Sequence record: PP886230 | Length of the DNA: 64,000 bases | Source: Escherichia phage vB_EcoM_E9.1 | Direction: 5' to 3' (one strand) | Part shown: positions 1 to 64,000 of the stretch, in pieces | Layout of the letters: each line of letters opens with the position of its first letter | Numbering within the stretch: the first letter of the stretch is position 1 | Translations under genes and position numbers: made by a program | The notes under the pieces: generated by a model | The model's input: only the letters and a program-made list of their open reading frames with translations | What the model was told of the DNA's origin: nothing | Databases searched by the model: none

Positions 1-25
1 CAAAGATACATACATTCTTAAATCA

Positions 26-343
26 ATGTCACCTATTACCGTGTTTCCTGAGAACCTATTCACTACATTAAAGAATAGTTTTATTGTGGGTGATATTGAT
101 GCATTCAAGTATTTTGACAAAGGTGCAAAACATTTTGAAATTCAATGTCTTAGTACTGCACTATGTGAACTCATTAAAATTTACATAAAAGAGTATTTGG
201 GTATTGACAATGTACGTGTACCAGAGTATACTTTTTCTATTGAATTCGATTGTGAATCAATCAAAGAGTTTGGAATTCTTTTCAATAAACAAATAGAACT
301 TGCAATTCAAAACGAAATCAAGTACTATACTACTAACATTTAA
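26..343 (+). CDS. hypothetical protein (105 aa)
   Basis: ATG ORF from track, compact plus-strand gene block. Confidence 0.5.
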   Translation: MSPITVFPENLFTTLKNSFIVGDIDAFKYFDKGAKHFEIQCLSTALCELIKIYIKEYLGIDNVRVPEYTFSIEFDCESIKEFGILFNKQIELAIQNEIKYYTTNI

Positions 344-358
344 TCAGAGGAAATTATC

Positions 359-541
359 ATGCAAATTATCATTCTTATCGTTGGCATCATGCTGGGTGTT
401 TACGGTCACTCCTGGATGAACGAGAAGTTTCCTAATACGCGTCCTGAGTATTGCAGTACTAATGTATTCCAGAATGGTGAGAAACCAAAGGAAAGCATTG
501 GTAAAAAGCTGGATAAAGTACTTGATGTGATCAATGAATAA
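359..541 (+). CDS. small membrane protein (60 aa)
   Basis: RBS-like agaggaaa upstream; hydrophobic N-terminal segment. Confidence 0.5.
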   Translation: MQIIILIVGIMLGVYGHSWMNEKFPNTRPEYCSTNVFQNGEKPKESIGKKLDKVLDVINE

Positions 542-752
542 GGGCCATAAAATGTTTAAACCGAATTCCAATGTTGGTAAGAAAGTTCAATTACTTGAAG
601 ATGTATCCACCATGAGTGGAATTTTCCCAAGAGGTCACATCATGACTATTATTGCCGAAACATCCCGTGGGTGGGATTTGGAAGATGCTGATGGTAATCG
701 CATCCTTGAGGCTGGATTCTATGGTCATCGTGAATATAAAATCGTTGATTAA
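534..752 (+). CDS. hypothetical protein (alt start 552)
   Basis: ORF overlapping upstream stop (ATGA-type coupling). Confidence 0.45.
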   Translation: MNKGHKMFKPNSNVGKKVQLLEDVSTMSGIFPRGHIMTIIAETSRGWDLEDADGNRILEAGFYGHREYKIVD

Positions 753-848
753 GGATACAACATGACTTTAGAGATTGTCTTTGGTATTGTTAGCTTAGTC
801 GTCTGTGTGGGTTGGTTTGGGTATCTGATGATTTTTGGTGATTAATAC

Positions 849-876
849 TTGACATAAGATATCAGTACTGTATAAT
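849..876 (+). promoter_or_regulatory. sigma70-type promoter, extended -10
   Basis: TTGACA - 16 nt (ending cagtactg) - TATAAT. Confidence 0.6.
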
Positions 877-906
877 GTTTATATCAAACGAAATCCACTT
901 TAACAA

Positions 907-1200
907 ATGATAGGAAATATTATGTCTTTTTCTAAAGAAGAACGTGACCTTATTAAAAAAGCAATTTGGTTTTATGCTAATGAAGGGAAGTGCGATGAAG
1001 AAAAAGCACGTGAACTGTGTAATATTCTTGAGAAGAAACAAGAACTGAAAGTGTATCGTATCCGTGATTTGGATGAAGGAGATCGTATTGTCCTAGCTGA
1101 AACAAAAGAAGAAGCAGAACAAATCTTCACTGATAAAAACGAAAATCCACATTGGATGGAAGAAGTCTGTGATGTTAAAAAAGGTACTTATATCGATTGA
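907..1200 (+). CDS. hypothetical protein (alt start 922)
   Basis: ORF downstream of consensus promoter at 849-876. Confidence 0.5.
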   Translation: MIGNIMSFSKEERDLIKKAIWFYANEGKCDEEKARELCNILEKKQELKVYRIRDLDEGDRIVLAETKEEAEQIFTDKNENPHWMEEVCDVKKGTYID

Positions 1201-1234
1201 CAGTACTGAATAATAGCAGTATTATGTTTTATAT

Positions 1235-1298
1235 AAAAGGGAATGCAGTGAAAGGAAAGACAGCATAATCGTACTCGTCACTGCGTTCCCGCCCTTTT
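1235..1298 (+). terminator. long inverted repeat, terminator candidate
   Basis: aaaagggaatgcagtga ... tcactgcgttcccgccctttt. Confidence 0.4.
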
Positions 1299-1319
1299 AA
1301 ATTAAATGAGGAATTAACT

Positions 1320-1628
1320 ATGTTTCAAACTAACACTCAAGGTTTTGTAATCATCGATTTGAATCAAAACAGCGGTCATTGGATGAAACCTACTGACGCA
1401 TGTATGCAGTTTGATTTCTTAGGTTACAAAATTAGTGTAAGTACTGGTGCTTCTGTACTGAGAGGTGGTTGTATCGTTGAACATCTGGTAACTGATCCAG
1501 AAGGTCGTGAGTATGAAATCGCAGGTTCAGTACAAGATGCCATTATGTTTGTATGTCAGCGTGAAATGAATGGTTCGAATTCAAATGCACTGACTCATGC
1601 TCTTTCTCAAGAAGTGGAGGTTCGTTAA
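1320..1628 (+). CDS. hypothetical protein (102 aa)
   Basis: RBS gaggaa 8 nt upstream of ATG. Confidence 0.55.
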   Translation: MFQTNTQGFVIIDLNQNSGHWMKPTDACMQFDFLGYKISVSTGASVLRGGCIVEHLVTDPEGREYEIAGSVQDAIMFVCQREMNGSNSNALTHALSQEVEVR

Positions 1629-1873
1629 TGAAATACATTGTAGCAGTACTCGTCGCATTTCTACTCACTGCATGTGATGCTTCTACCAAAGAACGTACAA
1701 GTGATTTTGTTCTACCTGCTGAATTAAAAGAAGCAGGGTGTAAGATTTATCGTATGCAACAAGATGGTGCTGGTGCGACTTTATACACTGTGTACTGTCC
1801 TAATGCAAATACAAGTACTGGATACACTAGCGGTAAAACACGAATCAACACTTCCGTAATTCATGGAGAATAA
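1628..1873 (+). CDS. putative lipoprotein
   Basis: signal peptide with lipobox-like LLTAC. Confidence 0.55.
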   Translation: MKYIVAVLVAFLLTACDASTKERTSDFVLPAELKEAGCKIYRMQQDGAGATLYTVYCPNANTSTGYTSGKTRINTSVIHGE

Positions 1874-1875
1874 CA

Positions 1876-2244
1876 ATGAGCCTTGATACAACACGTGCAG
1901 CAGATTTATTAACTCGTCTGAATGATGAAGAATATCTTGCTGAGATAAAGTACAAGCTTGACAAACTTGTTCGAAGTGCTGAAGTAATTGAAGTTGAAGG
2001 TCACTTACCGATGGATCAATACCATAGGTTCAAGGAAGATATGGTTTATTATCCTAATGAAATTTGGATTGAGTGGCAACATTGGACTAACAAAACTCTT
2101 CGCATTGAAGGGTATTGTGTGAAGTATGAAAGTTCACCTGGTGATGTTACAAAAACTCTATCAATTTGGTGTACAAAAACAAATGAACTCGTTGAGGTGA
2201 ATTTGAATTATATGAATGGATTCCGTTGGGGTGATGTTAAATGA
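1876..2244 (+). CDS. hypothetical protein (122 aa)
   Basis: ORF, tightly packed with neighbours. Confidence 0.5.
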   Translation: MSLDTTRAADLLTRLNDEEYLAEIKYKLDKLVRSAEVIEVEGHLPMDQYHRFKEDMVYYPNEIWIEWQHWTNKTLRIEGYCVKYESSPGDVTKTLSIWCTKTNELVEVNLNYMNGFRWGDVK

Positions 2245-2516
2245 TTAAAAAACTCTTGACTGGAATCATTGTGTGCAGTACAATGTTTCTTACAGCATGT
2301 AATGATGACGGCAGGTTTAGTGCAAAAGACTTAGTTCGTCAGGATTGTACATTCACAGGTAAGTCTTTTATTAACGAGTATGAAATATGTACACAATCAG
2401 GTCGTATCTGTGGTGGTTGGGAAAAACGACAGGAGCGATTGTATGTATATGAATGCCCTGGACATCACAACAAAGTACTAAGCACACACAAACTTGTTTA
2501 TGATAAGGTTGAATAA
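2241..2516 (+). CDS. putative lipoprotein, Cys-rich
   Basis: signal peptide with lipobox-like FLTAC; start overlaps upstream stop. Confidence 0.55.
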   Translation: MIKKLLTGIIVCSTMFLTACNDDGRFSAKDLVRQDCTFTGKSFINEYEICTQSGRICGGWEKRQERLYVYECPGHHNKVLSTHKLVYDKVE

Positions 2517-2731
2517 TGACTACCAATGAAATGATGCAGGTTATTTGGGATAAAGGTTGTGATATTAAAATCACTAGTACTGATGTTCGTGTATTCAAAA
2601 CTGAATATATGGAGTACTTGGACCTTGATACTTATAATAATATTGTATCAATTGAACACAAAGGTGCAGTACTGGAAACCATTGACGTAGTACTCAAGAA
2701 AGCTACCGACCTATTAGGAGTGGCAGTGTGA
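2516..2731 (+). CDS. hypothetical protein (71 aa)
   Basis: ORF with start overlapping upstream stop. Confidence 0.5.
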   Translation: MTTNEMMQVIWDKGCDIKITSTDVRVFKTEYMEYLDLDTYNNIVSIEHKGAVLETIDVVLKKATDLLGVAV

Positions 2732-2884
2732 ATAACAAAGAGTGGGAAGATTACCGCAAGAAGTGCAGGGAGTTTGATAAAGAACTTACTGGTACAGTGA
2801 ATGCAGTAATGTGGGTATCTGTAATTATTGCAGTTCTTGCGTTGGGTGCTATTATTATTAATAAATTATTCTAAGGCGAATATC

Positions 2885-3085
2885 ATGTTTACTTTATATC
2901 TCGCAGTAGTTCTCACCAATGGTGAAATCACTCGTACTATTGGTGAAGGTGTATATAAAACACCAGACCAGTGCTACTCTGCCACTCATTGGCCTCGCGA
3001 TAGTGGGGATGAAACTCGCACTGAATTCAAATGCATGAAAGTAAAAGGTGATTTTGTTAACCTTAAGGTTATCGAGGCGAAATAA
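2885..3085 (+). CDS. small secreted/membrane protein
   Basis: in-frame ATG (MFTLYLAVV) within track ORF 2828-3085; hydrophobic N-terminus. Confidence 0.45.
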   Translation: MFTLYLAVVLTNGEITRTIGEGVYKTPDQCYSATHWPRDSGDETRTEFKCMKVKGDFVNLKVIEAK

Positions 3086-3603
3086 TGGATATTAATGAGT
3101 TGTTGAAATTAGTGTTTAATCGTGAACGCCGCGATACAAGACCAATTGAATATCAAGATGTGATACGCATTGAAACTGATTTCTGTTATGGTAAAACAAC
3201 TCATGACCTTTTGAATCTCTCTGGAAAACGCTATGCTGATGTTTGTTTTTCAGAGAGAAGTGATGGTTCAGAAATAACGAGTACTGATATTGTTTGTTAC
3301 GCACGCAGTGCTGATAAATCTTATGAAATAGAACTTATATATTCCCCTAGTTCTAAAACAAATCATCACCGCCATATTTTATATGATGTTTATACACCAC
3401 CTGGTATTGCTGAATATTTTGTTATTGATTATAGTACTGAAGAAAATGTGTTTCAACAAAGTTTGATTCATAACTTTGAGGTGAATGATCCATTAGTACC
3501 AAAGTTGTTCAAACTACTTGACACCATAGATGTTGATTTTGAATTTGTTATGTGCATTAGAACTTCTTTATTCAATGAATTCATGGAACTTTTTAATATA
3601 TGA
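3085..3603 (+). CDS. hypothetical protein (172 aa)
   Basis: ORF; start overlaps upstream stop. Confidence 0.55.
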   Translation: MDINELLKLVFNRERRDTRPIEYQDVIRIETDFCYGKTTHDLLNLSGKRYADVCFSERSDGSEITSTDIVCYARSADKSYEIELIYSPSSKTNHHRHILYDVYTPPGIAEYFVIDYSTEENVFQQSLIHNFEVNDPLVPKLFKLLDTIDVDFEFVMCIRTSLFNEFMELFNI

Positions 3604-3821
3604 ATAGATACTATGTTGTGTATGAACACGTCTCTGAATTTAATAACATACGCGGGTTTTCCAGAGTAGTCACCAAGATGGATGTATTCATTCGTGCTCT
3701 TAGTGAAGTAGATGCACTGTTTAAATTGTTTGATGAAATTACAAAGTATAACACACCTAAAACACACCGCTATGTGGAAACTGTACATAGCATTATGCTA
3801 ACTGAAAGTGATGAGGAATGA
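3600..3821 (+). CDS. hypothetical protein (73 aa)
   Basis: ORF, overlapping start/stop. Confidence 0.5.
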   Translation: MNRYYVVYEHVSEFNNIRGFSRVVTKMDVFIRALSEVDALFKLFDEITKYNTPKTHRYVETVHSIMLTESDEE

Positions 3822-3824
3822 TAA

Positions 3825-4043
3825 ATGAATTTATATCTAGTTGAAGGTTTAGTACAAGTCTATAAACCAGAAGGTGAAGGTCAACGTTTTTCACACGTAG
3901 AAGAATTTAAGTACGTTGTACAGGCTGATGGTCAGTACGATGCGGAAATTCAAGTAGATGAATCATTCCGTAAGAAAAATGAAATTGGTAAATTTCAATA
4001 CCAGAACTTACAATATAAAGTATGGCCTAGTATAAATGACTAA
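3825..4043 (+). CDS. hypothetical protein (72 aa)
   Basis: ORF. Confidence 0.5.
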   Translation: MNLYLVEGLVQVYKPEGEGQRFSHVEEFKYVVQADGQYDAEIQVDESFRKKNEIGKFQYQNLQYKVWPSIND

Positions 4044-4251
4044 GATGTGGTGGTGTCATGGTGTATATAACGTGTATGTAAATGGTAGATATAAAATGTC
4101 TAGTACCTATGCAAGACGTGTTAATGCGAACAACCAAGTTGATGCTGCTTGTGAGATCATTGAGTGGTATGCTGAGTTCAATGCACCTGACTATATGTAC
4201 GAAATAGTTACAATAAATGTTGTACAAATCGATACATCTTTGATACAATAA
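4036..4251 (+). CDS. hypothetical protein (71 aa)
   Basis: ORF. Confidence 0.45.
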   Translation: MTKMWWCHGVYNVYVNGRYKMSSTYARRVNANNQVDAACEIIEWYAEFNAPDYMYEIVTINVVQIDTSLIQ

Positions 4252-4283
4252 CCACATCAAAAAAATTGCATCTGAGGATACTT

Positions 4284-4946
4284 ATGTTAGTTAATCTTAA
4301 TTTCATCACTTCACCTGACTGGGCATTACGTGGAGTTTCTTTAAACTTCAAGGAAACTATGTTTGACTACATTGGTGAGTGTACATTGGTAAATGCAACT
4401 TTTGATCCAAATCATCCGTTTTGGGCTGAAATTCATGATCCAAATGTAAACAACAATACATCTGTTATGACTATTGTCCAGACTAAACATGCAGGTATCC
4501 TTGCAGGTTATCGACCTGCACATGCAATTGAACACTTCACTGATTACGATGTCGTGGATGAATACCCAATGATCCATGAAGATGGAAGTCTATACACATC
4601 TGAAGACTTCCGTGCTATCTTTAATAGTACTGATGATATTCTACCAAGTGGACGTCCACGTCCTGAGTCTTATCTTATGCATCCATCTTATGGTGTAGCA
4701 GATACGCTTGAACAGATTATGAATAAGTACAAGAACCTAATTGAAGGTCCAGAAGAAATTGTCCTGTGCTATCACCCAGTACTGAAGTCTGAACAACCAA
4801 AGGATGGTGGATGGCGTTGGCATAAGAATGGTGAGTATATCGGTACTAAACGAAGTAAAGAACGTTTTGAGTACTTGTATGATGAGCCAGATGTTGATGT
4901 GGTTTTGTGTTATAATTTTATTAAGGTGAAAAAGAAATGTATCTAG
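4284..4946 (+). CDS. hypothetical protein (~220 aa)
   Basis: ATG with GAGGA RBS; track ORF begins at an upstream TTG. Confidence 0.55.
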   Translation: MLVNLNFITSPDWALRGVSLNFKETMFDYIGECTLVNATFDPNHPFWAEIHDPNVNNNTSVMTIVQTKHAGILAGYRPAHAIEHFTDYDVVDEYPMIHEDGSLYTSEDFRAIFNSTDDILPSGRPRPESYLMHPSYGVADTLEQIMNKYKNLIEGPEEIVLCYHPVLKSEQPKDGGWRWHKNGEYIGTKRSKERFEYLYDEPDVDVVLCYNFIKVKKKCI

Positions 4947-5179
4947 TACTAAGTTTTGTTGTTGCACTATTGTTTATGTTCTATCCTACACTAGTGGCAT
5001 TAGCCACTAGGCGAACGATGGTAGATCTCACTACTGTATTCTTGCTAAACGTGGCATTAGTACTGGTGTCTATTATCATTCCAGTGAGCTTTACAGTTAT
5101 TGATATTATTTCGGTATTACTCTTCGTGTTAAGTTATCTTATGCTTATTGAAGAAACAAATGTTGACAAACGTTCGTAG
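4937..5179 (+). CDS. small membrane protein
   Basis: two hydrophobic helices. Confidence 0.5.
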   Translation: MYLVLSFVVALLFMFYPTLVALATRRTMVDLTTVFLLNVALVLVSIIIPVSFTVIDIISVLLFVLSYLMLIEETNVDKRS

Positions 5180-5190
5180 TACTGTATAAT
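5163..5190 (+). promoter_or_regulatory. sigma70-type promoter, extended -10
   Basis: TTGACA - 16 nt (ending tagtactg) - TATAAT. Confidence 0.6.
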
Positions 5191-5237
5191 GGTTCCTGTA
5201 GTCTGAAACTTAACACTTAAACTTGAGGTAAAAAAAT

Positions 5238-5564
5238 ATGCTATCAGTACTAATTTCAATTCCGTCTTTAATTCTGATTTGGCTTCTGGTTTACGAATGC
5301 TTTATTACTGATGATAATGATAAAAAAGAGTTCTCTGAGTTGTTTATGCTTGATTCACCGATTGTGCGTATTTTCTATACAGTCGTTGTGGTTTCAGTAA
5401 TTGTATGGATTTTGAGTTTTATCTTCCCACTCGGTGCAGTAGTTAAAACTTTGGATTTAGTTGAGAACTTTGTTGCAATTATGTGGCTAATCAAAGCACT
5501 ATTTGCAGGAAATGTTAAAATTTGGATTGATATTATCAAATTCAAGTTCACGAATAAGATGTAA
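5238..5564 (+). CDS. membrane protein (108 aa)
   Basis: multiple hydrophobic segments; promoter at 5163-5190 upstream. Confidence 0.55.
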   Translation: MLSVLISIPSLILIWLLVYECFITDDNDKKEFSELFMLDSPIVRIFYTVVVVSVIVWILSFIFPLGAVVKTLDLVENFVAIMWLIKALFAGNVKIWIDIIKFKFTNKM

Positions 5565-5588
5565 CAGTGAAAATATCTCTATAGTATT

Positions 5589-5624
5589 AAATACTTCTGT
5601 ACATATATATAGTACAGAAGTATT
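5589..5624 (+). terminator. 13-bp perfect inverted repeat hairpin
   Basis: aatacttctgtac-atatatata-gtacagaagtatt. Confidence 0.45.
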
Positions 5625-5642
5625 TCTCGTTAGAGGTTTGTT

Positions 5643-6002
5643 ATGAAGAGTTATATAAAATTAATAGCACTTGTGTGTGCATTATTTTCATGTTTTAGTT
5701 ATGGTGCAGCAGCAGAAACATATTGTCGTAGTACTAAGGGAACGTGGCATGTATTGACTAACGACCCTAGAAATGGTAAAAATATAGTTGTTGATGGTGT
5801 GATTTATCGTTTTAAAGTAGAAAGTATTATCGGTAATAAAAAAATCTCGACTTATAGAGATGATTCTGGTACATTAGCAAACGTAATATTAATTGTAGAC
5901 CCAAGAACTGGTAATGGTGATATCTATATAGTAATTTACTTGGACTCATCGGTACGCCGTGACCTAGATATAGATAAATTGAACTTACACTGTGAAATAT
6001 AG
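5643..6002 (+). CDS. secreted protein (signal peptide)
   Basis: N-terminal signal-like MKSYIKLIALVCALFSCFSYGAAA. Confidence 0.55.
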   Translation: MKSYIKLIALVCALFSCFSYGAAAETYCRSTKGTWHVLTNDPRNGKNIVVDGVIYRFKVESIIGNKKISTYRDDSGTLANVILIVDPRTGNGDIYIVIYLDSSVRRDLDIDKLNLHCEI

Positions 6003-6013
6003 GACTTAAAAAA

Positions 6014-6391
6014 ATGGTAAACACTATTTTACTTTTGTTGTTGAATATTCCAATTATTCTGTCTTTTTTAATTTCTATTTTTATGGCAGGATATTGTTTA
6101 GTTGCAGTAATTCATTTCATTTTAACAAACAAATATGTCCTAATTTCTAAGCTTGATTCTATTTTTGCTTGCGATTCGATTGCTTATAACTTGTGGTTAA
6201 TTTGTTCTTGCATTATGGGAGTAACTTTCCTTCTGTATGTATTTGATGTCCTTGACCAAAAGTTCGTATACATCAGTACTGGATTGGCTCTTTATCCTGC
6301 TACGTGGTACTTGATTTACGTTGGTGATATATGGTATAGTACTTATAAAGAATATCAGTACAAGAAATCACTTAACGTTGGAGGAAAATAA
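6014..6391 (+). CDS. membrane protein (125 aa)
   Basis: several hydrophobic helices. Confidence 0.5.
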   Translation: MVNTILLLLLNIPIILSFLISIFMAGYCLVAVIHFILTNKYVLISKLDSIFACDSIAYNLWLICSCIMGVTFLLYVFDVLDQKFVYISTGLALYPATWYLIYVGDIWYSTYKEYQYKKSLNVGGK

Positions 6392-6393
6392 TC

Positions 6394-6744
6394 ATGAAAA
6401 TTATTTTATTTTTTGTATGTATGTTAATGTGTGGATTGTCATATGCTGAACCATTGGAAGGTTTAGTTTGTACAGATGGTAATATTAAACATATCTATCA
6501 AGGTGATAGTGACGATCGAGATATTGTATATATTGATGGACAATCATATACGTTTGTTAAAGAGCATACAGTAGGCGACATTAGCTTCACTGAGTTTTCT
6601 AACGACACAGACCCTAACTTCTTAGCGTTTATTGAAGTAGATGTATATGAAGATAGTAATGGCACACAATATGCTAAATTAGTTATGATGCGTCGTGGTG
6701 CTAAAGAAACTAGTTTTGGTGGCTTGTGTAAATATAAGGATTGA
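6394..6744 (+). CDS. secreted protein (signal peptide)
   Basis: RBS ggagg; signal-like N-terminus. Confidence 0.55.
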   Translation: MKIILFFVCMLMCGLSYAEPLEGLVCTDGNIKHIYQGDSDDRDIVYIDGQSYTFVKEHTVGDISFTEFSNDTDPNFLAFIEVDVYEDSNGTQYAKLVMMRRGAKETSFGGLCKYKD

Positions 6745-6748
6745 TATT

Positions 6749-6940
6749 ATGTTGATTTATCAAAGTGATAATATTCGTGTTATGCAGCATCCCTACTTAC
6801 AAATCTTTGATGTGCAGCAGTATATGGAAGGTGATGACCCAAGAACCTATGGTCGTAAGTATGATTACTTCACTGTAAAGCAGTGTAAAAATATTAACGA
6901 AGTACGACAATTAGTTCAAGAACTTCAAAACAAAGGTTGA
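6749..6940 (+). CDS. hypothetical protein (63 aa)
   Basis: in-frame ATG with aagga RBS inside track ORF 6695-6940. Confidence 0.45.
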   Translation: MLIYQSDNIRVMQHPYLQIFDVQQYMEGDDPRTYGRKYDYFTVKQCKNINEVRQLVQELQNKG

Positions 6941-6966
6941 CTTCGGTCAGCCTTTTTTGTTATAAT
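6932..6966 (+). terminator. terminator/promoter hybrid element
   Basis: aaaGGTTGACttcgGTCAGCCtttttt hairpin with TTGACT in 5' arm, TATAAT ~18 nt downstream. Confidence 0.6.
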
Positions 6967-6994
6967 TCTCTTAATAAATTAGAGGATTTTAATT

Positions 6995-7435
6995 ATGTAT
7001 GTATATCGTTTTGAACTTAAATTTAGTTACATTGAACCTAACTTAGATCCTGCACGAACTGTAGGTCCGTTTGCACGGTATTCAACTAGATACAGTACTA
7101 AAAATGGATTTGACCGTTTGCTTATGACTACACCTTCTCAATTCCAACCTGAACCAACTGAGGATGGGATCTATTCAATCAAAAGTGGATGGGTATTTGG
7201 CTGTCAAAGTTTGAAAGATTTGTTCAGATTCTTCACTATGGACTTGGGTAAATTGCATCGTGCTGGGTTTGCTATATCTGTATATGAAGTTCCAGACCAC
7301 CATGTAGACATTGGTCGTAATCAGGTTCAGTACTATTGCGGTAGTGCTAAATTAGTTCGTATCATGTCAGTTAAGGAAGCAAAGGATGAGTTCCGACAAA
7401 GTAAAAGAGAAACACATGAGGTAATATATGGATAA
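6995..7435 (+). CDS. hypothetical protein (146 aa)
   Basis: ORF after terminator/promoter element at ~6932-6966. Confidence 0.55.
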   Translation: MYVYRFELKFSYIEPNLDPARTVGPFARYSTRYSTKNGFDRLLMTTPSQFQPEPTEDGIYSIKSGWVFGCQSLKDLFRFFTMDLGKLHRAGFAISVYEVPDHHVDIGRNQVQYYCGSAKLVRIMSVKEAKDEFRQSKRETHEVIYG

Positions 7436-7772
7436 AACTCAAATAGAATTAAAGAAATTTGTTTCATTCTATTTTCCTGATGACCCACGTAATTCACAAA
7501 AAGATATTGAATATTATAATATCCTATCTAAACAGTTAATGAGAAAGTTTCAACAGTGTTTAACTATATTCAATACAGATGGAAGACGTAGATACCGAAT
7601 CGTTTCAATGAATGATGAAAACGCAAATTTCTTTGATTACGATGTAGTTTTTAGAGCATATAATGATGATCGTATAAAATTAAATTATGATCAAATTATA
7701 CTTGACCTGAATGTTATATGTGTTATAATCACTCACGTAGCCGAACTTAATGGTTTTAAAGAATGGTATTGA
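7428..7772 (+). CDS. hypothetical protein (114 aa)
   Basis: ORF. Confidence 0.5.
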   Translation: MDKTQIELKKFVSFYFPDDPRNSQKDIEYYNILSKQLMRKFQQCLTIFNTDGRRRYRIVSMNDENANFFDYDVVFRAYNDDRIKLNYDQIILDLNVICVIITHVAELNGFKEWY

Positions 7773-7786
7773 ATAGAGGATAACAT

Positions 7787-8053
7787 ATGAAGCTTAAATT
7801 ACAATATAATGGATTTACTTTACGTAATGATACTGAATTTATTAATCGTTCTCCTGGTGCTGAACTGTTTTTACGAGAGATGAACATTCCTTTCATCATT
7901 ACTACAGTGGGCGACCGTGAAGTTCTACAATATGCAGAGCATCCGATTATTGATGTTCCTTGGTACTCTGAGCATATGTACATGGATATGGCACGTCGCT
8001 ACAACTGTAAGTTCGTAGTTGAAGGTGATAAAATTACAGTCGAATTTAAATAA
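7787..8053 (+). CDS. hypothetical protein (88 aa)
   Basis: RBS agagga. Confidence 0.55.
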   Translation: MKLKLQYNGFTLRNDTEFINRSPGAELFLREMNIPFIITTVGDREVLQYAEHPIIDVPWYSEHMYMDMARRYNCKFVVEGDKITVEFK

Positions 8054-8065
8054 GGTAAATTAAAA

Positions 8066-8359
8066 ATGATCAGTACTTCAGTTAATGAAAGCATCGTCGC
8101 TGACGTAGAAATGGTTAAAGAATGTGCAGATGAAACTCTTCGTGATATGTACATTAATGATTTAATTACTGAATACGGTAGTCGTGGTGTACACGAATTT
8201 ATTCGTTTAAGTGGAGAGTTGATGAAAAATCGAATTCGTATGAAGCTTAACGTACATCCAAAAGCATGGGCATTTACATTAAAATACGCAGAAGATATTG
8301 TGAATTTGCGTCGAACTGAAGTATATGAACGTTTGCACAATGGTATGTTAGATAAATGA
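8066..8359 (+). CDS. hypothetical protein (97 aa)
   Basis: ORF followed by terminator hairpin. Confidence 0.55.
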   Translation: MISTSVNESIVADVEMVKECADETLRDMYINDLITEYGSRGVHEFIRLSGELMKNRIRMKLNVHPKAWAFTLKYAEDIVNLRRTEVYERLHNGMLDK

Positions 8360-8364
8360 TTGTA

Positions 8365-8394
8365 AAAAAGGAATTCTTAAATGAATTCCTTTTT
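8365..8394 (+). terminator. intrinsic terminator
   Basis: aaaaaggaattc-ttaaat-gaattccttttt. Confidence 0.6.
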
Positions 8395-8411
8395 GTTTAT
8401 AAGGTATAGTA

Positions 8412-8633
8412 ATGAAATATATAGTACTTGTACTGATATTATTCAGTACTGTTGTAAGTGCTAAACAAAAAGAATATGTTAAATGTATAAATTATGAAGA
8501 GAAATATGTTGAAACATATAAAAAAAGTATAATTAAAAACGTTTCGATTACTAACAGAGCAACAATCATTGTACTTAAAAATGGGTTAATTATGCTATAT
8601 AAACCACACGTTAAATGTGAAATTATTAATTGA
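8412..8633 (+). CDS. small secreted protein
   Basis: signal-like N-terminus. Confidence 0.5.
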   Translation: MKYIVLVLILFSTVVSAKQKEYVKCINYEEKYVETYKKSIIKNVSITNRATIIVLKNGLIMLYKPHVKCEIIN

Positions 8634-8640
8634 GGAAATT

Positions 8641-9213
8641 ATGAATCGTAAAGGTCGTTTTAAAGTATCAAAAAAGAACAAAAGTTCTAGGTTTAAACCT
8701 ATTGTTTTAACAGTTAAATCTAACAAAGAATTAACTGCACTTAGTAAAAAGATAATTTCATCTAAGATTGAAGTATCATACGTAAATTCATTAAAATATA
8801 TGAATGTCAAACCACTGGACCAACTCATTTCACTTATATTTGAACGTAATGATTTTGAGATATCAGTAGATGATTATAGAGCCTATAATGCTGGTTTCAT
8901 TAATGTTACTTGTAATAAAAAACTAACTGAGTTGGAAAATTTGTCATGTATAATAAATCTAGATAAAGGTGTTGTGAAGTACCATTTTGTACATTTCACT
9001 AATATCAATAATGGAATGGGTGTACAATCCAGACCTATAGTGCCTACGTGTGATGTTACTAAATTAGCAAAGCTCAATGATGAAGAATATTTTCAAGAAA
9101 GCATTGTAACTGAGCATTTAGATGATATAATAGCTACTTACAAAGAATGCATATGGGTGTTGAATGCTATAAAACCTAAATTGTGTTTAATGAATATTGT
9201 TCGTGATTTATGA
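8641..9213 (+). CDS. hypothetical protein (~190 aa)
   Basis: ATG with gaggaaatt RBS inside track ORF 8617-9213. Confidence 0.5.
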   Translation: MNRKGRFKVSKKNKSSRFKPIVLTVKSNKELTALSKKIISSKIEVSYVNSLKYMNVKPLDQLISLIFERNDFEISVDDYRAYNAGFINVTCNKKLTELENLSCIINLDKGVVKYHFVHFTNINNGMGVQSRPIVPTCDVTKLAKLNDEEYFQESIVTEHLDDIIATYKECIWVLNAIKPKLCLMNIVRDL

Positions 9214-9226
9214 ATGGGGAATCGTA

Positions 9227-9670
9227 ATGAGTTGGGTAAATGTTAATAGTATTGAACTTAACGAACAAGATATTTTTGCATTTGTAAATTTAACTAATAA
9301 CACAGTACTAAAAGGGCGTTTGTTCAGTGCTAGTGATGGGTACAAATGGATCTCTTTGATGGATGATAGTGGTGTGATTTATAATGTAATGCAATTACCC
9401 CAATGGGTATATAGTAACACTGCTGACGATGTTCTTACCGCAGTTATGCGTGAGTTTGAAAAACTCCCAGGTGGTGATATCAAAAACAAAGTTTTTAATG
9501 CAGAACGTAAAAATTATACAGCACAGCAGTTGGAATCCCTTGCCATTGCTGCTTATCAAGCTGCTATTAAGAAGCCAGAGTGCGTTATTCTTAAGTATGT
9601 ACCAGACTTAAAACTTACGTTGGAAGACATGGATGCATTCATTTTTACATCTGAACTTGATCAGTACTAA
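9227..9670 (+). CDS. hypothetical protein
   Basis: internal ATG (MSWVNVN) of track ORF 9197-9670. Confidence 0.45.
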   Translation: MSWVNVNSIELNEQDIFAFVNLTNNTVLKGRLFSASDGYKWISLMDDSGVIYNVMQLPQWVYSNTADDVLTAVMREFEKLPGGDIKNKVFNAERKNYTAQQLESLAIAAYQAAIKKPECVILKYVPDLKLTLEDMDAFIFTSELDQY

Positions 9671-9677
9671 TTTAACT

Positions 9678-9733
9678 TTGGGACAACCATTCTTATTATG
9701 ATATAATGTTTTATGTCATTCGATATAAATGAC
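9678..9733 (+). promoter_or_regulatory. promoter plus 5' hairpin
   Basis: TATAAT followed by gttttatGTCATTcgatataaAATGAC stem-loop. Confidence 0.4.
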
Positions 9734-9785
9734 AACGGAACTATAAATATTATAGTAAAATTTATCTCTTATAGGAGTTATAAAA

Positions 9786-10169
9786 ATGGTTGATAAATGG
9801 AATAAGAAAGATCCATCACATGATGTTGATATTTCTGGTCTAGACAATGCACATAAGCACAAGTATCTAGATTCACTAGGTCTTCTAAAACCAGACCAAA
9901 GTCTTGCACATGATCGTCCATCCCGTGAAAAAGCATTTAGCCTAGAATCACTAGGTCATGAGCTTAATCGTGTGTTTGAGGATCACCCAATCTATGTACG
10001 TGATATTATCGAGAAACTTAAAGTAACTCCTAAAGAGCACTTTAAAGCAACTGTACACTCTGCATTCCGTGCATTACATGAATCTCTAAAGAAAACTCAC
10101 AATCTTCGTAAAATTCATGATGAAATCGTGAATGCAATCGAAAGTGAAAAACATAAGTTCAAGAAGTAA
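9786..10169 (+). CDS. hypothetical protein; shares SLGLL..PKE motif with 10415 ORF
   Basis: RBS aggag; local paralogy. Confidence 0.55.
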   Translation: MVDKWNKKDPSHDVDISGLDNAHKHKYLDSLGLLKPDQSLAHDRPSREKAFSLESLGHELNRVFEDHPIYVRDIIEKLKVTPKEHFKATVHSAFRALHESLKKTHNLRKIHDEIVNAIESEKHKFKK

Positions 10170-10174
10170 TAAAA

Positions 10175-10215
10175 AGGGGTTGACTAAGGTCAGCCCTTTG
10201 TTGTATCATAAATTC
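10175..10215 (+). terminator. terminator/promoter hybrid element (variant)
   Basis: GGGTTGACtaagGTCAGCCCttt. Confidence 0.5.
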
Positions 10216-10238
10216 TCAATATAACTGAGGTATCATAT

Positions 10239-10352
10239 ATGCAAGGTTTGAAATTTGTAGTTGCTGCACTCATCGCCGCAGTACTGGTTGGTGGTGTATT
10301 CTATGTAGTGGATCAAAAAGTAAATCCACCTGCACAAGAACAATCTAAGTAA
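10239..10352 (+). CDS. small hydrophobic peptide (37 aa)
   Basis: short ORF MQGLKFVVAALIAAVLVGGVFYVV with RBS, between two terminator/promoter elements; coordinates approximate. Confidence 0.4.
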   Translation: MQGLKFVVAALIAAVLVGGVFYVVDQKVNPPAQEQSK

Positions 10353-10356
10353 CAAA

Positions 10357-10392
10357 ATAAGGTTGACTTCGGTCAGCCTTTTCTTTATACTA
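10357..10392 (+). terminator. terminator/promoter hybrid element
   Basis: GGTTGACttcgGTCAGCCttttc then TATACT. Confidence 0.55.
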
Positions 10393-10414
10393 TAAATATA
10401 GACATAGAGAAAAA

Positions 10415-11692
10415 ATGAAATCTATGGAGAGAAATCAAATGCCAAGTAATTTTACTGATAAAAATGGTGGTAACATGGCTGGTCACTCTGATAAATGGAG
10501 TGAACGCAACCGCCGTCCAAATAGTTATCAAGCAGGTCAAGGTTCACGTGGATCACGTAACCAAGGAACTGGTCTAGCTGGTAAAGCAAACGCAGAAGCA
10601 GGTGAAGTTAAGAGTACTGAGAACATGACTGAGCTAGAAAAGCTACGTTATGTTAATTCATTGGGACTTCTTAATGCTACACAAAAACAACGCCTAGCTG
10701 ATATGGAACGTGAAGAAAAAGAAAAATCTGCTCCTGCTAAAGAAGAACCAAAACAAGAAGCACCAAAGGCGGTTAACCCTGTCAAAGAACTGTCGGATAA
10801 GTTAGGTAAGATTTTTGCTAATAAACCACAACTTATCCAAGGTATTGTGAAAGAATTGCAATCTGTACCTAAAGAAGAATTAAAAGTCAAAGCACAAGCT
10901 GTGCTTGATGCAATGAGTGGAAATACCAGTACTGAACCAACTGAAGTATTCAGTACTATAATGCGTGCACTTGAAGGTACGCAACAAGGTGATGTGCCTG
11001 CACAAGAGGAAGTAAGTCTTGAAAGCGTACTTAAAACATTTGATAGTATTGGTAAAGAAGACCGTGCTAATGCTCAACAAGTTAAGAATGTACTAGCTAA
11101 GTTAGAAAACCGTCTGGAAGGTAAAGACGATAAGATTAAATTAGTATCTGATGCAGTTAACGATGCACTTAAATCTTATGTACAAGGTGAAAAGAGTCGT
11201 TTTGTAACTGCAATGGATGCTGCATTCAATACTATGAAAAAGTATGAAGCTGATCATGGTGAGAAGGTTACACGAGATGGTTATCTGATGCGTGATGATG
11301 AAGAAGGTGCAGTAGAACAGAACGATGTTCATTCAGACGAAGAAATTGATGACATGGAAGCTGAACTGTCACAAGACCGCCAAATGACTGAAAAATCCCA
11401 TAACGAACTACAGAAATTAATGCAATGGGTTGCAGATGTTGGTGAAAAAGCTGGTGCTGATAAGAAGAGTATAAACCGAAATCTTAGTTGGATTAAAGAT
11501 AAAGTTGGTAACAACGCTCGTAAACTACAAAAAGCGTGGACTGATGTAGTGAATGGTGCTGTTGACATTGATGTTGAATCCGGTGAGGCATATGATTATG
11601 CATTGACTACACTTGATGACTCTTTCCGTGATTACGAAAATGGAAATGTAACTCCTTGGGAAAAGGACATCATGAGCAAATACGGTAAATGA
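10415..11692 (+). CDS. acidic charged protein (425 aa)
   Basis: long ORF, low-complexity charged regions. Confidence 0.6.
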   Translation: MKSMERNQMPSNFTDKNGGNMAGHSDKWSERNRRPNSYQAGQGSRGSRNQGTGLAGKANAEAGEVKSTENMTELEKLRYVNSLGLLNATQKQRLADMEREEKEKSAPAKEEPKQEAPKAVNPVKELSDKLGKIFANKPQLIQGIVKELQSVPKEELKVKAQAVLDAMSGNTSTEPTEVFSTIMRALEGTQQGDVPAQEEVSLESVLKTFDSIGKEDRANAQQVKNVLAKLENRLEGKDDKIKLVSDAVNDALKSYVQGEKSRFVTAMDAAFNTMKKYEADHGEKVTRDGYLMRDDEEGAVEQNDVHSDEEIDDMEAELSQDRQMTEKSHNELQKLMQWVADVGEKAGADKKSINRNLSWIKDKVGNNARKLQKAWTDVVNGAVDIDVESGEAYDYALTTLDDSFRDYENGNVTPWEKDIMSKYGK

Positions 11693-11696
11693 TAAA

Positions 11697-11735
11697 ACAA
11701 AAGGTTGACTTCGGTCAGCCTTTTTTTGTAAATAC
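11697..11735 (+). terminator. terminator/promoter hybrid element
   Basis: aaaGGTTGACttcgGTCAGCCttttttt. Confidence 0.55.
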
Positions 11736-11763
11736 AAAAGAGGAATTAAGAAGAGGGATTACA

Positions 11764-12015
11764 ATGAAAAAATATATTATATTTGGAATTGTATTATTTT
11801 CCAGTACTGCTTATGGTGCAGATTATCATTGCTCCGTAGCAAGGCAGGATTTCAGAAATGGGGAGTTCTATACTACCTCATACACAAAAGGAATAATACA
11901 CGACACCGACAGAACTATTGGATTTAATGCGTTTGACAACAAAGATTCATATACTTCAGGTATACTATCTGAGCGTAAGACTGATGTAATGGGAATAGAA
12001 AAAGAGTTCCGGTGA
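11764..12015 (+). CDS. small secreted protein
   Basis: internal ATG (MKKYIIFGIVLFSSTAYGA) with RBS aggaatt; signal peptide. Confidence 0.5.
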   Translation: MKKYIIFGIVLFSSTAYGADYHCSVARQDFRNGEFYTTSYTKGIIHDTDRTIGFNAFDNKDSYTSGILSERKTDVMGIEKEFR

Positions 12016-12025
12016 TTCAGTAGCA

Positions 12026-12325
12026 ATGTGCAATGGCATTGAAAGTACTAAAACAATTTATTATAATAATGAACGTAACTATCGTTTTCATAATTTAACC
12101 ACAAATAAAAGTTTACTATTTTACAATTGTAAAGAAGTAATACTCCCATCAGACAATAGCTGTACTCCAACTAATCAACCCCCAGCACAATGTAATACTC
12201 CCTCTGAACCTGATAAAAATAAAAAAGACAAAAAACCTTTAAAAGATAAAAAGAAAGATAAAAAACCTAATCCGTTTAAAAATAATAAACAAGCACAACC
12301 CGATATGACGTGTAAAATAAAATAA
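12026..12325 (+). CDS. hypothetical protein, Lys-rich C-terminus
   Basis: ORF. Confidence 0.4.
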   Translation: MCNGIESTKTIYYNNERNYRFHNLTTNKSLLFYNCKEVILPSDNSCTPTNQPPAQCNTPSEPDKNKKDKKPLKDKKKDKKPNPFKNNKQAQPDMTCKIK

Positions 12326-12334
12326 GGATATATA

Positions 12335-12754
12335 ATGAAAAAGATTTTTTTAAGTATTATTTTAGTACTTTTTAGTTTTAATGTATATGCAGCAGATGCT
12401 AAACAGGTTGCAAATACAGTAAAAGATGTTATAGTAGATAATGCTCCTACATTAGAGGAAATTGGGGTAAAAACTTGTGATATAGTAATATATAATTTAG
12501 TTAATGATGAACGAGTTATGTTGAATACGTATGAACAAGTAGTCCCATTGGTTGAATCTGGTGATGCTTTTAGCTTTACATATAAAGTTAAATTAACAGG
12601 AGGGGTTGAAGTTAATCTTGACATTGATACCGCTTCAGTACTAAAAGATAAACTAGGATATGTGTTCAATCGTATTCGTGAAGAAGGTCATCTTAAGTAT
12701 GTTTATGAAAGTAAAATACTAAAACGTGCAATAGTTATAGAAAACTGTAAATGA
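12335..12754 (+). CDS. secreted protein (signal peptide)
   Basis: N-terminus MKKIFLSIILVLFSFNVYA. Confidence 0.55.
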   Translation: MKKIFLSIILVLFSFNVYAADAKQVANTVKDVIVDNAPTLEEIGVKTCDIVIYNLVNDERVMLNTYEQVVPLVESGDAFSFTYKVKLTGGVEVNLDIDTASVLKDKLGYVFNRIREEGHLKYVYESKILKRAIVIENCK

Positions 12755-12760
12755 TAATAA

Positions 12761-12795
12761 AAGGGTTGACTTCGGTCAGCCTTTTTTGTTATGAT
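12761..12795 (+). terminator. terminator/promoter hybrid element
   Basis: aaGGGTTGACttcgGTCAGCCtttttt then TATGAT. Confidence 0.55.
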
Positions 12796-12823
12796 GTTGG
12801 TATTAACTACAGAGGATAAAGTA

Positions 12824-13465
12824 ATGACTAAGCAAGACATATTCAAAACTTTAATTGACATTTTGCGTCCATCAAAAACTCGTTGTGCGATGGAGTTTGA
12901 TATTCCTTATGCTGAACGCGTAATCTTTCCACAAGTTAAAGCTGCTGGACTTACTTTGCTTGGAATGGGGATGTACTCTGTAGTAGTTGAACATAAAAAC
13001 TATCCTGGGCGTGCATTTAAAGTAACCACTTCACGCTGGGATGGTTTTCGTGCTTATGCAAAGTACTGCATTGAAAACGCAGGAACCAAGTTTCTTCCAG
13101 TGATCTACAGTGCAAACGAACAAGGAAACTTTGGATGGTATGAGATGGACAAGTACTATCCTATAATTAAACAAAAAAATAATTATGATGACTTTGTTAG
13201 TACTAAAATTGGAGATTTATATTCTTATGCACATGCTGGTCAGTACGCTACTTCAGTGAATGATATGCGTGGAAATTCTGAAGAGATTGCTATTGCGACG
13301 GTCGCTGCTAACATCATGAAAGAGTTTCACGGGCGTTTTGTACCAGACATTCATTCCAGTAATGTCATGATGGATAAAGATGGCAATGTATTCATTACTG
13401 ATCCTCTTTCGTGTGATGTACGTAGAGAAATACCAGTTACTGAAGAAGATCCAGTTTTTTATTGA
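12824..13465 (+). CDS. protein-kinase-like protein
   Basis: Gly-rich loop LLGMGMYSVVV, Lys motif AFKV, catalytic-loop-like DIHSSN, ITDP; start refined to ATG with RBS agagga. Confidence 0.5.
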   Translation: MTKQDIFKTLIDILRPSKTRCAMEFDIPYAERVIFPQVKAAGLTLLGMGMYSVVVEHKNYPGRAFKVTTSRWDGFRAYAKYCIENAGTKFLPVIYSANEQGNFGWYEMDKYYPIIKQKNNYDDFVSTKIGDLYSYAHAGQYATSVNDMRGNSEEIAIATVAANIMKEFHGRFVPDIHSSNVMMDKDGNVFITDPLSCDVRREIPVTEEDPVFY

Positions 13466-13526
13466 CAGAACTGATGTTCTGGTGTATTCTTAATAAACCA
13501 TAAAAATTGCGGTAAAGGATAAAATC

Positions 13527-13808
13527 ATGCGTTCATTTGAAAACTTAATAGGTAAGCATCTTTTATCTGAAATTGATGCAGACGTTAAAGAATTATCCAA
13601 ATCAAAAAGTTACATTCATTTGGATGAACTGTTTATTAAGTACGGTGAGATTGGTTTTAAGTCATTATTTGTTTTTACTATGAAAGTACATAGTTTAAAG
13701 TACTTCGATTTGAGTGCTAAAGATGGTGAACCGAATCTATATTACATGTATTACCTTAAGAACAAAGATGAAGCTAATACATTACTCTCTGAATATATAT
13801 TGGGGTAA
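13527..13808 (+). CDS. hypothetical protein (93 aa)
   Basis: ORF with RBS aaagga. Confidence 0.5.
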   Translation: MRSFENLIGKHLLSEIDADVKELSKSKSYIHLDELFIKYGEIGFKSLFVFTMKVHSLKYFDLSAKDGEPNLYYMYYLKNKDEANTLLSEYILG

Positions 13809-13810
13809 AA

Positions 13811-14149
13811 ATGGAACAATATTTTGAATTAATAAACAAAGTATCATTTTATGTAGTATCTTTGGTTTGGGTGTATTATATGTTTTGCTACATTATTGCA
13901 TTCTTCCGATACACTACTTTATATGAACGTATCTATTATGATGCCCCAATTTCATTCTTGATGTTTTGTGCATGTACGTGGGGAATATTAGAAGTACTGA
14001 TATGTGGGTATAGTACTGATGAATTAAATCTGGTATCGGTCTTGACTGGGTTTTCATTTGTTGTTATGATAGCTGCCGTTCCAGTATGGTTGTTCTTTGG
14101 ACTAGTTCATCGCATTGATATATGGCGTTCTAATATCCCTGAAAAGTAA
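13811..14149 (+). CDS. small polytopic membrane protein, paralog family A
   Basis: 3-4 hydrophobic helices; C-terminal R..NIPEK tail. Confidence 0.55.
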   Translation: MEQYFELINKVSFYVVSLVWVYYMFCYIIAFFRYTTLYERIYYDAPISFLMFCACTWGILEVLICGYSTDELNLVSVLTGFSFVVMIAAVPVWLFFGLVHRIDIWRSNIPEK

Positions 14150-14158
14150 GGATTGGTA

Positions 14159-14500
14159 ATGATTTATTACACTAACATGTTTGCCTATGCTGTTGCTTGC
14201 ATTTACATTGTGTACTTCTTATTCGGTGGAGTACTGTGCTTCTTTAAGTACAAAACGTTGTTCAACCGAATGTACCCAAATCATCCAATTGTGGTTGTAC
14301 TTTTGATTCTTTCAGTTTCTCAAATAATAGTTGAAACTACAATGGGTATCAGTAGTGTACATTATAGTTTTGGTACTATAGTAATTATTACTATGCTTAT
14401 TGCATACATTTTAGTACTTGGATATGGTATCTTTGGTAATATTGGTATGAAAATGTATCATCGAATTAAAACATTACGTGATAATCTACCGGAGCGTTGA
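14159..14500 (+). CDS. small polytopic membrane protein, paralog family A
   Basis: C-terminal R.NLPER; track start is an upstream TTG. Confidence 0.55.
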   Translation: MIYYTNMFAYAVACIYIVYFLFGGVLCFFKYKTLFNRMYPNHPIVVVLLILSVSQIIVETTMGISSVHYSFGTIVIITMLIAYILVLGYGIFGNIGMKMYHRIKTLRDNLPER

Positions 14501-14501
14501 T

Positions 14502-14846
14502 ATGTATAATTTGAACCTAATCTCATATATTATAACAACACTGTTTACATTCTATGCCTTTGTTGGTATAATCCTACTGTACTTTAAATTTTATAAAGTG
14601 TTTAACCGTTTCTATCCTTCAATGGAGAATGAGTTTTTCTTTGTGTTGTACGTAGGTTACACATTAATGGCTACATGTTTCACTGTAGCCGATGGTGTCA
14701 TCGGCATTAAAACTGATTCCCCAAATGGTAGTACGCTGGTTGCATTTATTCTTACTGGATTCCTTGCAACTTATATTGCCTTCATTACAACATGGTCAGT
14801 GGTTGAATTTCTCTTGCGACTACGAAAGAATATGCCGAATCGATAG
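14502..14846 (+). CDS. small polytopic membrane protein, paralog family A
   Basis: C-terminal RKNMPNR; internal ATG with RBS ggagcg. Confidence 0.55.
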   Translation: MYNLNLISYIITTLFTFYAFVGIILLYFKFYKVFNRFYPSMENEFFFVLYVGYTLMATCFTVADGVIGIKTDSPNGSTLVAFILTGFLATYIAFITTWSVVEFLLRLRKNMPNR

Positions 14847-14855
14847 GAGACATAT

Positions 14856-15110
14856 ATGTTTGCGTTGCGTAATAAAAACACTAAAGAATTATTATGTATT
14901 GATACCGTATGGGATTGTGCGGGGTCAACTACAGTTCTTGAAGAAGGAACTGGATATTGCGTGTTTGTTGTACATGATAGGAATGAACTCGAATTATTAC
15001 TTGCTGAGTTCAATGCTGGTGGTAATCCTAACAGTACTGAATACCCTGAGATTATCAATCCAGCACCACCAGGCTCTTATGAAATTCTACAACTGTGGGA
15101 GTTGAAGTAA
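14856..15110 (+). CDS. hypothetical protein (84 aa)
   Basis: RBS aggaga. Confidence 0.5.
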   Translation: MFALRNKNTKELLCIDTVWDCAGSTTVLEEGTGYCVFVVHDRNELELLLAEFNAGGNPNSTEYPEIINPAPPGSYEILQLWELK

Positions 15111-15490
15111 TGCGTCAAATGCACAAAGTAACCGAGCTAAACAAGCGTCTGGTTAAACAATCAATGTTCGAGGATAAAGAGTCTTATTATAACTTTAAAC
15201 GTGCTGTAGAGGCTGCTATCCACATTCAGAAGCTTAAAGAACGTGGTTGTATTATTCTGGAAAATGGGTCGGAAGTTGTAACGGATGACTTTAGTGTAGC
15301 GTTTGATGTTTCACCTGACGGGACGCTATCAATGCCCCGCTTAGGAACTGGAAACATGACTGTTTGGGTTGGCTTCACTATGGGGAATGTACCTGGTACT
15401 GTGTACGTAGATGATGCGGAATTGAAAGACAGTTTCAAAAACTTATCTTATCTTGAACCACAATACGCACATGAAATGAATTTATTTTGA
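15110..15490 (+). CDS. hypothetical protein
   Basis: ATG overlapping upstream stop (TAATG). Confidence 0.5.
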   Translation: MRQMHKVTELNKRLVKQSMFEDKESYYNFKRAVEAAIHIQKLKERGCIILENGSEVVTDDFSVAFDVSPDGTLSMPRLGTGNMTVWVGFTMGNVPGTVYVDDAELKDSFKNLSYLEPQYAHEMNLF

Positions 15491-15491
15491 G

Positions 15492-15548
15492 TTGACAAAC
15501 ACATTCAGTACTGTATAATGCTTATCAAGGGGATGAACTTCTCATCCC
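15492..15548 (+). promoter_or_regulatory. promoter plus 5' stem-loop (PeSL-like)
   Basis: TTGACA - 16 nt - TATAAT then GGGGATGA-acttc-TCATCCC hairpin. Confidence 0.6.
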
Positions 15549-15566
15549 TACAATCGAGGAACTACC

Positions 15567-16121
15567 ATGATTACTTTTAAGAAAACTGCTAACCACATCC
15601 ATGAAATCTACATTAACGGTCACAAAGCTGGCCTTCTTCGTTTACTCGCCCATCATCCTGATGTTACCGTATCTGATAATGAACCTAAAGATTGGCGTGT
15701 ATTTTTCTTTGGAAAGTACAGTGATTTTCAAGTATCAAACCTGAAGAACATTCGTTCAGTATGCACGTTAACTGAAATTAAAGAAAAGTTAGAAAAAGCA
15801 TTGAAAACTAATCCAGATGGTGTTCTTCCACCTGATAACTTTGTAGAGAAAGGTTATGCATTAGCTCATTTCAAAGATGGTACTATTCAATCTATCAGTA
15901 CTGAATATGAATATCAATGGACTGAGTACTTCACTTATGGATCGCGTAATACATTGATGGCTTCACGTAGTAAATTGGAAGAAGTACTGACTCGTATGAA
16001 TGAACGCGAGCGTCAATTTTATGACAAACCAGAAATGTGGAGTTCAACTTACATTGACCGTATTGACTATGTTATTATGACTCCAATCTTTGACACTGCT
16101 TACTATGATTCTTTGAAATAA
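15567..16121 (+). CDS. hypothetical protein (184 aa)
   Basis: ORF after promoter plus 5' hairpin at ~15492-15548. Confidence 0.55.
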   Translation: MITFKKTANHIHEIYINGHKAGLLRLLAHHPDVTVSDNEPKDWRVFFFGKYSDFQVSNLKNIRSVCTLTEIKEKLEKALKTNPDGVLPPDNFVEKGYALAHFKDGTIQSISTEYEYQWTEYFTYGSRNTLMASRSKLEEVLTRMNERERQFYDKPEMWSSTYIDRIDYVIMTPIFDTAYYDSLK

Positions 16122-16132
16122 GGATAACTTAT

Positions 16133-16309
16133 ATGAAACTACGTACTCGTAATCGACTGATGGATGCACTGTACCATGAACAGCTTTCACTGAATGAAGT
16201 GAAGCGTCAGTTAATGTACACATATCTGTTACCCGCTCGCATTGCAAAACAACGTGCTAAAGAATTGCTGAAAGAAGCAATCGAGTACTGGGAATCTGAT
16301 TCGTACTAA
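16133..16309 (+). CDS. hypothetical small protein (58 aa)
   Basis: short ORF with RBS aaggata, not in track; coordinates approximate. Confidence 0.4.
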   Translation: MKLRTRNRLMDALYHEQLSLNEVKRQLMYTYLLPARIAKQRAKELLKEAIEYWESDSY

Positions 16310-16313
16310 TATT

Positions 16314-16685
16314 ATGAATATAGATTTGAAAGGTGCAACACGAACTGTTATCCTTATTGGGGATTATGCTATCAAGATTCCAACCTTCAAAAGCTGGAAG
16401 TTATTCTTGACAGGAATGATAGCTAACCTCAATGAACGTTCGTGGATGCAGTACTCCAATCGTAGTGATAGTAGTATCTGTCCTACGTTGTGGTCATCAT
16501 GTACTGGACTAGTAACTGTACAGAAACGTTGTAAGCCAGTGCAACATAGGGGTTTATTTTGGGTGGAGTTGTGTGCTTTAGCATTGAATTCAGAGTTAAG
16601 TACTGACTTCTTCTATTCAGATGCGAAGCCAGAAAACTTTGGGTATCTGTGTGGTAAGTTGGTTAAACTTGATTATGGAGATTAA
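16314..16685 (+). CDS. mini protein-kinase-like protein
   Basis: GDYAIKIP (Lys motif), DAKPEN catalytic-loop signature, LDYG (DFG-like). Confidence 0.5.
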   Translation: MNIDLKGATRTVILIGDYAIKIPTFKSWKLFLTGMIANLNERSWMQYSNRSDSSICPTLWSSCTGLVTVQKRCKPVQHRGLFWVELCALALNSELSTDFFYSDAKPENFGYLCGKLVKLDYGD

Positions 16686-16686
16686 T

Positions 16687-16956
16687 ATGTACGCACTGTA
16701 TAATAAAGAAAAGAAACGATTTGCTAAGGTTGAAATTTCGATTGATACATTTGACATGTTGGAGTACTGTATTGTAACGGACCTATATGCTAACTTGTAT
16801 TACGTTCTTGATGACGTATCAGTACTGCAACGATTGCTTGAGAATTCCAAAAGCCAATGCCAGGGCATCTATGATGGTTCATCTTATGAAACACCTGAGT
16901 GTTCCTACGGCTATCTGGACGGGTATGAGATTGTGAAGTTGGGGATTGTTGAATAA
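16687..16956 (+). CDS. hypothetical protein
   Basis: internal ATG with ggag RBS inside track ORF 16621-16956. Confidence 0.45.
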   Translation: MYALYNKEKKRFAKVEISIDTFDMLEYCIVTDLYANLYYVLDDVSVLQRLLENSKSQCQGIYDGSSYETPECSYGYLDGYEIVKLGIVE

Positions 16957-17046
16957 ATGGATTAAACAATGAAGAAGTGTATGATTCTTTGTTCTAATCA
17001 CCATCGCATGGTACATTCTGGTAGACTATGTTTGATTGAAAGAAAA

Positions 17047-17082
17047 AAAGGGTTGACTTCAGTCGGCCCTTTTTGCTATAAT
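17047..17082 (+). terminator. terminator/promoter hybrid element upstream of denV
   Basis: GGGTTGACttcaGTCGGCCCttttt GC TATAAT. Confidence 0.6.
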
Positions 17083-17110
17083 CATTTCATCGAAACGAGA
17101 GGATGAATAC

Positions 17111-17626
17111 ATGACACGCATTAACTTAGTACACGTTAAAGAACTTGCTGACCAACATCTGATGGCTGAATATCGTGAACTCCCACGTGTATTTGGTGCT
17201 GTACAAAAACACGTTCAAGCACGTAAGCGTGTACGTGATTTCAAAATTAACAGTACTTATCTGTTAGGTTCAGGTCATGTAACATTTTTCTACGACAAGT
17301 TACTGTACTTACAGAAGCGTCATATTGATATTGTCAACGAATGTCTGCGTCGTGGTATGAAGATTCAAAACACTGAAGTAAACGACATTAGCGGCTTCCC
17401 TGCTGAGTTTTGTAATGACTATGTACCATCGGAGTCAGAGATTAAAATGTCTCGTGATCGTTTGATTGAGAAGCTCCAGATGAAGCCTACGTGGTATAAG
17501 TTTACTGATGTTGAATGTCCACAGTACGTTAAAGATATGCAGAACGTAAGTAGTAAGAACGAATCTAGTACTGATATGTTCGACGAAATTGAAGAACAAA
17601 TCAAAGATGAAATGAATAATTATTAA
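17111..17626 (+). CDS. denV: pyrimidine-dimer DNA glycosylase (T4 endonuclease V homolog)
   Basis: strong similarity by recall to T4 EndoV: [53 protein letters not shown]. Confidence 0.9.
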
Positions 17627-17664
17627 AGGAAAGGATTGACTTCGGTTACACAAAGGAACATAAC

Positions 17665-17859
17665 ATGTTATTAGTATATTCAAAGCGTTTCTGGATTTCT
17701 TTTATTGTACTATCGCTAATCGGCTTCGGTTTGAGTATACTCTTTTCGTGGGATGAATTGGGTACATGGTATTATGAAGTACCGTGGTACATGAAGATAG
17801 CTCCTTGTTATGCGGCATTGTTCGTGTCATTCCTTATTGTTGTCTTCAGCGAGGATTAG
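17665..17859 (+). CDS. small membrane protein
   Basis: hydrophobic helices. Confidence 0.5.
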   Translation: MLLVYSKRFWISFIVLSLIGFGLSILFSWDELGTWYYEVPWYMKIAPCYAALFVSFLIVVFSED

Positions 17860-17910
17860 TTGATGTAGTATGTGCTACACCAAAGTATTTGGATATTTGA
17901 GATATAAACA

Positions 17911-17939
17911 TTGACACCTGTTCTATCTTTCTGTATTAT
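17911..17939 (+). promoter_or_regulatory. sigma70-type promoter
   Basis: TTGACA - 17 nt - TG-TATTAT. Confidence 0.55.
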
Positions 17940-17965
17940 GTACATCACCAAATGAGGAATACAAC

Positions 17966-18325
17966 ATGGCATCTTTAAGTGAAATCGCGGAATACAACCC
18001 ACTAACAATCTCAACAATTCAACGTACAAAAACTTTTTATTTCCGTCCTGCTGATGGATGGAAACGTGGAATGAATGGTGACTATCGAGTACTGGAAGAT
18101 TCGCTCATCGAGCGTATCAACTCTGAACTACAGAAGTATGAAGGTGTTAAAGTTGTGCGTTCAACTTCTCGTTATTTTGAGTACTACATTGAGTCTTCAA
18201 CTGTAAATGAAAACTCATCATTCTCGGTGGACAACACTGATATTCTTCGTAATGCAGTTGGTCTGTTATGCAACATTGCAGAAGAAATGGGCTTAACTAT
18301 TACTACTATGAGTGAATTAGAATAA
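17966..18325 (+). CDS. hypothetical protein (119 aa)
   Basis: promoter at 17911-17939; RBS gagga. Confidence 0.55.
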   Translation: MASLSEIAEYNPLTISTIQRTKTFYFRPADGWKRGMNGDYRVLEDSLIERINSELQKYEGVKVVRSTSRYFEYYIESSTVNENSSFSVDNTDILRNAVGLLCNIAEEMGLTITTMSELE

Positions 18326-18328
18326 CAT

Positions 18329-18364
18329 AAAGGGTTGACTTCGGTCAGCCCTTTTTGCTATAAT
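18329..18364 (+). terminator. terminator/promoter hybrid element
   Basis: aaGGGTTGACttcgGTCAGCCCttttt GC TATAAT. Confidence 0.6.
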
Positions 18365-18390
18365 TATTTTATCGAAACGAGAGGTAATAC

Positions 18391-18630
18391 ATGAAACTAT
18401 CTTTTATACGTTTAGCAGAATTCTTCGGTACTGATATTATTACTTTACAACAAATTGCAGACAATACTTCATTAAGTACACAAGAAGTACTTGACTTAGA
18501 TGTAATTCAGTGCGATAATACTTCCATTGATTTCAAAGAAGGTCTTGTCGAAAAAGATAAGATTCAAGCTAAGATTAATGGTGCTGGACGGGTTCAGTAC
18601 TGGAAAGGAGTTTTAAGTAATGCCAGCTAA
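18391..18630 (+). CDS. hypothetical protein (79 aa)
   Basis: ORF after terminator/promoter element. Confidence 0.5.
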   Translation: MKLSFIRLAEFFGTDIITLQQIADNTSLSTQEVLDLDVIQCDNTSIDFKEGLVEKDKIQAKINGAGRVQYWKGVLSNAS

Positions 18631-28260: not shown

Positions 28261-29403
28261 TCAATAAACATCCCAAGGTAATGGGGTCTTCCTAAATCCA
28301 TACCTGGTTGTGCTCGCACCATCTCCAGCAATGTATCGACCGATGCCACATTGGTATAACTCTGTACTACTACATATAGCACCACCAATAGTACCACTAC
28401 CCCACTGAATTATATTAGAATATGTTATTGGTAAATCACTACATTTAGTATATACACCAACGGTAGCAGCACCACTAATACCACCAAACATGCTTCGGTT
28501 AGCACCAGTGTAATATATACCATCTGGACTCATAAATGCAGAGGTGTACGTTGTACTACAATCCACTGGACTTCTTATAGTATTAAGATCGCCAGGGTAT
28601 GTTCTAGCAGCATATACGTAAACATTACCATCAGTAGTAATACCATTACCCAACTGACCACTGTTCTGACCACCACACGTAACTAACGATGCAGAACCAG
28701 AAACAATTGCAGTAGCATTATACGAAGTACCCATTGCAATAGAAGCACCAGACAATAGTTTTGGTGTAACGATAGCTGTTGTATTACCCTGGCCTAATTC
28801 ACCATTTGTGTTTCGTCCCCATGCGTATATAGAAGTCGTATCCAATCGACATAGTACTGAACCATAACTAAACGTATATCGCATGTCATTTACAGCAGAA
28901 GGCAAATTAACCTTAGTTGCAACACTAATAACACCACCAGTAACACCACTGTTTGCGTTCATGTTACGACCATATGCATATAAAGAACCATCTGAAGTTT
29001 TAATATGCATCATACCATCTGTGCAATATAATGCATCGATGCTATCCACCGCAACCGGACCCATACTGGCAGTTATATCGGTCCATCCAAGAGTAGTAGT
29101 ACTAGAAATTAAGTTATTTCCTGCGTAAAGGATTCTATTATTATTAGTAACTACCACTGTATATCTAGCAGTAACTCCAATTAATCGAACATCAGTATAT
29201 ATCTTAGACCACGCACCTAGTGAATTGGTATTTGCATCCAAAAAGCCTAACTGCCCATCTGTATTGTATCCAATACCCCATGCATCACCTGCACTGTCCA
29301 ATAACACTTCATGTGAAAAGCCAATCTTAAAATCTTTTATTGTAGGAACTACCGGAACTGGTGCAATATTCCCGTACTTAACCATTCTTCCAAAAGGTAA
29401 CAT
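28261..29403 (-). CDS. leader-tagged RCC1-like beta-propeller protein
   Basis: leader MLPFGRMVKYGNIAP; motifs GYNTDGQLGF, GRNTNGELGQG, GGQNSGQLGNG; start trimmed from track ORF. Confidence 0.75.
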   Translation of the reverse strand: MLPFGRMVKYGNIAPVPVVPTIKDFKIGFSHEVLLDSAGDAWGIGYNTDGQLGFLDANTNSLGAWSKIYTDVRLIGVTARYTVVVTNNNRILYAGNNLISSTTTLGWTDITASMGPVAVDSIDALYCTDGMMHIKTSDGSLYAYGRNMNANSGVTGGVISVATKVNLPSAVNDMRYTFSYGSVLCRLDTTSIYAWGRNTNGELGQGNTTAIVTPKLLSGASIAMGTSYNATAIVSGSASLVTCGGQNSGQLGNGITTDGNVYVYAARTYPGDLNTIRSPVDCSTTYTSAFMSPDGIYYTGANRSMFGGISGAATVGVYTKCSDLPITYSNIIQWGSGTIGGAICSSTELYQCGIGRYIAGDGASTTRYGFRKTPLPWDVY

Positions 29404-29474
29404 AATTCCCTCCTTATTCATTATACTATATTTAATACAAATAAGAAAGCCAGTATCAAGTACTGGCCTATATT
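29404..29474 (-). promoter_or_regulatory. cassette spacer: hairpin, -10 TATAAT, RBS
   Basis: same conserved spacer. Confidence 0.55.
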
Positions 29475-30212
29475 TTAGACTGAATTGTTAGGATAATATC
29501 TCCCACGTCCCCATATTATTCGCACAGCACCACCACCAGCAGCCGTATAAGAAAAATTATCCCATATACTACCACCACCACCATACATCTTACCAGCACC
29601 ACCACTACCAGCACCACCATTATATGAACCATCGTATCTACCGCCAATACCATTAGCACCTTGAACAATGATACCAGTACCACCACCCGTACCAATGAAC
29701 GAGGTATTATAGAATGCACCACCACCACCGCCGCCGCCAGCACCATTTTCACCAGTGATTGCATCTCCGTTACCACCTTTACCAGTGTAGCCACCAGCAC
29801 CACCACCAATGACTGCACCACCACTTACACCAGCGTTGCCCCCATTACCACCACCATCATTAATAGCGTTAGCAGCTTTCCCACCTAGTCCACCAACCCT
29901 ATATTCACCAGTGAAGCTAACACATAGTTTTTCAGTTCCACGATATAAACCGTTTTCAACTGCTGTAGTAGTGTTGGGATGTGTAAGAGAAACACTTAAG
30001 TACTCACCACCAGAAACCGGAATATTATTACGCCACGATAAGCCGCCACCAGCACCACGTTGACCACCCGGCGAAATAACACATACTGATATTTCGGTAA
30101 CGCCAGCAGGAACTGTAAATTGTGTTGTTCCTATTGTCGTGATTAATTGTTCACCATGTGGCTTATATTCAATTTTATTCCCGTACTTAACCATTCTTCC
30201 AAAAGGTAACAT
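29475..30212 (-). CDS. leader-tagged glycine-rich protein
   Basis: same leader MLPFGRMVKYGN fused to Gly-rich body (GGGNGGNAGVSGG...). Confidence 0.65.
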   Translation of the reverse strand: MLPFGRMVKYGNKIEYKPHGEQLITTIGTTQFTVPAGVTEISVCVISPGGQRGAGGGLSWRNNIPVSGGEYLSVSLTHPNTTTAVENGLYRGTEKLCVSFTGEYRVGGLGGKAANAINDGGGNGGNAGVSGGAVIGGGAGGYTGKGGNGDAITGENGAGGGGGGGAFYNTSFIGTGGGTGIIVQGANGIGGRYDGSYNGGAGSGGAGKMYGGGGSIWDNFSYTAAGGGAVRIIWGRGRYYPNNSV

Positions 30213-30283
30213 ACTTCCTCCTTTATTCATTATACTATATTTAATACAAATAAGAAAGCCAGTACAAAGTACTGGCTAAATTA
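30213..30283 (-). promoter_or_regulatory. cassette spacer: hairpin, -10 TATAAT, RBS
   Basis: same conserved spacer. Confidence 0.55.
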
Positions 30284-31474
30284 TTACAATTGTCTAGGTG
30301 TATCCAGAACATATCTATTTGTACTAGGACCACCATCATCATACGTTCCGGTTGAATATATATTTTTCATATCAGCAGTTAGAAAAGTACGATACGAACC
30401 GCGATATATTTTTATTTTATCATACATAGAATATGATATTTCTGCTGGCATTGGACATATAGTAAATCTACCAATAGTAACATTAGAACCAACACCCAAC
30501 GAACCAGCATAACTACTCGCATTTAAACCAGTTGCATATACACCAGTACTCGTAACTAGTATACTAGATTGTGTTGGGTATCCTGTATGAATTGAATACA
30601 AAGTTCCAGTTGGTAATGTCGTACTATTGCTCCCTAATACAGCAATTGCCGAACTGGTTGTGGTATTGTTACCCCATGCACCATTACTCGCTAAACCACC
30701 AACTAGAAACTGACGTGCACCAGTACTTGGATTCTCAACCAAAGCACTGACTGCACCACTTGAGCATCCAGTGTATTGTAACGTTTTTGTGTATGTTGTA
30801 CTTGGTTTATATAAAGTATATTCATTAAATGGTGTCCATGTGGTACTGGTACTTATACCTGACGTACCACCACCAATATATAAATTATTTTGTGTATCAA
30901 AAAACATTACACAGTTATTTGTTGACAGTATTTGTGCAATATCAACATTAGGCGTGACAGCTTTTACAAATGATCCATCTGTTATTTGTTGAGTACTACC
31001 AGTACCATCAGCGAATTGTCTAGCCCCACTCCAACCAGTACTCCATATTGTATTATTATCCATTAATACCGTAAACCACGTAGTACCTCCATACATCTGT
31101 TTAATTGAAGTACTTGAACTTTGCGTGTACAAATTTTCAATATATTGGTTATAACTTAAAAACGTAGTAGTACTAGTTGGTAAACCAACATGATCACCAT
31201 ATCCACAATAAAAATAATTTGAGTCATTATCTTTTACTAATAAAGTTCCTTGTGTAACCCAGCAATCGTTAACGTTTTCTCTAATTAATGTCCATGATTT
31301 TAATGCAGTGTTGTTTCCCCTACCAAATTTCCCAAAACTATTATTCCCACGTGCATATAGTTGACCATCCGTATACAGAACAACAACATCTAAATCAGTT
31401 GGGATTATTTTCTTAATTTGAAGTGGTACTGGGGCAATATTCCCATAATTCATCATTCTTGCAAAAGGTAACAT
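30284..31474 (-). CDS. leader-tagged RCC1-like beta-propeller protein
   Basis: leader MLPFARMMNYGNIAP; own spacer with hairpin and promoter. Confidence 0.7.
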   Translation of the reverse strand: MLPFARMMNYGNIAPVPLQIKKIIPTDLDVVVLYTDGQLYARGNNSFGKFGRGNNTALKSWTLIRENVNDCWVTQGTLLVKDNDSNYFYCGYGDHVGLPTSTTTFLSYNQYIENLYTQSSSTSIKQMYGGTTWFTVLMDNNTIWSTGWSGARQFADGTGSTQQITDGSFVKAVTPNVDIAQILSTNNCVMFFDTQNNLYIGGGTSGISTSTTWTPFNEYTLYKPSTTYTKTLQYTGCSSGAVSALVENPSTGARQFLVGGLASNGAWGNNTTTSSAIAVLGSNSTTLPTGTLYSIHTGYPTQSSILVTSTGVYATGLNASSYAGSLGVGSNVTIGRFTICPMPAEISYSMYDKIKIYRGSYRTFLTADMKNIYSTGTYDDGGPSTNRYVLDTPRQL

Positions 31475-31545
31475 AAATTCCTCCTTTATTCATTATACTA
31501 TATTTAATACAAATAAGAAAGCCAGTACAGTGTACTGGCATTAAA
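31475..31545 (-). promoter_or_regulatory. cassette spacer: hairpin, -10 TATAAT, RBS
   Basis: same conserved spacer. Confidence 0.55.
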
Positions 31546-32694
31546 TCATTGTATAAATGACATATCAACTTCTGTATAACTAAGAATGTTTTGTCCAGCA
31601 ATTCCCCCCATTACTACCATAGCATACCCACAATAATATAATTTCTCAGTGTCCGTAAGTATAAGTGAACCAGATGGAGTGCGTACCAAATTACACGAAC
31701 TATTAAACGAAGTATACGAAGGAGTATATGAGTACTGATTAATATTATTACCAACACCTAATTGACCAAATCCATTCGACCCAGATGCGTATAGAACTTC
31801 ATCACCTTTAGCTATATGTGATGCCATGTTACTAACACACGTATATAGAGTATAAACTCCCGAACTCAATAATGTCGGAGTTTTGTATTGTATATCGGTG
31901 GATGAAGAAGTACCACCTGTGCCAAATTCGTTCCCGTATTGTGCACCGAACTGTTTACCACAAGCGTACAAATTATTATCCGATTTAATAAAAAATGTAC
32001 TTTGATAACTTACATCAAAATCTATAACATCCGAAGAAATCATCGTCACCCCAGTAATAGAAGTTTGATTACCTGTACCTAACTGATAGTAATAGTTAAA
32101 ACCACAACCCCATAAAGTATTATCTTCTTTTAGGTATATGTTACCAACTGCCTTTTTAACCGAAGTTATAGTATCTACCCTTTTGAATGTGTTAAAAGAA
32201 TTAATGTTTGTACCATCACCAAATGATGATAGGTTCGAGTTATTGTTAACTCCACAACAATACAACGTACCATCGTTTGTTATCAAATTCACCTTCATAT
32301 CATTAAAACTACTCATGTATTTTATATCAGAAACATTAATACCACCTGATGTTATCCACGTAGTACAGTCCGTCCACAAAGTTTTTGTATCAGTTACACC
32401 AGTGAATGCCTTCGTGTTACCCGTGATAAAAACTTTTCCAGTACCTTTCTCTTCATACAATTGACAACTACTACTGTTATCTTCCAATAGAACTCGTTTA
32501 ACATTCTCTGCACAAAGAATAAATTTACTCGATGCTACACCTGTTCCAGTACCCCAATTCGTCGCAGAAGATGCATACAACTTATTAGTATAAGTATCAT
32601 GGAGATACATAGAATCACTTGAATATATTTTAAAACGCCTATCCTTACCAGGGGCAATATTCCCATAATTCATCATTCTTGCAAAAGGTAACAT
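31546..32694 (-). CDS. leader-tagged RCC1-like beta-propeller protein
   Basis: leader MLPFARMMNYGNIAP; GSNGFGQLGVGNN motif. Confidence 0.7.
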   Translation of the reverse strand: MLPFARMMNYGNIAPGKDRRFKIYSSDSMYLHDTYTNKLYASSATNWGTGTGVASSKFILCAENVKRVLLEDNSSSCQLYEEKGTGKVFITGNTKAFTGVTDTKTLWTDCTTWITSGGINVSDIKYMSSFNDMKVNLITNDGTLYCCGVNNNSNLSSFGDGTNINSFNTFKRVDTITSVKKAVGNIYLKEDNTLWGCGFNYYYQLGTGNQTSITGVTMISSDVIDFDVSYQSTFFIKSDNNLYACGKQFGAQYGNEFGTGGTSSSTDIQYKTPTLLSSGVYTLYTCVSNMASHIAKGDEVLYASGSNGFGQLGVGNNINQYSYTPSYTSFNSSCNLVRTPSGSLILTDTEKLYYCGYAMVVMGGIAGQNILSYTEVDMSFIQ

Positions 32695-32765
32695 ATTTCC
32701 CTCCTTTATTCATTATACTATATTTAATACAAATAAGAAAGCCAGTACAGTGTACTGGCATTATA
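32695..32765 (-). promoter_or_regulatory. cassette spacer: hairpin, -10 TATAAT, RBS
   Basis: same conserved spacer. Confidence 0.55.
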
Positions 32766-33905
32766 TTATTTCCACGGTAGAAGTGAATCAGGAACCCTTG
32801 TTGGTACAGTAGTTGAAGACATTCCAGTAAGATTGGGTACACCACATGTGTATAAATTATTATATTCGTCAACTAACATCGTATAAGAATAGCTCTTACA
32901 AAAACTACTAAGATTACTACCTTCTAATGCAGTAAGATCCATTTCAGCGAATGATGTTATATACATATCAGTTGTACCAATACCACATTGACCATTTGAA
33001 TTAAGGCCACATGAAAATAACTTATTATTATTATTAATTATACAGGATGGTCCGGTAAGGTTTGTCCCAAGCTCACCCACCAACTCCACTTCTCCTTGGA
33101 ATGATAAATTTGGAATTAATGTACTCATTGGGGCTACTGACCTATTTCCTGTACCTGCTTGTCCATAGTCGTTAATAGATGCAACTTTAACATTACCATC
33201 ATTAAGAAATATATAAGAAGTTTCATTTGTATTGACTGCTTTAATTGCATTACTAATCGAAGTATCTTGTGTAAATGTGAGCAAGTTTTGTGTCGTCGTT
33301 CCTGATACAAACGTTCTACCTGCATACCAATATGAACCATCATTTAGTACTAATCCAGTACTATATATTGCACAACCAGCACTGATAACATTTTCTATTG
33401 TACTATAGGTGAATCGTGAAACGCTTGAAGTTGATCCATTCCCAAAAACACCACCAGTACCAGCACCACAGTAGAACCACTTTCCATTTTTTAAAAATAC
33501 ACGCATACACGAAGATATCACAACACTATCAATATCATCTGCACTGACACCGAAATCAGTAAAGTTCTGTGTTATATCAACCCAAACGCCGTTAGTGTTT
33601 GAAGATAGTATTGGAATAACAGTACGTCTACCAGTGTACCAAATAGTACCATCTTTCTTTATAGCAATTGTTCCTTGTACCCCACCCCAATATCGTGTAA
33701 CATTTGAGTTGACAAGAGTCCATTCAGTTGAAGAGTCCAATGAACCATTACCACTTTGTCCATATGCTGAAGAACCAAACCAATATAGATTGCCATTTGT
33801 GTGTAAATAAAATTTGGCATCAGCAGAACATTGTAACCTGTTTTTAGGTAGAATCAGTTCAGGTGCGATATTCCCGTACTTAACCATTCTTGCAAAAGGT
33901 AACAT
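32766..33905 (-). CDS. leader-tagged RCC1-like beta-propeller protein
   Basis: leader MLPFARMVKYGNIAP; GLNSNGQCGIG motif; start trimmed from track ORF 32766-34067. Confidence 0.7.
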   Translation of the reverse strand: MLPFARMVKYGNIAPELILPKNRLQCSADAKFYLHTNGNLYWFGSSAYGQSGNGSLDSSTEWTLVNSNVTRYWGGVQGTIAIKKDGTIWYTGRRTVIPILSSNTNGVWVDITQNFTDFGVSADDIDSVVISSCMRVFLKNGKWFYCGAGTGGVFGNGSTSSVSRFTYSTIENVISAGCAIYSTGLVLNDGSYWYAGRTFVSGTTTQNLLTFTQDTSISNAIKAVNTNETSYIFLNDGNVKVASINDYGQAGTGNRSVAPMSTLIPNLSFQGEVELVGELGTNLTGPSCIINNNNKLFSCGLNSNGQCGIGTTDMYITSFAEMDLTALEGSNLSSFCKSYSYTMLVDEYNNLYTCGVPNLTGMSSTTVPTRVPDSLLPWK

Positions 33906-33975
33906 ATTCCCTCCTTTATTTGTTATACTATATTTAATACAAATAAGAAAGCCAGTACAGTGTACTGGCATTATG
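33906..33975 (-). promoter_or_regulatory. cassette spacer: hairpin, -10 TATAAT, RBS
   Basis: same conserved spacer. Confidence 0.55.
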
Positions 33976-35085
33976 TTATTTTGGTAAATCAATTTTAGTA
34001 AAGACTGCAACATCCTCGATTGCACCTGGAATGGCGTAATACGATCCAGTACTATACACATCTCCATTTTTGGTTAATATCGATGTCAAACCATCACTAA
34101 AAAGAACATCCCTAATCTCACTAACTTCAACGGGTAATTGTAAATTGGTAGCACTATATATAGCACCAGTTTGAGAATTGTTTAATCCCAAACCACGGTT
34201 CGCCCCAACACCCTTCTGATATGTACTAGTAATTACCATTTGTGTAGCAGTATTTAAGGCAGGTGAATTCGTCATAAACAATGGAGAACTATTAGGCAAA
34301 GTACTTACAGGAACTGCACGGAATGTAGTCGTACCTGAACTAAGAAAGTTTGGAGTTTGACCACATACGAAATATGATGTACCATTATAGTAATTTAATG
34401 CATTACCACCAATGGCTGCATCGATTACACCAGAACTACGCAATCCCCAAGTGTTAATTTGTGTTTGGTTCCCCGTACCATGCTGCCCACTACTATTCCA
34501 TCCAGAACTATATAGCTTATTATCTAATGTAAGATACATACTATCATTCGCATTGGTCATTACTTTACGAACGTTCGTAGCACATTGAGTTAATGTGTAA
34601 ATTGATGAGGAACCAATACCCAAAGAACCACGATATCCATTATCTCCTGCACCATAGAGTACTGAATTAGTGCTAAGTACAAATATTAAACCATTTGTAC
34701 ATACAATATTAGCAATTTCACTTACTGGTATAGCATTGGTAAACCAATTAGTTCTTTCAACTAATACAGTACTGTAAGAAGTAGTTGTAGAAGATGAGAA
34801 CCAGTACGTTTGACCTGATGTCCATATCGTATTATCATTTTTAATAATAACAAGTGTACGATCACCCACGAAAAAATTAGAAACATCTGCACTTACTAAT
34901 GTCCACGAAGACACCGTGTTGGTATTACCATTTCCAGATTCACCACCTTGATTTCTACCTATGTAATATAAATCATGTGAATCAGTCAATAAGAATTGGC
35001 CTTGGGTAGAAGCACCAACTTTAATTATTTTTTTAGGACCAGGGACAATATTTCCATACCTAATCATTCTTCCAAAAGGTAACAT
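33976..35085 (-). CDS. leader-tagged RCC1-like beta-propeller protein
   Basis: leader MLPFGRMIRYGNIVP; GWNSSGQHGTGNQT motif; start trimmed. Confidence 0.7.
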   Translation of the reverse strand: MLPFGRMIRYGNIVPGPKKIIKVGASTQGQFLLTDSHDLYYIGRNQGGESGNGNTNTVSSWTLVSADVSNFFVGDRTLVIIKNDNTIWTSGQTYWFSSSTTTSYSTVLVERTNWFTNAIPVSEIANIVCTNGLIFVLSTNSVLYGAGDNGYRGSLGIGSSSIYTLTQCATNVRKVMTNANDSMYLTLDNKLYSSGWNSSGQHGTGNQTQINTWGLRSSGVIDAAIGGNALNYYNGTSYFVCGQTPNFLSSGTTTFRAVPVSTLPNSSPLFMTNSPALNTATQMVITSTYQKGVGANRGLGLNNSQTGAIYSATNLQLPVEVSEIRDVLFSDGLTSILTKNGDVYSTGSYYAIPGAIEDVAVFTKIDLPK

Positions 35086-35093
35086 ATTCCCTC

Positions 35094-36296
35094 CTATTGT
35101 TGCCATAACTGCGTTGGCATTAATGTTAGTGTAGTAATACTATAAGTGCCATCTGGCAATCTACCACCATTTCCATTCCAGCCACCACATGCATATAATT
35201 TATAATCTTTAGTAATTATTATGGTTCTGCTCCAATCTTTAGATGCCATAAGAACATTGTCATAACCACCACTTATTGCACTAAGATTAAAAATATTCCA
35301 AGTTCTAACTAATGTATTAGTTCCATTACCTTCTTGACCATATGAGTTAGCACCACTACTTCTAACATATGGTGCGTATTGTGCCATAGGTGCACCAATT
35401 GATGCATTTCCCATATTACTTGGACAAATAAAAGTACTGTACTTACTTACATCAACCGTGACCGATGTGTTCCTAATTGGTGTTAGCTGATTTACCGATG
35501 TAGTCGTACCATTACCAGCTTGTCCAGAACTGTTAGCCCCGCTATAATATACAGACCCACCAGTAGTAAACCACCAAGTAACATCGTATGTAGTACTAAT
35601 ATGTTCTACATTACTAATCACGAATTTGTTCAAATATACAACAGAACTACCACCACATCCACTTTCACCAAAGTTATCCTTACCACAAAACCATGCATCT
35701 TTATTTGATTTGATATAGTGCGTTCCTTGTAATGAACATGCCATATGTGTAACTTCACCCATATTAGTCATAACTGTGAGTGTAGGGATGGAATTTTTAT
35801 TCCCAGAGCCACATTCACCATTAGTATTTCTTCCACACGCAATTACTCTACCATCGGTTAATAATATTCTAGTACTTTCACCTATATATACACTCTTGAT
35901 CATATTAGCCATAACACCTATTTTATTAAATGCAACAGTAACATCAGTCCATGTTGTCAAATAACCATTAACAGGTGTTGCATCTCCATAATCAGAAAAT
36001 GCACCCACAGACCCAGTGTAGTATATTTTATTATCCAAATCAATCATCAATGAACCTTGAACACCAAGCCAAAAGGCTGCACAGTTCCTTGCAAGTACTG
36101 TAAATGACGAAACTGCTGCTGAATTCCCAAGACCAAATTGATAAAAGTTATTACTACCATAACCATATAAAGTATTAGTTGGGTTATGGAGATACATACA
36201 GTTTGTATAATGTTGTTGTAAAACATCTGAGAACTCTACAGGTTCTGGACCTGGTGCAATATTTGCGTACTTAACCATTCTTCCAAAAGGTAACAT
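35094..36296 (-). CDS. leader-tagged RCC1-like beta-propeller protein
   Basis: leader MLPFGRMVKYANIAP; GANSSGQAGNG motif; stop close to next start. Confidence 0.7.
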   Translation of the reverse strand: MLPFGRMVKYANIAPGPEPVEFSDVLQQHYTNCMYLHNPTNTLYGYGSNNFYQFGLGNSAAVSSFTVLARNCAAFWLGVQGSLMIDLDNKIYYTGSVGAFSDYGDATPVNGYLTTWTDVTVAFNKIGVMANMIKSVYIGESTRILLTDGRVIACGRNTNGECGSGNKNSIPTLTVMTNMGEVTHMACSLQGTHYIKSNKDAWFCGKDNFGESGCGGSSVVYLNKFVISNVEHISTTYDVTWWFTTGGSVYYSGANSSGQAGNGTTTSVNQLTPIRNTSVTVDVSKYSTFICPSNMGNASIGAPMAQYAPYVRSSGANSYGQEGNGTNTLVRTWNIFNLSAISGGYDNVLMASKDWSRTIIITKDYKLYACGGWNGNGGRLPDGTYSITTLTLMPTQLWQQ

Positions 36297-36367
36297 ATTT
36301 CCCTCCTTTATTCATTATACTATATTTAATACAAAAAGAAATGCCAGTATCAAGTACTGGCATAATA
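36297..36367 (-). promoter_or_regulatory. cassette spacer: hairpin, -10 TATAAT, RBS
   Basis: same conserved spacer. Confidence 0.55.
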
Positions 36368-37546
36368 TTATCGGTTAAATTTAAAATCTGTTATGTGTGT
36401 CCATGTATGATTTAATGGGGTACTCATTGGTGTAAAGCCAGCAGGGTCTGACAAAGCTGTACCACGTGCGTACATAAATTGATTGCCAGTACAATCCATT
36501 ATAGCATAAGAACGTGTTGCTGTGCCACATTTGAACCCAACTGCACTACTTGGGGTCGGTAATACTTCAAATGTAGGTGCATTTGAACTACCACCCCCAT
36601 CTTTTGTTCCAGCTATGTACAGAACTCCATTAGTATCAATGATTAAGTTAGTCCAATATGCTTGTTCTCGACCAGCATAAAAATATGTTAAATCACCGGG
36701 TACAAATGGTAACGTTCCTTTATATATTGTAGTATTAACATTCACTGGTGCACCAGCTACACCCCATGAACTCATATAGTTTCTCCCACTTGAGTAGAAT
36801 GTAGTTCCTTTACCGTAAAGTATTAATGTTGCTTGACTTGTTCGCATTGCATTATATTCAAACTCAGGATCATCAGTAGCGTCCTTAAAAATCTGTGTCC
36901 ATGTTGTTATATTACCAGTAGTCGTAACACCCATTTGATAATAATAATTATCACCAGTAGCATAGAATTCTTTAGGGCCAGTTTGTACAATTGCATTCCC
37001 ATTAGTTAACCAAAAATCTAATGTATTAGTCTTGATCTTGGTTGGTGTGTAATTCGCCACGGTATTTCCTTTTCCGAAATAACCATTAGCGTTATTTCCA
37101 TGACCCCATAAATCACCATTAGTTGTGCGTAGGAATAATGTACCAGTATTGAATCCAACTTTTTCTATAGTACTTATGTCAATACCAACAGTCGTGTACT
37201 TCGTTGTAAAATCTTGAAAAGTACTCCAATAATTAGATGAACCATTAAACATGGTTTGTCTACCAGTGTACTTCACTTTATTATCGTTAGTGATAAGTAA
37301 TGTCCCCCACACTGACGCGAACATTAACTTAACATTTTCCATAACAAAGTATGGCTTACCGTATGCTGACGCGGTAGTGTTTAAACCTAATAGTTGTCCA
37401 TCATTACTACAACCCCATACTTCGCCGTTATCCAAAAGCATCAACATAGTAGGTTTGCCGGATGATACATCCAAAAAGAAATCTTTTGGTGTTGGTACGC
37501 CCGGTGCTTCATTTCCATAATTCAACATTCTTCCAAAAGGTAACAT
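36368..37546 (-). CDS. leader-tagged RCC1-like beta-propeller protein
   Basis: leader MLPFGRMLNYGNEAP. Confidence 0.7.
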   Translation of the reverse strand: MLPFGRMLNYGNEAPGVPTPKDFFLDVSSGKPTMLMLLDNGEVWGCSNDGQLLGLNTTASAYGKPYFVMENVKLMFASVWGTLLITNDNKVKYTGRQTMFNGSSNYWSTFQDFTTKYTTVGIDISTIEKVGFNTGTLFLRTTNGDLWGHGNNANGYFGKGNTVANYTPTKIKTNTLDFWLTNGNAIVQTGPKEFYATGDNYYYQMGVTTTGNITTWTQIFKDATDDPEFEYNAMRTSQATLILYGKGTTFYSSGRNYMSSWGVAGAPVNVNTTIYKGTLPFVPGDLTYFYAGREQAYWTNLIIDTNGVLYIAGTKDGGGSSNAPTFEVLPTPSSAVGFKCGTATRSYAIMDCTGNQFMYARGTALSDPAGFTPMSTPLNHTWTHITDFKFNR

Positions 37547-37615
37547 AGTTCCTCCTTTATCATTATACTATATTTAATACAAATAAGAAAGCCAGTATCA
37601 AGTACTGGCATCGTA
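37547..37615 (-). promoter_or_regulatory. cassette spacer: hairpin, -10 TATAAT, RBS
   Basis: same conserved spacer. Confidence 0.55.
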
Positions 37616-38725
37616 TTACTTGGGTAATGGAATTGTGGTCCATCTATTTGCGGCAACGTCACCTGGTACATATGTAGGACTACCACTTACAGCAATAGTT
37701 TCATTACCATCATATACAACACTGAAGTTTGTGCACGTATACAACGCTGCGGCATCTGGATTGTAATTTTCAAGTGTTAGTGTATTGGTGAACAAATTCA
37801 ATGCAGTAGTTGAGCCGTTTTTACCATATGCACCTGTAGTATATATCTTTCCTTCTGTTGTTGAGTACATATTAACATATGACCCAGATGATGATTTAGC
37901 AATTTTATCTATCTTGCTATCTATTGTTTTAGAGTTAAATTGAAATGGATATACCTGTACGTTAGTATCTAAACCATTTCCCAGTTCCCCATTTAACTGC
38001 CACCCTGTGTGGTACATTCCCGCATTTGTATATGCAAGCGTACTATACGCATTACCACCCATTATTTTAGTGCCAGATAATTTTAAACCAAACGATGTCC
38101 ACTTACCAGTTTCATTTCCTATGGAACCATAAGCACTTGTACCACACGCACGAAGCTCGCCATTTGACGTTAGAAGCACTGTATTATTAACGTTACCAAA
38201 TATATCAATAACCTGATTAGTGCCATTATTCAGTACTGAAGTAAAAGTACTCTGTGAGTAAGTACTACCTGAACCAACAGAACCATTTGTGTTCATACCT
38301 CTTCCATATACAATTTTACCATCAGCACTAACATAGTGCATTGAATCAAAACCAATGGATATCATTTTAATATCAGATATATCTGGAAATGAAGAAGTTA
38401 CATCTACTCCACCTAGTGGAATTGTATTATTTCCTAAACCTAATGAGACATTAGTTCCGTGCATTATAAATTTATCTTCTTTAAAATATAAAATATTATA
38501 TCCACCAGCCCATGCATTATTAACGCCATTTGTAATCAGTACCCATTTATTTTGTGTAGTAGTTCCAGTAATATTTAACTGTTGATAGTTATTGATTCCA
38601 CAACCATATAGCGATCCATCACCATATAGTACATATAAATTATCATATCCTGCAATAACTTTCTTTATTTTTTTGGGTACAGGTGCTACATTCCCATACT
38701 TTAACATTCTTCCAAAAGGTAACAT
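37616..38725 (-). CDS. leader-tagged RCC1-like beta-propeller protein (first cassette)
   Basis: leader MLPFGRMLKYGNVAP; divergent promoter region upstream. Confidence 0.7.
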   Translation of the reverse strand: MLPFGRMLKYGNVAPVPKKIKKVIAGYDNLYVLYGDGSLYGCGINNYQQLNITGTTTQNKWVLITNGVNNAWAGGYNILYFKEDKFIMHGTNVSLGLGNNTIPLGGVDVTSSFPDISDIKMISIGFDSMHYVSADGKIVYGRGMNTNGSVGSGSTYSQSTFTSVLNNGTNQVIDIFGNVNNTVLLTSNGELRACGTSAYGSIGNETGKWTSFGLKLSGTKIMGGNAYSTLAYTNAGMYHTGWQLNGELGNGLDTNVQVYPFQFNSKTIDSKIDKIAKSSSGSYVNMYSTTEGKIYTTGAYGKNGSTTALNLFTNTLTLENYNPDAAALYTCTNFSVVYDGNETIAVSGSPTYVPGDVAANRWTTIPLPK

Positions 38726-38828
38726 TATTTTCTCCTTTATTCATTATATCATATTTACCTCCTAACGAAAACCCTTGACATTCTTTCAGTACTGGTGTAC
38801 TATAGAAGGAATATAAGGAGAACTACAC
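38726..38828. promoter_or_regulatory. divergent promoter region between the two arrays
   Basis: plus strand TTGACA (~38775) - 17 nt - TACTAT then aaggag RBS; minus strand TATAAT plus RBS for first RCC1 cassette. Confidence 0.5.
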
Positions 38829-39056
38829 ATGACAAATACTCTTAAGTACTACCTCAATACTCTAAATGAACTAGAGTACGGGGAATTTCTCGCGGATAGT
38901 TCGTGGCTAATTGAGCTAAAAAATTATAATAGTCCAGGATGCACCCTTATGATGAACAATGCAATTGATACCCTCATTGTGAGTATTTTACACAGCAACA
39001 TCTGCGGGGATAGCAATAAACAATTATCAAAAATCTTAGTACTGCTATCTATATGA
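38829..39056 (+). CDS. small-paralog family member (75 aa)
   Basis: N-term ..KYYLNTL, central NNAIDT, hydrophobic C-term ILVLLSI. Confidence 0.6.
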   Translation: MTNTLKYYLNTLNELEYGEFLADSSWLIELKNYNSPGCTLMMNNAIDTLIVSILHSNICGDSNKQLSKILVLLSI

Positions 39057-39256
39057 ATATCGAACAGTACTACATCGATGCACTACCAACAAAAGGTCTA
39101 CGTGAAAGCCTACTGCATACACAAACTAATTTCAAACACCTCAAACGTAGCCCTAAACTCCTGAACTCGTACAGGAATAATAACATAAGAAATGCTTTAC
39201 AAGGGGTAGAATGTATGCAATACTATTACATCCTTACCCTATTAATCGAGTACTAA
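39053..39256 (+). CDS. small-paralog family member
   Basis: family motifs; start overlaps upstream stop. Confidence 0.6.
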   Translation: MNIEQYYIDALPTKGLRESLLHTQTNFKHLKRSPKLLNSYRNNNIRNALQGVECMQYYYILTLLIEY

Positions 39257-39257
39257 T

Positions 39258-39467
39258 ATGAATACTGAACATAAAGAATTCTACACCAAATACCTTAGCA
39301 ACGAAGAACAATTGTTTCTAAGGAGTGTATCACCTGTAAGTACCAATACTCAATTCGGTAGAGATTGCTTTAATAATTGTATACGTAGTACTCTAGAAGC
39401 AATCGAATGCAATAACAAAAATATTATGTACTCAGGTTTAATAGGACTAATATATTTCTATGAATAA
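39258..39467 (+). CDS. small-paralog family member
   Basis: MNTEHKEFYTKY...FGRDCFNNCI...LIGLIYFYE. Confidence 0.6.
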   Translation: MNTEHKEFYTKYLSNEEQLFLRSVSPVSTNTQFGRDCFNNCIRSTLEAIECNNKNIMYSGLIGLIYFYE

Positions 39468-39654
39468 TCATAAAGATTTCTATTGTAGTAAACTACCCAA
39501 ACAAGAACAGCTATCATTCTCTTTAGCACCACCTATGAGAAAGGATAATCTGTATTATAATTACGATTTCAGGATGGTGACACGTTATGCAATAGAACAT
39601 CAGTTCCCTGAAACTAAGTACCGCTCTATCCTGAACCTCATCTTTAAGTTCTAA
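39460..39654 (+). CDS. small-paralog family member
   Basis: MNNHKDFYCSKL...; overlapping start. Confidence 0.6.
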   Translation: MNNHKDFYCSKLPKQEQLSFSLAPPMRKDNLYYNYDFRMVTRYAIEHQFPETKYRSILNLIFKF

Positions 39655-39706
39655 AAGGTACACCAGGGACCGAGTACTTTAATATAGTAAGGCTAATTAC
39701 ATTATA

Positions 39707-39892
39707 ATGAATCATATAAGCTACTACTACCAACAACTATCCGACAGAGACAAGTACAGTCACAACTCCCATGTGTGGTACTACAAACGCGGCAGTATAA
39801 GAGACAAACAACATTACTTCTGTATTTCTATTAAAGAAGCACTGACAACTAAGTACACGTACCGAGCAGTACTTAAACTTATTGAAATGTAA
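39707..39892 (+). CDS. small-paralog family member
   Basis: C-terminal YRAVLKLIEM. Confidence 0.55.
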   Translation: MNHISYYYQQLSDRDKYSHNSHVWYYKRGSIRDKQHYFCISIKEALTTKYTYRAVLKLIEM

Positions 39893-39902
39893 AGAGAATA
39901 CT

Positions 39903-40085
39903 ATGAACATTGAATTGTACTTAAGTAAATTACAGCCTGGCGATAGATTCATCTACAATAAGTTCGAATTCAACTACAAGAACGGGAGCAACAAATATCG
40001 TCGAGGATACCTATATACAAGCACAAGAGATGCACAAAACGAAAAGTACACATACAGAGAAGTACTTAAACTAATCTCTATTTGA
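39903..40085 (+). CDS. small-paralog family member
   Basis: internal ATG (MNIELYLSKL); C-term YREVLKLISI. Confidence 0.55.
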   Translation: MNIELYLSKLQPGDRFIYNKFEFNYKNGSNKYRRGYLYTSTRDAQNEKYTYREVLKLISI

Positions 40086-40093
40086 GGTAATAT

Positions 40094-40279
40094 ATGAATA
40101 CATTTGAGTACTATACCAATAAACTATCTATGCCTGAAAGATCTCATCTCTATGTGTGGAGAAATGCGTATAAAAGCGGCAATAAACTTATACAAAGAAA
40201 TTCCCTTACAGTGTGTACAAATTTAATTAAAGCAGAGTACCGCACATATATTGAAGTACTCAAACTGATAGCAATATAA
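40094..40279 (+). CDS. small-paralog family member
   Basis: MNTFEYYTNKL...YIEVLKLIAI. Confidence 0.6.
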   Translation: MNTFEYYTNKLSMPERSHLYVWRNAYKSGNKLIQRNSLTVCTNLIKAEYRTYIEVLKLIAI

Positions 40280-40287
40280 GGTACTCT

Positions 40288-40467
40288 ATGCAAGAATTCT
40301 ATATCTATAACCTCCAGCACAAAGATAGATACAACTATAATAAATTCCAAAGGTACTACACAGTCGGGAACAAAAGAGATAAAAAACGTTATCTACTCTC
40401 GTGTACAGTAGAAGCACAAAACGAAAAGTACACGTACAGAGAAGTACTTAAACTAATCTCAATCTAA
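40288..40467 (+). CDS. small-paralog family member (59 aa, not in track)
   Basis: MQEFYIYNLQ...YREVLKLISI; fills gap between neighbours. Confidence 0.5.
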   Translation: MQEFYIYNLQHKDRYNYNKFQRYYTVGNKRDKKRYLLSCTVEAQNEKYTYREVLKLISI

Positions 40468-40474
40468 GGTAGAC

Positions 40475-40663
40475 ATGAACACTTTTGAGTACTACTTCAA
40501 TAAACTAAACCACATAGAACAAAGTATGCACCACACATTTATTCAGAACCATCAATCATCTTCACCTCTAATTAAAAACATATCGATTGAGATTATCACT
40601 ACCCGTGTACAGTCATCTGAACGTTATATGTATATTGATGTACTGAAACTCATCTCTATGTAA
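40475..40663 (+). CDS. small-paralog family member
   Basis: MNTFEYYFNKL...YIDVLKLISM. Confidence 0.6.
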   Translation: MNTFEYYFNKLNHIEQSMHHTFIQNHQSSSPLIKNISIEIITTRVQSSERYMYIDVLKLISM

Positions 40664-40671
40664 GGAATACT

Positions 40672-40851
40672 ATGCAACAATTCTATAGAGAACACATAAG
40701 CATTAAAGACCGTTTCATGTACGACACCTTCGTGAAGTACTACAAACTAGGAACAAAAAGTACTAAAAATATTAATCTCAATAGCTGCATTTATGCTGTA
40801 CTAACACAAGATAATCCCTACAGGGAAATCATTGCCCTGGCATCTATATAA
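40672..40851 (+). CDS. small-paralog family member (59 aa, not in track)
   Basis: MQQFYREHISIKDRF...; fills gap. Confidence 0.45.
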   Translation: MQQFYREHISIKDRFMYDTFVKYYKLGTKSTKNINLNSCIYAVLTQDNPYREIIALASI

Positions 40852-40861
40852 AGGAAACCAA

Positions 40862-41521
40862 ATGAAACTTAATCCACACAGCAAACAATACCTTAAGCAC
40901 TTTAAATACCTCAACAGTATTCAAGCAGAATCTTTTACACCAGCATATACGTATCACCCAAATGTACTAAAGAAACGAAATAAAAAGAAAAAATCCAGAA
41001 ATGTTCTCGTATCTAAGAACCTCAAATCGTACTTGAAGAAAAATAATATAGCTCTTGCTTTTATTAATATCTATAATACTGATTTAAAAGTATTGAGTAC
41101 TAATACCAGCACAAAAGCACTAAAGAATGCATCTATCTATATACACATGGATAATATCCCGTGCACTATAATTCTATCTTTCGGGAATGTATACTTCTTC
41201 GGGAATTGTAATAGCACCCATGATATCAGTACTGCACAATTCCAAATCGGCGATATGTACTGCATGGGTTCAGAAAAAATACACGATAACATGCACTTCT
41301 TCCAAAAGCAACGTACTAACGAAACTGATACAGTACTGCAATTCCTAAAAGAACTACAAAACAAAGAATTAACACCAGAAGAAGAATTCATGTACAGTAC
41401 TGTAATCGATAATCCAGAACTCTATAAAAACGCGTACAATCTAACAAAACATGTACAGGAACTTATCAGTACTGATAAGAAATTTCATCACCTCATTACG
41501 TATATTTCAAACTATGTATAA
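40862..41521 (+). CDS. hypothetical protein (220 aa) embedded in small-paralog operon
   Basis: ATG with aaggaaacc RBS; unrelated to flanking family. Confidence 0.5.
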   Translation: MKLNPHSKQYLKHFKYLNSIQAESFTPAYTYHPNVLKKRNKKKKSRNVLVSKNLKSYLKKNNIALAFINIYNTDLKVLSTNTSTKALKNASIYIHMDNIPCTIILSFGNVYFFGNCNSTHDISTAQFQIGDMYCMGSEKIHDNMHFFQKQRTNETDTVLQFLKELQNKELTPEEEFMYSTVIDNPELYKNAYNLTKHVQELISTDKKFHHLITYISNYV

Positions 41522-41696
41522 AGAATACTACAAAGATAAAATCCCAATGCATCTACAACACCATATACCAAACGTTGCATTGGGTATCAAAGATCACGCA
41601 AAGATAATGTTCCAACAATGTACTAAGTACACGCTCATATACGATGATAATCCATATATGCTGTACTACGTAGTAATGCTAACATTCAGGTACTAA
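41514..41696 (+). CDS. small-paralog family member
   Basis: MYKEYYKDKIPMHLQHHIP...MLTFRY; ATGTATAA overlap. Confidence 0.55.
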   Translation: MYKEYYKDKIPMHLQHHIPNVALGIKDHAKIMFQQCTKYTLIYDDNPYMLYYVVMLTFRY

Positions 41697-41697
41697 T

Positions 41698-41877
41698 ATG
41701 AATACTTATAAAGAATTCTACCTCTCGTACCTTAATTCCGATATAGTAACATCCAATACATTCAGTACTAAAATTATCTATAATGAATTAATGAAAGAAT
41801 GTATTAAAGGTGCTATTAACCCTAAAGATACGTATGACTTGTACTATGCAGTACTAACCCTTGTTTTCACGAAATAA
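41698..41877 (+). CDS. small-paralog family member (59 aa, not in track)
   Basis: MNTYKEFYLSYL...KECIKGAI...LTLVFTK. Confidence 0.5.
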   Translation: MNTYKEFYLSYLNSDIVTSNTFSTKIIYNELMKECIKGAINPKDTYDLYYAVLTLVFTK

Positions 41878-41885
41878 CACATAAT

Positions 41886-42077
41886 ATGAATAACCACATA
41901 GAATACTACATAGAGAAACTCCCAATGTATCTCCAACACCTTGTACCAACAGTACCATTGGGTATAGAAAAAAACTACGAAAAAGACTACTTCATTCAGT
42001 GCACTAAATCCTCGATATATATTGAAGACTATAATCGAGTACTGTATCACATCCTTTTACTAATATATAGGTACTAA
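41886..42077 (+). CDS. small-paralog family member
   Basis: MNNHIEYYIEKLPMYLQHLVP...LLLIYRY. Confidence 0.6.
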   Translation: MNNHIEYYIEKLPMYLQHLVPTVPLGIEKNYEKDYFIQCTKSSIYIEDYNRVLYHILLLIYRY

Positions 42078-42078
42078 T

Positions 42079-42261
42079 ATGCACAAAGAATACTACACAC
42101 AATTTCTCCCCAGCATTTTTGAACACTACGCCAGATACAAAGTCCCTATGGATAACGATTTGGCAGTACTGGGATTCAATAACTGCATAGAACGAAGTAT
42201 AGAAAATAGTAGTAGTTATGACCAGCTATATAACACTATCCTACTTATATTCAGGTACTAA
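42079..42261 (+). CDS. small-paralog family member
   Basis: MHKEYYTQFL...NNCIERSIEN...LLIFRY. Confidence 0.6.
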   Translation: MHKEYYTQFLPSIFEHYARYKVPMDNDLAVLGFNNCIERSIENSSSYDQLYNTILLIFRY

Positions 42262-42262
42262 T

Positions 42263-42451
42263 ATGCATAAAGAATACTACACAAAATATTTCCCAATGTA
42301 CCTCAGTACTAATCTATTAGATAAACCTCGCGGTATCAATGCACAAAACGATAAAGTGTACTTTACTATGTGCACTAAAGCATGTATACTAGATTTTGAC
42401 AGCTATCATCGAGTACTGTATCATACCCTGTACCTAGCTTTCGTATTCTAA
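42263..42451 (+). CDS. small-paralog family member
   Basis: internal ATG (MHKEYYTKYF). Confidence 0.55.
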   Translation: MHKEYYTKYFPMYLSTNLLDKPRGINAQNDKVYFTMCTKACILDFDSYHRVLYHTLYLAFVF

Positions 42452-42460
42452 AAGAACAAT

Positions 42461-42646
42461 ATGCATAAAGAATTCTACTTAAGCCATCTCGATCTAAACT
42501 CCCAAATGCTTATACCACTAATCCCAATAGATATCAAGGATAAGAAAAATACCGAACAATTCATTTACCATACACAGTGTGCGATCACCCCAAATTACAT
42601 TCCATATGAATTGTACTACATTATCGCCCTAATATATAGGTACTAA
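42461..42646 (+). CDS. small-paralog family member
   Basis: MHKEFYLSHL...IALIYRY. Confidence 0.6.
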   Translation: MHKEFYLSHLDLNSQMLIPLIPIDIKDKKNTEQFIYHTQCAITPNYIPYELYYIIALIYRY

Positions 42647-42647
42647 T

Positions 42648-42833
42648 ATGCATAGAGAATACTACACACAATTTGTTAAAGGGAACTACAAATGTGCCGT
42701 ACCCAGAACCCCTTTAAATTCTCATGACCCAAGTACTATATTCTTGTTTAATGACGCAATACGTACAGTACTCAATACTAAAGATGAAGATGTGCAGTAC
42801 GTATTCTTACTATTACTTATATACAGACACTAA
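42648..42833 (+). CDS. small-paralog family member
   Basis: MHREYYTQFV...LLLLIYRH. Confidence 0.6.
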   Translation: MHREYYTQFVKGNYKCAVPRTPLNSHDPSTIFLFNDAIRTVLNTKDEDVQYVFLLLLIYRH

Positions 42834-42838
42834 CTAAT

Positions 42839-43048
42839 ATGAATAAAGAACATAAAGAATTCTACTCCAAATACATAAGCCCCTCAGAACAAATGTTTCT
42901 AAGGACTACTCCACCTTTAAGTACTAATACATTTTTCGGCAGAGTATGCTACAATAATTGTATTCAAATGACTTTAAACGCAAATGAAGATGGTAACAGT
43001 ACTAACCTGTACTCCGGCATCATAGGTATACTATTCCTGTATGAATAA
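42839..43048 (+). CDS. small-paralog family member
   Basis: MNKEHKEFYSKY...FGRVCYNNCIQ; close paralog of 39258. Confidence 0.6.
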   Translation: MNKEHKEFYSKYISPSEQMFLRTTPPLSTNTFFGRVCYNNCIQMTLNANEDGNSTNLYSGIIGILFLYE

Positions 43049-43229
43049 TTACAAAGACTTCTATTTGAATACACTACCTACTGTACTTTCTCTAAGTGCT
43101 CAATGTAAAATCCCCCTGGATAATGCTTACGCCAGATATAGCTATTCCATAACTGTTAATCGATGTATAGAGAATCATTGCAGTACTAACCAGTACTATA
43201 ACATAATCCTACTTATATTCAGGTACTAA
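43041..43229 (+). CDS. small-paralog family member
   Basis: MNNYKDFYLNTL...VNRCIENHC...LLIFRY. Confidence 0.6.
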   Translation: MNNYKDFYLNTLPTVLSLSAQCKIPLDNAYARYSYSITVNRCIENHCSTNQYYNIILLIFRY

Positions 43230-43230
43230 T

Positions 43231-43413
43231 ATGAATAAAGAACATAAAGAATTCTATATACGAAAACTAACATTCGTCCCCGTAAGAATATATAAAGAAT
43301 GCGACCCAAGATTATACCTATGGCACTTCAATGAGTGCATAAAAGATTCTATATACCATAAGAACTATAAAGAACAATTGTGCTCAGTACTAACACTAGT
43401 ACTATCATATTAA
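43231..43413 (+). CDS. small-paralog family member
   Basis: MNKEHKEFYIRKL...FNECIKDSI. Confidence 0.6.
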   Translation: MNKEHKEFYIRKLTFVPVRIYKECDPRLYLWHFNECIKDSIYHKNYKEQLCSVLTLVLSY

Positions 43414-43428
43414 TTAATAGAGAATACT

Positions 43429-43620
43429 ATGTATAAAAACTTCTATATAAGTAAACTAAAAGAAAATGAACAAGTATGGATTAGATCTATAATTCCACTG
43501 GCATTTAATAGATATGCATTTAACAGATGTACCGAGATTGCTATAGACCCTTATAATATTAAAGAGAATGTACAGTATAATCAGTACTACTATATCTTAA
43601 TGCTTATATATAGAAAGTAA
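43429..43620 (+). CDS. small-paralog family member (last)
   Basis: MYKNFYISKL...FNRCTEIAID...LMLIYRK. Confidence 0.6.
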   Translation: MYKNFYISKLKENEQVWIRSIIPLAFNRYAFNRCTEIAIDPYNIKENVQYNQYYYILMLIYRK

Positions 43621-43639
43621 TTAAACACATAGAGACAGG

Positions 43640-43715
43640 GGAAGCTCCTAGTGAACAACCTTTATGTACAGGCGAATTGTTAAAATTCAGCCTGGACAAA
43701 TGCGATCACTAGGAT
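43640..43715 (+). other. long imperfect inverted repeat (possible RNA structure or terminator)
   Basis: ggggaagctcctagtga ... tcactaggattctcccc enclosing an inner caggc/gcctg stem. Confidence 0.4.
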
Positions 43716-44265
43716 TCTCCCCAGGCTAAACCCCGTAATCATAGGTAGTCATAAGTAATCATATATAAACATTTATATGAGCACCGTAGAATCACAGAAT
43801 GATTATATATGATTCAGTACTGATTAGTATAGACAAGATTGCTCAAGAATGCACGGAAATGTGTGTGAATGATTCAGTACTGATATGCCACTAAGTAGGC
43901 AGAGGAAGTCTGCCGTACTTTGTAGTTTCCAAGCTCCTTTTCCATTTTGTAAATTACATCAAATGTAATCAAAAGTAATCACGCAATGATTAGTACTGAA
44001 TTATTACTTTCACCTTAATTACAATTACCCTTTTACCCTTCGGGGTAAAATTCAATTACCCCTTGAGGCTCCAGCAAAAAGTTGGTTAGTACTCCATCCT
44101 AAATCTCGATCCTAAAAATTTTGGAGTACCTATGAAATAAAAGTTGGATCTTCGAAAGTTGAAATTTACGTTGGGACGTTTATGATTTGTGGGATATAAT
44201 GATGTTTGTAGACGGGTAGTTCTCAAGAATATCAGTACTGAATGGTGAAAGAAAGTTATTGACAT

Positions 44266-44296
44266 TATGATTCAGTACTGTATAATGTTTTACATA
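44266..44296 (+). promoter_or_regulatory. sigma70-type promoter with no downstream ORF
   Basis: TTGACA - spacer containing cagtactg - TATAAT, then gttttacat; no ORF over 60 aa for >1 kb. Confidence 0.45.
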
Positions 44297-44599
44297 GAGA
44301 GATGAGTTGCCGCAAACAATTCATTCACTCTACCTCCTGTCGTGAGACAGTACAGAAAGATAGTTCCTCCAATGGGTGGTACATCTTTTTGAACCTCATA
44401 TGAAAATTGTAATAACAGTACTGATATTAACAGAATGGTGTCAGTACTGATTTTAATCTAAAGCATTATGCCACCAGCACAAGCTGGTGGATTCCCTCTA
44501 ACAGTATTCAGTACTACATGATAGTCTTCATCCTCCTAGGGTAACATAGTGAGGGCTATGATGGCAGTACTGAATACTCCCTTTCAAAAGATAGATCTA

Positions 44600-44800
44600 T
44601 GGTATAGTACTGACGGATTTTGGGCGTAGTTACCCTGGATGGATTTTGGACGTAGATATGTCTAGCCCTCCAGAAGTCTGGAAGTAAAGATGGCTATCCA
44701 TCTAGACGGCTAAACGGCTAGATTTCTGGATGGCTAGACGTTTGGACGGCTAAACGGCTAGATGGGTACACGTCTGGAAGTATAGACGGCTAAATCAAAA
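44600..44800. repeat. iteron-like direct repeats
   Basis: gacggctaaacggctagat twice (~44705, ~44745), partial third copy, ctggaagta twice, attttggRcgta repeats. Confidence 0.55.
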
Positions 44801-45410
44801 TTTTATTTTGTTTTTCCAATAGTTCCCCTACCGCGTGGGGATAGTTTCCCCGCAGTATCTGAAGTTAGATTTTTCTGAATCTGGAATCATTATCTTATAA
44901 ACTGGGGGCAATGTCAACGGCCTGGCCGGATATTTTTAAAAATTTTTTCAGTACTGAATTTTGGGCGTAACTATGCACCCGATGGGCTTGAGTCTTTCTC
45001 GACTTGATGGAACTATTATACAGTACTGAAAAAATAAAGCAATACCCTGGAAGCAAAAAAGTTTTAATTAATTTGCTTGCTATCCTGGGCCGGACTATGG
45101 TACTATATTTCAGTACTGAGAAAGTGCGTTTACCTGCTAGGGTGCGGGAGTCTATCCTTTTTTTATATCTTGAATTTTGGACGGATCTTCCCACCCCCTG
45201 GGGTATCCGCTTTCTCGCGTCTATGTAGTAATTATACGCTTTTTCAGGATCAAGTCAATACCTAAAAACAAAATAATTGAAAATAATTTAACGCGTTTAA
45301 ACGGCCCGTAACGCCCTGGATTGTTGGGAGTGGTGCAAATGTATAGCTTAGGTGTATTAATGCGTTAGAATGCGTCTGAGGCCGTTTTATGGGGTGTAGT
45401 AGTGATTTGG

Positions 45411-45503
45411 TTGATTCAGTACTGAATAATAGTACTCCTATATAGAAAGATAGTTCCCCTGGATTGATTCAGTACTGAATAATAGTACTCCTATATAGAA
45501 AGA
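45411..45503. repeat. 40-bp perfect direct repeat x2
   Basis: ttgattcagtactgaataatagtactcctatatagaaaga at ~45411 and ~45464. Confidence 0.7.
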
Positions 45504-45534
45504 AAACTATTTTAAAAGTATTTGTAGAAAGTAC

Positions 45535-45593
45535 TTGCACCGTACTGATAAAAGCGTATAATGTTTTACATCGAGAGCGGGAACACTTCCCGC
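45535..45593 (+). promoter_or_regulatory. PeSL-like cassette: promoter plus 5' stem-loop
   Basis: TTGCAC - 16 nt - TATAAT gttttacatcgaga GCGGGAAcacTTCCCGC. Confidence 0.6.
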
Positions 45594-45617
45594 TACACTT
45601 TAAGAGAGATTAATACG

Positions 45618-45980
45618 ATGGCAACTCAAATCACCAAAATTATTGCTAACCTGGTTAACTTCCGCGACGAGATGAAAGATCTTCCGGCGGCGACGGTTAA
45701 AACTCACATTGACGCATACCGCGAACTGATTAAAATGCTGCCGCTTAAGCGTGAACAATACGCCGCTACCGTGATGCTTGATGCGATGATCCATAAGATG
45801 ATCGCCAGTGATTTGACGATGGTTTATCAGTATATGGGCGAAAATTTCGCGGTGTGTAGTAAGCCAGTACCAGGGATGGCAACAACTGAGGAATTGCACG
45901 GCTTAAACTTAAAACAAGATGCATGGGATAATATGCCTCGTTTCCTGGTATGGGCTGACAGTGGCAAAATTTACAAATAA
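45618..45980 (+). CDS. hypothetical protein (120 aa), GC-richer codon usage
   Basis: ATG after RBS taagagag; track ORF start is an ATG inside the -10 hexamer. Confidence 0.6.
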   Translation: MATQITKIIANLVNFRDEMKDLPAATVKTHIDAYRELIKMLPLKREQYAATVMLDAMIHKMIASDLTMVYQYMGENFAVCSKPVPGMATTEELHGLNLKQDAWDNMPRFLVWADSGKIYK

Positions 45981-45994
45981 GTTTAATAAAGTAC

Positions 45995-46053
45995 TTGCAA
46001 ACTATGTTTAATGGCGTATAATGTTTTACATCAGGTGGGGAATAGTTCCCCAC
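45995..46053 (+). promoter_or_regulatory. PeSL-like cassette
   Basis: TTGCAA .. TATAAT .. GTGGGGAAtagTTCCCCAC. Confidence 0.6.
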
Positions 46054-46075
46054 TATATAAGAGGATTAAAAAAAA

Positions 46076-46315
46076 ATGGCTAAATCAAAAATGTTCTTAG
46101 GTCACAAAAACAAAACTCATTGGAATGTAAGCCTGTGGATTAATAACGATGAGGGATTGTATCGGTTGGCCCTGGACTTTATTGCCGCCAATACTAATCG
46201 CAATGATGCGGCCCGTCATATGATGTTATTTTTAGAACAGACTGGACAAGATAAAACACCGGACGGATTCAAATATAGCACTACTGCGATCCGTGCGGCG
46301 ATGGTTGGAATGTAA
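46076..46315 (+). CDS. hypothetical protein (79 aa)
   Basis: promoter and 5' hairpin upstream; RBS gagga. Confidence 0.55.
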   Translation: MAKSKMFLGHKNKTHWNVSLWINNDEGLYRLALDFIAANTNRNDAARHMMLFLEQTGQDKTPDGFKYSTTAIRAAMVGM

Positions 46316-46403
46316 TAGAATAGAATTTATTTAAAGTACTATTGCACGGGGATAGTACTTTATAATAGTGTTTTATTCATACACCAACGATAAGGGCAAC
46401 AGC

Positions 46404-46670
46404 ATGAATATTAAGTATTTTGCGACGCGTGAACAAGCTCGGATCGCCGCTCGCCAGGACGGGGCAACGTTTAAAGATATGGGCGTACAATCGGAACGTG
46501 GTAAACGTTGGGCCATTGTAAAGCGTAGTACCGCCAGATCATTACAGTACTGGTTAGCGGCCTTAAAAAGTCCCGATAGTGTATCGCGTCGAGTGGTAGA
46601 AATAAAGCTCGACCGAAAGGGCAACCGCGTGACCGTGTACCGTACTAAAAAGATTGCAGTACTTGAATAA
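46404..46670 (+). CDS. hypothetical protein; paralog of 58621 ORF
   Basis: shared KYFATREQARIAAR..TFKDMG..DRKGNRVTVY motifs. Confidence 0.6.
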   Translation: MNIKYFATREQARIAARQDGATFKDMGVQSERGKRWAIVKRSTARSLQYWLAALKSPDSVSRRVVEIKLDRKGNRVTVYRTKKIAVLE

Positions 46671-46677
46671 AAAGTAC

Positions 46678-46736
46678 TTGCAAACTATGTTTAAAGGCGT
46701 ATAATGTTTTACATCGAGAGCGGGAACTCTTCCCGC
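46678..46736 (+). promoter_or_regulatory. PeSL-like cassette
   Basis: TTGCAA .. TATAAT .. GCGGGAActcTTCCCGC. Confidence 0.6.
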
Positions 46737-46757
46737 CTATAACCTGGAGTAATAAAA

Positions 46758-46988
46758 ATGACTAATATGTATATGACTGAAGTTAAAACCGTAAAAGATA
46801 CTACCACGAATAAAACTACTTACTTACAGCGGATCTGTGGTGTATGGCAACGTATCAGCAAATCAAAGTACTTTAAATTAACATCATATGCAAACCGTTC
46901 TGATTCATTCAGTACTGAAATAAAAGGTAATAAAGTACACCAATACGGCACTTATTATTATTACAGCCTGGACGCGATTGCAGTATAA
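46758..46988 (+). CDS. hypothetical protein (76 aa)
   Basis: promoter-hairpin cassette upstream; RBS ggag. Confidence 0.55.
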   Translation: MTNMYMTEVKTVKDTTTNKTTYLQRICGVWQRISKSKYFKLTSYANRSDSFSTEIKGNKVHQYGTYYYYSLDAIAV

Positions 46989-47237
46989 GCAGTTTACAAA
47001 TCTTTACAATTGCCGGTATTGACTTATTTTGTCAGTACTGGCATAATGTATTCATTGGCAGATAAGCCGTAGCCCATAGGGTGCGGGAGTGTATCTATAG
47101 AAAAATTAGTTTAGTATAGTTACAATTGTGCACCCGGTGGGTTAGCTGTTGTCATGGGGTATATTATGCCAGTACTTGATAATGCTGTCAATACTTTTTT
47201 TTACTATCCAGTACAGAAAACTATTTTTAAAAAGTAC

Positions 47238-47384
47238 TTGCAAACTATGTTTAAAGGCGTATAATGTTTTACATCAGGACGGGGGAACGAAATAAGTAAC
47301 TTCCCGTTAAGTAGCCCAGGAGTAAGGCACACGAAAAACTCCCCTGATAAAATAGTTTGACAAATGTTTTTAAAAGCGTATAAT
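47238..47384 (+). promoter_or_regulatory. dual-promoter module with conserved inter-promoter element (copy 1)
   Basis: TTGCAA..TATAAT (47238-47265), ~73-nt element caggacggggg...cccctg, then TTGACA..TATAAT (47357-47384). Confidence 0.55.
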
Positions 47385-47416
47385 ACTTACATCAACTACT
47401 GAATGAGGGTTACAAA

Positions 47417-48028
47417 ATGAAAACTATCACTACTACTACTTTCGTTATGGATTTTTCTGAATTGAACGCAGAACAAAAAACGTCAGCTATCGAACTGGTT
47501 CGGGAACGTGAAAAAAACTCAAACGACAATTATTTTTCTGAAAGTGAAATTGAATACTATAAAGAAACAGTACTACCGGAATATGGCATTAATGACGCTG
47601 AAATACAATTCAGTGGCTTTTGGTCCCAGGGTGACGGTGCATCAATCAGTACTGACCACGTTGACGCAGTGAAGTTTTTACGCAAGGTAAGAGCATTAAC
47701 TAAGTATCGCTCAATCCGTCACTTGCTGAATGAAGATGATTTGGCGATGAGTGTAAAGCGTTCGCACTCCCACTACTCGCATGAGAATACTGTAAGCGGG
47801 TACATTGAATCGGCTTACACTGATTTAACCGCAAAACAAGAAACGTTAGTTAATGAGCTTGAGGAACTACTCACTGATACTATTCGTGAATTGTCCCGCA
47901 AGTTGTACCGTGATTTAGAGAATGCATATGAGGATCAATTCACTACTGAAAACATTACGGCACTGATTGAGGGTAACGAGTATCAATTCAATGTTATTGA
48001 TGGCGTAGTGGAATCAATCGAATATTAA
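47417..48028 (+). CDS. hypothetical protein (203 aa)
   Basis: downstream of dual-promoter module; RBS gaggg. Confidence 0.6.
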   Translation: MKTITTTTFVMDFSELNAEQKTSAIELVREREKNSNDNYFSESEIEYYKETVLPEYGINDAEIQFSGFWSQGDGASISTDHVDAVKFLRKVRALTKYRSIRHLLNEDDLAMSVKRSHSHYSHENTVSGYIESAYTDLTAKQETLVNELEELLTDTIRELSRKLYRDLENAYEDQFTTENITALIEGNEYQFNVIDGVVESIEY

Positions 48029-48040
48029 TTTAAAAAGTAC

Positions 48041-48099
48041 TTGCAAACTAAGTTTAAAAGCGTATAATACTTTATATCGAGAGCGGGAATAGTTCCCGC
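48041..48099 (+). promoter_or_regulatory. PeSL-like cassette
   Basis: TTGCAA .. TATAAT .. GCGGGAAtagTTCCCGC. Confidence 0.6.
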
Positions 48100-48120
48100 T
48101 ACTAATGAGGAATACTACAA

Positions 48121-48285
48121 ATGAATACTTTTACCTTCGCTCAATTGAACGCCCTGGATGTATTGTCTGATGCTTTGCGGGATGCAACTGAAAGCGGTTT
48201 ATTTGACAATGTTGACATTCACCCTGATGTAATTAATAATTTTTGTGATGCTATCGCAGAAGTACTGGAAGATCTAAAAAAATAA
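48121..48285 (+). CDS. hypothetical small protein (54 aa, not in track)
   Basis: ATG after promoter-hairpin cassette and RBS gagg. Confidence 0.5.
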   Translation: MNTFTFAQLNALDVLSDALRDATESGLFDNVDIHPDVINNFCDAIAEVLEDLKK

Positions 48286-48295
48286 TAGAAAGTAC

Positions 48296-48355
48296 TTGCA
48301 ATTAGTTTTTAGTACTGTATAATGTTTTACATAGAGGGGAGAAATGGTTCTCCCT
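48296..48355 (+). promoter_or_regulatory. PeSL-like cassette
   Basis: TTGCAA .. gtactgTATAAT .. GGGGAGAAatggTTCTCCC. Confidence 0.6.
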
Positions 48356-48373
48356 GGTAATGAGGAAAATACA

Positions 48374-48595
48374 ATGGCTAATATCACTACTCTTTCCCAA
48401 CTGGAAGCACTGGTTAAATCTATGCGGGAACATGCCGACAATATCGGCGTAAAAGATCCAGCCGTTTGCTTCTGCGACGAATTGAATGATGATACCCTGG
48501 TAATAGCAGAAGTCCAGGACGTTTCTAACTATTCCTCGCGTTACACTGGCGGCGTAGCAAATAAAGGTGACTTCTGTTTATACCTTACCAAATAA
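48374..48595 (+). CDS. hypothetical protein
   Basis: internal ATG (MANITTLSQ) after RBS; cassette upstream. Confidence 0.55.
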   Translation: MANITTLSQLEALVKSMREHADNIGVKDPAVCFCDELNDDTLVIAEVQDVSNYSSRYTGGVANKGDFCLYLTK

Positions 48596-48763
48596 CAACG
48601 CGGGGAGATAATAACTCCCCGTTACTTTTTCAGTACTGAATCATTTAATAGACGGATCTCGGCACCCGGTGGGTTAGTGACTGTTTCGTCTTGATGTAGT
48701 AATTATGCCAGTACTGGATGCACTTGTCAACAACTATTTTTCAAATACTTTTTATTAAAATAC

Positions 48764-48817
48764 TTGCTAATAGTTTTTAAACGCGTATAATGTTTTGCAT
48801 AGGGGGAGCGGTTCCCC
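48764..48817 (+). promoter_or_regulatory. PeSL-like cassette
   Basis: TTGCTA .. TATAAT .. GGGGAgcgGTTCCCC. Confidence 0.55.
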
Positions 48818-48838
48818 TGGTAACTAAGGAATAATAAA

Positions 48839-49075
48839 ATGCTTGAACAAATCAAATCAACGTCTGCGAATGTAACGGGAACGGTTGTACACTTTACTAG
48901 TGATGAATCGCGGGGCGTTCCCTATTGTGCTGTACATGTAAACACTGATGGCAACTACTGGTTTACGGTTTACGGATCATATTCATTTGGACGACCAGGG
49001 CATCAAAAAATTCTGGATAAAGTACAGCCAACGGGTAAAAATATCACGGCTGAAATGTTTTATAAAAAATCATAA
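48839..49075 (+). CDS. hypothetical protein (78 aa)
   Basis: cassette upstream; RBS aagga. Confidence 0.55.
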   Translation: MLEQIKSTSANVTGTVVHFTSDESRGVPYCAVHVNTDGNYWFTVYGSYSFGRPGHQKILDKVQPTGKNITAEMFYKKS

Positions 49076-49080
49076 AGTAC

Positions 49081-49140
49081 TTGATAATAGTTTTTAGTAC
49101 TGTATAATATTTTACATCGCAAGGGGGTAATGGTTCCCCC
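49081..49140 (+). promoter_or_regulatory. PeSL-like cassette
   Basis: TTGATA .. gtactgTATAAT .. GGGGGTAAtggTTCCCCC. Confidence 0.55.
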
Positions 49141-49160
49141 TGGTAACTAAGGATAATCAA

Positions 49161-49460
49161 ATGAAAGTTGCATTCATCGCCCTGGCTTTATCTGTTTCCT
49201 CTTTTGCTGTTAATGCGTCGTTAGATGTAAGTAGTGAAAAATTCATTCAGTGCACTGTAGCAATGACAGATGAAAGTACTGGCGAGATTGTATTAAAGGA
49301 TCTGGAGATTCAGCCGGAAGCATTTAAAAACGGCCCGTTCCATGAAGAAGACGAAAACGGTAGCACAACAATTTATTATGATGCCAGTACTAAACGCGGG
49401 TCGGTCACTGTTATGGATACTGAGAAAGTAACTCATACTGGCGTTATTAATTGCCGTTGA
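49161..49460 (+). CDS. secreted protein (signal peptide)
   Basis: N-terminus MKVAFIALALSVSSFAVNA. Confidence 0.6.
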   Translation: MKVAFIALALSVSSFAVNASLDVSSEKFIQCTVAMTDESTGEIVLKDLEIQPEAFKNGPFHEEDENGSTTIYYDASTKRGSVTVMDTEKVTHTGVINCR

Positions 49461-49481
49461 TAGATACTACGGGGTAACATC

Positions 49482-49712
49482 ATGACTAAGCGAATTGTTT
49501 TACTTAACGAAAGCAGTACTACACAACTACTTAACGCCGTGCATTATGATATTGAAACGAGCGTTAATCTTATCAGTACTGTAGTACTGTTGGACACTGG
49601 AAAGGTCGCCAATGATAAAGCGATTGCAGGTATACTAACGGATCTTGAGCCTGGTAGCAGTGCACCAATAACGTTAAATGGTAAAGTGTTTAATATTTTA
49701 CTCACTGATTAA
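49482..49712 (+). CDS. hypothetical protein (76 aa)
   Basis: ORF followed by intrinsic terminator. Confidence 0.55.
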   Translation: MTKRIVLLNESSTTQLLNAVHYDIETSVNLISTVVLLDTGKVANDKAIAGILTDLEPGSSAPITLNGKVFNILLTD

Positions 49713-49718
49713 GTACAT

Positions 49719-49742
49719 AGCCCACCTGGTGGGCTTTTTTGT
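49719..49742 (+). terminator. intrinsic terminator
   Basis: agcccacctggtgggct + T-run. Confidence 0.7.
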
Positions 49743-49943
49743 TTTTGTAGTATCGTAGTACTGAGATACTTTGAAAATAGTTTTAAAAAAGTAGTTGACA
49801 TTACCGCAGAAAAGCGTAGAATGTATTACATCAAGACGGGGAGCACTAAGTAGACCGCCAGTAAGTCGAACGAAAAACTGGACACGTCGAGAAAACTTTG
49901 ATACACTAATAAACGTAAACTAAACTTTAATTGAGGATTTATA

Positions 49944-50426
49944 ATGGCTAATGTAAAATCATTCATCAAAGCACTGGTAGCAAATGAAACTAACGTCGCG
50001 GCTGAGATCCTGGCTGAACTGGATAACGATACCATGAAAGCGGTACGCAATAATTTTAACATCGCGTACAGTACTGCGAAAGAACTACAAGCAAATAAAG
50101 CGGCAGAAATTGAAGCGGCAAAGGCGGCCCGTGAAGCAGAACTACAAGCAACAATCGAAAGTATCCAGGCGGCGGTGTCTGGATTGGATCTGGAAGTGGT
50201 TGTGGAAATGGCACATAAAGCCCTGGCGGTTAAGTATGGTGAAGATAAGCCAGAATCTAAACCCAAAAAATGGATTCAGGAACGCGTAGCGGTAGTACTG
50301 GACAACGGGGAAGAATATCTGATTCCGGTGCGTGGTAACTGTATTGCGGTAGTACTGGACGCTATCAAAGAAAGCGGTATGACTCGCGAGGAATGGATCG
50401 AAGCTCATCGCAAAGTTGAAGCATAA
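49944..50426 (+). CDS. hypothetical protein (160 aa), Ala/Glu-rich helical
   Basis: long 5' leader after promoter at ~49795; RBS gagga; terminator downstream. Confidence 0.6.
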   Translation: MANVKSFIKALVANETNVAAEILAELDNDTMKAVRNNFNIAYSTAKELQANKAAEIEAAKAAREAELQATIESIQAAVSGLDLEVVVEMAHKALAVKYGEDKPESKPKKWIQERVAVVLDNGEEYLIPVRGNCIAVVLDAIKESGMTREEWIEAHRKVEA

Positions 50427-50447
50427 CAATTAAAGTACTGAATCACT

Positions 50448-50473
50448 AGCCCACTGTATAAGTGGGCTTTTTT
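50448..50473 (+). terminator. intrinsic terminator
   Basis: agcccactgtataagtgggct + tttttt. Confidence 0.7.
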
Positions 50474-50637
50474 GTGTTTATCGTTTACCAGGCCACCAGC
50501 ACCGCCTAGAAACGATTCTAACGCATTAAACGGATTATCTGATGCATTGCCCTAGCTGGTGGCGTTAAGGCTGTAAGAACGCGATTGAGAGCGTTTAAAG
50601 TATTTTGCAAAAAGTAATAAAAAGTACTTGAACGATT

Positions 50638-50687
50638 AAGAGATTAGCGTATAATGTTTTACATCGAGAGGGGGAAACGGTTCTCCT
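50638..50687 (+). promoter_or_regulatory. PeSL-like cassette
   Basis: TTGAAC .. TATAAT .. GAGGGGGAAacggTTCTCC. Confidence 0.55.
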
Positions 50688-50710
50688 TCCAAATCAAAGG
50701 AATCAAAACA

Positions 50711-50938
50711 ATGGCTATTATCATTACTCGCGTATCTGGTACTACTGGCAACGAACAAGTAGTTGCAGTCATTACGAACAAGGCAGGTGCGGAATTGCAA
50801 AATGCAATGAATACCTGGGCCGTTAATGAGTTCGGTCAGTGGGCAAGTGTAGCATACATTGAAACCTATCAAGTGCCGTCGATTAGTTTAACTGATTTGG
50901 GCGTTGAGCGTATCCTTTGCCTTGATGAATTAAATTAA
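50711..50938 (+). CDS. hypothetical protein
   Basis: internal ATG (MAIIITRV) after RBS aagga. Confidence 0.55.
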   Translation: MAIIITRVSGTTGNEQVVAVITNKAGAELQNAMNTWAVNEFGQWASVAYIETYQVPSISLTDLGVERILCLDELN

Positions 50939-50946
50939 AAAAGTAC

Positions 50947-51006
50947 TTGCAAAGTAAATCGAATAAAGTATAATACATTACATCAAGGGGAGAAATGGTT
51001 CTCCCC
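50947..51006 (+). promoter_or_regulatory. PeSL-like cassette
   Basis: TTGCAA .. TATAAT .. GGGGAGAAatggTTCTCCCC. Confidence 0.6.
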
Positions 51007-51023
51007 ACTACAAGGAAACTAAA

Positions 51024-51236
51024 ATGGCTATCATTACTAAAATCAAAGTTAGTAAATCACTGGTTAAACTTGAAGAAGTGAAAGAAGGTTATAAAGTATC
51101 TTGGTGCGGTATGTATCGGACGTTCGCAGATATAGATGATGCGATCAATTATTACACTGACACGGTTAAAAACTTTGTTCGTGCTGATGTGGTTATGGCA
51201 GTGGCAACATATAAAGCATCAAAAGAAAGTAAGTAA
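51024..51236 (+). CDS. hypothetical protein; N-terminus resembles 54180 ORF
   Basis: MAII.K start; cassette upstream. Confidence 0.55.
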   Translation: MAIITKIKVSKSLVKLEEVKEGYKVSWCGMYRTFADIDDAINYYTDTVKNFVRADVVMAVATYKASKESK

Positions 51237-51317
51237 AAATATTATCACAGTACTATTGACATAGTTTGATAGTACTGGCATAATAACTTTTATCAAGACA
51301 ACTAAGAGGAAATTAAA

Positions 51318-51662
51318 ATGGCTAACATCAATACTATAGCAGCACAAAATATCAACCTGTCTTCTGTTGAAGTTGTACATATTGCCGCTCGGCGTTGGTT
51401 CCAGGCTTCATATGGTAACACTTATTTCTCTTTAAGTGTAGACGTAGAAATTGATGGTAATTTTATTGAAGTAGTAAACGTGCCGTTCCAATATGGATAC
51501 GGGGATCATTTTGACACTGTAGCAATGGAAGAATTTAGCAAGGTTATTAATATGGAAGGTAAAGAGTTTTTACGCGGTTCTTATCTTTCCCGTTTTTGCC
51601 GTGATAATAATATCACTGTTTATAGTTCTGTTAGTGATGTTAAACGCAAAAAAGATCTTTAA
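51318..51662 (+). CDS. hypothetical protein; paralog of 58202 ORF
   Basis: shared RW..GNTY...YGYG...VKRKKD motifs. Confidence 0.6.
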   Translation: MANINTIAAQNINLSSVEVVHIAARRWFQASYGNTYFSLSVDVEIDGNFIEVVNVPFQYGYGDHFDTVAMEEFSKVINMEGKEFLRGSYLSRFCRDNNITVYSSVSDVKRKKDL

Positions 51663-51742
51663 TTAGCTTTACTTTATGCAGATACTTTGATATAGTGTCT
51701 GCATAGGGGAAAGAAATTAAATTAACTTAAGAGGATAGTATA

Positions 51743-52012
51743 ATGAAAAATATCAGTACTTTAATCGATGCAGGTACTCATGTTCGTCGGTCTATGGTTG
51801 CAACCAGTACTACAAAACAAGTAGCGAGCGGTTATCTTGTATTTGTGCACGATGGTAAACTCCTGGAACGTTCAATCAATTTTGATGTTAAAAACAATTG
51901 CCGTTTTATTATCTTTAAGCGTGAGCAATATAAAATTGATTTACCAGCAAAGCCCATTAGTGGGGCGTACAACGTGCAATCATTGTTTGAACGTCAACCA
52001 TACACCTATTAA
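51743..52012 (+). CDS. hypothetical protein (89 aa)
   Basis: RBS agagga. Confidence 0.5.
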   Translation: MKNISTLIDAGTHVRRSMVATSTTKQVASGYLVFVHDGKLLERSINFDVKNNCRFIIFKREQYKIDLPAKPISGAYNVQSLFERQPYTY

Positions 52013-52063
52013 TCAAAACATCGTTAGCGGTCGATTCAGGCCGCTTATATTGGGGATTATACC

Positions 52064-52336
52064 ATGAACGTTAATCAAGTACTGAATGAGATCGAAAGCA
52101 TCATTAAACCGATGAAGCGTACTGATGCTATGTTAACACCGGAAGAATGCCGCCTTTATGAGCGTTACAGCGTCGAACAAGTCCAGGCAATGGCTATGGC
52201 TACCCCAGCCGTTAAACCGCCTGAGAATGCGTTACAGGACGTTACAGGGGATTATATCATCAATCCAGTACTAGGGAAGATGGCTGCAATCACCGAAGAT
52301 CAACAAGACTACTTAAGCCAGTACTTAAAAGGTTAA
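52064..52336 (+). CDS. hypothetical protein (90 aa)
   Basis: ORF with RBS. Confidence 0.5.
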   Translation: MNVNQVLNEIESIIKPMKRTDAMLTPEECRLYERYSVEQVQAMAMATPAVKPPENALQDVTGDYIINPVLGKMAAITEDQQDYLSQYLKG

Positions 52337-52341
52337 TTAAT

Positions 52342-52551
52342 ATGCTTACTGTACAGGATAAGATCGACATCTTAAAGGTTAATATGTATGTGATTGATGC
52401 AGAACCTGGTAAAGTATTTGCATACGATGATAGTACTGTAAGCGATTTCTACTATAGCCAGGCCGTGGGGGATCTTTCTGTACAGTCGGTTATTGAAAAC
52501 GTAGTTAATGCAGCGTATGAGCATTTACTTTCAAATAGTACTTGCAATTAG
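52342..52551 (+). CDS. hypothetical protein (69 aa)
   Basis: ORF. Confidence 0.5.
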   Translation: MLTVQDKIDILKVNMYVIDAEPGKVFAYDDSTVSDFYYSQAVGDLSVQSVIENVVNAAYEHLLSNSTCN

Positions 52552-52600
52552 TTTTTAAACGCGTATAATGTTTTACATCGAGAGCGGGAATAGTTCCCGC
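52542..52600 (+). promoter_or_regulatory. PeSL-like cassette
   Basis: TTGCAA .. TATAAT .. GCGGGAAtagTTCCCGC. Confidence 0.6.
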
Positions 52601-52621
52601 CTCACTTTTAAGGAATATGAA

Positions 52622-52768
52622 ATGAAAGCATCAAAAAAGAGTACTAACAAGAAAGCACGTTCAACCTTAGATGGGGTATTCCCTTTACGTTTCGTTGATG
52701 AAGTGGTTTCCTACCCGCCTGGCCTTACTCCTGAGATGGTAGAAAGTTTGCGTAAATCTAAAAAATAG
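52622..52768 (+). CDS. hypothetical small basic protein
   Basis: internal ATG (MKASKKSTNK) after RBS aagga. Confidence 0.5.
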   Translation: MKASKKSTNKKARSTLDGVFPLRFVDEVVSYPPGLTPEMVESLRKSKK

Positions 52769-52771
52769 TAC

Positions 52772-52831
52772 TTGCAATTAGTTTTTAGTACTGTATAATG
52801 TTTTACATGAAGGGGAGAAATGATTCTCCCC
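52772..52831 (+). promoter_or_regulatory. PeSL-like cassette
   Basis: TTGCAA .. gtactgTATAAT .. GGGGAGAAatgaTTCTCCCC. Confidence 0.6.
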
Positions 52832-52849
52832 AATAACAGGAGAAACAAA

Positions 52850-53002
52850 ATGAAACAATACAACGCTCGGTTTGATGTTACTATCGGTAACGGCAAAGGT
52901 CAATTCTCTTTCAGTACTCGCCGCAGTTATACAGAAAACTTCCTGCGTAATTGTGCATTGACCGCCGCTCAAATTAAACATTATTTTCAGGCTAAAAAAT
53001 GA
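52850..53002 (+). CDS. hypothetical small protein
   Basis: internal ATG (MKQYNARF) after RBS aggaga. Confidence 0.5.
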   Translation: MKQYNARFDVTIGNGKGQFSFSTRRSYTENFLRNCALTAAQIKHYFQAKK

Positions 53003-53088
53003 GATCATTAGCTTATTACAGTTCGGCCCTGGTCGGTGCATTGATCGCGGCGTTGTTAGTAACCTATCTATTCTTTATGGTGATTTAA
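52999..53088 (+). CDS. small hydrophobic peptide (29 aa)
   Basis: ATGA overlap with upstream stop; single TM-like helix; not in track. Confidence 0.4.
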   Translation: MRSLAYYSSALVGALIAALLVTYLFFMVI

Positions 53089-53226
53089 ATGAATCCTAAC
53101 GGTATAATTTACAGTACTCCTAAAACGAAAGCAGACAAGGTAAACGCTAAAAAAGCGAAAGTAAAGGAGTACATCAAACAAGGAATGACACGAAAGGCGG
53201 CGATTCTAAAAGCTAAAAATAAATGA
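53089..53226 (+). CDS. small Lys-rich peptide (45 aa)
   Basis: TAAATG overlap; not in track. Confidence 0.35.
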   Translation: MNPNGIIYSTPKTKADKVNAKKAKVKEYIKQGMTRKAAILKAKNK

Positions 53227-53230
53227 AAAA

Positions 53231-53264
53231 GTGGTTGACTTCGGTCAGCCATTTTGCTATTATA
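53231..53264 (+). terminator. terminator/promoter hybrid element (second-half variant)
   Basis: TGGTTGACttcgGTCAGCCAtttt GC TATTAT. Confidence 0.55.
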
Positions 53265-53367
53265 TATTCATTGAGAGATAGCTCACTAGCCCACAGGGTG
53301 CAGGAGTGTATCTATTGTATAATGTTTGAGTACTGAAAACTATTTTAAAGTATTTGATAAAAAGTAC

Positions 53368-53426
53368 TTGCAAACTATCTCAATAAGCGTATAATGTTTT
53401 ACATCGCAAGGGGAAACGGTTTCCCC
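53368..53426 (+). promoter_or_regulatory. PeSL-like cassette
   Basis: TTGCAA .. TATAAT .. GGGGAAAcggTTTCCCC. Confidence 0.6.
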
Positions 53427-53446
53427 TAGTAATAAGGAAACGAATC

Positions 53447-53788
53447 ATGACTATCTCAATTGCTCAATCTAACTTTGAAAATGAAATCATCGCCCAGGCA
53501 CTGCGTTTAAATGATGGTCGGGCCGAAATCAATTACGGTTTCAATTCAGGCGGTTGTGAAAAATATCAGTACTTTGTAACGGCTGATGGCGGTGTACTGG
53601 GCATCAATACAGTTATTGTAAACATACAGAAAATTAATTTCAATGATCCAGACGATAGCCAGTTTTACATCACTGGCGTAGACGTGAACTATGAGGATGA
53701 CTCACTAACTGATGACCACACTGGCGAGAAGTTAGAAAGTGCATACGGTGAAGATGATTATCAGTCCGGTCCAGAAGATTTCGAATAA
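53447..53788 (+). CDS. hypothetical acidic protein (113 aa)
   Basis: cassette upstream; RBS aagga. Confidence 0.55.
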   Translation: MTISIAQSNFENEIIAQALRLNDGRAEINYGFNSGGCEKYQYFVTADGGVLGINTVIVNIQKINFNDPDDSQFYITGVDVNYEDDSLTDDHTGEKLESAYGEDDYQSGPEDFE

Positions 53789-53802
53789 TATTAAAAAATA
53801 GT

Positions 53803-53862
53803 TTGACAATAGATTATAGTACTGTATAATAGTTTACATCAAGGGGAGAAAAACTTCTCCCC
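53803..53862 (+). promoter_or_regulatory. PeSL-like cassette
   Basis: TTGACA .. gtactgTATAAT .. GGGGAGAAaaacTTCTCCCC. Confidence 0.6.
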
Positions 53863-53884
53863 ACTAACAGAGAGAGAAAACAAA

Positions 53885-54097
53885 ATGGCTAATATCCGGT
53901 CGAAATTAAAAAATGCAAAACAAGTTTTATTTTCAGATCATGAATACTTTAATAAAGATATTACAGGAGTTACAAGTATCAAGGAAGTAAAAGAAAAAAC
54001 CGGCGTTTTGTGTGATGTGCGATTAGTTGGGACATTTGGGAATAACGTGCTATATCGCTGTGGTGATTACAATTTTACACTGACTATCATTAACTAA
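53885..54097 (+). CDS. hypothetical protein (70 aa)
   Basis: cassette upstream; RBS agagag. Confidence 0.55.
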   Translation: MANIRSKLKNAKQVLFSDHEYFNKDITGVTSIKEVKEKTGVLCDVRLVGTFGNNVLYRCGDYNFTLTIIN

Positions 54098-54179
54098 AAA
54101 TATTATCACAGTACTATTGACATAGTTTGATAGTACTGACATAATAACTTTTATCAACTACACTACTAAGGAATTAAAA

Positions 54180-54359
54180 ATGGCTATCATCGCAAAAACT
54201 GAAATCATCGGCCTGGATTCTATCATCATGACGTTTGAAGATCAAAAAGGTATGTATGTGGTTTCCTATGGTGATTATGTTCGGGAGTATGAAACGGTAG
54301 ACGAAGCCTTTGAAAGTTACATTCGCCAGGTGAATAAAGCATACGACGACTACCGCTAA
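54180..54359 (+). CDS. hypothetical protein (59 aa, not in track)
   Basis: MAIIAKTEIIGLDS; promoter TTGACA..CATAAT upstream; RBS aagga. Confidence 0.5.
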   Translation: MAIIAKTEIIGLDSIIMTFEDQKGMYVVSYGDYVREYETVDEAFESYIRQVNKAYDDYR

Positions 54360-54458
54360 AATATATTACCAGTACTATTAAAGATATTGACAACGTTTGA
54401 TAGTACTGTATAATAAGTTTTATAAACAGTAGTTAACTTAACCTAAGAGAGAAATAAA

Positions 54459-54602
54459 ATGATCGCACTGGATTCATTCATCGACGCAGTACTGGCAAAA
54501 ACTGGCGAGGATCTGACCGCAGAACAATACGCGATGATCGAACAATGTCAACAGGACGGTAAATCGGTGAAAGATACTGTTAAGATTATCCGCAAGATGT
54601 AA
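54459..54602 (+). CDS. hypothetical small protein (47 aa, not in track)
   Basis: promoter plus RBS agagag; terminator hairpin downstream. Confidence 0.45.
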   Translation: MIALDSFIDAVLAKTGEDLTAEQYAMIEQCQQDGKSVKDTVKIIRKM

Positions 54603-54608
54603 GATTAT

Positions 54609-54637
54609 AGCCCACTGGTTAACGCTGGTGGGCTTTA
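54609..54637 (+). terminator. terminator hairpin containing a Chi octamer
   Basis: agcccactggttaacGCTGGTGGgcttt. Confidence 0.5.
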
Positions 54638-54707
54638 ATTCATTACCCTATACAATGCCAGTACTAAACCGTTTATCTCGTTAGAATGCGTTACAGGACG
54701 TTTACCA

Positions 54708-54905
54708 ATGATTAGCATGAAATCAGTACAAAAACAAATAGAAACATTATCAAAAATTAAACGTAAACAGTACTCCTTAGAATATACAATCAATGGTAAC
54801 TATCATCTAATGAAAGAAAATAATTTTATAGTCATTGATGAATCATTGCAAATCATTAGTATAGTACTGAAAGCATTAATCAATGACAGAAAAAAATTAA
54901 AATAA
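54708..54905 (+). CDS. hypothetical protein (65 aa)
   Basis: ORF. Confidence 0.45.
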   Translation: MISMKSVQKQIETLSKIKRKQYSLEYTINGNYHLMKENNFIVIDESLQIISIVLKALINDRKKLK

Positions 54906-55236
54906 ACTATTGACAATATCATCCAGCACTGGCATAATACTTACACCAAGACGAGAACGTCACTAACCCATAGGGTGCACAAATGTAACTGTATAATATT
55001 GATCAAAAAATGATCTGATCAATACTTGATCAATTTGCGTAAAGTAGTATAATTCTATGCAGTTGGTTAGACGAAAGGTTATGATTAGTAGTGCAAGTGT
55101 ATAAAAATTTTCATGGTGTATCGTTCCGCACATATGGGGATGAATATGTGGTATCATGTGGATTGGAAAAAGTAAGAACAAGTAATATTATTGTCGCATT
55201 ACAGTACTATAGTATTTTTATAATGAGGTTAAAATA

Positions 55237-55494
55237 ATGGCTGTAGGATTCGCGAAAGATGGGGCCGAGCAAGACGAGATTAACGCAGTGATTCAGGCCG
55301 CCGTTAACCACGCTAGAAAGCAAATTAACGCACAAATAGAATCACTGATACATTGCCTCGACTGCGGCGATATAATCCCTGAGAAACGACGCCAGGCCGT
55401 TAAGGGATGTAAGTACTGCATAACTTGCCAGGAGGATCATGATAGTACTTTTAAACGTCCCCCGCGTAATTGTTGGCATAGATCTATGAGATAA
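55237..55494 (+). CDS. TraR/DksA-family C4 zinc-finger protein
   Basis: CLDCGDIIPEKRRQAV..CKYCITCQE matches the TraR C-x2-C-x17-C-x2-C finger and basic PE.RR motif. Confidence 0.7.
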   Translation: MAVGFAKDGAEQDEINAVIQAAVNHARKQINAQIESLIHCLDCGDIIPEKRRQAVKGCKYCITCQEDHDSTFKRPPRNCWHRSMR

Positions 55495-55500
55495 AAAGTA

Positions 55501-55528
55501 TTGACAGTACTGAAAGATAGTGTATAAT
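55501..55528 (+). promoter_or_regulatory. sigma70-type promoter upstream of GNAT-like gene
   Basis: TTGACA - 16 nt - TG-TATAAT. Confidence 0.55.
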
Positions 55529-55557
55529 GTTTTATATCTTAACTGAGGATAGTAATC

Positions 55558-55914
55558 ATGGGAATACAACATATCACGCGTACTACTGACAATGGCGAGA
55601 TCACTGGCTATCAAGTACAGGGCAAAGTAGCACAATTGCAGTACTGGTTTGTGAAACGTGGAATCATTGCACCGGATCTTGATTATGACCGTGTAGCGTT
55701 TATTGATTCTCTTTATGTTGATCCTGATAGTCGGGGCAATGGTGAAGGTAACGAATTAATGAATGCCTTTATTGATGCCGCCGATGATTCAGATTGTATC
55801 ATTTTAGAATGCGATACGGGAGAAGATAACGCCTTTAATCTTAAAGAATGGTACGAAGGTTTCGGATTCGAGGTACTGATCGATAGTGAATATCCTATCA
55901 TGATTTTATCATAG
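55558..55914 (+). CDS. GNAT-like acetyltransferase domain protein
   Basis: LYVDPDSRGNGEGNELM resembles GNAT motif A (R-G-x-G-x-G); C-terminal YEGFGF. Confidence 0.5.
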   Translation: MGIQHITRTTDNGEITGYQVQGKVAQLQYWFVKRGIIAPDLDYDRVAFIDSLYVDPDSRGNGEGNELMNAFIDAADDSDCIILECDTGEDNAFNLKEWYEGFGFEVLIDSEYPIMILS

Positions 55915-55992
55915 TACTTGCATTTAGTTTTCAGTACTGTTATAGTACTTGCATCAAGGGGAAACATCTTCCCCTACTAAGAGGAAATAAAA

Positions 55993-56181
55993 ATGGAAAA
56001 CTTATCAAGTATTTTAGTACAAGATGATTTCGGTAATCCTGGAAGTGCTATCATTGTTCGGGGTAATAAAGCAACGTTTGTTATTGCTGGTGGACCAGTA
56101 CAGCGTAGCATTAAAAATAATGCTGTTACCATTAATAATGTACGCTATCGCTTAGATAAAGAATTGATTCATAAACTGTAA
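55993..56181 (+). CDS. hypothetical protein (62 aa)
   Basis: cassette upstream; RBS agagga. Confidence 0.55.
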   Translation: MENLSSILVQDDFGNPGSAIIVRGNKATFVIAGGPVQRSIKNNAVTINNVRYRLDKELIHKL

Positions 56182-56208
56182 TATTAATTTAATAGAGGAT
56201 AACAATAA

Positions 56209-56532
56209 ATGTACATTCATACTACTATCACAAAGGAAGTCCGTTGCCAGTTCGAAAGTATTCCGGGCGTATGTTTCATCACTGGTACGTTTTCCCCTGG
56301 TGATCGTGATAATCCAGTACTGTTACAATTACGCCATCCATCATGGGATAAAGCATTTGATCTACCGTTGAATGAATTCGCAACTACTGCTGAAAAGTAC
56401 ATTAAAAATATTCGCGAGAATGATCGACTATTCATTAATGCTTTTAGTGATTCCGCGTTAAGCGAGATCCACGGCGTATTGGTTGCAATCATGGAATCAA
56501 TGCAGAAAACTAAATTCAAACAAGGTGAATAA
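56209..56532 (+). CDS. hypothetical protein (107 aa)
   Basis: RBS gagga. Confidence 0.55.
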   Translation: MYIHTTITKEVRCQFESIPGVCFITGTFSPGDRDNPVLLQLRHPSWDKAFDLPLNEFATTAEKYIKNIRENDRLFINAFSDSALSEIHGVLVAIMESMQKTKFKQGE

Positions 56533-56538
56533 AAACTA

Positions 56539-56598
56539 TTGACAATGCAACCCAGTACTGTATAATAGTTTACATGAAGGGGAGAAATGATTCTCCCC
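56539..56598 (+). promoter_or_regulatory. PeSL-like cassette
   Basis: TTGACA .. gtactgTATAAT .. GGGGAGAAatgaTTCTCCCC. Confidence 0.6.
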
Positions 56599-56615
56599 AC
56601 TGAGAGGAAAGAAAA

Positions 56616-56828
56616 ATGCAAGGTCAACTAATCGTTCGTAAATGGTCTGATACTAACGAAAAACCGTGGGATGTACAATACATCGGACCGGATGGGGTAT
56701 CACGTTATCAGCCTGGCGTAACGCATAGTACTGAGCAATATGCCGCCGCTCACCGCGAACGCCTGTTAGAATCCATGAAACAGGGATTCTGTGAAAAATT
56801 CATTCAAGATCATTGGCTGAAAGATTAA
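56616..56828 (+). CDS. hypothetical protein (70 aa)
   Basis: cassette upstream; RBS gagagga. Confidence 0.55.
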   Translation: MQGQLIVRKWSDTNEKPWDVQYIGPDGVSRYQPGVTHSTEQYAAAHRERLLESMKQGFCEKFIQDHWLKD

Positions 56829-56845
56829 TAGAAGGAGTACAGCTT

Positions 56846-56938
56846 ATGCAAATGAATCCGATGATTATTGTTTTAGCTGTACTTATGATCATTCATGCAA
56901 TTGTAGAAGTATTAACGCAATCAGGAGTAATAAAATGA
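56846..56938 (+). CDS. small hydrophobic peptide (30 aa)
   Basis: RBS aggag; single TM-like helix; not in track. Confidence 0.4.
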   Translation: MQMNPMIIVLAVLMIIHAIVEVLTQSGVIK

Positions 56939-57108
56939 TTCAAGTAGAATTATCAGTACTGAAAGATCTGTTTTATCGGTTAGGTACTACTGGAGAGTAT
57001 CCTAAAAGTGATACCGCAAAACTTTTTGTATCACTCGACTTATGGCAACGCGAACAATTAGTAATGTCCTGGCGTAAAGGTAAAGCAGATCGCGAGGTGA
57101 AAGCATGA
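56935..57108 (+). CDS. hypothetical small protein (57 aa)
   Basis: ATGA overlap; not in track. Confidence 0.4.
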   Translation: MIQVELSVLKDLFYRLGTTGEYPKSDTAKLFVSLDLWQREQLVMSWRKGKADREVKA

Positions 57109-57254
57109 AAGAATTCTTATTCGAAGTAGTGTTTCAAGGTGTCGGTAGTAACCAACTGATTCGCTCAAGTGGTTACAATGTTAACCAGGCATGGAATAAC
57201 ATTAAACAAATGTACCCGAACGCTATCACCTATCGCAACCCGAAAGAAGTTTAA
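57105..57254 (+). CDS. hypothetical small protein (49 aa)
   Basis: ATGA overlap; not in track. Confidence 0.4.
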   Translation: MKEFLFEVVFQGVGSNQLIRSSGYNVNQAWNNIKQMYPNAITYRNPKEV

Positions 57255-57267
57255 AAATATTTGAAAA

Positions 57268-57303
57268 AGGGATTGACTCCGGTCAGTCCCTTTGCTATTA
57301 TAT
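57268..57303 (+). terminator. terminator/promoter hybrid element (second-half variant)
   Basis: GGGATTGACtccgGTCAGTCCCttt GC TATTAT. Confidence 0.55.
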
Positions 57304-57391
57304 ACGCATAGAAACAATTCAGCCCACCGGGTGCATAAATGTATCTATTATATGCTGGTGGCTAGTACTGAAAACTATTTTTAAAAAGTAC

Positions 57392-57535
57392 TTGCATTGT
57401 ATTTAGAATCAAGTATAATGTTTTACATCAGGACGGGGAACGAAACAAGTAACCCCGTTAAGTAGTCCAGGAGTAAGACATACGAAAACCTCCCCTGATA
57501 AAATAGTTTGACAATAGAAATTAAACGAGTATAAT
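57392..57535 (+). promoter_or_regulatory. dual-promoter module with conserved inter-promoter element (copy 2)
   Basis: TTGCAT..TATAAT, element caggacgggg...cccctg (~57429-57496), TTGACA..TATAAT. Confidence 0.55.
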
Positions 57536-57567
57536 ACTTACATCAACCACTGATAAGGAAACATAAA

Positions 57568-57843
57568 ATGCGGATTCTACTGACAGCTAACGAAATCGAA
57601 CAAGTACTGACTACTAACCTGGAAGACTGGAAACGTGAAGCAGATATCCAGGCGGTTCAATGGTTAAATGATAAGTTAACGCCGGATGACTTAAGCAAGA
57701 TTGTAGATCCTCAATTCTACGAAGATATCCACGACACCGCGTTAAGCGTCGAGGATGTACTAGATAAGCACTTTATTGATACTGATTTGCAGGTTTACGG
57801 TCGTAAAAACTTTATCACTATTCACGACATTTACAATAATTAA
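57568..57843 (+). CDS. hypothetical protein (91 aa)
   Basis: downstream of dual-promoter module; RBS aagga. Confidence 0.55.
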   Translation: MRILLTANEIEQVLTTNLEDWKREADIQAVQWLNDKLTPDDLSKIVDPQFYEDIHDTALSVEDVLDKHFIDTDLQVYGRKNFITIHDIYNN

Positions 57844-57846
57844 GTA

Positions 57847-57908
57847 TTGACAAAGTATCTTAGTACTGTATAATAGTTTACATCAAGCGAGGGGAATGGT
57901 TCCCCTCC
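57847..57908 (+). promoter_or_regulatory. PeSL-like cassette
   Basis: TTGACA .. gtactgTATAAT .. GAGGGGAAtggTTCCCCTC. Confidence 0.6.
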
Positions 57909-57930
57909 TAACTAAAAGAGAGAAATAAAA

Positions 57931-58113
57931 ATGGCTAAGTGCACTATCTGCAAGAAAGAAATAGTATTAGTTCCAAGTGCCCGTGAACGTGCCGCTCGGT
58001 TCGGTGGCAAAGCGTCAGACTATACAAAAATGTTTACTACCCATACAGCTTGCCAGGTAGCAAAACGTTCACAAGAAAGCGTAGAATTAATGCGTAAACT
58101 TTCCAAAAAATAA
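57931..58113 (+). CDS. small basic Cys-containing protein (60 aa)
   Basis: CTICKKE....HTACQ; cassette upstream. Confidence 0.55.
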   Translation: MAKCTICKKEIVLVPSARERAARFGGKASDYTKMFTTHTACQVAKRSQESVELMRKLSKK

Positions 58114-58116
58114 GTA

Positions 58117-58179
58117 TTGACAAAGTATCTTAGTACTGTATAATAGTTTACATCAAGTGAGGGGAAACGGTTCCCCTCC
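58117..58179 (+). promoter_or_regulatory. PeSL-like cassette
   Basis: TTGACA .. gtactgTATAAT .. GAGGGGAAacggTTCCCCTC. Confidence 0.6.
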
Positions 58180-58201
58180 TAACAAAGAGAGAGAAATAAA
58201 A

Positions 58202-58525
58202 ATGGCTATGATCCTTGCCCAGAAAGTAGAATTGAAAATTGTAACCTCCTTTGACATTAACGTTAATCGGTGGACTGATTCACACGGCAATACTTACCAC
58301 TCTTGCTACGTGTCTGCGTTAATTGGCGACCGCTGGGAAGACCTGGGACACGAAACCTTTACATACGGTTACGGTACACAAGGCGAATACACGGGCTTGG
58401 AGATCATTAAAGAAACCGTTATAGGTTTCAACCCGAAAGAAAAAGTTATTCACCGCATCGAGGAAGAGATCAACAAAGAAATAACAGTTCGCTACCACGA
58501 TGTAAAACGTAAGAAAGACATGTAA
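58202..58525 (+). CDS. hypothetical protein; paralog of 51318 ORF
   Basis: internal ATG (MAMILAQ); shared motifs with 51318. Confidence 0.55.
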   Translation: MAMILAQKVELKIVTSFDINVNRWTDSHGNTYHSCYVSALIGDRWEDLGHETFTYGYGTQGEYTGLEIIKETVIGFNPKEKVIHRIEEEINKEITVRYHDVKRKKDM

Positions 58526-58620
58526 TAGAATCCATTTAAAGTACTATTTGACATTGCCCAGATAGTACTTTATAATAGACTCTAACTTGTAGTACTAACT
58601 TAACTAATAGGATGTATACC

Positions 58621-59016
58621 ATGATTACTAAATTCTACGCTACCCGTGAAGCTGCCCGTATTGTTGCACGCGAGGAAGGCGAAACATTTAAAGACATGGG
58701 CAAAGATGCACCGAAAGGTCAACGCTGGGCCGTACAGTTCAAAGAGATCTCTGATATTGTGAATTCACCGGAGCCAGTACTAACAGCAGCAGAACTAAAA
58801 CGAGCGGATTTACTGGCGTCAATACTTGATGCACAAGATGAGTTTATCGCTGATTCTGATATCAAAGTACAGACAAACCACACCGCTTGGACTCACGCGG
58901 ATCACCTGGCAAACCTTAAGCGTCCAAGTGAACTGATTCGCAACCAGAAAGAGATCCGACACGACCGTAAGGGTAATCGTGTAACAGTATACAGTAAACG
59001 CCGCCAGGTTATCTAA
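58621..59016 (+). CDS. hypothetical protein; paralog of 46404 ORF
   Basis: KFYATREAARIVAR..TFKDMG..DRKGNRVTVY; terminator downstream. Confidence 0.6.
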   Translation: MITKFYATREAARIVAREEGETFKDMGKDAPKGQRWAVQFKEISDIVNSPEPVLTAAELKRADLLASILDAQDEFIADSDIKVQTNHTAWTHADHLANLKRPSELIRNQKEIRHDRKGNRVTVYSKRRQVI

Positions 59017-59039
59017 TAACTTGCAGTACTAACAACACG

Positions 59040-59065
59040 GCGGGATCAGTTCCCGCCTTTTTTAT
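59040..59065 (+). terminator. intrinsic terminator
   Basis: ggcgggatcagttcccgcc + tttttt. Confidence 0.7.
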
Positions 59066-59077
59066 AGGACAAACAAA

Positions 59078-59332
59078 ATGATTAAGGTTCAACTATATAA
59101 AGATAACATCTTACGGGTACACTATAAAGCACCTCAGAGAATCATCACAAAGGCCGTACAGCTTGCTAATGAGTTTATTAATGGTAACCTATTACCAAGG
59201 AAGTTAAGCAACGGGAAACTGCGTGTAATCGATGTGGACACTAACAACAGAATAGTAATAGAGAACACAGGAAAAATAAACCTATATGAACACCAACAAT
59301 ATAATAAGAAAATAAAACTAATATCACGTTGA
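59078..59332 (+). CDS. hypothetical protein (84 aa)
   Basis: ORF after terminator. Confidence 0.5.
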   Translation: MIKVQLYKDNILRVHYKAPQRIITKAVQLANEFINGNLLPRKLSNGKLRVIDVDTNNRIVIENTGKINLYEHQQYNKKIKLISR

Positions 59333-59385
59333 CAGTACTCAAATGTTTTAGTACTATATGTACATACCAACACGGGGGAAACAAA

Positions 59386-59628
59386 ATGATTACTTTAGAA
59401 AAACGTATCAAAGAAACTACATCGCTGGTGGAACTGTTAACAGTACTCAAATGTAAAACAACACCATTCAGCACGCCGGACTTTATTAATATGGTTGATG
59501 TTAATGGTCGCTATCGTATCACGGTCGAACAAGGAGCGGCGAAAGTATTCAGTACTAAAAACACGAAGGAAGTGATCCACGCCGTTAATGTTAAAAAAGT
59601 AGTTGCCATTGATAGTAAAGTACTGTAA
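59386..59628 (+). CDS. hypothetical protein
   Basis: internal ATG (MITLEKRIKE) after RBS. Confidence 0.5.
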   Translation: MITLEKRIKETTSLVELLTVLKCKTTPFSTPDFINMVDVNGRYRITVEQGAAKVFSTKNTKEVIHAVNVKKVVAIDSKVL

Positions 59629-59659
59629 GATAGTTACATTAACTCAAGGAGAACATGCA

Positions 59660-60244
59660 ATGCGTAATTATACTAAATTCATCCGTACACTGTCAGAAAT
59701 GGAAACCAACAAAGAGATCCTTTCAGCTTGTCGGTTAGCTGGCCTGGAGATCATCGGTGCTGGTTCTTCCCGTATAGTATTCGCTTTAAATGATCGGTTA
59801 GTGATTAAGGTCGCGAATTGTGATGCGGGTGTAGAACAAAATGAAACTGAATGTAAGGTATGGAATTTTTTAGACTATGACCGCCCTCAGTTGAAACAGT
59901 ACTTTGCAAAGGTGCATATGCATTTATGCGATCCTGATAATATGTTTATCGTTATGGATCGGTTGAGTACTGCAAGCAAAGGCAGCGTAAAGCACGTTAA
60001 CGCGTGCAACGAATTAAAGTATAATATTAAACGTAATGCCATTGAACGCCAGCACCGCTTTGCTGATGCACTACAACACGTTGATGATACATTATCAACA
60101 CTAACGATAAGAGATATCAGAAAACAGAATATCGGCCAGGATCGTAATGGACTTATTAAAGTACTTGATTACGGTTTAACCCGCAATATCTGGAATCAGT
60201 ACTATAAAAAGCGTGATGTAGAAGCAAGTAAGGTAACACGATAA
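59660..60244 (+). CDS. mini protein-kinase-like protein
   Basis: IGAGSSRIVF (Gly loop), VIKVA (Lys), RDIRKQN (catalytic loop D-x4-N), VLDYG (DFG-like); internal ATG with RBS aaggag. Confidence 0.6.
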   Translation: MRNYTKFIRTLSEMETNKEILSACRLAGLEIIGAGSSRIVFALNDRLVIKVANCDAGVEQNETECKVWNFLDYDRPQLKQYFAKVHMHLCDPDNMFIVMDRLSTASKGSVKHVNACNELKYNIKRNAIERQHRFADALQHVDDTLSTLTIRDIRKQNIGQDRNGLIKVLDYGLTRNIWNQYYKKRDVEASKVTR

Positions 60245-60258
60245 AAAAAGATTAAAAA

Positions 60259-60295
60259 AGGGATTGACTCCGGTCAGTCCCTTTGCTATTATATA
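60259..60295 (+). terminator. terminator/promoter hybrid element (second-half variant)
   Basis: same as 57268 copy. Confidence 0.55.
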
Positions 60296-60385
60296 TTCAT
60301 TGAGAGATAACTCACTGACCCATAGGGTGCGGAAGTGTATCTATTATATAAGTATTCAGTACTGAAAACTATTTTTAAAAAGTAC

Positions 60386-60446
60386 TTGCATTGTACTTAG
60401 AATCAAGTATAATGTTTTATATCGAGAGGGGAAATGGTTCTCCCTC
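60386..60446 (+). promoter_or_regulatory. PeSL-like cassette
   Basis: TTGCAT .. TATAAT .. GAGAGGGGAAatggTTCTCCCTC. Confidence 0.6.
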
Positions 60447-60466
60447 AAAGAACAAGGAATAAAATC

Positions 60467-60688
60467 ATGACTACAATGACTTGCATTCACGCTTCAAACC
60501 TGCTTAATGATGCGGCCTTTAATGTTGAAACAGAATATCAATGTTATCGGGATGAAAATAAAAAAGTTTTTGTAGTTGATAATAATGGTTTCCATATTGA
60601 ATTGCAATCCGGCTTCACTGGCGTTGATGGTAAATCAGTATGGGGCGTACAGGATGATAAAGGCACATATCATTTTAAACGTAATTAA
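60467..60688 (+). CDS. hypothetical protein
   Basis: internal ATG (MTTMTCIH) after RBS aagga. Confidence 0.5.
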   Translation: MTTMTCIHASNLLNDAAFNVETEYQCYRDENKKVFVVDNNGFHIELQSGFTGVDGKSVWGVQDDKGTYHFKRN

Positions 60689-60691
60689 GTA

Positions 60692-60750
60692 TTGACAAAG
60701 TATATCAGTACTGTATAATAGTTTACATCAAGGGGAGAATAGTTCTCCCC
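60692..60750 (+). promoter_or_regulatory. PeSL-like cassette
   Basis: TTGACA .. gtactgTATAAT .. GGGGAGAAtagTTCTCCCC. Confidence 0.6.
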
Positions 60751-60774
60751 ACACCAATAAAAGGAAACATAATT

Positions 60775-61047
60775 ATGTCTAGCTACTCCGCTACTATGAT
60801 CATTAAAGATATGAACGGTAATCCTACTTCTGCTGGTGGATCATTTGGAAACATTAATTTAGATGGTCGGTTATCCATGCAATCAGCAATCGATGCAGCG
60901 AAAGAAGTTTTTAAGAATGAATGTACTGTTAGTAAGCTGGATTATATGGGATTTGCTATCGAAAAAACTAATCGTTTTGTGGACTACAAAAAACCACTGA
61001 TGATTGATACTAACCTGAAAGCAAACGAAGTGGAGTACTTATTATGA
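60775..61047 (+). CDS. hypothetical protein (90 aa)
   Basis: cassette upstream; RBS aagga. Confidence 0.55.
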   Translation: MSSYSATMIIKDMNGNPTSAGGSFGNINLDGRLSMQSAIDAAKEVFKNECTVSKLDYMGFAIEKTNRFVDYKKPLMIDTNLKANEVEYLL

Positions 61048-61235
61048 CAGTTGAAGAAGTAAAAAAAGTACTGGCAGTACTACGCTATCATAATCATTGT
61101 AAGGTGAAGAATGATCCTGATTATCTTGATTCATCCCTGGAAGAGGATACACTACAAGCAATAAGCCATATGCAAAAAATGCTTAAGCGTATGACCGAAA
61201 AGAACAGGCCAGACTATATCGGAAATAAAATTTAA
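61044..61235 (+). CDS. hypothetical protein (63 aa)
   Basis: ATGA overlap. Confidence 0.5.
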   Translation: MTVEEVKKVLAVLRYHNHCKVKNDPDYLDSSLEEDTLQAISHMQKMLKRMTEKNRPDYIGNKI

Positions 61236-61242
61236 AAAGTAC

Positions 61243-61303
61243 TTGCATTGTAGTTAGATTAACGTATAATGTTTTACATAGAGCGGGGGAATAGTTCTCC
61301 CGC
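61243..61303 (+). promoter_or_regulatory. PeSL-like cassette
   Basis: TTGCAT .. TATAAT .. GCGGGGGAAtagTTCTCCCGC. Confidence 0.6.
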
Positions 61304-61321
61304 CAGTCCAGGAGATACACC

Positions 61322-61585
61322 ATGAACACTATCGAAATCACTATCAATGCACACGTATACGACAACGTAGTACTGCAAACTACTATGACCGCTAATGATA
61401 CCAGTACTTTGCGGAATACTGTTATTAGTGCCGTATGTGCCGCTATCGGTGATGTCGCCCTGGAAAATGCAAAACACGTAAACGATGGTTTCACTATGTG
61501 CAAACGTGATAACGCAAAACATATCATCGTGGAAGGTTACGGCGGTGTAGAATTTAATGTTTATATGAAAAAAGTACTTGCATAA
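61322..61585 (+). CDS. hypothetical protein (87 aa)
   Basis: cassette upstream; RBS aggag. Confidence 0.55.
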   Translation: MNTIEITINAHVYDNVVLQTTMTANDTSTLRNTVISAVCAAIGDVALENAKHVNDGFTMCKRDNAKHIIVEGYGGVEFNVYMKKVLA

Positions 61586-61634
61586 TAACTAAAACAAAGT
61601 ATAATGTTTTGCATAGGGGGAGATATCCTCCCCC
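61578..61634 (+). promoter_or_regulatory. PeSL-like cassette
   Basis: TTGCAT .. TATAAT .. GGGGGAGatatCCTCCCCC. Confidence 0.55.
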
Positions 61635-61652
61635 ACTAAAAGGAGTACTAAA

Positions 61653-61877
61653 ATGGCTAACTTTGATGAACTGATGCGGGAAGTAGCTAACCTGGCAGAA
61701 GAGAAGAAATCATTCGATTCTATCTATAACACCGCTCATCGTGATTCAGTACTGGCATGTAACCAGGATCAAAAAGATGAACTAATCGCCACCTATCATG
61801 AAGCATGGAAGTACTACCGACAATGGGAGAAAGAAGAAAGCGAGTCTACCATCAACGGCATCAATAATCTAATCTAA
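61653..61877 (+). CDS. hypothetical protein (74 aa)
   Basis: cassette upstream; RBS aaggag. Confidence 0.55.
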   Translation: MANFDELMREVANLAEEKKSFDSIYNTAHRDSVLACNQDQKDELIATYHEAWKYYRQWEKEESESTINGINNLI

Positions 61878-61953
61878 AAGTTTTATTTCAGTACTATTGA
61901 CATAGCTTGATAGTACTGATGTAATAACTTTACTAACTACAAGGGGAAACATA

Positions 61954-62211
61954 ATGGAACAGTTCACACAATATCGGGTAAATCCTCAAGCTATGGCCTA
62001 CGTAGAAGACCATAAAACGTTACCAGTACTGCAACCAGTTAAAGGCCATATCTATCGTGCAATGTCGTGGTGTGCGGCCCAGGATGGCTATAAAACCGTA
62101 GCCGTGGGTATGTACTGCGGTAATGGTGAATGGTTTGATCCAAATAATCCGGTAGCCATTGACAGTACTGAAAAAATGAAATGGGCCGACTACATCGAAG
62201 ATATTTCATAA
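61954..62211 (+). CDS. hypothetical protein (85 aa)
   Basis: promoter TTGACA..CTGATGTAAT upstream. Confidence 0.5.
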   Translation: MEQFTQYRVNPQAMAYVEDHKTLPVLQPVKGHIYRAMSWCAAQDGYKTVAVGMYCGNGEWFDPNNPVAIDSTEKMKWADYIEDIS

Positions 62212-62218
62212 AAACTAT

Positions 62219-62279
62219 TTGACAGTACTAACCAGTAATGTATAATGTTTTACATAGAGCGGGGGAATAGTTCTCCCGC
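62219..62279 (+). promoter_or_regulatory. PeSL-like cassette
   Basis: TTGACA .. TATAAT .. GCGGGGGAAtagTTCTCCCGC. Confidence 0.6.
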
Positions 62280-62301
62280 CAATAGTTTGGAGTTAAACAT
62301 T

Positions 62302-62502
62302 ATGTCTATCGCTATCTCCCTGGTTGAAGTACTGAAAGAAGCTAAAGCCAACCAGATCGACGTAAAGATCCAGGAACTACAAAACGGCTTAATCGGCTGT
62401 ACTTGTACCGCTGGTGGAGCGGCAGACTATCGAGAACACGAATCACTCGAATCACTGGTTCGGTATCTTTCCATGATCGTTGATGATTGGAGAATCATCT
62501 AA
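62302..62502 (+). CDS. hypothetical protein
   Basis: internal ATG (MSIAISLVEV) after RBS ggag. Confidence 0.5.
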   Translation: MSIAISLVEVLKEAKANQIDVKIQELQNGLIGCTCTAGGAADYREHESLESLVRYLSMIVDDWRII

Positions 62503-62518
62503 CAAAAAAGAATAAAAA

Positions 62519-62555
62519 AGGGATTGACTCCGGTCAGTCCCTTTGCTATTATATA
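62519..62555 (+). terminator. terminator/promoter hybrid element (second-half variant)
   Basis: same as 57268 copy. Confidence 0.55.
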
Positions 62556-62746
62556 CGCATAGACAAAAACTAGCCCACAGGGTGCATAGGTGTATCCAAA
62601 ATATATAGTTAATAACGGTGAGTAACTATCTGCTGGTGGAACTAAAACTATTAATAAAAAAGTATTGACAAAGTATATCAGTACTGCGATAATGTATCTC
62701 GTAGGGCGGCAATGGTGCGACGGCCCACAAAGTTAGGAGATTCAAA

Positions 62747-63079
62747 ATGACTACTTCAATCGCTATCGTTAAAGCTTTCATCCGTACTAATGTTTCCTCT
62801 GTATTCATCGACGGCCTCGACCGTAACGTAGAATACTCAATCATTATCGCACAAACGGCAAACGGTTCTCGGTACATCCTGAATGATAGTGAAGCAAATC
62901 ACTACTACTTCACTAAAGCCACTGGCTTTAAACGCATCGATGCTGATGTAGTATACGCTAAGATGAATAAGCTGGTAGATAAGATTAACGCTAAAGGTAC
63001 TATAGATTTACAGTACTGGACCGAAACCGATCCAGAGTATGGATCTCACCGCTACCTGAATCCAGGTATCAAAATGTAA
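62747..63079 (+). CDS. hypothetical protein (110 aa)
   Basis: promoter upstream; RBS aggag. Confidence 0.55.
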   Translation: MTTSIAIVKAFIRTNVSSVFIDGLDRNVEYSIIIAQTANGSRYILNDSEANHYYFTKATGFKRIDADVVYAKMNKLVDKINAKGTIDLQYWTETDPEYGSHRYLNPGIKM

Positions 63080-63086
63080 AAAGTAC

Positions 63087-64000: not shown

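Follow-up and report, generated by a model that had tools for sequence, protein, structure and literature searches.

The region 43621-45617 of the Escherichia phage vB_EcoM_E9.1 (record PP886230) is, as judged from alignment with related genomes, the junction between the unique right arm of the genome and a direct terminal repeat (DTR) of ~21 kb. We consider it probable that this junction carries a control region that acts in cis at the genome end and offers docking sites to host proteins, a counterpart of the injection-stop (iss) region of phage T5. The leader of the repeat would be this control region and would consist largely of such docking sites, for RNA polymerase, for RecBCD and, it appears, for the methionine repressor MetJ; the whole arrangement would represent the jumbo-phage version of the untranslated iss region. 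The analysis covered a window of 64,000 nucleotides, to which all positions refer. The phage is an Asteriusvirus (PBECO4/121Q-like jumbo coliphage) and shares 97% identity with genomes of that group. Earlier publications have described the 21 kb terminal repeat of such jumbo phages; for the contents of the DTR edge, we found no description in the literature searched.

Genome end and direct terminal repeat

By homology with relatives, the physical terminus is located between 43893 and 43894, making 43894 the first base of the DTR. Position 1 of fEgEco12, vB_Ec-M-J, BAU.Micro_ELP-22, CRJP21 and BF17 maps to 43894, as does the last base (in reverse complement) of G17 and WPEC3. In total, seven independently deposited records begin or end at this base. 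The termini of fEgEco12 were determined by PhageTerm and restriction digests (PMC13070987), the DTR of G17 was established by read coverage (PMC6563267) and the termini of XbC2 were obtained by PhageTerm (PMC11273794). A DTR is also annotated in the records of vB_Ec-M-J and Muenster. Both nucleotides 1-3000 of fEgEco12 and its sequence beginning at 353,741 can be aligned to the window starting at 43894, indicating that the repeat is present at both ends. Its right boundary is at ~64.9 kb, beyond the window. Note that the first-pass annotation of this DNA, made from the sequence alone, did not recognise the ~21 kb terminal repeat.

The left-end cut site (ATTCAGTACTGATATGCCACTA / AGTAGGCAGAGGAAGTCTGCC; 43872-43914, + strand) was defined from the record ends of relatives. 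The record of Klebsiella phage Muenster (DTR by PhageTerm) ends with 22 nt that are identical to 43872-43893 (22/22). Muenster, Serratia BF and XbC2 have in common GCC(A/G)CTA immediately before the cut and (G/A)AAGTC at +12 to +17, and the cut-site flank is conserved in four genera. No recognition motif common to the left and right DTR boundaries was found. Transferred from the relatives, the left terminus is the fixed, non-permuted end of a DTR genome of the T5/T7 type. We propose that the terminase cuts concatemers between GATATGCCACTA and AGTAGGCAG, with the conserved flanks serving as the recognition site. A packaging signal was one of three functions initially suggested for this region. 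It comes closest, because the left end, and with it the predicted packaging cut of the concatemer, is at 43893/43894 inside the region, with flanks kept across genera.

The final 273 bp before the cut site (43621-43893) form the tail of the right arm, analysed by eight-genome alignment, per-column conservation and repeat search. This tail contains an invariant block at about 43678-43775, an imperfect inverted repeat of 22 nt (43633-43654 and 43706-43727) and two copies of the palindrome ATTCAGTACTGA, at 43814 and 43874.

Coding status of the region

The DTR begins with an untranslated leader of 1.72 kb (43894-45617, + strand), in which ORF and conservation analysis revealed no conserved ORF. 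ORF-free leaders are also present in Muenster (1.3 kb), BF (1.8 kb) and XbC2 (1.7 kb). The longest ATG-started ORF in the region is 59 aa (44086-44265, minus strand), and longer ones need GTG or TTG starts (99 aa at 44895-45194, minus strand; 74 aa at 45004-45228 and 62 aa at 45077-45265, both plus strand). The earlier statement that no ORF of 60 aa or more exists here is therefore incorrect to the letter but holds in substance. Each ORF of at least 30 aa is disrupted by a frameshift or stop in at least one of seven close relatives, ruling out conserved coding potential for all nine ORFs. A 33-aa ORF within the candidate transcript of promoter P1 (see below) is disrupted in all seven. The first real gene starts at ATG 45618; ATG 45561 falls within a -10 box. 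Apparent ~1 kb 'insertions' in G17 and PBECO4, seen in the first BLAST table, turned out to be second alignment pieces on downstream repeated promoter units; the ORF-free stretch of these two phages has the same size as in the window phage.

ARAGORN detected no tRNA or tmRNA in the window, in agreement with the earlier failure to find convincing tRNA signatures. A comparison to Rfam, as proposed in the first-pass annotation, returned no family, either for the whole window at gathering thresholds or for region 43621-45617 at E<=1.

Conserved and repeated elements of the leader

Conservation was measured per column in an alignment of eight Asteriusvirus genomes, across which the leader is strongly conserved. 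The most conserved non-coding block is at 44040-44199, with 85-100% invariant columns over 44040-44159 and 75% over 44160-44199. Its core, TCCTAAAAATTTTGGAGTACC, also occurs in Serratia BF. We regard this block as a candidate binding site for terminase or an end-binding protein. Further downstream, a repeat search identified two copies of GGATTTTGG(G/A)CGTAG (44612-44658, + strand) directly before the 8-bp array described below. This element precedes the array in Serratia BF as well, and additional copies are found at 44953-44973 and about 45170-45185.

A cross-genus element at 45015-45237, containing TTCAGTACTGAGAAAGTGC...GCTAGGGTGCGGG and CCCACCCCCTGGGGTATCCGCTTTCTCGCGTCT, shares 72% identity with Muenster 1156-1383, and part of it matches BF 1065-1102. 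Local alignment revealed a 35-nt element (45355-45389, + strand; 36 alignment columns) that is also present in the injection-stop region of T5. It is identical to T5 9341-9376 in 31 of 36 columns, with a score of 41 compared to a maximum of 32 in 100 shuffles, and is nearly invariant within Asteriusvirus. Repeat search and alignment further identified two identical 40-nt copies at 45411-45503 (+ strand), with starts 53 bp apart and each containing TTCAGTACTGAATAATAGTACT. The copy number of this repeat differs among relatives (several extra in JNE01, one in G17).

The first-pass annotation had drawn attention to at least 14 copies of AGTACTG in this region. Fourteen are indeed present on the + strand, and 27 matches on both strands. 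However, AGTACT is over-represented ~13-fold throughout the window (291 copies versus about 22 expected), ruling it out as a region-specific signal. It occurs 3.7 times per kb of coding DNA and 8.4 times per kb of intergenic DNA, compared to 9.5 times per kb for the region; with respect to AGTACT, the region is therefore ordinary intergenic DNA. The only form concentrated here is the extended palindrome TCAGTACTGA, with 8 of the window's 16 copies. The other repeats pointed out earlier were recovered: the palindrome CCACCAGC-acaa-GCTGGTGG at 44471-44490, the hairpin TTTACCC-ttcg-GGGTAAA at about 44033-44050, and direct repeats, accompanied by inverted and tandem repeats. Missed at that stage were that the palindrome is a pair of Chi sites, that the direct repeats include a met-box-like 8-bp array and that AGTACT is a genome-wide motif.

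An array of met-box-like units

The sequence at 44656-44791 is a head-to-tail array of 8-bp units with the consensus AGACGGCT, resembling the met boxes bound by the methionine repressor MetJ. Thirteen uninterrupted in-phase boxes occupy 44688-44791, and two extra boxes are in register at 44656 and 44672; we state the array size as 13-17 units. Scored with the published MetJ matrix, the array reached 94.3 bits, compared to 12.9 bits for the next best run in the window and a maximum of 22.8 bits in 200 shuffles. As a MetJ operator we counted at least two adjacent in-phase 8-bp boxes, each with at least one quarter of the consensus score and together with at least the consensus score (12.58 bits); the array passes with 13 boxes and 94.3 bits. 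Its base frequencies correlate with the MetJ matrix in a single phase (r=0.97) and not in the other seven (r<=0). The arrays of seven phages likewise showed r=0.90-0.97 in one phase only. Among relatives, the array varies from 12 to 15 copies by whole-unit changes. Tandem Repeats Finder reported periods of 8, 16, 32 and 40 within it.

The array shares with the operators of E. coli MetJ the tandem 8-bp units in strict phase (consensus AGACGTCT), the score per box (mean 7.3 bits, like native boxes) and the box variants, all of which occur in native operators (e.g. metE ggacggct). In contrast to the 2-4 boxes and 15-31 bits of native E. coli operators, the phage array comprises 13-17 boxes and is placed 0.8 kb from a DNA end. 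Moreover, unlike a native operator it does not overlap a promoter: a consensus scan found no promoter-like site across 44656-44791, the nearest being about 90 nt (leftward, 44917 to 44889) and about 370 nt (P1) away. About half of the boxes, in all phage families, have G instead of the consensus T at position 6, which could mean a different binder.

Similar arrays were found in 95 phage records, of which 94 are from hosts in MetJ-bearing orders (MetJ distribution from PMC3228920). The remaining case is XbC2, whose reported host, Xanthomonas, is outside these orders (PMC11273794). In the podoviruses, the array is close to the very end (nt 38-109 in PGT2; within 150 nt of the end in KPV811). Jumbo phages carry it about 0.7-0.9 kb from the end, and T5-like phages within the repeat. 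Among the Pfam matches listed (25 of 34 matched families) for the 140 predicted proteins of the window, which covers 64 of about 350 kb, no MetJ, Arc or RHH family was present. Boxes for Fur, DnaA or LexA were not detected in region 43621-45617. A full-text literature search for met boxes and phage returned only the MetJ regulon paper, and we found no literature linking met boxes or Fur boxes to phage termini in what is an incomplete full-text collection.

We infer from the matrix scores that the 13-17 units may bind host MetJ (with SAM) cooperatively. The array could then act as a sponge, derepressing methionine/SAM synthesis for a phage with DNA methyltransferases, or it could form a protein-DNA anchor at the genome end. 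The link to SAM is proposed because the Asteriusvirus phAPEC6 encodes two DNA methyltransferases (PMC7247149). The sponge would resemble decoy arrays in its repeated operator sites and differs from them in that titration in this phage is deduced from sequence. As exploited in the Fur titration assay, repeated operators on a multicopy replicon can sequester a repressor. To our knowledge, there is no natural phage example of a transcription-factor decoy array.

Chi sites near the genome ends

Chi is the octamer GCTGGTGG, which is recognised by RecBCD. The palindrome CCACCAGC acaa GCTGGTGG (44471-44490) is an inverted pair of exact Chi octamers, and its distance from the left end is 577 bp. RecBCD entering at that end would meet the first copy (CCACCAGC on the top strand, 44471) in the orientation it recognises, with the octamer on the strand whose 3' end is at the entry point. 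The pair is conserved in seven of the eight Asteriusvirus genomes, and its loop is either ACAA or TTGT; in the annotation of G17 it is listed as a terminator. Across the window, the octamer occurs at 16 sites, compared to 0.58 expected. The repeat holds 11 sites, 7 of them intergenic. Nine of these 11 are oriented for RecBCD arriving from the right end, seven being located within about 10 kb of it, and the Chi orientation thus fits both genome ends. Note that the positive GC skew of the repeat somewhat favours G-rich octamers such as Chi.

In our model, the inverted pair would stop RecBCD entering at the exposed end and switch it to RecA loading, and this switch would also favour recombination between the two repeat copies. 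The exact octamer, its strong over-representation and its correct orientation towards both DNA ends are as in the known Chi/RecBCD system. In contrast, the phage sites form an inverted pair, a hairpin in non-coding DNA, and attenuation of RecBCD here is a prediction.

Promoters and a candidate non-coding RNA

A consensus promoter noted earlier was confirmed in full: TTGACA-16 nt-TATAAT at 44259-44286 (+ strand; P1) matches the sigma-70 consensus at 12 of 12 positions, and its spacer is within the accepted range of 16-18 nt. By consensus scan and family comparison, P1 is the leftmost of ~27 near-identical predicted sigma-70 early promoter units in the DTR, and the only one lacking a downstream 5' hairpin, Shine-Dalgarno sequence and ATG. 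Two conserved leftward sigma-70-like promoters are present on the minus strand: TTGACA-17-GATAAT at 44889-44917, which faces the array, and TTGACT-16-TATAAT at 45231-45258. The promoter and 5'UTR unit of the first DTR gene (45530-45617, + strand; AGTACTTGCA...TATAATGTTTTACAT, followed by a hairpin and the Shine-Dalgarno sequence AAGAGAG) belongs to the same promoter family and is 77-87% identical to units in phi92/rV5-like phages. P1 and the promoter of g01 would be the first of the ~27 early promoters, which would drive roughly 50-60 small genes of the repeat, presumably for host takeover. The earlier description of the region as dense in promoters lacks statistical support, because promoter-like and terminator-like consensus counts were not above those in shuffles. 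The individual promoters are supported by conservation and, in the predicted early units, by family membership.

P1 itself may direct synthesis of a structured non-coding RNA. Folding and alignment define a candidate transcript at 44293-44500 (+ strand) with conserved predicted hairpins: CUGUC-GUGA-GACAG, a 14-bp stem between two copies of CAGTACTG, and the Chi hairpin. The folding z-scores of predicted transcripts were -3.2 and -5.6 relative to shuffles. Compensatory changes were found in 6 of 55 predicted pairs of the P1 RNA, weak support from covariation. A non-coding RNA locus was another of the functions suggested earlier, and a transcript of this kind from P1 is plausible.

Discussion

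The closest known parallel to the leader is the iss region of T5, described as a site that acts in cis within 1662 bp of untranslated sequence with abundant repeats and palindromes, to which a host protein has been proposed to bind (10.1101/866236). As in T5, a gene-free stretch of 1-2 kb is placed in a long exact terminal repeat, the rest of which encodes small early genes with sigma-70 promoters, and this large untranslated region is rich in repeats and palindromes. Both also contain clusters of (predicted) host-protein binding sites and share the 36-column element. The T5-like phage PR1 carries a met-box-like array in the ORF-free end of its terminal repeat, beside DnaA boxes, a LexA-like box and Chi sites. 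Pontus and AhSzq-1 have arrays similar to that of the window phage, PR1 being the T5-like phage in which the array was placed within the repeat. In T5 itself there is no met-box run (best run 13.4 bits); the T5 iss and the Muenster leader have clusters of Fur boxes at the equivalent position. Iss is defined by paired DnaA boxes in inverted-repeat modules, which the region lacks: no TTATCCACA-type box with at least 8 of 9 matches was found in 43400-46000. Whereas iss is at the inner edge, the leader occupies the outer (left) edge of the left copy, and the repeat measures 21 kb versus 10 kb in T5. Two-step DNA transfer is known for T5 but is not known to occur in these jumbo phages. The position of the leader would fit an iss-like halt only if the right end of the genome entered first.

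The left end and concatemer junction of T7 provide a second parallel. T7 has a terminal repeat of 160 bp, with short CCTAAAG repeat arrays at its ends. In both systems the terminal repeat is exact, the cut sites are fixed, and strong host-type early promoters come after a gene-free left end with short repeat arrays. At the position of the T7 CCTAAAG repeats, the podoviruses PGT2 and KPV811 have the 8-bp array. The T7 repeat is far shorter, however, and its short-repeat unit is different; we know of no Chi sites or met boxes at the T7 left end.

The 8-bp array might instead be bound by a phage-encoded protein, either a ribbon-helix-helix (RHH) protein or the small subunit of terminase, and have a role in packaging or in duplication of the repeat; its likeness to met boxes would then be incidental, or array and binder would have been transferred together horizontally. 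We consider this somewhat unlikely. The location of arrays near genome ends in three families of DTR phages would be accounted for, as would the G/T split at position 6, common to all of them and unusual for native met boxes, the report of XbC2 on a host without MetJ and the parallel with the T7 repeats. However, a single binder would have to be assumed for three unrelated phage families, the matches listed for the window proteins (25 of 34 families; 140 proteins, 64 of about 350 kb) include no MetJ, Arc or RHH candidate, 94 of the 95 array-bearing records come from MetJ-bearing host orders, and every box variant is found in native operators. In addition, Muenster and T5 have Fur-box clusters in place of the array, a replacement that speaks for host factors in general. 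As for a decayed or mis-framed gene spanning the region, this idea is close to refuted. It can draw on the three ORFs with GTG or TTG starts and on hypothetical proteins annotated here in some deposited records, such as g614 of fEgEco12, which is annotated in just one of the two repeat copies. The ORFs are broken by 1-bp indels or stops in at least one relative although the DNA is 82% identical, and no gene is placed here in the carefully made annotations of G17, 121Q, PBECO4 and A4.

A replication origin, another of the functions suggested initially, would take the repeats as iterons and the AT-rich tracts as an unwinding element, with the convergent or divergent promoters activating initiation. 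This weakly supported proposal can draw on the GC skew, the cumulative minimum of which falls here and which changes sign at 43.6-43.9 kb although + strand genes are found on both sides. But the change is exactly at the repeat boundary and may therefore simply reflect the different make-up of the repeat. The array is flanked by AT-rich runs, a single IHF consensus is present at 44793 and conserved promoters occur on both strands; the AT-rich tracts are non-specific. Against these features, the region has no DnaA boxes and no adjacent initiator gene, with no initiator family among the Pfam matches listed for the proteins of the window, and the array matches the operator of a host repressor rather than an unknown iteron. 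In T5, the closest analogue, origins have been mapped to the centre of the genome, away from the iss region (10.1101/866236). We judge an origin to be quite improbable. An unlikely reading, though less so than an origin, is that small non-coding RNAs from P1 and the two leftward promoters are the main product and the DNA repeats secondary. It would explain a perfect consensus promoter with no ORF behind it, predicted transcripts that fold far better than shuffles and the invariant GUGA-loop hairpin. Yet the same folding scores arise from palindromic DNA, Rfam offered no family at E<=1, compensatory change affects just 6 of 55 pairs, and the terminus, the Chi pair and the array would be left unexplained. 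A terminal control region with host-protein docking sites thus remains our preferred interpretation, with the role of MetJ deduced from sequence.

A wider proposal is put forward tentatively, as a possibility that falls short of being probable. DTR phages of at least three unrelated families (Rak2-like jumbo myoviruses, T5-like siphoviruses and some T7-like podoviruses) may bear interchangeable cassettes of host-repressor operators beside their ends, MetJ met boxes or Fur boxes alongside DnaA/LexA boxes and Chi sites. Such a cassette might act as a sponge, or as a brake or anchor that stages DNA entry. As a sponge, it would derepress the methionine/SAM or iron regulons. As a brake or anchor, it would mean that the long-sought host factor of T5 injection stop is a set of abundant repressors and that two-step DNA transfer extends to jumbo phages of 350 kb.

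The conserved cut-site sequence and the Chi pair should be useful to orient, annotate and engineer jumbo phages. If the array binds MetJ, it would be a natural viral super-operator for a repressor, three to four times longer than any host operator, and would let the phage redirect the methionine/SAM metabolism of its host, or secure its own genome end, by simple means that involve DNA alone. Met-box arrays and Fur-box clusters in or beside the T5-type injection-stop region (PR1, T5) would supply concrete host candidates to test in a mechanism that has been a puzzle since the 1960s.

Absence of genes from the region at 43621-45617

Across the region and its flanks, identity to the PBECO4/121Q-like jumbo coliphages (~350 kb, genus Asteriusvirus) is 88-97%. 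Genes in the window point rightward at 1-24.6 kb, leftward at 24.6-38.7 kb, where they form an array of RCC1-like paralogues, and rightward again from 38.8 kb to the window end, where small genes of ~60 codons are densely packed. The leftward block (24614-38725, minus strand) comprises 10-11 tandem paralogues, each ~250-430 aa long and carrying RCC1-like repeat domains (11 proteins match Pfam WD40_RLD/RCC1). Further Pfam matches among the window proteins are to a ParE-like toxin domain, a DksA/TraR zinc finger, a GNAT acetyltransferase, a pyrimidine-dimer glycosylase and an AAA/STAND-type NTPase; the majority of the small genes in the terminal repeat lack a Pfam match.

The first-pass annotation had reported no ORF of 60 aa or more, which is correct for ATG starts (longest 59 aa) but not for GTG and TTG starts (99, 74 and 62 aa). 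We aligned the region with that of seven relatives (PBECO4, G17, fEgEco12, 121Q, TH47, JNE01 and A4; mean column identity 82%). No conserved gene spans it: each ORF of at least 30 aa is frameshifted or stopped in at least one of the seven, and the 99-aa ORF is disrupted in three, while in a fourth its stop codon is missing. The region is likewise empty in the curated annotations of G17, 121Q, PBECO4 and A4. An AAGAGAG ribosome-binding site precedes the first real gene, which begins at ATG 45618. An automatic ORF call had placed a gene start at ATG 45561; this was rejected, as it lies inside a TATAATG -10 box. A tRNA search of 43621-45617 found none, in agreement with the earlier inspection, and no Rfam family matched there at gathering thresholds or at E≤1. 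The initial observation is real: the consensus promoter, the two named palindromes, 14 copies of AGTACTG and numerous repeats were all confirmed.

Position and conservation of the left genome terminus

Judged from sequence comparison, the region is the left genome terminus together with the untranslated leader of the terminal repeat, a leader resembling the injection stop signal (iss) of phage T5. Phage fEgEco12 has direct terminal repeats of 20,993 bp, determined by PhageTerm and confirmed by restriction digests, and repeats of ~20 kb are noted for others in the genus (PMC13070987); for G17, the repeat was deduced separately, on the basis of read coverage (PMC6563267). The first bases of the fEgEco12, vB_Ec-M-J, BAU.Micro_ELP-22, CRJP21 and BF17 records, all of which include the repeat, align to window position 43894 (AGTAGGCAGAGGAAGTCTGCC...), as do the last bases of the G17 and WPEC3 records, deposited in the opposite orientation. 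Thus, by homology to mapped relatives, all seven record ends place the cut at 43893|43894, with 43621-43893 as the unique right-arm tail and the repeat from 43894 onward. Its right boundary lies at ~64.9 kb, beyond the window.

Conservation of the cut site extends well past the genus. In Klebsiella phage Muenster (Alcyoneusvirus), PhageTerm placed the repeat at 1-20,030; the Muenster record contains a single copy and ends in ATTCAGTACTGATATGCCACTA, identical to 43872-43893 at 22 of 22 positions. As in the window, GCC(A/G)CTA precedes the cut in Serratia phage BF and phage XbC2, and (G/A)AAGTC occupies positions 12-17 beyond it; PhageTerm gave the XbC2 termini, and the XbC2 record starts with its one repeat copy (PMC11273794). 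These conserved flanks may serve in terminase recognition. No motif similar to the left cut site was found at the right repeat boundary of fEgEco12.

A conserved untranslated leader

The cut is separated from the first gene by 1.72 kb (43894-45617). In most 40-nt stretches of this leader, eight genomes agree at 60-100% of the columns, even where flanking sequence has diverged. Equivalent ORF-free leaders of 1.3-1.8 kb occur in Muenster, BF and XbC2, and blocks at 44109-44130 and 45185-45222 align with BF and at 45015-45237 with Muenster.

AGTACT, which had been taken as a feature of the region, is a property of the whole phage, since its density here (9.5/kb) equals the phage intergenic average (8.1-8.4/kb). 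The window holds 291 copies versus 21.6 expected (13.5-fold), with the runner-up palindromic hexamer enriched only 2.2-fold. Within genes AGTACT is enriched ~10-fold (3.7/kb) in all three reading frames and is therefore a DNA-level signal. Only the longer palindrome TCAGTACTGA is concentrated in the region (8 of 16 window copies). About 47 AGTACT copies lie in promoter contexts (AAAGTACTTGCA, AGTACTGTATAAT), and the motif reaches the same density in leaders from other Rak2-like genera (Muenster, BF and XbC2 compared). Six palindromic hexamers, with 2-7 copies of each expected, are absent from the whole window (CCGCGG, CCCGGG, CCATGG, AGGCCT, AGCGCT and ACCGGT), consistent with restriction-site avoidance.

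The consensus promoter, P1 (44259-44286), is a perfect sigma-70 promoter and the leftmost of a family of ~27 near-identical early promoter units at 44281-63109 (AAAGTACTTGCA-N16-TATAATGTTTTACAT), found on the plus strand only and in the repeat only. In every unit except P1, TATAATGTTTTACAT is followed by a short GC hairpin (GGGGAA..TTCCCC), a Shine-Dalgarno ribosome-binding site and an ATG; P1 is the sole member with no gene behind it. The unit is 77-87% identical to sequences of phi92/rV5-like phages. Two conserved promoter-like sites point leftward on the minus strand (44917 to 44889 and 45258 to 45231).

P1 may yield a non-coding RNA. The transcript predicted from P1 has favourable folding scores (z = -3.2 and -5.6) and invariant hairpins, with few compensatory changes, so that an RNA product is plausible but unproven. 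A purely RNA-based function of the region is unlikely, as is a decayed gene. A replication origin, also proposed initially, draws its one line of support from GC skew, which changes sign at 43.6-43.9 kb with the coding strand unchanged. No DnaA boxes are present in the region, and the change falls at the repeat boundary. On the coding strand, GC skew is approximately -0.2 at 38800-43900 and +0.1 at 43900-64000, with gene orientation constant; between 39 and 43 kb, AT skew takes strongly positive values.

Chi sites

The window contains 16 copies of GCTGGTGG, the E. coli Chi octamer, versus 0.58 ± 0.75 expected from dinucleotide shuffles (highest shuffle, 3). All lie within 15015-62632; 11 are in the repeat, seven of them intergenic. 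The palindrome noted initially, the hairpin CCACCAGC-acaa-GCTGGTGG (44471-44490), has Chi on both strands. RecBCD recognizes Chi on the strand ending 3' at its entry point, and the first correctly oriented site from 43894 lies 577 bp in. Nine of the 11 repeat sites are oriented for the right genome end, seven of these at 54.6-62.6 kb. The Chi pair is kept in seven of eight Asteriusvirus genomes, its loop alternating between ACAA and TTGT, and would protect the end and promote recombination between repeat copies. Another oppositely oriented pair occurs at 50493/50555, and three Chi sites lie in frame within one RCC1-like paralogue of 24614-38725.

A met-box-like array in the leader

The direct repeats at 44656-44791 consist of head-to-tail 8-bp units (AGATGGCT ATCCATCT AGACGGCT AAACGGCT AGATTTCT GGATGGCT AGACGTTT GGACGGCT AAACGGCT AGATGGGT ACACGTCT GGAAGTAT AGACGGCT). 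Scored with the published MetJ met-box matrix and thresholds (PMC3228920), 44688-44791 forms an uninterrupted run of 13 boxes with a summed score of 94.3 bits. The next best run in the 64 kb reaches 12.9 bits, and the best of 200 shuffles 22.8 bits over four boxes. Native operators of E. coli K-12 have 2-4 boxes and 15-31 bits (Table S1, PMC3228920) and include the same box variants, e.g. metE ggacggct (PMC3228920). The base-frequency matrix of the array correlates with the MetJ matrix in one phase (r = 0.97) and in none of the other seven (r ≤0).

Relatives have 12-15 boxes, differing by whole units. Units with TTCAGTACTGAATAATAGTACT (45411-45503), spaced 53 bp apart, also vary in number among close relatives (alignment columns 2085-2235). 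Variable copy number of both unit types suggests that slippage or unequal exchange is frequent within the leader.

BLAST with the array detected similar arrays in other Rak2-like jumbo phages (BF, Erwinia Eneladusviruses, XbC2 and CBB) at 0.65-0.9 kb from left ends, in T5-like phages infecting Vibrio, Aeromonas or Providencia, and in the podoviruses PGT2 and KPV811 within 40-150 nt of a genome end. GAP32 also has one, in a record that starts elsewhere than the terminus. Of 95 array-bearing records, 94 are from the MetJ-carrying orders Enterobacterales, Vibrionales and Aeromonadales; the exception, XbC2, was reported on Xanthomonas, yet has a G+C content of 37.5% versus ~65% for that host.

MetJ with SAM would coat the array. 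Weaknesses of this reading are that the array overlaps no promoter and that, in each phage family, roughly half of the boxes have G at position 6. A phage-encoded binding protein is a serious alternative, if a rather improbable one; MetJ, Arc and RHH families are absent from the 25 listed of 34 Pfam families matched by the window's 140 predicted proteins. If bound by MetJ, the array could act as a sponge, relieving repression of methionine/SAM synthesis when genome copies increase in number, which is plausible for a phage encoding adenine and cytosine DNA methyltransferases (PMC7247149), or as a protein-DNA anchor at the genome end; both roles are workable.

Comparison with the T5 injection stop signal

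The leader is best described as an iss-like region. In T5, the iss is annotated at 9140-10149, the gene-free end of the 10.2-kb left terminal repeat, and a review author proposed that a host protein bound there stops DNA entry, mentioning neither Fur nor MetJ (10.1101/866236). An element common to the T5 iss and our region is identical in 31 of 36 columns (score 41 versus a maximum of 32 in 100 shuffles). PR1, a T5-like phage of Providencia, has an array of 9 met boxes (88.5 bits) in the equivalent gene-free repeat end, accompanied there by DnaA boxes, a LexA-like box and Chi sites of either orientation. No run of met boxes occurs in T5; its iss area has a cluster of Fur-box-like repeats, and the first 11 kb contain 16 matches of at least 14/19 versus 1.0 expected. 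At T5 9140-10219, a near-perfect LexA box (TACTGTATAAATATACAGTA) and the Fur-box-like cluster lie beside the known DnaA boxes. Muenster likewise lacks met boxes and has a cluster of near-consensus Fur boxes in the untranslated repeat leader, where Asteriusvirus has met boxes (787-906, 1073-1097, 1306-1324 and 2422-2446 from the left end; up to 16/19 positions; 17 matches versus 0.38 expected). One Muenster Fur box overlaps the start of the first gene. In contrast to the iss, the region has no DnaA boxes, the defining iss feature, and we therefore consider the leader an analogue rather than a member.

The leader of the right-hand repeat copy is situated at the inner repeat edge, 19-21 kb away from the right genome end, the same relative position as the T5 iss. 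We speculate that, were the right end to enter first, the repeat might be a first-step-transfer segment. The repeat as such was already known; the conserved cut site, the paired Chi sites and, most notably, the arrays of met boxes and Fur boxes are apparently undescribed so far and directly testable.

Follow-up and report, generated by a model that had tools for sequence, protein, structure and literature searches.

We found that the right direct terminal repeat (DTR) of this E. coli jumbo phage holds an array of host Chi sites, which probably switches RecBCD from destroying a DNA end to recombining it. Comparison of related sequences makes it fairly probable that enterobacterial Chi is kept in the DTR by selection, and that RecBCD converted inside the repeat would leave a RecA-coated tail able to invade the other copy. 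The stretch analysed (64,000 nt, hereafter the window) comes from an Asteriusvirus (121Q/PBECO4-like) with a linear genome. The sequence-only reading had made its proposal depend on whether the host uses this Chi; E. coli phages match the window at 96-99% identity, enteric bacteria use this octamer as their Chi, and Chi-rich lambdoid phages occur across Enterobacterales (PMC12315714).

Chi excess within the terminal repeat

The DTR of phage fEgEco12 (positions 1-20,993, identical at the two ends of its record) aligns to window positions 43,894-64,000, its position 20,993 falling on our 64,000. The fEgEco12 termini were verified experimentally by PhageTerm and restriction digests (PMC13070987) and, judged from this alignment, position 64,000 is the physical right terminus of the linear genome. 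The repeat consists of a dense array of sigma-70-type early promoters (twelve of them perfect 12/12 consensus matches), small rightward ORFs and repeat families.

An exact search found 16 copies in the window on both strands, all matching enterobacterial Chi 5'-GCTGGTGG-3', against 0.58 expected from dinucleotide shuffles; at least 16 copies were reached in none of 100 shuffles, which upholds the earlier claim of an excess far above chance. Eleven of the 16 fall within 44,471-62,639, and this cluster is coextensive with the DTR (11 in 20.1 kb, or 1 per 1.8 kb), the density being at background level just beyond the repeat. The other five lie at 15015 (plus) and at 29533, 29791, 30046 and 38502 (minus). 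Three of these are held by a Gly-rich ORF outside the DTR (29475-30230), as a by-product of Ala-Gly-Gly-type coding. For the plus strand of 43,601-64,000, which has 9 copies, a locally fitted Markov model of order 3 predicts 0.32, and orders 1-4 give 0.17-0.32. In the DTR itself there are 9 plus copies against 0.33 expected and 2 minus copies against 0.11. The 24 one-mismatch neighbours show no enrichment on the plus strand of the same region, with 3 occurrences together against 6.35 expected.

The seven sites listed by the sequence-only reading (plus at 44483, 50555, 54624, 57354 and 62632; complement at 44471 and 50493) were recovered within one base, and four more plus copies that it had missed lie in small ORFs (56086, 59424, 60832, 62410). 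Its statement that all copies are intergenic stands for its own seven, according to the ORF map and the orthologous fEgEco12 annotation, but not for the whole cluster, where 7 of 11 copies are non-coding and 4 are in ORFs, three of these four reading Ala-Gly-Gly (Table 1). It had also taken a lack of genome-wide enrichment as a refutation. Such enrichment is indeed missing from the complete genome of slurp01, the closest relative, where the ~20-kb DTR equivalent contains 10 of the 26 copies and the other 328 kb contain 16 (about 1.5-2 times expectation); the test was mis-specified, since an excess local to the DTR supports a function at DNA ends.

Table 1. The right DTR and its Chi copies in the window
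Feature	Position	Strand	Context and conservation
Right DTR	43894..64000	.	20,107 bp; aligned to fEgEco12 DTR
Back-to-back Chi pair CCACCAGC-ACAA-GCTGGTGG	44471..44490	both	578 bp from left DTR boundary
Minus Chi	50493..50500	-	25 nt past terminator hairpin; active only for RecBCD arriving from left
Plus Chi, intergenic	50555..50562	+	Present in 7/7 relatives
Plus Chi, intergenic	54624..54631	+	3' arm part of terminator-like hairpin AGCCCAC..GTGGGCT; 7/7 relatives intact
Plus Chi in ORF 55993-56181	56086..56093	+	Ala-Gly-Gly frame; 7/7 relatives intact
Plus Chi, intergenic	57354..57361	+	~30 nt upstream of -35 hexamer; 7/7 relatives intact
Plus Chi in small ORF (ATG 59386; placed by position and slurp01 annotation)	59424..59431	+	Ser-Leu-Val-Glu frame; 7/7 relatives intact
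Plus Chi in ORF 60775-61047	60832..60839	+	Ala-Gly-Gly frame; 7/7 relatives intact
Plus Chi in ORF 62245-62502	62410..62417	+	Ala-Gly-Gly frame; lost only in 121Q
Plus Chi, intergenic	62632..62639	+	25 nt upstream of TTGACA -35; 7/7 relatives intact

Strand asymmetry of conservation

Judged by background octamers, 43.6 plus copies should have stayed intact in the 63 comparisons made; 61 did so (P = 2e-8, a statistic that ignores shared ancestry among the genomes), while minus copies are intact in 7-8 of 14 against 9.7 expected. These alignments indicate that the plus copies are under purifying selection and the minus copies are not. Among eight Asteriusviruses the plus count stays at 8-10 despite site turnover; in 121Q the 62410 copy is missing but another plus copy was gained elsewhere in the DTR. 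CBB and GAP32 each have seven plus and two minus copies, with only about six orthologous. Nine of the 11 DTR copies face the mapped right terminus, a ratio that matches strand composition, and the same is true of the 35:7 plus to minus ratio across four genera (~82% plus expected). Count polarity alone is thus no evidence, and only the asymmetry of conservation is. The left terminus has 1-2 correctly oriented copies, which are not conserved, so that one end is left unexplained.

The pair at 44471-44490 sits in a 1.7-kb non-coding leader, with its minus copy facing the left terminus and its plus copy (44483) facing the right. It is also found in fEgEco12, vB_Ec-M-J, slurp01, 121Q and UE-S1, the 4-nt loop being flipped between strains (ACAA/TTGT); A4 lost the pair, and CMSTMSU lost the minus arm and kept the plus arm. 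The Klebsiella phage fENko-Kae01 has a counterpart, CCACCAGC-TTAA-GCTGGTGG, 484 bp from its left end and with unrelated flanks. The 50493 minus copy decayed to CCACTAGC or CCGTCAGC in slurp01, 121Q, UE-S1 and A4, hence no constraint on it is detectable, while the neighbouring 50555 copy is invariant in the six relatives whose sequence was displayed and its flanks and inverted partner vary. The 20-mer CCACTGGTTAACGCTGGTGG at the 54624 site recurs in fENko-Kae01 at 19354. Overall, the sites occupy sequence-neutral spots: intergenic spacers, promoter spacers of fENko-Kae01, a terminator arm and two reading frames. The first Chi that RecBCD would meet on entering the right terminus is 62632, 1,361 bp from the end.

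The sequence-only reading also warned that copies within repeated cassettes are not independent. Paralogous cassettes do hold copies, but only those at 57354 and 62632, and these lie at different cassette positions. Chi-less paralogues are unrelated there (at 57354 they have an unrelated 9-nt spacer), so the two copies are independent acquisitions.

Chi arrays in related phages and known systems

In four genera on Enterobacterales hosts we found 7-12 plus and 1-2 minus copies per ~20-kb DTR (fEgEco12, 10 and 2; vB_Ec-M-J, 9 and 2; fENko-Kae01, 12 and 2; Muenster, 7 and 1; CBB, 7 and 2), the hosts of the other Chi-positive genera being Klebsiella, Pectobacterium and Cronobacter. Pooled over the four genera, 42 copies lie in 82.3 kb of DTR against 10 in 132 kb of adjacent unique DNA, and DTR density across these phages is 1 per 1.8-2.5 kb. 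In vB_Ec-M-J and Muenster there are no copies in the next 28-30 kb beyond the inner DTR boundary. When all 65,536 octamers were scanned, GCTGGTGG ranked second in joint over-representation in the DTRs of three genera, and each of the remaining words in the top eight overlaps the AGTACT/-35 promoter motif. PA5oct, a relative that infects Pseudomonas, is built likewise, with a DTR of early genes according to RNA-seq, and contains no GCTGGTGG on either strand of the 39 kb searched. Nor is Pseudomonas Chi, GCTGGCGC, enriched there (0 plus and 1 minus copy), so this strategy does not extend to the whole clade. The clustered octamers are real host Chi sites. The earlier proposal that they are host Chi acting via RecBCD is well supported by comparison: by the E. 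coli host, the excess of the exact octamer only, its presence in four enterobacterial genera and absence from the Pseudomonas relative, and the purifying selection.

Clustering of Chi at phage ends has already been proposed to act via RecBCD in P1 and some lambda-like phages and, by analogy, the jumbo-phage DTR array would add another case. P1, P7 and D6 concentrate ~50 Chi in and around the terminal redundancy, and the role put forward for them is to promote RecBCD/RecA-dependent cyclisation of the linear DNA after injection (Subramaniam & Smith, bioRxiv 10.1101/2021.07.08.451572). As in the jumbo DTR, host Chi is denser there than in the E. coli chromosome and lies at virion DNA ends or repeats, and in both cases terminal direct repeats are proposed to recombine to the benefit of the phage. 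However, P1 is temperate, 95 kb long and has abundant Chi on both strands, and its pac-initiated headful packaging spreads ends and redundancy over 20-40 kb. The jumbo phage, in contrast, is virulent, has ~350-375 kb with fixed ends and an exact DTR of 20 kb packed with early genes, its cluster stops at the repeat boundary and one orientation alone is conserved. LLS-type lambdoid phages have no recombination module, carry 8-25 Chi near the open right end and oriented for it, and their growth is stimulated by RecBCD (Genome Res 2025, PMC12315714). They share with the jumbo DTR the terminal clustering, the strong bias to the right-end-active orientation, the spread across Enterobacterales and a density of ~1 per 1.9 kb (1 per 1.86 kb in LLS; 1 per 1.8-2.5 kb in jumbo DTRs). 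They differ in having cohesive ends, no long repeat and no recombinase of their own, whereas jumbo phages are annotated with a RecA-like recombinase, a RecD-like helicase and exonucleases. LLS has been shown to depend on RecBCD; for the jumbo phages such dependence is putative.

The E. coli chromosome has 1,008 Chi, or 1 per 4.6 kb, co-oriented with replication. Octamer and reader enzyme are the same as in the jumbo DTR and orientation matters in both, but much of the chromosomal excess goes with codon usage (CTG) in DNA of 51% G+C, whereas the jumbo DNA has 39% G+C, its sites are mostly non-coding and their density exceeds twice that of the chromosome. T5, also a virulent coliphage, has a fixed 10.2-kb DTR carrying pre-early genes, with two plus Chi (0.16 expected), which lie 1.5 and 2.1 kb inside the right end, against four in 101 kb of unique DNA, numbers too small to establish selection. 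The left end of T5 enters first, and no Chi copy of its DTR is oriented for that end.

Possible roles of the array at the right end

As the repeat is present at both genome ends, plus Chi would affect RecBCD only if the enzyme had loaded at the right terminus and moved leftward, against early transcription. Nine plus copies distributed along the repeat would then lie in its path, beginning 1.4 kb from the end. On reaching Chi from the 3' side, degradation of the 3'-ended strand would cease, and the converted RecBCD would load RecA on a 3' tail still within the repeat, the rest of the genome being spared. Since this tail lies inside the repeat, a homologous partner would be available in the left repeat of the same or a sister genome, and strand invasion may lead to genome circularisation, concatemer joining or priming of recombination-dependent replication. 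The fall in density outside the repeat is expected if a Chi-made 3' tail is useful only with a second homologous copy. In this sense, the small cassettes which the sequence-only reading regarded as the relevant repeat give way to the 20-kb DTR, and orientation to the physical DNA end becomes the key variable.

RecBCD is the presumed reader and the right end the putative exposed end, and the benefit would be recombination between repeats and not protection alone. That Chi near the end only limits RecBCD degradation of the injected genome, with no role for repeat recombination, seems unlikely to us. This possibility would also limit RecBCD-dependent capture of CRISPR spacers from the free end, and Chi reportedly has such an effect on spacer acquisition in E. 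coli (Levy and colleagues, in 2015). It agrees with the finding that all enterobacterial members examined carry a correctly oriented Chi at 0.4-1.4 kb from the right end, and with the early genes of the DTR, located there by PA5oct RNA-seq, which must survive first. Nevertheless, it does not predict the sharp drop at the inner DTR boundary, because more Chi inward would equally protect the remaining genome. Both roles are hard to separate, given that Chi-modified RecBCD loads RecA anyway. It is possible, though doubtful, that the same Chi-RecBCD interaction takes place late, on right-hand concatemer ends left by terminase cutting or rolling-circle replication instead of injected ends. Packaging determines which orientation is active in lambda and LLS, the left end being occluded by terminase while RecBCD enters at the right, and the plus copies of the jumbo DTR, which also face the right end, share that polarity; but host RecBCD may be inactive late in jumbo-phage infection, and late action is compatible with recombination between repeats and not exclusive of it.

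Binding of the octamer by a transcription, packaging or nucleoid protein, with a coincidental match to Chi, is very unlikely. Some copies are regularly placed, in fENko-Kae01 promoter spacers just upstream of the -10 and in the window 25-30 nt upstream of the -35, and other shared motifs, AGTACT among them, abound in the DTR. Against this stand the exact host Chi in four genera with unenriched neighbours, its absence from PA5oct despite the shared architecture, the lack of fixed position or spacing to promoters, terminators or ORFs (with two ORF frames used), and a strand asymmetry of conservation that fits an end-directed translocase. A promoter element or transcription-factor site was rejected, as copies in the window lie variously within ORFs, in terminator arms or 25-60 nt upstream of a -35; promoter-spacer placement occurs only in some fENko-Kae01 and CBB copies. 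We give almost no credence to a by-product of base composition, Ala-Gly-Gly coding, cassette duplication or hairpin arms of terminators or RNA. The Ala-Gly-Gly frames within and outside the DTR, the two pairs that form inverted repeats and the copy in a terminator arm would suit it, but it is contradicted by the Markov counts, the mostly non-coding placement, the octamer scan, the unrelated flanks and cassettes without the octamer, and partner arms that decay while plus Chi stays. Pairing of hairpin arms was likewise discarded as the reason: a partner exists for only 3 of the 9 plus copies, the 50493 partner decays in four genomes next to an invariant plus Chi, and CMSTMSU keeps only the plus arm. 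An Rfam search gave no family match.

The gene annotations of slurp01 and Sharanji include recombinase A, a RecD-like helicase and exonucleases. Such genes of their own count against recombination through host RecBCD, Chi-rich lambdoid phages being typically devoid of a recombination module. Comparison of 40 DTR ORFs (the set scanned) with PHROGs found no Gam, Abc2, gp5.9 or end-protector family, nearly all hits being of unknown function, and our literature search found no report linking growth of these phages to host RecBCD.

Tentatively, host RecBCD-RecA may be a required helper in Rak2-like enterobacterial jumbo phages, with the Chi array marking the exposed right end and Chi-triggered invasion as the obligatory first step to a circle or concatemer. 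If so, the injected linear 350-kb genome would need this invasion before replicating, and the end exposed to RecBCD would be the first in or that left free by terminase. The polarity of genome entry and of packaging could then be read from the Chi array by sequence alone. Furthermore, therapeutic jumbo phages would as a whole group depend on recBC/recA of the host, their own recombinase notwithstanding.

Right terminal repeat and its Chi octamers

The window matches Asteriusvirus (121Q/PBECO4-like) E. coli jumbo phages at 96-99% identity. Among these, fEgEco12 has a linear genome of 374,733 bp with direct terminal repeats (DTRs) of 20,993 bp, and its ends were confirmed with PhageTerm and restriction digests (PMC13070987). 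We found that its two repeat copies are identical, that repeat positions 1-20,993 align with window 43,894-64,000 and that the final base of the repeat is the final base of the window. Because of this alignment to mapped ends, the window represents the right end of a linear genome and 43,894-64,000 its right DTR. About 25 repeats of one cassette occupy 44-64 kb, each composed of a strong sigma-70 promoter, a 5' hairpin, a ribosome-binding site and a small rightward ORF; 12 cassette promoters match the consensus at 12 of 12 positions.

The Chi octamer of the enterobacterial host, GCTGGTGG (complement CCACCAGC), which is read by RecBCD, was found 16 times by exact search of both strands of the window against 0.58 expected, a count that none of 100 dinucleotide-preserving shuffles got to. 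The sequence-only reading had placed seven copies in a cluster at 44471-62639, and all seven are right to within one base; its list lacked four further + copies of the same span and five copies outside it. All 11 clustered copies fall within the right DTR. When an order-3 Markov model was fitted to the + strand of the DTR, 9 + copies were seen against 0.32-0.33 expected, and the 24 one-mismatch neighbours of GCTGGTGG came to 3 in total against 6.4 expected. The five outside copies were set aside as background, all being coding; the three at 29.5-30.0 kb are a coding by-product of one Gly-rich ORF (GGTGGTGGTGCTGGTGG...).

Seven of the 11 clustered copies are non-coding and four are coding, in two different frames. 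The 57354 copy takes the place of a 9-nt spacer, TAATGTT-TG or TAAGTAT-TC in the paralogous cassettes without Chi, the 62632 copy occupies a different cassette position, and the 54624 copy is part of a terminator arm. In fENko-Kae01, a phage of Klebsiella aerogenes, several copies lie in promoter spacers, between -35 and -10. A back-to-back pair, CCACCAGC-N4-GCTGGTGG, is located 578 bp from the left boundary of the DTR, and fENko-Kae01 has a counterpart 484 bp from its left end, in unrelated flanks. The 4-nt loop of the pair is inverted among close strains (ACAA in the window and vB_Ec-M-J; TTGT in fEgEco12, slurp01 and 121Q), a sign of hairpin- or cruciform-mediated flipping. An IMG/VR scan for this palindrome returned 46 contigs, mostly high-GC DNA, where it is expected by chance, and 121Q alone was related to the window. 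In a second inverted pair the + copy is invariant and the - arm decays across relatives; therefore, pairing is not the conserved feature.

Other motifs and gene arrays of the window

The first 1.7 kb of the DTR are non-coding and lack annotation in every relative examined, and they carry a perfect sigma-70 promoter as well as the palindromic Chi pair. A GC-rich leader hairpin (GGGGAGAAATGGTTCTCCCC or GCGGGAATAGTTCCCGC) is located a few bases 3' of the predicted start of nearly every early promoter and is followed by the ribosome-binding site; these hairpins may act as stem-loops that stabilise the 5' end. There are 291 copies of the palindrome AGTACT in 64 kb, at a density of 6.6 per kb in the DTR and 3.3 per kb in 1-24 kb. 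CAGTACTG, with 63 copies against 8.4 expected, is the top over-represented octamer in the window, and fENko-Kae01 and CBB have an excess of it in their DTRs too. Many -35 hexamers are overlapped by it at their upstream edge (AAAGTACTTGCA), many promoter spacers contain it (AGTACTGTATAAT), and two copies of TTCAGTACTGAT are found no more than about 85 bp from the start of the DTR. Chi seemed at first to go together with a downstream CAGTACTG, but with AGTACT this dense in the DTR they were not taken as one composite motif.

A fused terminator-promoter module consists of a 12-bp-stem hairpin, AAAGGGATTGACTCCGGTCAGTCCCTTT, with a TTGACT -35 in its own 5' arm and a TATTAT -10 17 nt later, so that terminator folding and promoter use would compete. 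In addition, a conserved intergenic motif, TAGCCCA(C/T)AGGGTGC...GTGTATCTAT, recurs at six places, and the words of its core, CCCATAGG, CCCACAGG and AGGGTGC, are jointly over-represented in the fENko-Kae01 and CBB DTRs. Rfam gave no match to this motif, nor to any part of the whole window. A further hairpin, GGTTGACTTCGGTCAGCC, with a TTCG tetraloop, has 7-8 copies in the first 24 kb, where its words GGTCAGCC and GACTTCGG are 45-130-fold above expectation; it is probably a terminator family related to the DTR module.

Some ten paralogous genes (370-430 aa), annotated in relatives as RCC1-like 'DNA condensation' proteins, form a tandem array located a few kb ahead of the right DTR; the array includes the shorter Gly-rich ORF with the three chance Chi copies. 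Small ORFs, 22 in number, are crowded between this array and the DTR. With one exception they encode 59-81 aa, and they include one paralogue cluster of 10 members and another of 6. Their coding strand has a GC skew of -0.18, opposite to that of the + strand genes of the adjoining DTR.

Coordinates of features in the window (+ and -, strand)
Feature	Position	Remark
Chi, right DTR, +	44483, 50555, 54624, 57354, 62632	listed by the sequence-only reading
Chi, right DTR, +	56086, 59424, 60832, 62410	added by exact search
Chi, right DTR, -	44471, 50493	listed by the sequence-only reading
Chi outside cluster	15015 (+); 29533, 29791, 30046, 38502 (-)	background
Non-coding start of DTR	43894-45560	
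Perfect sigma-70 promoter	44259-44286	
Leader hairpins	~25 sites in 45.5-63.2 kb, e.g. 48326-48350, 52806-52830	
AGTACT-type examples	44416-44449, 43811-43820, 43873-43882	latter two just left of DTR boundary
Fused terminator-promoter module	53228-53263, 57266-57301, 60257-60292, 62517-62552	
TAGCCCA(C/T)AGGGTGC motif	47070, 53287, 54964, 57320, 60316, 62571	~37 nt each
TTCG hairpins	1-24000	
Paralogous gene array	27014-38725	minus strand
Gly-rich ORF	29475-30230	251 aa
Small-ORF array	38829-43620	+ strand

Conservation, polarity and distribution of Chi

The window repeat was compared with seven other Asteriusvirus repeats (89-96% identity), taking all other octamers of that repeat as background. 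For the nine + copies, 61 of 63 comparisons showed an intact octamer where 43.6 were expected (P = 2e-8, a value that ignores shared ancestry); in the four more diverged genomes this was so in 34 of 36, with 22.6 expected. For the two - copies, an intact octamer was seen in 7-8 of 14 comparisons, where 9.7 were expected, the range arising from UE-S1, whose terminal - copy is present although the flipped loop made the alignment score a loss. Notwithstanding gains and losses, the + count per repeat is steady at 8-10 in all eight genomes and the - count drifts from 0 to 2. CBB and GAP32 (70-90% identical) have 7 + 2 copies each, of which just about six are orthologous. Strand composition by itself predicts the 35:7 ratio of + to - copies, and this ratio was rejected as evidence of selection; the evidence for polarity is thus the asymmetry in conservation, not the counts. 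RecBCD recognizes Chi from its 3' side, on the strand ending 3' at the entry point (PMC12315714), and therefore the + copies would be active for RecBCD entering at the right terminus. The first + copy met from this terminus is at 1,361 bp in the window and at 375-1,429 bp in other genera.

The excess is local. In slurp01, the closest relative, whose complete genome (348,043 bp) was put together, 10 of 26 Chi copies are in the ~20-kb repeat-equivalent region, and outside it there are 9 + copies against 4.7 expected and 7 - copies against 3.2-4.6. The sequence-only reading named a lack of genome-wide enrichment as a refutation of its proposal; by the slurp01 counts the enrichment is not genome-wide. 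Enrichment is therefore a property of the repeat and not of the genome, and this outcome was taken as evidence of locality, not as a refutation.

The same pattern extends to other genera; the ANI between fENko-Kae01 and fEgEco12 is only ~29%. With four genera pooled, there are 42 Chi in 82 kb of repeats vs 10 in 132 kb of neighbouring DNA. In an unbiased ranking of the 65,536 octamers for joint over-representation in three repeats, GCTGGTGG is second, and the remaining top eight all overlap the AGTACT/-35 promoter motif.

Chi in direct terminal repeats and adjacent unique DNA (+/- copies)
Phage (host)	DTR (bp)	Chi in DTR	Expected	Chi in adjacent unique DNA
Window (E. coli)	20,107	9/2	0.33/0.11	1/4 in 43.9 kb
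fEgEco12 (E. coli)	20,993	10/2	0.41/0.11	0/0 in 9 kb
vB_Ec-M-J (E. coli)	21,525	9/2	0.35/0.09	0/0 in 28 kb
fENko-Kae01 (Klebsiella aerogenes)	19,736	12/2	0.59/0.06	1/1 in 30 kb
Muenster (K. pneumoniae, Rak2 genus)	20,030	7/1	0.45/0.07	0/0 in 30 kb
CBB (Pectobacterium)	22,456	7/2	0.37/0.15	2/1 in 27.5 kb
PA5oct (Pseudomonas)	39,080	0/0	0.21/0.14	0/0 in 10.9 kb

PA5oct is a member of this clade, and its DTR consists of 39 kb of early-transcribed genes (PMC7318152), but neither strand carries GCTGGTGG; the octamer therefore goes with enterobacterial hosts and is no motif of the clade. The Pseudomonas Chi, GCTGGCGC, is not enriched in this DTR (0 +, 1 -), so the host-switch prediction failed in its positive half, only the lack of enteric Chi matching it, and the strategy is not universal. 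T5 is the classic virulent coliphage with a long DTR. Its 10.2-kb terminal repeat (AY543070.1) has two + copies, at 8127 and 8689, against 0.16 expected, which in the right repeat copy are 1.5 and 2.1 kb from the right end, and there are four Chi in 101 kb of unique DNA. This is a weak hint of a second virulent coliphage with Chi in a long repeat.

A proposed RecBCD-RecA route from the right terminus and its significance

Judged from sequence, the Chi array is real, strongly non-random and very probably functional. We infer that RecBCD would load at the right terminus and meet up to nine Chi within the repeat, upon which the 3'-ended strand would no longer be degraded. RecA would then be loaded onto a tail lying inside the repeat, whose homologous partner lies at the opposite end of that genome or of a sister genome, and strand invasion may yield a circle or concatemer, or prime replication. 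The weak point is the left end, with only one or two unconserved copies, which would be either unexposed or otherwise guarded; a PHROGs scan of 40 repeat ORFs found no recognisable RecBCD inhibitor or end protector.

That the octamers are a by-product of composition, coding, duplication or hairpins is hardly credible, even with coding and terminator-arm copies among them: the Markov expectation, the octamer ranking, PA5oct, the paralogous cassettes and the conservation all contradict it. An unrelated factor binding the octamer is very improbable in view of the last four results together with the scarcity of one-mismatch neighbours. Protection only, including limits on CRISPR spacer capture, is an unlikely explanation, as Chi density drops abruptly where the repeat ends on its inner side, which favours recombination over protection alone. 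That the sites serve late, at ends cut by terminase, as in lambda and LLS, is a minority possibility that we take somewhat more seriously. Both of these are variants of the same Chi-RecBCD interaction, separable only by experiment.

The principle that phages use Chi has been published before, for other phages. In P1, 50 Chi sites are concentrated around the terminal redundancy, and RecBCD-dependent cyclisation by means of them was proposed (bioRxiv 10.1101/2021.07.08.451572). In LLS-type lambdoid phages, which have no recombination module, 8-25 Chi are grouped close to the open right end in the orientation suited to it, and RecBCD improves the growth of these phages (PMC12315714). The window phage resembles them in Chi density, terminal location and, by the conservation of its + copies, polarity; unlike them, it is a virulent jumbo phage with fixed ends, its array ends exactly at the repeat boundary and, by annotation in relatives, it has its own RecA-like recombinase. 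Our literature search found no paper linking Chi to jumbo, Rak2-like or DTR phages. The principle would hold not only for temperate P1 and lambda-like phages but also for virulent jumbo phages with their own recombinase.

For the many jumbo-phage genomes that were deposited as arbitrary circles, the Chi cluster also gives a hint, readable from sequence alone, of where the termini lie. The records of slurp01, 121Q, A4 and CMSTMSU, circular or arbitrarily opened with a single repeat copy each, have their DTR-equivalent region marked by it, and together with a 1.7-2 kb unannotated gap it marks the expected physical termini (e.g., slurp01 ~76,527). For phage therapy, the recBC or recA status of the host could alter susceptibility. 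The array predicts which of the two DNA ends is exposed and, being conserved, repeat-restricted, host-specific and polar, offers a concrete testable mechanism for the genome circularisation through the repeats that the authors of fEgEco12 only supposed (PMC13070987). It thereby touches on how giant linear phage genomes withstand host exonucleases and start replicating.

Follow-up and report, generated by a model that had tools for sequence, protein, structure and literature searches.

The methionine repressor MetJ binds operators built from met boxes, 8-bp units with the consensus AGACGTCT, at which one dimer occupies each box, binding is cooperative and S-adenosylmethionine (SAM) acts as the co-repressor. 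The hallmark of these operators is that the 8-bp repeats are contiguous, with a CTAG at each junction, and they are usually cited as having two to five boxes. Ribbon-helix-helix proteins are known to act on tandem short repeats, such as the heptads of the omega repressor and the 8-bp-spaced boxes of TP228 bound by ParG, and in both systems a protein filament forms on the DNA, with one dimer at each short repeat. Host proteins can take part in the processing of phage ends, as does IHF at lambda cosB, where it assists the phage machine. In T7, arrays of short direct repeats (SRL and SRR) flank the terminal repeat at a distance of no more than a few hundred bp, in an entry region rich in promoters.

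The non-coding 'Repeat Region 3' of phage T5 extends across the end of the left terminal repeat and includes the injection-stop signal, which was defined genetically (Davison, bioRxiv 10.1101/866236; AY587007). A similar arrangement is found in the 64,000-nucleotide stretch of Escherichia phage vB_EcoM_E9.1 (PP886230) analysed here (the window), whose leader (43621-45560) is likewise a non-coding, repeat-dense stretch across a terminal-repeat edge, at 43894. Repeat Region 3 carries sites for host DNA-binding proteins, and the same is predicted for the leader. T5 has paired DnaA boxes and GTGCAAATCCGAC (DRD) repeats, neither of which is present in the leader of this jumbo phage, whereas the leader contains an array of met boxes and T5 itself has no such array, nor anything meaningful by the MetJ matrix described below.

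The array shares with the E. coli met operators (metF, metB/metJ) the contiguous 8-bp units, the CTAG junction and a pattern of degeneracy that agrees at seven of the eight box positions. It differs from them in size, as the two operators scanned have four boxes each and the array has 13-18, with up to 28-36 in other phages, and also in its position near the end of a phage genome, in the frequent G at box position 6, in overlapping no promoter-like site in a promoter scan of the leader and in adjoining no methionine gene, the neighbouring ORFs being of no assigned function. Because of these last two properties we regard it as a met-box array and not as a canonical met operator. The T7 repeats are irregularly spaced heptamers with no known host ligand, unlike the contiguous 8-bp units of the window. 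The omega and ParG units differ in sequence from those of the phage array, and no phage-encoded ribbon-helix-helix protein was found here.

An array of contiguous 8-bp units

A first-pass annotation of this DNA had described, in a locally GC-richer patch, a 19-mer occurring twice about 40 bp apart, with a third partial copy, interleaved with two other repeated words. The GC content is indeed 0.465 in 44600-44799, compared with 0.31-0.40 in the flanks. Exact copies of the 19-mer, GACGGCTAAACGGCTAGAT, begin at 44705 and 44745, 40 bp apart, and the partial copy begins at 44785, 40 bp beyond the second, while no copy (0) is expected in shuffled sequence even when three mismatches are allowed. The word given as ctggaagta recurs as CTGGAAGTA at 44678 and 44774, a distance of 96 bp or 12 x 8, and the word given as attttggRcgta recurs as ATTTTGGRCG at 44617, 44643, 44958 and 45174, with no other copy in 64 kb (0.23 expected). 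All of these words belong together, as they are facets of a single array of 18-19 contiguous 8-bp units (Table 1).

Self-comparison placed the repeats far beyond chance. Lag-8 identity across the array is 0.52, compared with 0.25 +/- 0.036 in 10,000 shuffles (shuffle maximum 0.40), which is the strongest lag-8 signal anywhere in the window, and self-identity peaks at all multiples of 8, the 40-bp spacing being a super-period of five units. In the register of the first-pass annotation, the units read TAGACGGC, TAAACGGC, TGGATGGC and onward, and in blocks of eight their order is TGGACGTA ... TAGACGGC TAAACGGC TAGATTTC TGGATGGC TAGACGTT TGGACGGC TAAACGGC ... TAGACGGC TAAATCAA. The consensus over the 18-19 units of 44647-44798 is T|AGAYGKCT.

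Table 1 Positions of the array, the leader and associated features in the window.
Feature	Position	Strand	Description
Repeat array	44647-44798	.	Gap-free; 19 eight-bp units in perfect register, no indel; from periodicity and per-box scores
Met-box register of the array	44648-44791		18 boxes, AGAYGKCT
Array core	44688-44791	.	13 contiguous boxes, each above the published met-box threshold; 94.3 bits in total
ORF-free leader	43621-45560	.	1.9 kb; straddles the terminal-repeat edge and contains the array
Physical left end of virion DNA	43894	+	Start of the ~21-kb direct terminal repeat, by match to the starts of relatives
Hairpin GGCAGAGGAAGTCTGCC	43898-43914		Just inside the physical left end
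Perfect sigma70-type promoter	44259-44286	+	TTGACA-16-TATAAT; directed toward the array, which lies ~350 nt downstream; conserved in vB_Ec-M-J
Two ATTTTGGRCGTAG words	44617-44655	+	Directly upstream of the array; further copies at 44958-44967 and 45174-45183
AT-rich tract and hairpin CCCCTACCGCGTGGGG	44792-44850	+	Directly after the array, between it and the leftward promoter
Near-consensus promoter	44889-44917	-	TTGACA-17-GATAAT; leftward into the array
DksA/TraR zinc finger, GNAT acetyltransferase, ParE-like toxin and weak kinase-like ORF	Among 55237-55494, 55558-55914, 59078-59332, 59603-60244	+	ORFs of the terminal repeat

The array lies near the end of the virion DNA

The stretch of ~2 kb around the array is 94-97% identical to the Asteriusvirus jumbo coliphages (PBECO4, 121Q, G17, phAPEC6, fEgEco12 and others), whose genomes are ~350 kb in size. 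The records of fEgEco12 and vB_Ec-M-J both start with AGTAGGCAGAGG, which corresponds to position 43894 of the window. For fEgEco12, PhageTerm defined the termini and restriction digests confirmed them, with a repeat of 20,993 bp (PMC13070987), and the vB_Ec-M-J record annotates 1-21,525 as direct terminal repeats. It follows from the shared start that window 1-43893 is the right end of the unique region and that the terminal repeat extends from 43894 onward. The array lies at bases 754-905 of the virion DNA, inside the ~21-kb repeat, and a sensitive search with it gave a match at ~670-985 in all records that start at a determined physical end, namely vB_Ec-M-J, BF17, CRJP21, ELP-22 and fEgEco12.

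No credible ORF was found in the leader, and the corresponding part of the G17 and phAPEC6 records has no annotated CDS. A structured RNA was rejected as an explanation, as no Rfam family was found in 43000-46000; there is also no tRNA in the window. Counted from the start of the leftward promoter, as inferred from its -10 hexamer, the array lies at about +91 to +235, and the block around this promoter (about 44865-44925) has stayed invariant even in EJP2, a divergent phage whose flanking sequence has changed. The AT-rich tract and its hairpin, which is moderately stable (fold z-scores of -2.1 and -2.8), are conserved across the genus and can be recognised in CBB. Counterparts of the ATTTTGGRCGTAG words were found in CBB as well, and ATTTTGG-type words also occur near the repeat edge in T5-like phages.

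The first-pass annotation had called the repeats iteron-like and suggested a cluster of binding sites for initiator or packaging proteins. Like the iterons of plasmid and phage origins, they are clustered direct repeats beside an AT-rich tract, here of ~30 bp (44792-44820), and the cumulative GC skew of the window has its minimum near 43-44 kb, so a replication origin, at which an initiator would bind iterons beside an unwinding tract, was considered. We rejected it and find it scarcely credible. The array departs from origin iterons in unit size and spacing, its units being contiguous and 8 bp long rather than helically phased 17-22-mers, there are no DnaA boxes in the leader (43600-45600), and no initiator, Rep, helicase, primase or terminase gene was found near the array among 39 ORFs at or inside the terminal repeat. 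The skew change is ambiguous, as it coincides with the junction between unique region and terminal repeat and with a change of gene block. Furthermore, the origins of T5 map to the middle of its genome and not to the repeat (10.1101/866236).

The array unit resembles the met box

MetJ was chosen as a match post hoc, once the 8-bp period was known. The scan used the symmetrised weight matrix and the site rule of Augustus & Spicer 2011 (PMC3228920), by which every box must reach at least one quarter of the consensus bits, the total must reach at least the consensus bits and at least two boxes must be adjacent. Just two sites pass in the 64 kb, the array and a marginal site of two boxes (12.9 bits) at 18875. 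In addition to the core of the array (Table 1), two boxes at 44656 and 44672 are above threshold and in register with it. As controls, the rule recovered both E. coli operators, metJ/metB with 4 boxes and 31.2 bits and metF with 4 boxes and 24.9 bits, and the top score among 40 Markov resamples of the window was 20.5 bits.

The resemblance extends to the sequence of a natural operator, as window 44744-44765, GGACGGCTAAACGGCTAGATGG, is identical to the E. coli metF operator, GGACGTCTAAACGGATAGATGT, at 19/22 positions, and the 19-mer described above is the core of that operator with two changes. The base preferences of 168 phage boxes agree with those of natural met boxes at 7/8 positions, and secondary preferences are also shared (A>G at position 1, G>A at 2, A>C at 3 and C>T at 4). 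Position 6 counts against MetJ, given that G is about as frequent as T in the arrays of the jumbo, Vibrio and Aeromonas phages, versus 87% T and 10% G in natural boxes; it is canonical in the array of Providencia phage PR1 and in one metagenomic array of 36 boxes. A degenerate three-box pattern, when searched against bacterial genomes, gave matches of which those listed were diverse, mostly GC-rich and non-gammaproteobacterial, and since many unrelated bacterial genomes were matched, this pattern alone is not specific.

Judged by an independent, published matrix, the array unit therefore looks like the met box of the host repressor MetJ, and the likely ligand is a host regulator rather than a phage initiator. 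The idea of a binding-site cluster thus holds in so far as the array resembles one, with units that match a host operator and not the iterons of an initiator.

A MetJ able to bind the array would probably have to come from the host, as no MetJ homologue was found by tblastn in 50,697 phage records; the sole matches were bacterial sequences filed as phage records, and a phage-encoded MetJ was discarded as a candidate. MetJ is confined to the Enterobacterales, Pasteurellales, Vibrionales, Aeromonadales and Alteromonadales (PMC3228920), and metJ is present in E. coli K-12. The reported hosts of array-bearing phages fall in MetJ-bearing orders, with the exception of XbC2, which has an intact array and yet was isolated on Xanthomonas, where MetJ is absent, and which counts against the MetJ reading. 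The GC content of XbC2 is 37.5%, versus about 65% for Xanthomonas.

Occurrence in other phages

Weak BLAST matches with the array led to other Rak2-like jumbo phages and to T5-like siphoviruses, two unrelated phage families, and the same 8-bp unit is present in every array printed in register (Asteriusvirus, Mimasvirus, Eneladusvirus, Vibrio and Aeromonas phages). There are 24 units in Asteriusvirus EJP2, 15-16 in Mimasvirus CBB, GAP32 and XbC2, 12-15 in Eneladusvirus BF and fHe-Yen9-04, 17 in Vibrio phage Pontus, 10 in Vibrio phage pVp-1 and 29 in Aeromonas phage AhSzq-1. The MetJ rule gave 12 contiguous boxes in G17 (89 bits), 14 in PBECO4 (103 bits), 14 in vB_Ec-M-J (105 bits), 15 in fEgEco12 (109 bits), 15 in Pontus (112 bits), 28 in AhSzq-1 (221 bits) and nine, nearly canonical, in the T5-like PR1 (88.5 bits), as well as nine boxes in pVp-1.

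By the same rule the Asteriusvirus arrays have 11-15 boxes, and array length across phages ranges from 7 to 28 boxes, varying even among relatives. The Asteriusvirus arrays differ by gain or loss of whole 8-bp units, so that the register is kept. Copy number that shifts by whole units among close relatives is what replication slippage would produce in a neutral tandem repeat without function, and some metagenomic arrays are monotonous copies of a single unit. We nevertheless regard a neutral repeat as highly improbable, because unit consensus, register and position are kept across three jumbo-phage and four T5-like genera although their flanks can no longer be aligned, and because the units are degenerate and yet hold the met-box profile, which is unexpected for a young microsatellite.

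The position of the array relative to mapped genome ends is also conserved. The distance to the mapped repeat edge is about 650-800 bp in fEgEco12, vB_Ec-M-J, XbC2, CBB and PR1, and a comparable distance is seen in BF. In CBB, whose repeat was inferred from read depth, and in XbC2 (PhageTerm), the left end and the start of the array are 648-685 bp apart. A pattern scan of IMG/VR recovered more T5-like contigs, one of which was PR1. This phage has two copies of the array 108,076 bp apart, and the sequence from each to the contig end is identical in both, which indicates a terminal repeat of 10,461 bp; its array lies at 9620-9691, with 770 bp between the end of the array and the right edge of the repeat. 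For the T5-like phages, array position was taken from the annotated repeat of PR1 and from synteny with T5, and by this measure the array lies by the right repeat edge in T5-like phages and by the left one in jumbo phages.

In the T5-like phages of Providencia, Vibrio and Aeromonas, the array occupies the equivalent of Repeat Region 3, with the DnaA boxes on one side of it and the repeat edge on the other. In PR1, Pontus, pVp-1 and AhSzq-1 it is preceded by DnaA boxes and a LexA-like box, and GTGCAAATCCGAC-type (DRD) repeats follow it in Pontus and pVp-1; beside the PR1 and AhSzq-1 arrays, a search gave no canonical DRD repeats. In the injection-stop region of T5 itself (9330-9349 and 9574-9633), 'palindrome D' matches the LexA box consensus at 19/20 positions and the DRC repeats match the Fur box consensus at 15/19. 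Taken with the DnaA boxes, and with the met boxes of T5 relatives, this suggests that the injection-stop region of T5 is a landing pad for several host regulators.

The metagenomic array of 36 boxes (7257-7544 of IMGVR_UViG_3300031658_004036) consists of near-perfect (AGATGTCY)n met boxes, scores 356 bits and lies between two terminator-like hairpins, 4.6 kb from a large-terminase gene that is most similar to that of Pseudoalteromonas phage KB12-38. It may represent a third phage lineage with a met-box array. For a GC-rich metagenomic contig with five boxes (L023), no relative was found in the phage collection.

A possible role at the genome end

The reading that we favour, and consider reasonably probable, is that the array is a landing pad for host MetJ-SAM that acts in cis at the genome end. 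We infer that MetJ binds the array and that this binding has an effect. Each 8-bp unit is a predicted site for one MetJ dimer with SAM, and 13-18 adjacent units would be coated cooperatively to form a continuous protein sheath of ~100-150 bp, making the array a putative tandem met-box 'super-operator' between the rightward and the conserved leftward sigma70 promoters of the leader. As no phage protein would be needed, the landing pad could be ready as soon as the DNA arrives in the cell, and a host protein would be the natural choice for a function required before any phage gene is expressed. Once occupied, the array may impose a SAM-dependent roadblock or gate on transcription of the leader, and might also gate end-proximal DNA transactions coupled to that transcription, such as stepwise genome entry and/or the processing of concatemer junctions. 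A roadblock would be expected rather than a classical promoter-occluding operator, because no promoter-like site lies inside the array. The context in T5-like phages points to control either of stepwise DNA entry or of transcription toward the DNA end. Nevertheless, given that the array is found by opposite repeat edges in the jumbo and the T5-like phages, we hold the specific gate model loosely.

An alternative possibility is that the array is recognised by a phage protein, either a small-terminase-like packaging factor or a ribbon-helix-helix protein, which polymerises on the 8-bp repeats and marks the terminal cut, the likeness to met boxes being coincidence or mimicry. The 650-800 bp to the mapped repeat edge are constant across genera and in T5-like phages, and such closeness to the terminal cut is expected of a pac/cos-type terminase site. 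The part of the first-pass annotation that named packaging proteins agrees with an array 754 bp from the mapped genome end, and a small terminase has not so far been recognised among these phages (PMC11273794), which leaves room for such a factor. Also in favour, the phage arrays share a G/T dimorphism at box position 6 that sets them apart from natural met boxes, and the metagenomic 36-box array has a large-terminase gene within a few kilobases. On the other hand, Rak2-like myoviruses and T5-like siphoviruses would need a protein in common, T5 has the same type of ends without an array, and the right-hand repeat edge of vB_Ec-M-J also has none. A length that varies between 7 and 28 boxes even among relatives is a poor fit to a fixed packaging geometry, and no ribbon-helix-helix or other DNA-binding family was found among the 39 ORFs tested at or inside the terminal repeat. 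On balance, we think it unlikely that a phage protein is the ligand.

If MetJ is the ligand, the array might also act in trans, as a decoy. Replicating phage DNA would soak up the small pool of MetJ, the host met regulon would be de-repressed and more methionine and SAM would become available, and these phages do encode SAM-dependent methyltransferases (PMC11273794). The phage arrays are far longer than the E. coli operators scanned or the few boxes usually cited, their variable length fits a function based on capacity, and their location within the terminal repeat provides two copies per virion genome. However, T5-type phages degrade host DNA within minutes, so that de-repression of host genes would be pointless for the T5-like carriers. 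Moreover, a decoy needs no fixed position, whereas the array is always found in the same non-coding slot, at most 0.8 kb from the repeat edge. For these two reasons action in cis is favoured, given binding, and a decoy appears very unlikely.

The cis-acting landing pad for MetJ-SAM would imply, as the distribution of the arrays suggests, that the phages that carry them recruit a metabolite-sensing repressor of the host at their DNA ends. A broader proposal, which we put forward as speculation and consider distinctly doubtful, is that in both Rak2-like jumbo myoviruses and T5-like siphoviruses the sites for host cofactor-sensing repressors at the repeat edge form a checkpoint for stepwise genome delivery, which would be the basis of the T5 injection-stop signal and would make delivery in jumbo phages a two-step process too. 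The sites concerned would be those for MetJ-SAM in the window, joined in T5-like phages by sites for DnaA, LexA and possibly Fur.

Met boxes are a textbook bacterial operator, and here arrays of 9-36 boxes are conserved beside genome termini in two phage families. Full-text literature searches returned no relevant report linking MetJ or met boxes with bacteriophages or terminal repeats, and the element is not described in the papers on fEgEco12, CBB, XbC2 and Sharanji or in the phAPEC6 literature. While the met-box unit is known, the long array at phage genome ends therefore appears to be unreported. If MetJ does bind, these phages would read or exploit the SAM/methionine state of the host within seconds of the start of infection, and would need no protein of their own to do so. 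Binding would also make the array a concrete candidate component of the machinery that acts in cis in the T5-type injection-stop region, and would offer a first way into the function of the terminal leader, which is unannotated in the Rak2-like jumbo phages.

Neighbouring genes and further repeats

The ORFs of the terminal repeat are small and all on the + strand, and those with recognisable products are given in Table 1. Their content is consistent with a role of the repeat in host takeover and resembles that of the T5 terminal repeat, which has host-takeover content. The 134-aa ORF upstream of the ParE-like toxin has no match and could be an antitoxin.

Several other repeats were observed in and around the leader. 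A 10-bp tandem repeat, GTAATCAAAA, is present at 43958-43981 (L004 61-100), 65 bp inside the genome end, and its copy number varies among relatives, vB_Ec-M-J having one copy more than the window and fEgEco12. The 8-bp palindrome CAGTACTG has 63 copies in 64 kb, compared with 0.86 expected, and is densest in 43600-45560; its AGTACT core has 291 copies in 64 kb. Copies of the palindrome are found in both coding and non-coding DNA, and also in the left end of CBB. Many lie in the spacers of perfect promoters, as TTGACA-N8/9-CAGTACTG-TATAAT (e.g. at 863, 15506, 44273, 56553 and 60706), and two are located just outside the physical end, at 43810 and 43870.

When window 43600-45600 was aligned with the PBECO4, SD-series and WPEC3 records, it matched in two pieces spanning 3.2-3.4 kb, which indicates that these phages carry ~1.2-1.4 kb of extra DNA, with small ORFs, within or just after the leader. 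Outside the terminal repeat, a run of + strand ORFs of 60-77 aa occupies 42079-43620, and the two that were scanned (43231-43413 and 43429-43620) match phrog_11711. This run has a negative GC skew despite its + strand coding, unlike the other + strand blocks, which produces the skew switch at the terminal-repeat edge. Further to the left, 25836-38725 contains about ten consecutive minus-strand ORFs of 369-433 aa, and their similar sizes suggest a family of tandem paralogues.

Follow-up and report, generated by a model that had tools for sequence, protein, structure and literature searches.

What does a perfect 40-bp direct repeat do in front of the first gene of a phage terminal repeat? The question arises in a stretch of 64,000 nucleotides from Escherichia phage vB_EcoM_E9.1 (sequence record PP886230), the whole of which is referred to here as the window. 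The initial annotation of this DNA had described a perfect 40-bp duplication with a 13-bp gap, and both the coordinates and the description prove exact. The 40-mer TTGATTCAGTACTGAATAATAGTACTCCTATATAGAAAGA is present in two copies that are 100% identical (Table 1), separated by the 13-bp TAGTTCCCCTGGA, which gives a start-to-start period of 53 bp. When up to 3 mismatches are allowed, the window holds two matches to the 40-mer only, those at 45411 and 45464, and 100 dinucleotide-preserving shuffles yielded none. The repeat is absent from the list produced by Tandem Repeats Finder at default settings. Elsewhere in the window there is a perfect 77-bp tandem duplication, at 19827-19982 (2.0 copies, 100% match).

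Each 40-bp unit contains two AGTACT sites. The first lies within a 14-bp perfect palindrome, ATTCAGTACTGAAT, and the second follows 13 bp downstream (45431-45436 in unit 1, 45484-45489 in unit 2). A motif of the spacer, ATAGTTCCCC, recurs at 44821, 44841 and 44360, and in some relatives it takes the place of AGTACTCC in unit 2. The two palindromes can pair with each other in single strand (-11.9 kcal/mol, z = -2.6), but any two palindrome copies can pair in this way, and single-strand structure was accordingly set aside as a special feature. An Rfam scan of positions 43400-45800 at E<=1 gave no match, and a tRNA scan of the window found none. A coding element was rejected because a 23-aa GTG ORF alone overlaps the repeat and because the indels of 13, 53 and 66 bp seen in relatives are not multiples of 3. 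A host origin was rejected too, since blastn of a 141-bp segment spanning the repeat against 5,426 complete E. coli genomes gave no match. Nor did a search of IMG/VR contigs for an exact 34-mer yield any match, so that the comparison of the repeat draws entirely on GenBank phages.

Table 1. Features of the repeat locus and its surroundings, in window coordinates.
Feature	Position	Strand	Details
Left physical genome end, start of terminal repeat	43894..43914	+	AGTAGGCAGAGGAAGTCTGCC; starts of related records
Inverted 19-mer core	45010..45028	-	CAGTACTGTATAATAGTTC; spacer/-10 of leftward promoter TTGCTT-16-TATAAT
Second inverted 19-mer core	45100..45118	-	CAGTACTGAAATATAGTAC; without -35 element
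Divergent promoter, sigma70-type (predicted)	45231..45258	-	TTGACT-16-TATAAT, 11/12
Repeat unit 1, 40 bp	45411..45450	+	TTGATT + CAGTACTG + AATAAT + AGTACT + CCTATATAGAAAGA
14-bp perfect palindrome, unit 1	45414..45427		ATTCAGTACTGAAT; AGTACT at 45418-45423
Spacer, 13 bp	45451..45463	+	TAGTTCCCCTGGA; part of 53-bp period
Repeat unit 2, 40 bp	45464..45503	+	identical to unit 1
14-bp perfect palindrome, unit 2	45467..45480		ATTCAGTACTGAAT; AGTACT at 45471-45476
UP-element-like A/T-rich stretch of P1	45504..45529	+	AAACTATTTTAAAAGTATTTGTAGAA; 100% conserved in 16 aligned genomes
Promoter P1, sigma70-type (predicted)	45530..45562	+	AGTACT, -35 TTGCAC, 16-nt spacer, -10 TATAAT
Hairpin	45576..45594	+	AGCGGGAA-CAC-TTCCCGCT; 5' end of predicted P1 transcript
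First terminal-repeat protein gene	45618..45980	+	120 aa; PHROG 7352 (unknown function); no Pfam match

The position of the repeat within the phage genome can be read from its relatives. Megablast of positions 44400-46400 matched 75 phage records, the best of them, at 85-96% identity, being PBECO4, SP27, JP4, 121Q and other members of Asteriusvirus, a genus of E. coli and Salmonella jumbo phages of about 350 kb. On these matches the window is assigned to a PBECO4/121Q-like jumbo coliphage of this genus, with a genome of ~350 kb. The records of vB_Ec-M-J, CRJP21 and fEgEco12, which represent physical ends, all start at the base matching window 43894. Since three records start there, this base is the left genome end and the start of a direct terminal repeat of ~21 kb, to which the window from 43894 to its last base belongs. 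A direct terminal repeat is annotated at 1-21525 in the vB_Ec-M-J record; fEgEco12 has direct terminal repeats of 20,993 bp, its ends confirmed by PhageTerm and restriction digests (PMC13070987), and the terminal repeat of Sharanji measures 20,668 bp (PMC11895373). The 40-bp repeat stands ~1.5 kb from the start of the terminal repeat, and the 1.9 kb around it (43621-45560) are non-coding, no credible ORF being present. Directly after the left end comes a hairpin, GGCAGA-ggaag-TCTGCC, and before the end lie two TGATTCAGTACTGAT sites, at 43810 and 43870.

The terminal repeat is also rich in Chi. The octamer GCTGGTGG is present in 10 copies on the + strand of the window, where base composition predicts about 0.2; nine lie in the terminal-repeat part, all with the same orientation (Chi range 44483-62632), and a Chi/anti-Chi inverted pair, CCACCAGCacaaGCTGGTGG, is found at 44471-44490, about 580 bp from the left end. 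The early region of Cronobacter phage GAP32, a member of another genus, is likewise Chi-rich (9806-23257). This richness may shield the genome ends against RecBCD.

Immediately downstream of the repeat is P1, predicted to be a strong sigma70-type promoter of the first gene; among the early promoters within the left direct terminal repeat it is the first that is gene-proximal. From the end of the repeat it is 26 bp to the -35 region of P1 (AGTACTTGCA) and 114 bp to the ATG at 45618, in agreement with the annotated place of the repeat just upstream of the first gene. Within P1, AGTACT (45530-45535) abuts the -35 hexamer (45535-45540), and the -10 hexamer occupies 45557-45562. Transcription is predicted to start near 45568, relative to which the two units lie at about -157 to -118 and -104 to -65. 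The A/T-rich stretch AAACTATTTTAAAAGTATTTGTAGAA is presumably UP-like, as judged by its match to the UP consensus of Estrem et al. 1998 as cited in PMC5259590. A degenerate copy of the P1 -35 region (AGTATTTGTA, 45517-45526) lies inside this stretch, 13 bp upstream. The program-made ORF list extends the first gene to an ATG at 45561; the start was placed at 45618 because the former codon lies inside the -10 hexamer and several relatives annotate the latter. PHROG assigns each of the neighbouring genes to a family of unknown function, and one of them has a DUF7249 Pfam match. The hairpin design of 45576-45594 also follows about 30 early promoters in the window, whose predicted transcripts open with a conserved (G/A)TTT(T)ACAT leader and then a G/C-rich hairpin, for example AGCGGGAAcacTTCCCGCT. 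This leader hairpin may be a stabilising 5' stem-loop.

On its other side the repeat faces the divergent promoter, between which and P1 it stands. Further transcription signals surround it. A perfect-consensus promoter lies at 44259-44286 on the + strand (TTGACA-16-TATAAT, 12/12), 365 bp from the genome end. Downstream of it every ORF is shorter than 40 aa, one of 33 aa being possible by eye, and two CAGTACTG sites form a terminator-like hairpin at 44416-44449. The product of this promoter may be a small RNA or a peptide. Paralogous small units on the minus strand (45258 to 45100, 47190 to 47100, 48750 to 48630, about 57352 and about 60348) interleave with the + strand early genes; each combines a sigma70-type promoter of its own with a hairpin of the GCACCC…GGGTGC type and lacks an ORF. 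These may be antisense or small RNAs.

The comparison with related genomes which the initial annotation had proposed is informative, since it shows the two-unit form to be an allele of an array that varies in copy number. The orthologous array segment was extracted from 22 relatives, making 23 genomes with the window. Large units number 1-3 per genome, with two in most, the 13-bp sub-unit AGTACTGAATRAT is present in 0-5 copies, and AGTACT sites upstream of P1 number 2-7, so that every one of the 23 genomes has at least two. Three large units are found in JNE01, a single unit in each of G17, UB and A4, and a rearranged unit in 121Q, while SHEFM2K has four successive AGTACT sites at 13-bp spacing. 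Among the fetched genomes, two perfect 40-mers are present in the window, PBECO4, JP4, WPEC3, EC.P1 and UE-S1; SD-1_S14 and BAU.Micro_ELP-22 match the window at 100% identity across 141 bp, which brings the genomes with two perfect units to 8. In SP27, CRJP21, fEgEco12, Ecwhy_1 and SD-15_S21, unit 2 differs at 3-4 bases, at its 5' edge only. In an alignment of 16 genomes the flanking non-coding DNA shows 96-100% identity, and the whole 1.2-kb non-coding stretch is as conserved as the units, so that the conservation of the units has no discriminating power. The promoter AGTACT at -35 is 46, 47, 56 or 59 bp away from the last AGTACT of the array, depending on the genome, and because this distance varies among alleles there is no conserved helical phasing. 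The orthologous region of GAP32 keeps P1, the divergent promoter and other non-coding blocks; the module is absent between its two promoters, which makes the array specific to Asteriusvirus. Its absence there, together with the single-unit and rearranged alleles of G17, UB, A4 and 121Q, indicates that the duplication is dispensable.

Among the families in which membership was considered, the repeat has the properties of a variable tandem repeat (VNTR or minisatellite) only: the units lie head to tail at a 53-bp period, AGTACTGAATRAT is tandem in relatives, and copy number differs among close relatives within conserved flanks. Variable copy number with constant flanks points to a hotspot of slippage or unequal recombination with occasional homogenisation. 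The repeat is thus a duplication, as had been suggested, but the suggestion that it is recent is half right, the two-unit form being common to most of the genus. The 5'-edge differences of unit 2 in some genomes suggest repeated slippage or homogenisation and not one fresh event. A further proposal made for the locus was a recombination site; no evidence was found for one, understood as a site-specific recombination target.

The sequence of the units connects them with the promoters of the phage. The 5' half of the unit, TTGATTCAGTACTGAATAAT, matches the spacer and -10 of the promoter at 44259-44286 (ATGATTCAGTACTGTATAAT) at 18 of 19 bases, and the units share …GATTCAGTACTG-[T/A]ATAAT-AGT… with the phage's own early promoter cores. 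The 19-mer core CAGTACTGAATAATAGTAC has two further copies, both inverted (Table 1).

The hexamer that recurs in the units is itself unusual. No other hexamer of the window comes near AGTACT in over-representation: base composition predicts 21.6 copies and 291 are present (13-fold), and its one-off variants have 14-56 copies only. The flanks of AGTACT in the window give the consensus TTCAGTACTGAA, and CAGTACTG is present in 63 copies against 0.86 expected. AGTACT occurs in all three reading frames (84/62/42), at a density of 3.6 per kb in ORFs versus 8.4 per kb outside. Within ORFs, 177 copies are observed against 50 +/- 6 after synonymous-codon shuffling within each ORF, a procedure which preserves proteins and codon usage, and control hexamers fall near expectation. 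In the comparison with 121Q (93.7% identity over the aligned part), the proportion of fully conserved hexamers is 87% for AGTACT and 76% overall, a difference whose sign is the same in each of three sub-regions. Copies number 119 against 16.9 expected (7-fold) in the first 50 kb of Klebsiella phage RaK2, and 253 against 16.7 (15-fold) in the first 50 kb of GAP32. These counts lead us to regard AGTACT as under selection at the DNA level.

AGTACT also holds fixed positions in early promoters. Counted from the first base of the -10 hexamer, it starts at -27 in 17 of 43 promoter-like sites in the window (AGTAC/TTGCAA), at -7 in 10 (AGTACTG/TATAAT) with 3 more at -8, and at -17 in 3 (TTGAC/AGTACT). 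These registers are spaced by 10 bp, and some promoters carry two sites. The observation covers about 35 promoters in window 45500-63200, and GAP32 promoters have the same AGTACT peaks, at -27/-28 and -7/-8. If at most one mismatch is allowed, the window has 4 instances of AGTACT-N7-AGTACT, every one of them located in 45099-45535; the expectation of 0.22 comes from dinucleotide shuffles in which AGTACT frequency is unpreserved, and the significance is therefore overstated. Searches of the literature on AGTACT in phages and jumbo phages and on Asteriusvirus and RaK2-like promoters turned up no account of the motif, its register arrangement or the repeat, and AGTACT occurs 0 times in PMC5259590, which treats the promoters of CBB and GAP32. 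Among other palindromes, GGTACC and CGTACG are absent from the window although GTAC has 646 copies, and all eight G/C-only 6-bp palindromes are absent as well.

Three known sites were compared with the unit. The LexA box is CTG-N10-CAG, the trp operator GTACT-N8-AGTAC and the SlmA site GTGAGTACTCAC. The first was rejected because the unit has CTG-N10-CTC, the second because it has GTACT-N7-AGTAC, with a spacing one base short, and the third because it requires G at -1 and C at +1 of AGTACT, bases that are under-represented at these positions (9% and 7%).

How, then, is the repeat best explained? Comparison of the sequences identifies it as the two-unit allele of a variable array of AGTACT modules derived from promoter cores, upstream of the first early promoter and within the terminal repeat. 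Through slippage or unequal recombination the array gains and loses 13 bp (AGTACTGAATRAT), 53 bp or 66 bp at a time, and the same processes keep its copies identical in some lineages. The reading that joins this array to a proposed role of its modules, as additional binding sites that would influence P1 or the divergent promoter, has a probability of roughly 0.55. Most likely the array would supply extra putative sites for whatever reads (C)AGTACT(G), given the apparent DNA-level selection on AGTACT and its fixed registers in early promoters. The putative reader may be the host RNA polymerase holoenzyme or a dimeric DNA-binding protein of phage or host, the dimeric protein being ranked likelier because the site is a palindrome, a ranking that the statistics of the flanking bases do not decide. 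Binding at the array would modulate P1, the divergent promoter or both, and would tolerate changes in copy number and spacing. Such tolerance to copy number and to 13-bp shifts fits a loose role, as a local sink or nucleation site, or none. The earlier notion of a regulatory binding-site pair survives in part: the position of the repeat and its AGTACT content are compatible with it, but the variation in 13-bp steps speaks against a strictly phased pair. A phased operator or class I activator pair was rejected on account of the four promoter distances found among genomes.

It may be asked whether the array has any role. It could be a neutral, slippage-prone relic of duplicated promoter fragments, the identity of its copies reflecting recent slippage or gene conversion. 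This is consistent with the free variation of copy number and internal structure within the genus, single-unit genomes included, with the lack of a module at the orthologous place in GAP32, with the unconserved phasing to P1 and with the failure of the units to satisfy the rules for a sigma70 promoter, set out below. Yet at least two AGTACT sites upstream of P1 have been kept in 23 of 23 genomes, the surrounding non-coding DNA is strongly constrained, and AGTACT itself appears to be under DNA-level selection. A neutral origin is on balance unlikely, albeit a serious contender.

Auxiliary sites within a promoter-derived array can also be pictured more narrowly. The repeat might be a dense landing pad for a putative dimeric protein recognising the palindrome TTCAGTACTGAA, whose core shows an enrichment of about 7- to 15-fold across three genera of Rak2-like jumbo phages, is kept up within the genes of the window through the choice of synonymous codons, and forms part of early promoters, at 10-bp registers, in both the window and GAP32. 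We put this forward tentatively, as a rather doubtful possibility. If it were true, AGTACT would be the cis element of a clade-wide, undescribed genome-marking or transcription-timing system, and the array before the first early promoter would be the strongest local site of that system.

Could the units themselves be promoters? They might be weak tandem promoters lacking a -35 element, directed toward gene 1, or promoters that become active after modification of the host polymerase by the phage. In support of this, the GATTCAGTACTG-[T/A]ATAAT-AGT element is common to genuine cores, and scoring of 128,000 positions with a weight matrix derived from ten promoter cores puts the units at ranks 25-26, in the top 0.02%. 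Their matrix score is 8.4, however, versus 31-38 for the ten training promoters, a rough comparison given the small set. Furthermore, a consensus scan for sigma70-type promoters, defined by -35-like and -10-like hexamers 16-18 nt apart with A2 and T6 in the -10, called no promoter in 45411-45503 on either strand. The -10-like AATAAT of the unit has no -35 element 16-18 nt upstream, and the alternative pair TTGATT…TATATA is separated by a 22-nt spacer. By these measures the units are promoter-core derivatives and not promoters by the usual rules, and promoter activity of their own is improbable.

A function at the genome end would be a different solution. The units might be terminus-proximal sites for terminase or end processing, for the initiation of replication or for the control of DNA entry. 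The exact sequence TGATTCAGTACTG occurs 7 times in the 64 kb, 5 of them within 43810-45477, twice just left of 43894 (43810 and 43870) and once per unit, and the conserved non-coding block adjoins the end. Against this, the units lie 1.5 kb inside the end, the right terminal-repeat boundary of fEgEco12 lacks a matching site arrangement, no DnaA boxes (TTWTNCACA) are present in 43600-45600, and both copy-number variation and absence from GAP32 oppose an essential packaging or origin signal. Replication-origin iterons were rejected on the same lack of TTWTNCACA, together with the presence of two copies only and of neighbours without known function. An end-related role of the repeat is thus very improbable, all the more as a better candidate is to be found in a conserved 8-bp-periodic array at 44700-44795. 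It comprises about 12 units resembling CTAGACGG/AGACGTTT, for which Tandem Repeats Finder gives periods of 16, 32 and 40, and it is conserved between Asteriusvirus and GAP32 (GAP32 3467-3595). This array, which we take to resemble tandem MetJ 'met boxes' or iterons, is a candidate for an origin or a packaging signal; the region has no exact copy of the MetJ box AGACGTCT.

An assembly artefact, whether a spurious duplication or a collapsed array, which had been named as the outcome that would overturn the repeat, can practically be dismissed, as the 141-bp segment with two perfect units is identical in PBECO4, SD-1_S14, BAU.Micro_ELP-22, JP4 and WPEC3, two perfect units are also found in EC.P1 and UE-S1, and the structure recurs base for base in at least 6 independently assembled genomes.

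The array of promoter-derived AGTACT modules invites comparison with several known systems. Among these are the early promoters of T4, the PN25-type promoters of T5 and the left-end promoters A1-A3 of T7. As in those phages, a strong sigma70-type promoter stands near the genome end, with UP-like A/T-rich DNA upstream (predicted here), extra conserved bases around the -35 and -10, and promoter-like sequences reiterated upstream of the first early gene; the CTGTATAATAG… core resembles T5 PN25. Unlike those promoters, the two units break the -35/-10 spacing rules, and the extra element is the palindromic AGTACT at -27, -17 and -7. Operator and activator arrays, such as lambda OR1-3, tandem MetJ or TrpR boxes and class I CRP sites, offer a second parallel: here too, palindromic cores are set in direct order before a promoter, and the 53-bp spacing of the units amounts to about five helical turns. 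In contrast to phased operators and class I sites, copy number and promoter distance vary by 13 bp among close relatives, and, unlike the lambda, MetJ, TrpR and CRP arrays, this one has no known cognate protein. A third parallel is with minisatellites, with which the array shares nested periods (13 bp and 53 or 66 bp), polymorphic copies and near-invariant flanks. In contrast to an anonymous minisatellite unit, this unit is built from a phage promoter core and a selected palindrome.

Closer relatives of the phage provide the same class of promoter. In CBB and GAP32, which are Rak2-like, RpoD-like promoters with UP-like elements have been described in a region of short early genes that reaches the terminal repeat (PMC5259590), and GAP32 has orthologues of both P1 and the divergent promoter. 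No repeat array upstream of the first promoter is mentioned in PMC5259590, and the module is absent in GAP32. Overall, the array seems most like reiterated promoter- or operator-type elements in its presumed working and most like a minisatellite in its evolution.

As a repeat, the feature is ordinary: taken alone it is a small polymorphic intergenic array of modest practical value. It could serve to type Asteriusvirus strains, and its copies may be miscounted during assembly. Through it, the first early promoter and the left genome end are located in 1.9 kb of unannotated DNA. Of greater interest is the AGTACT signal found throughout the clade; the array is its densest local cluster and thus a pointer to a palindrome that appears to be selected across Rak2-like jumbo phages. 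Naming the reader of AGTACT would explain the organisation of early transcription in these 350-kb phages, and would aid promoter engineering.
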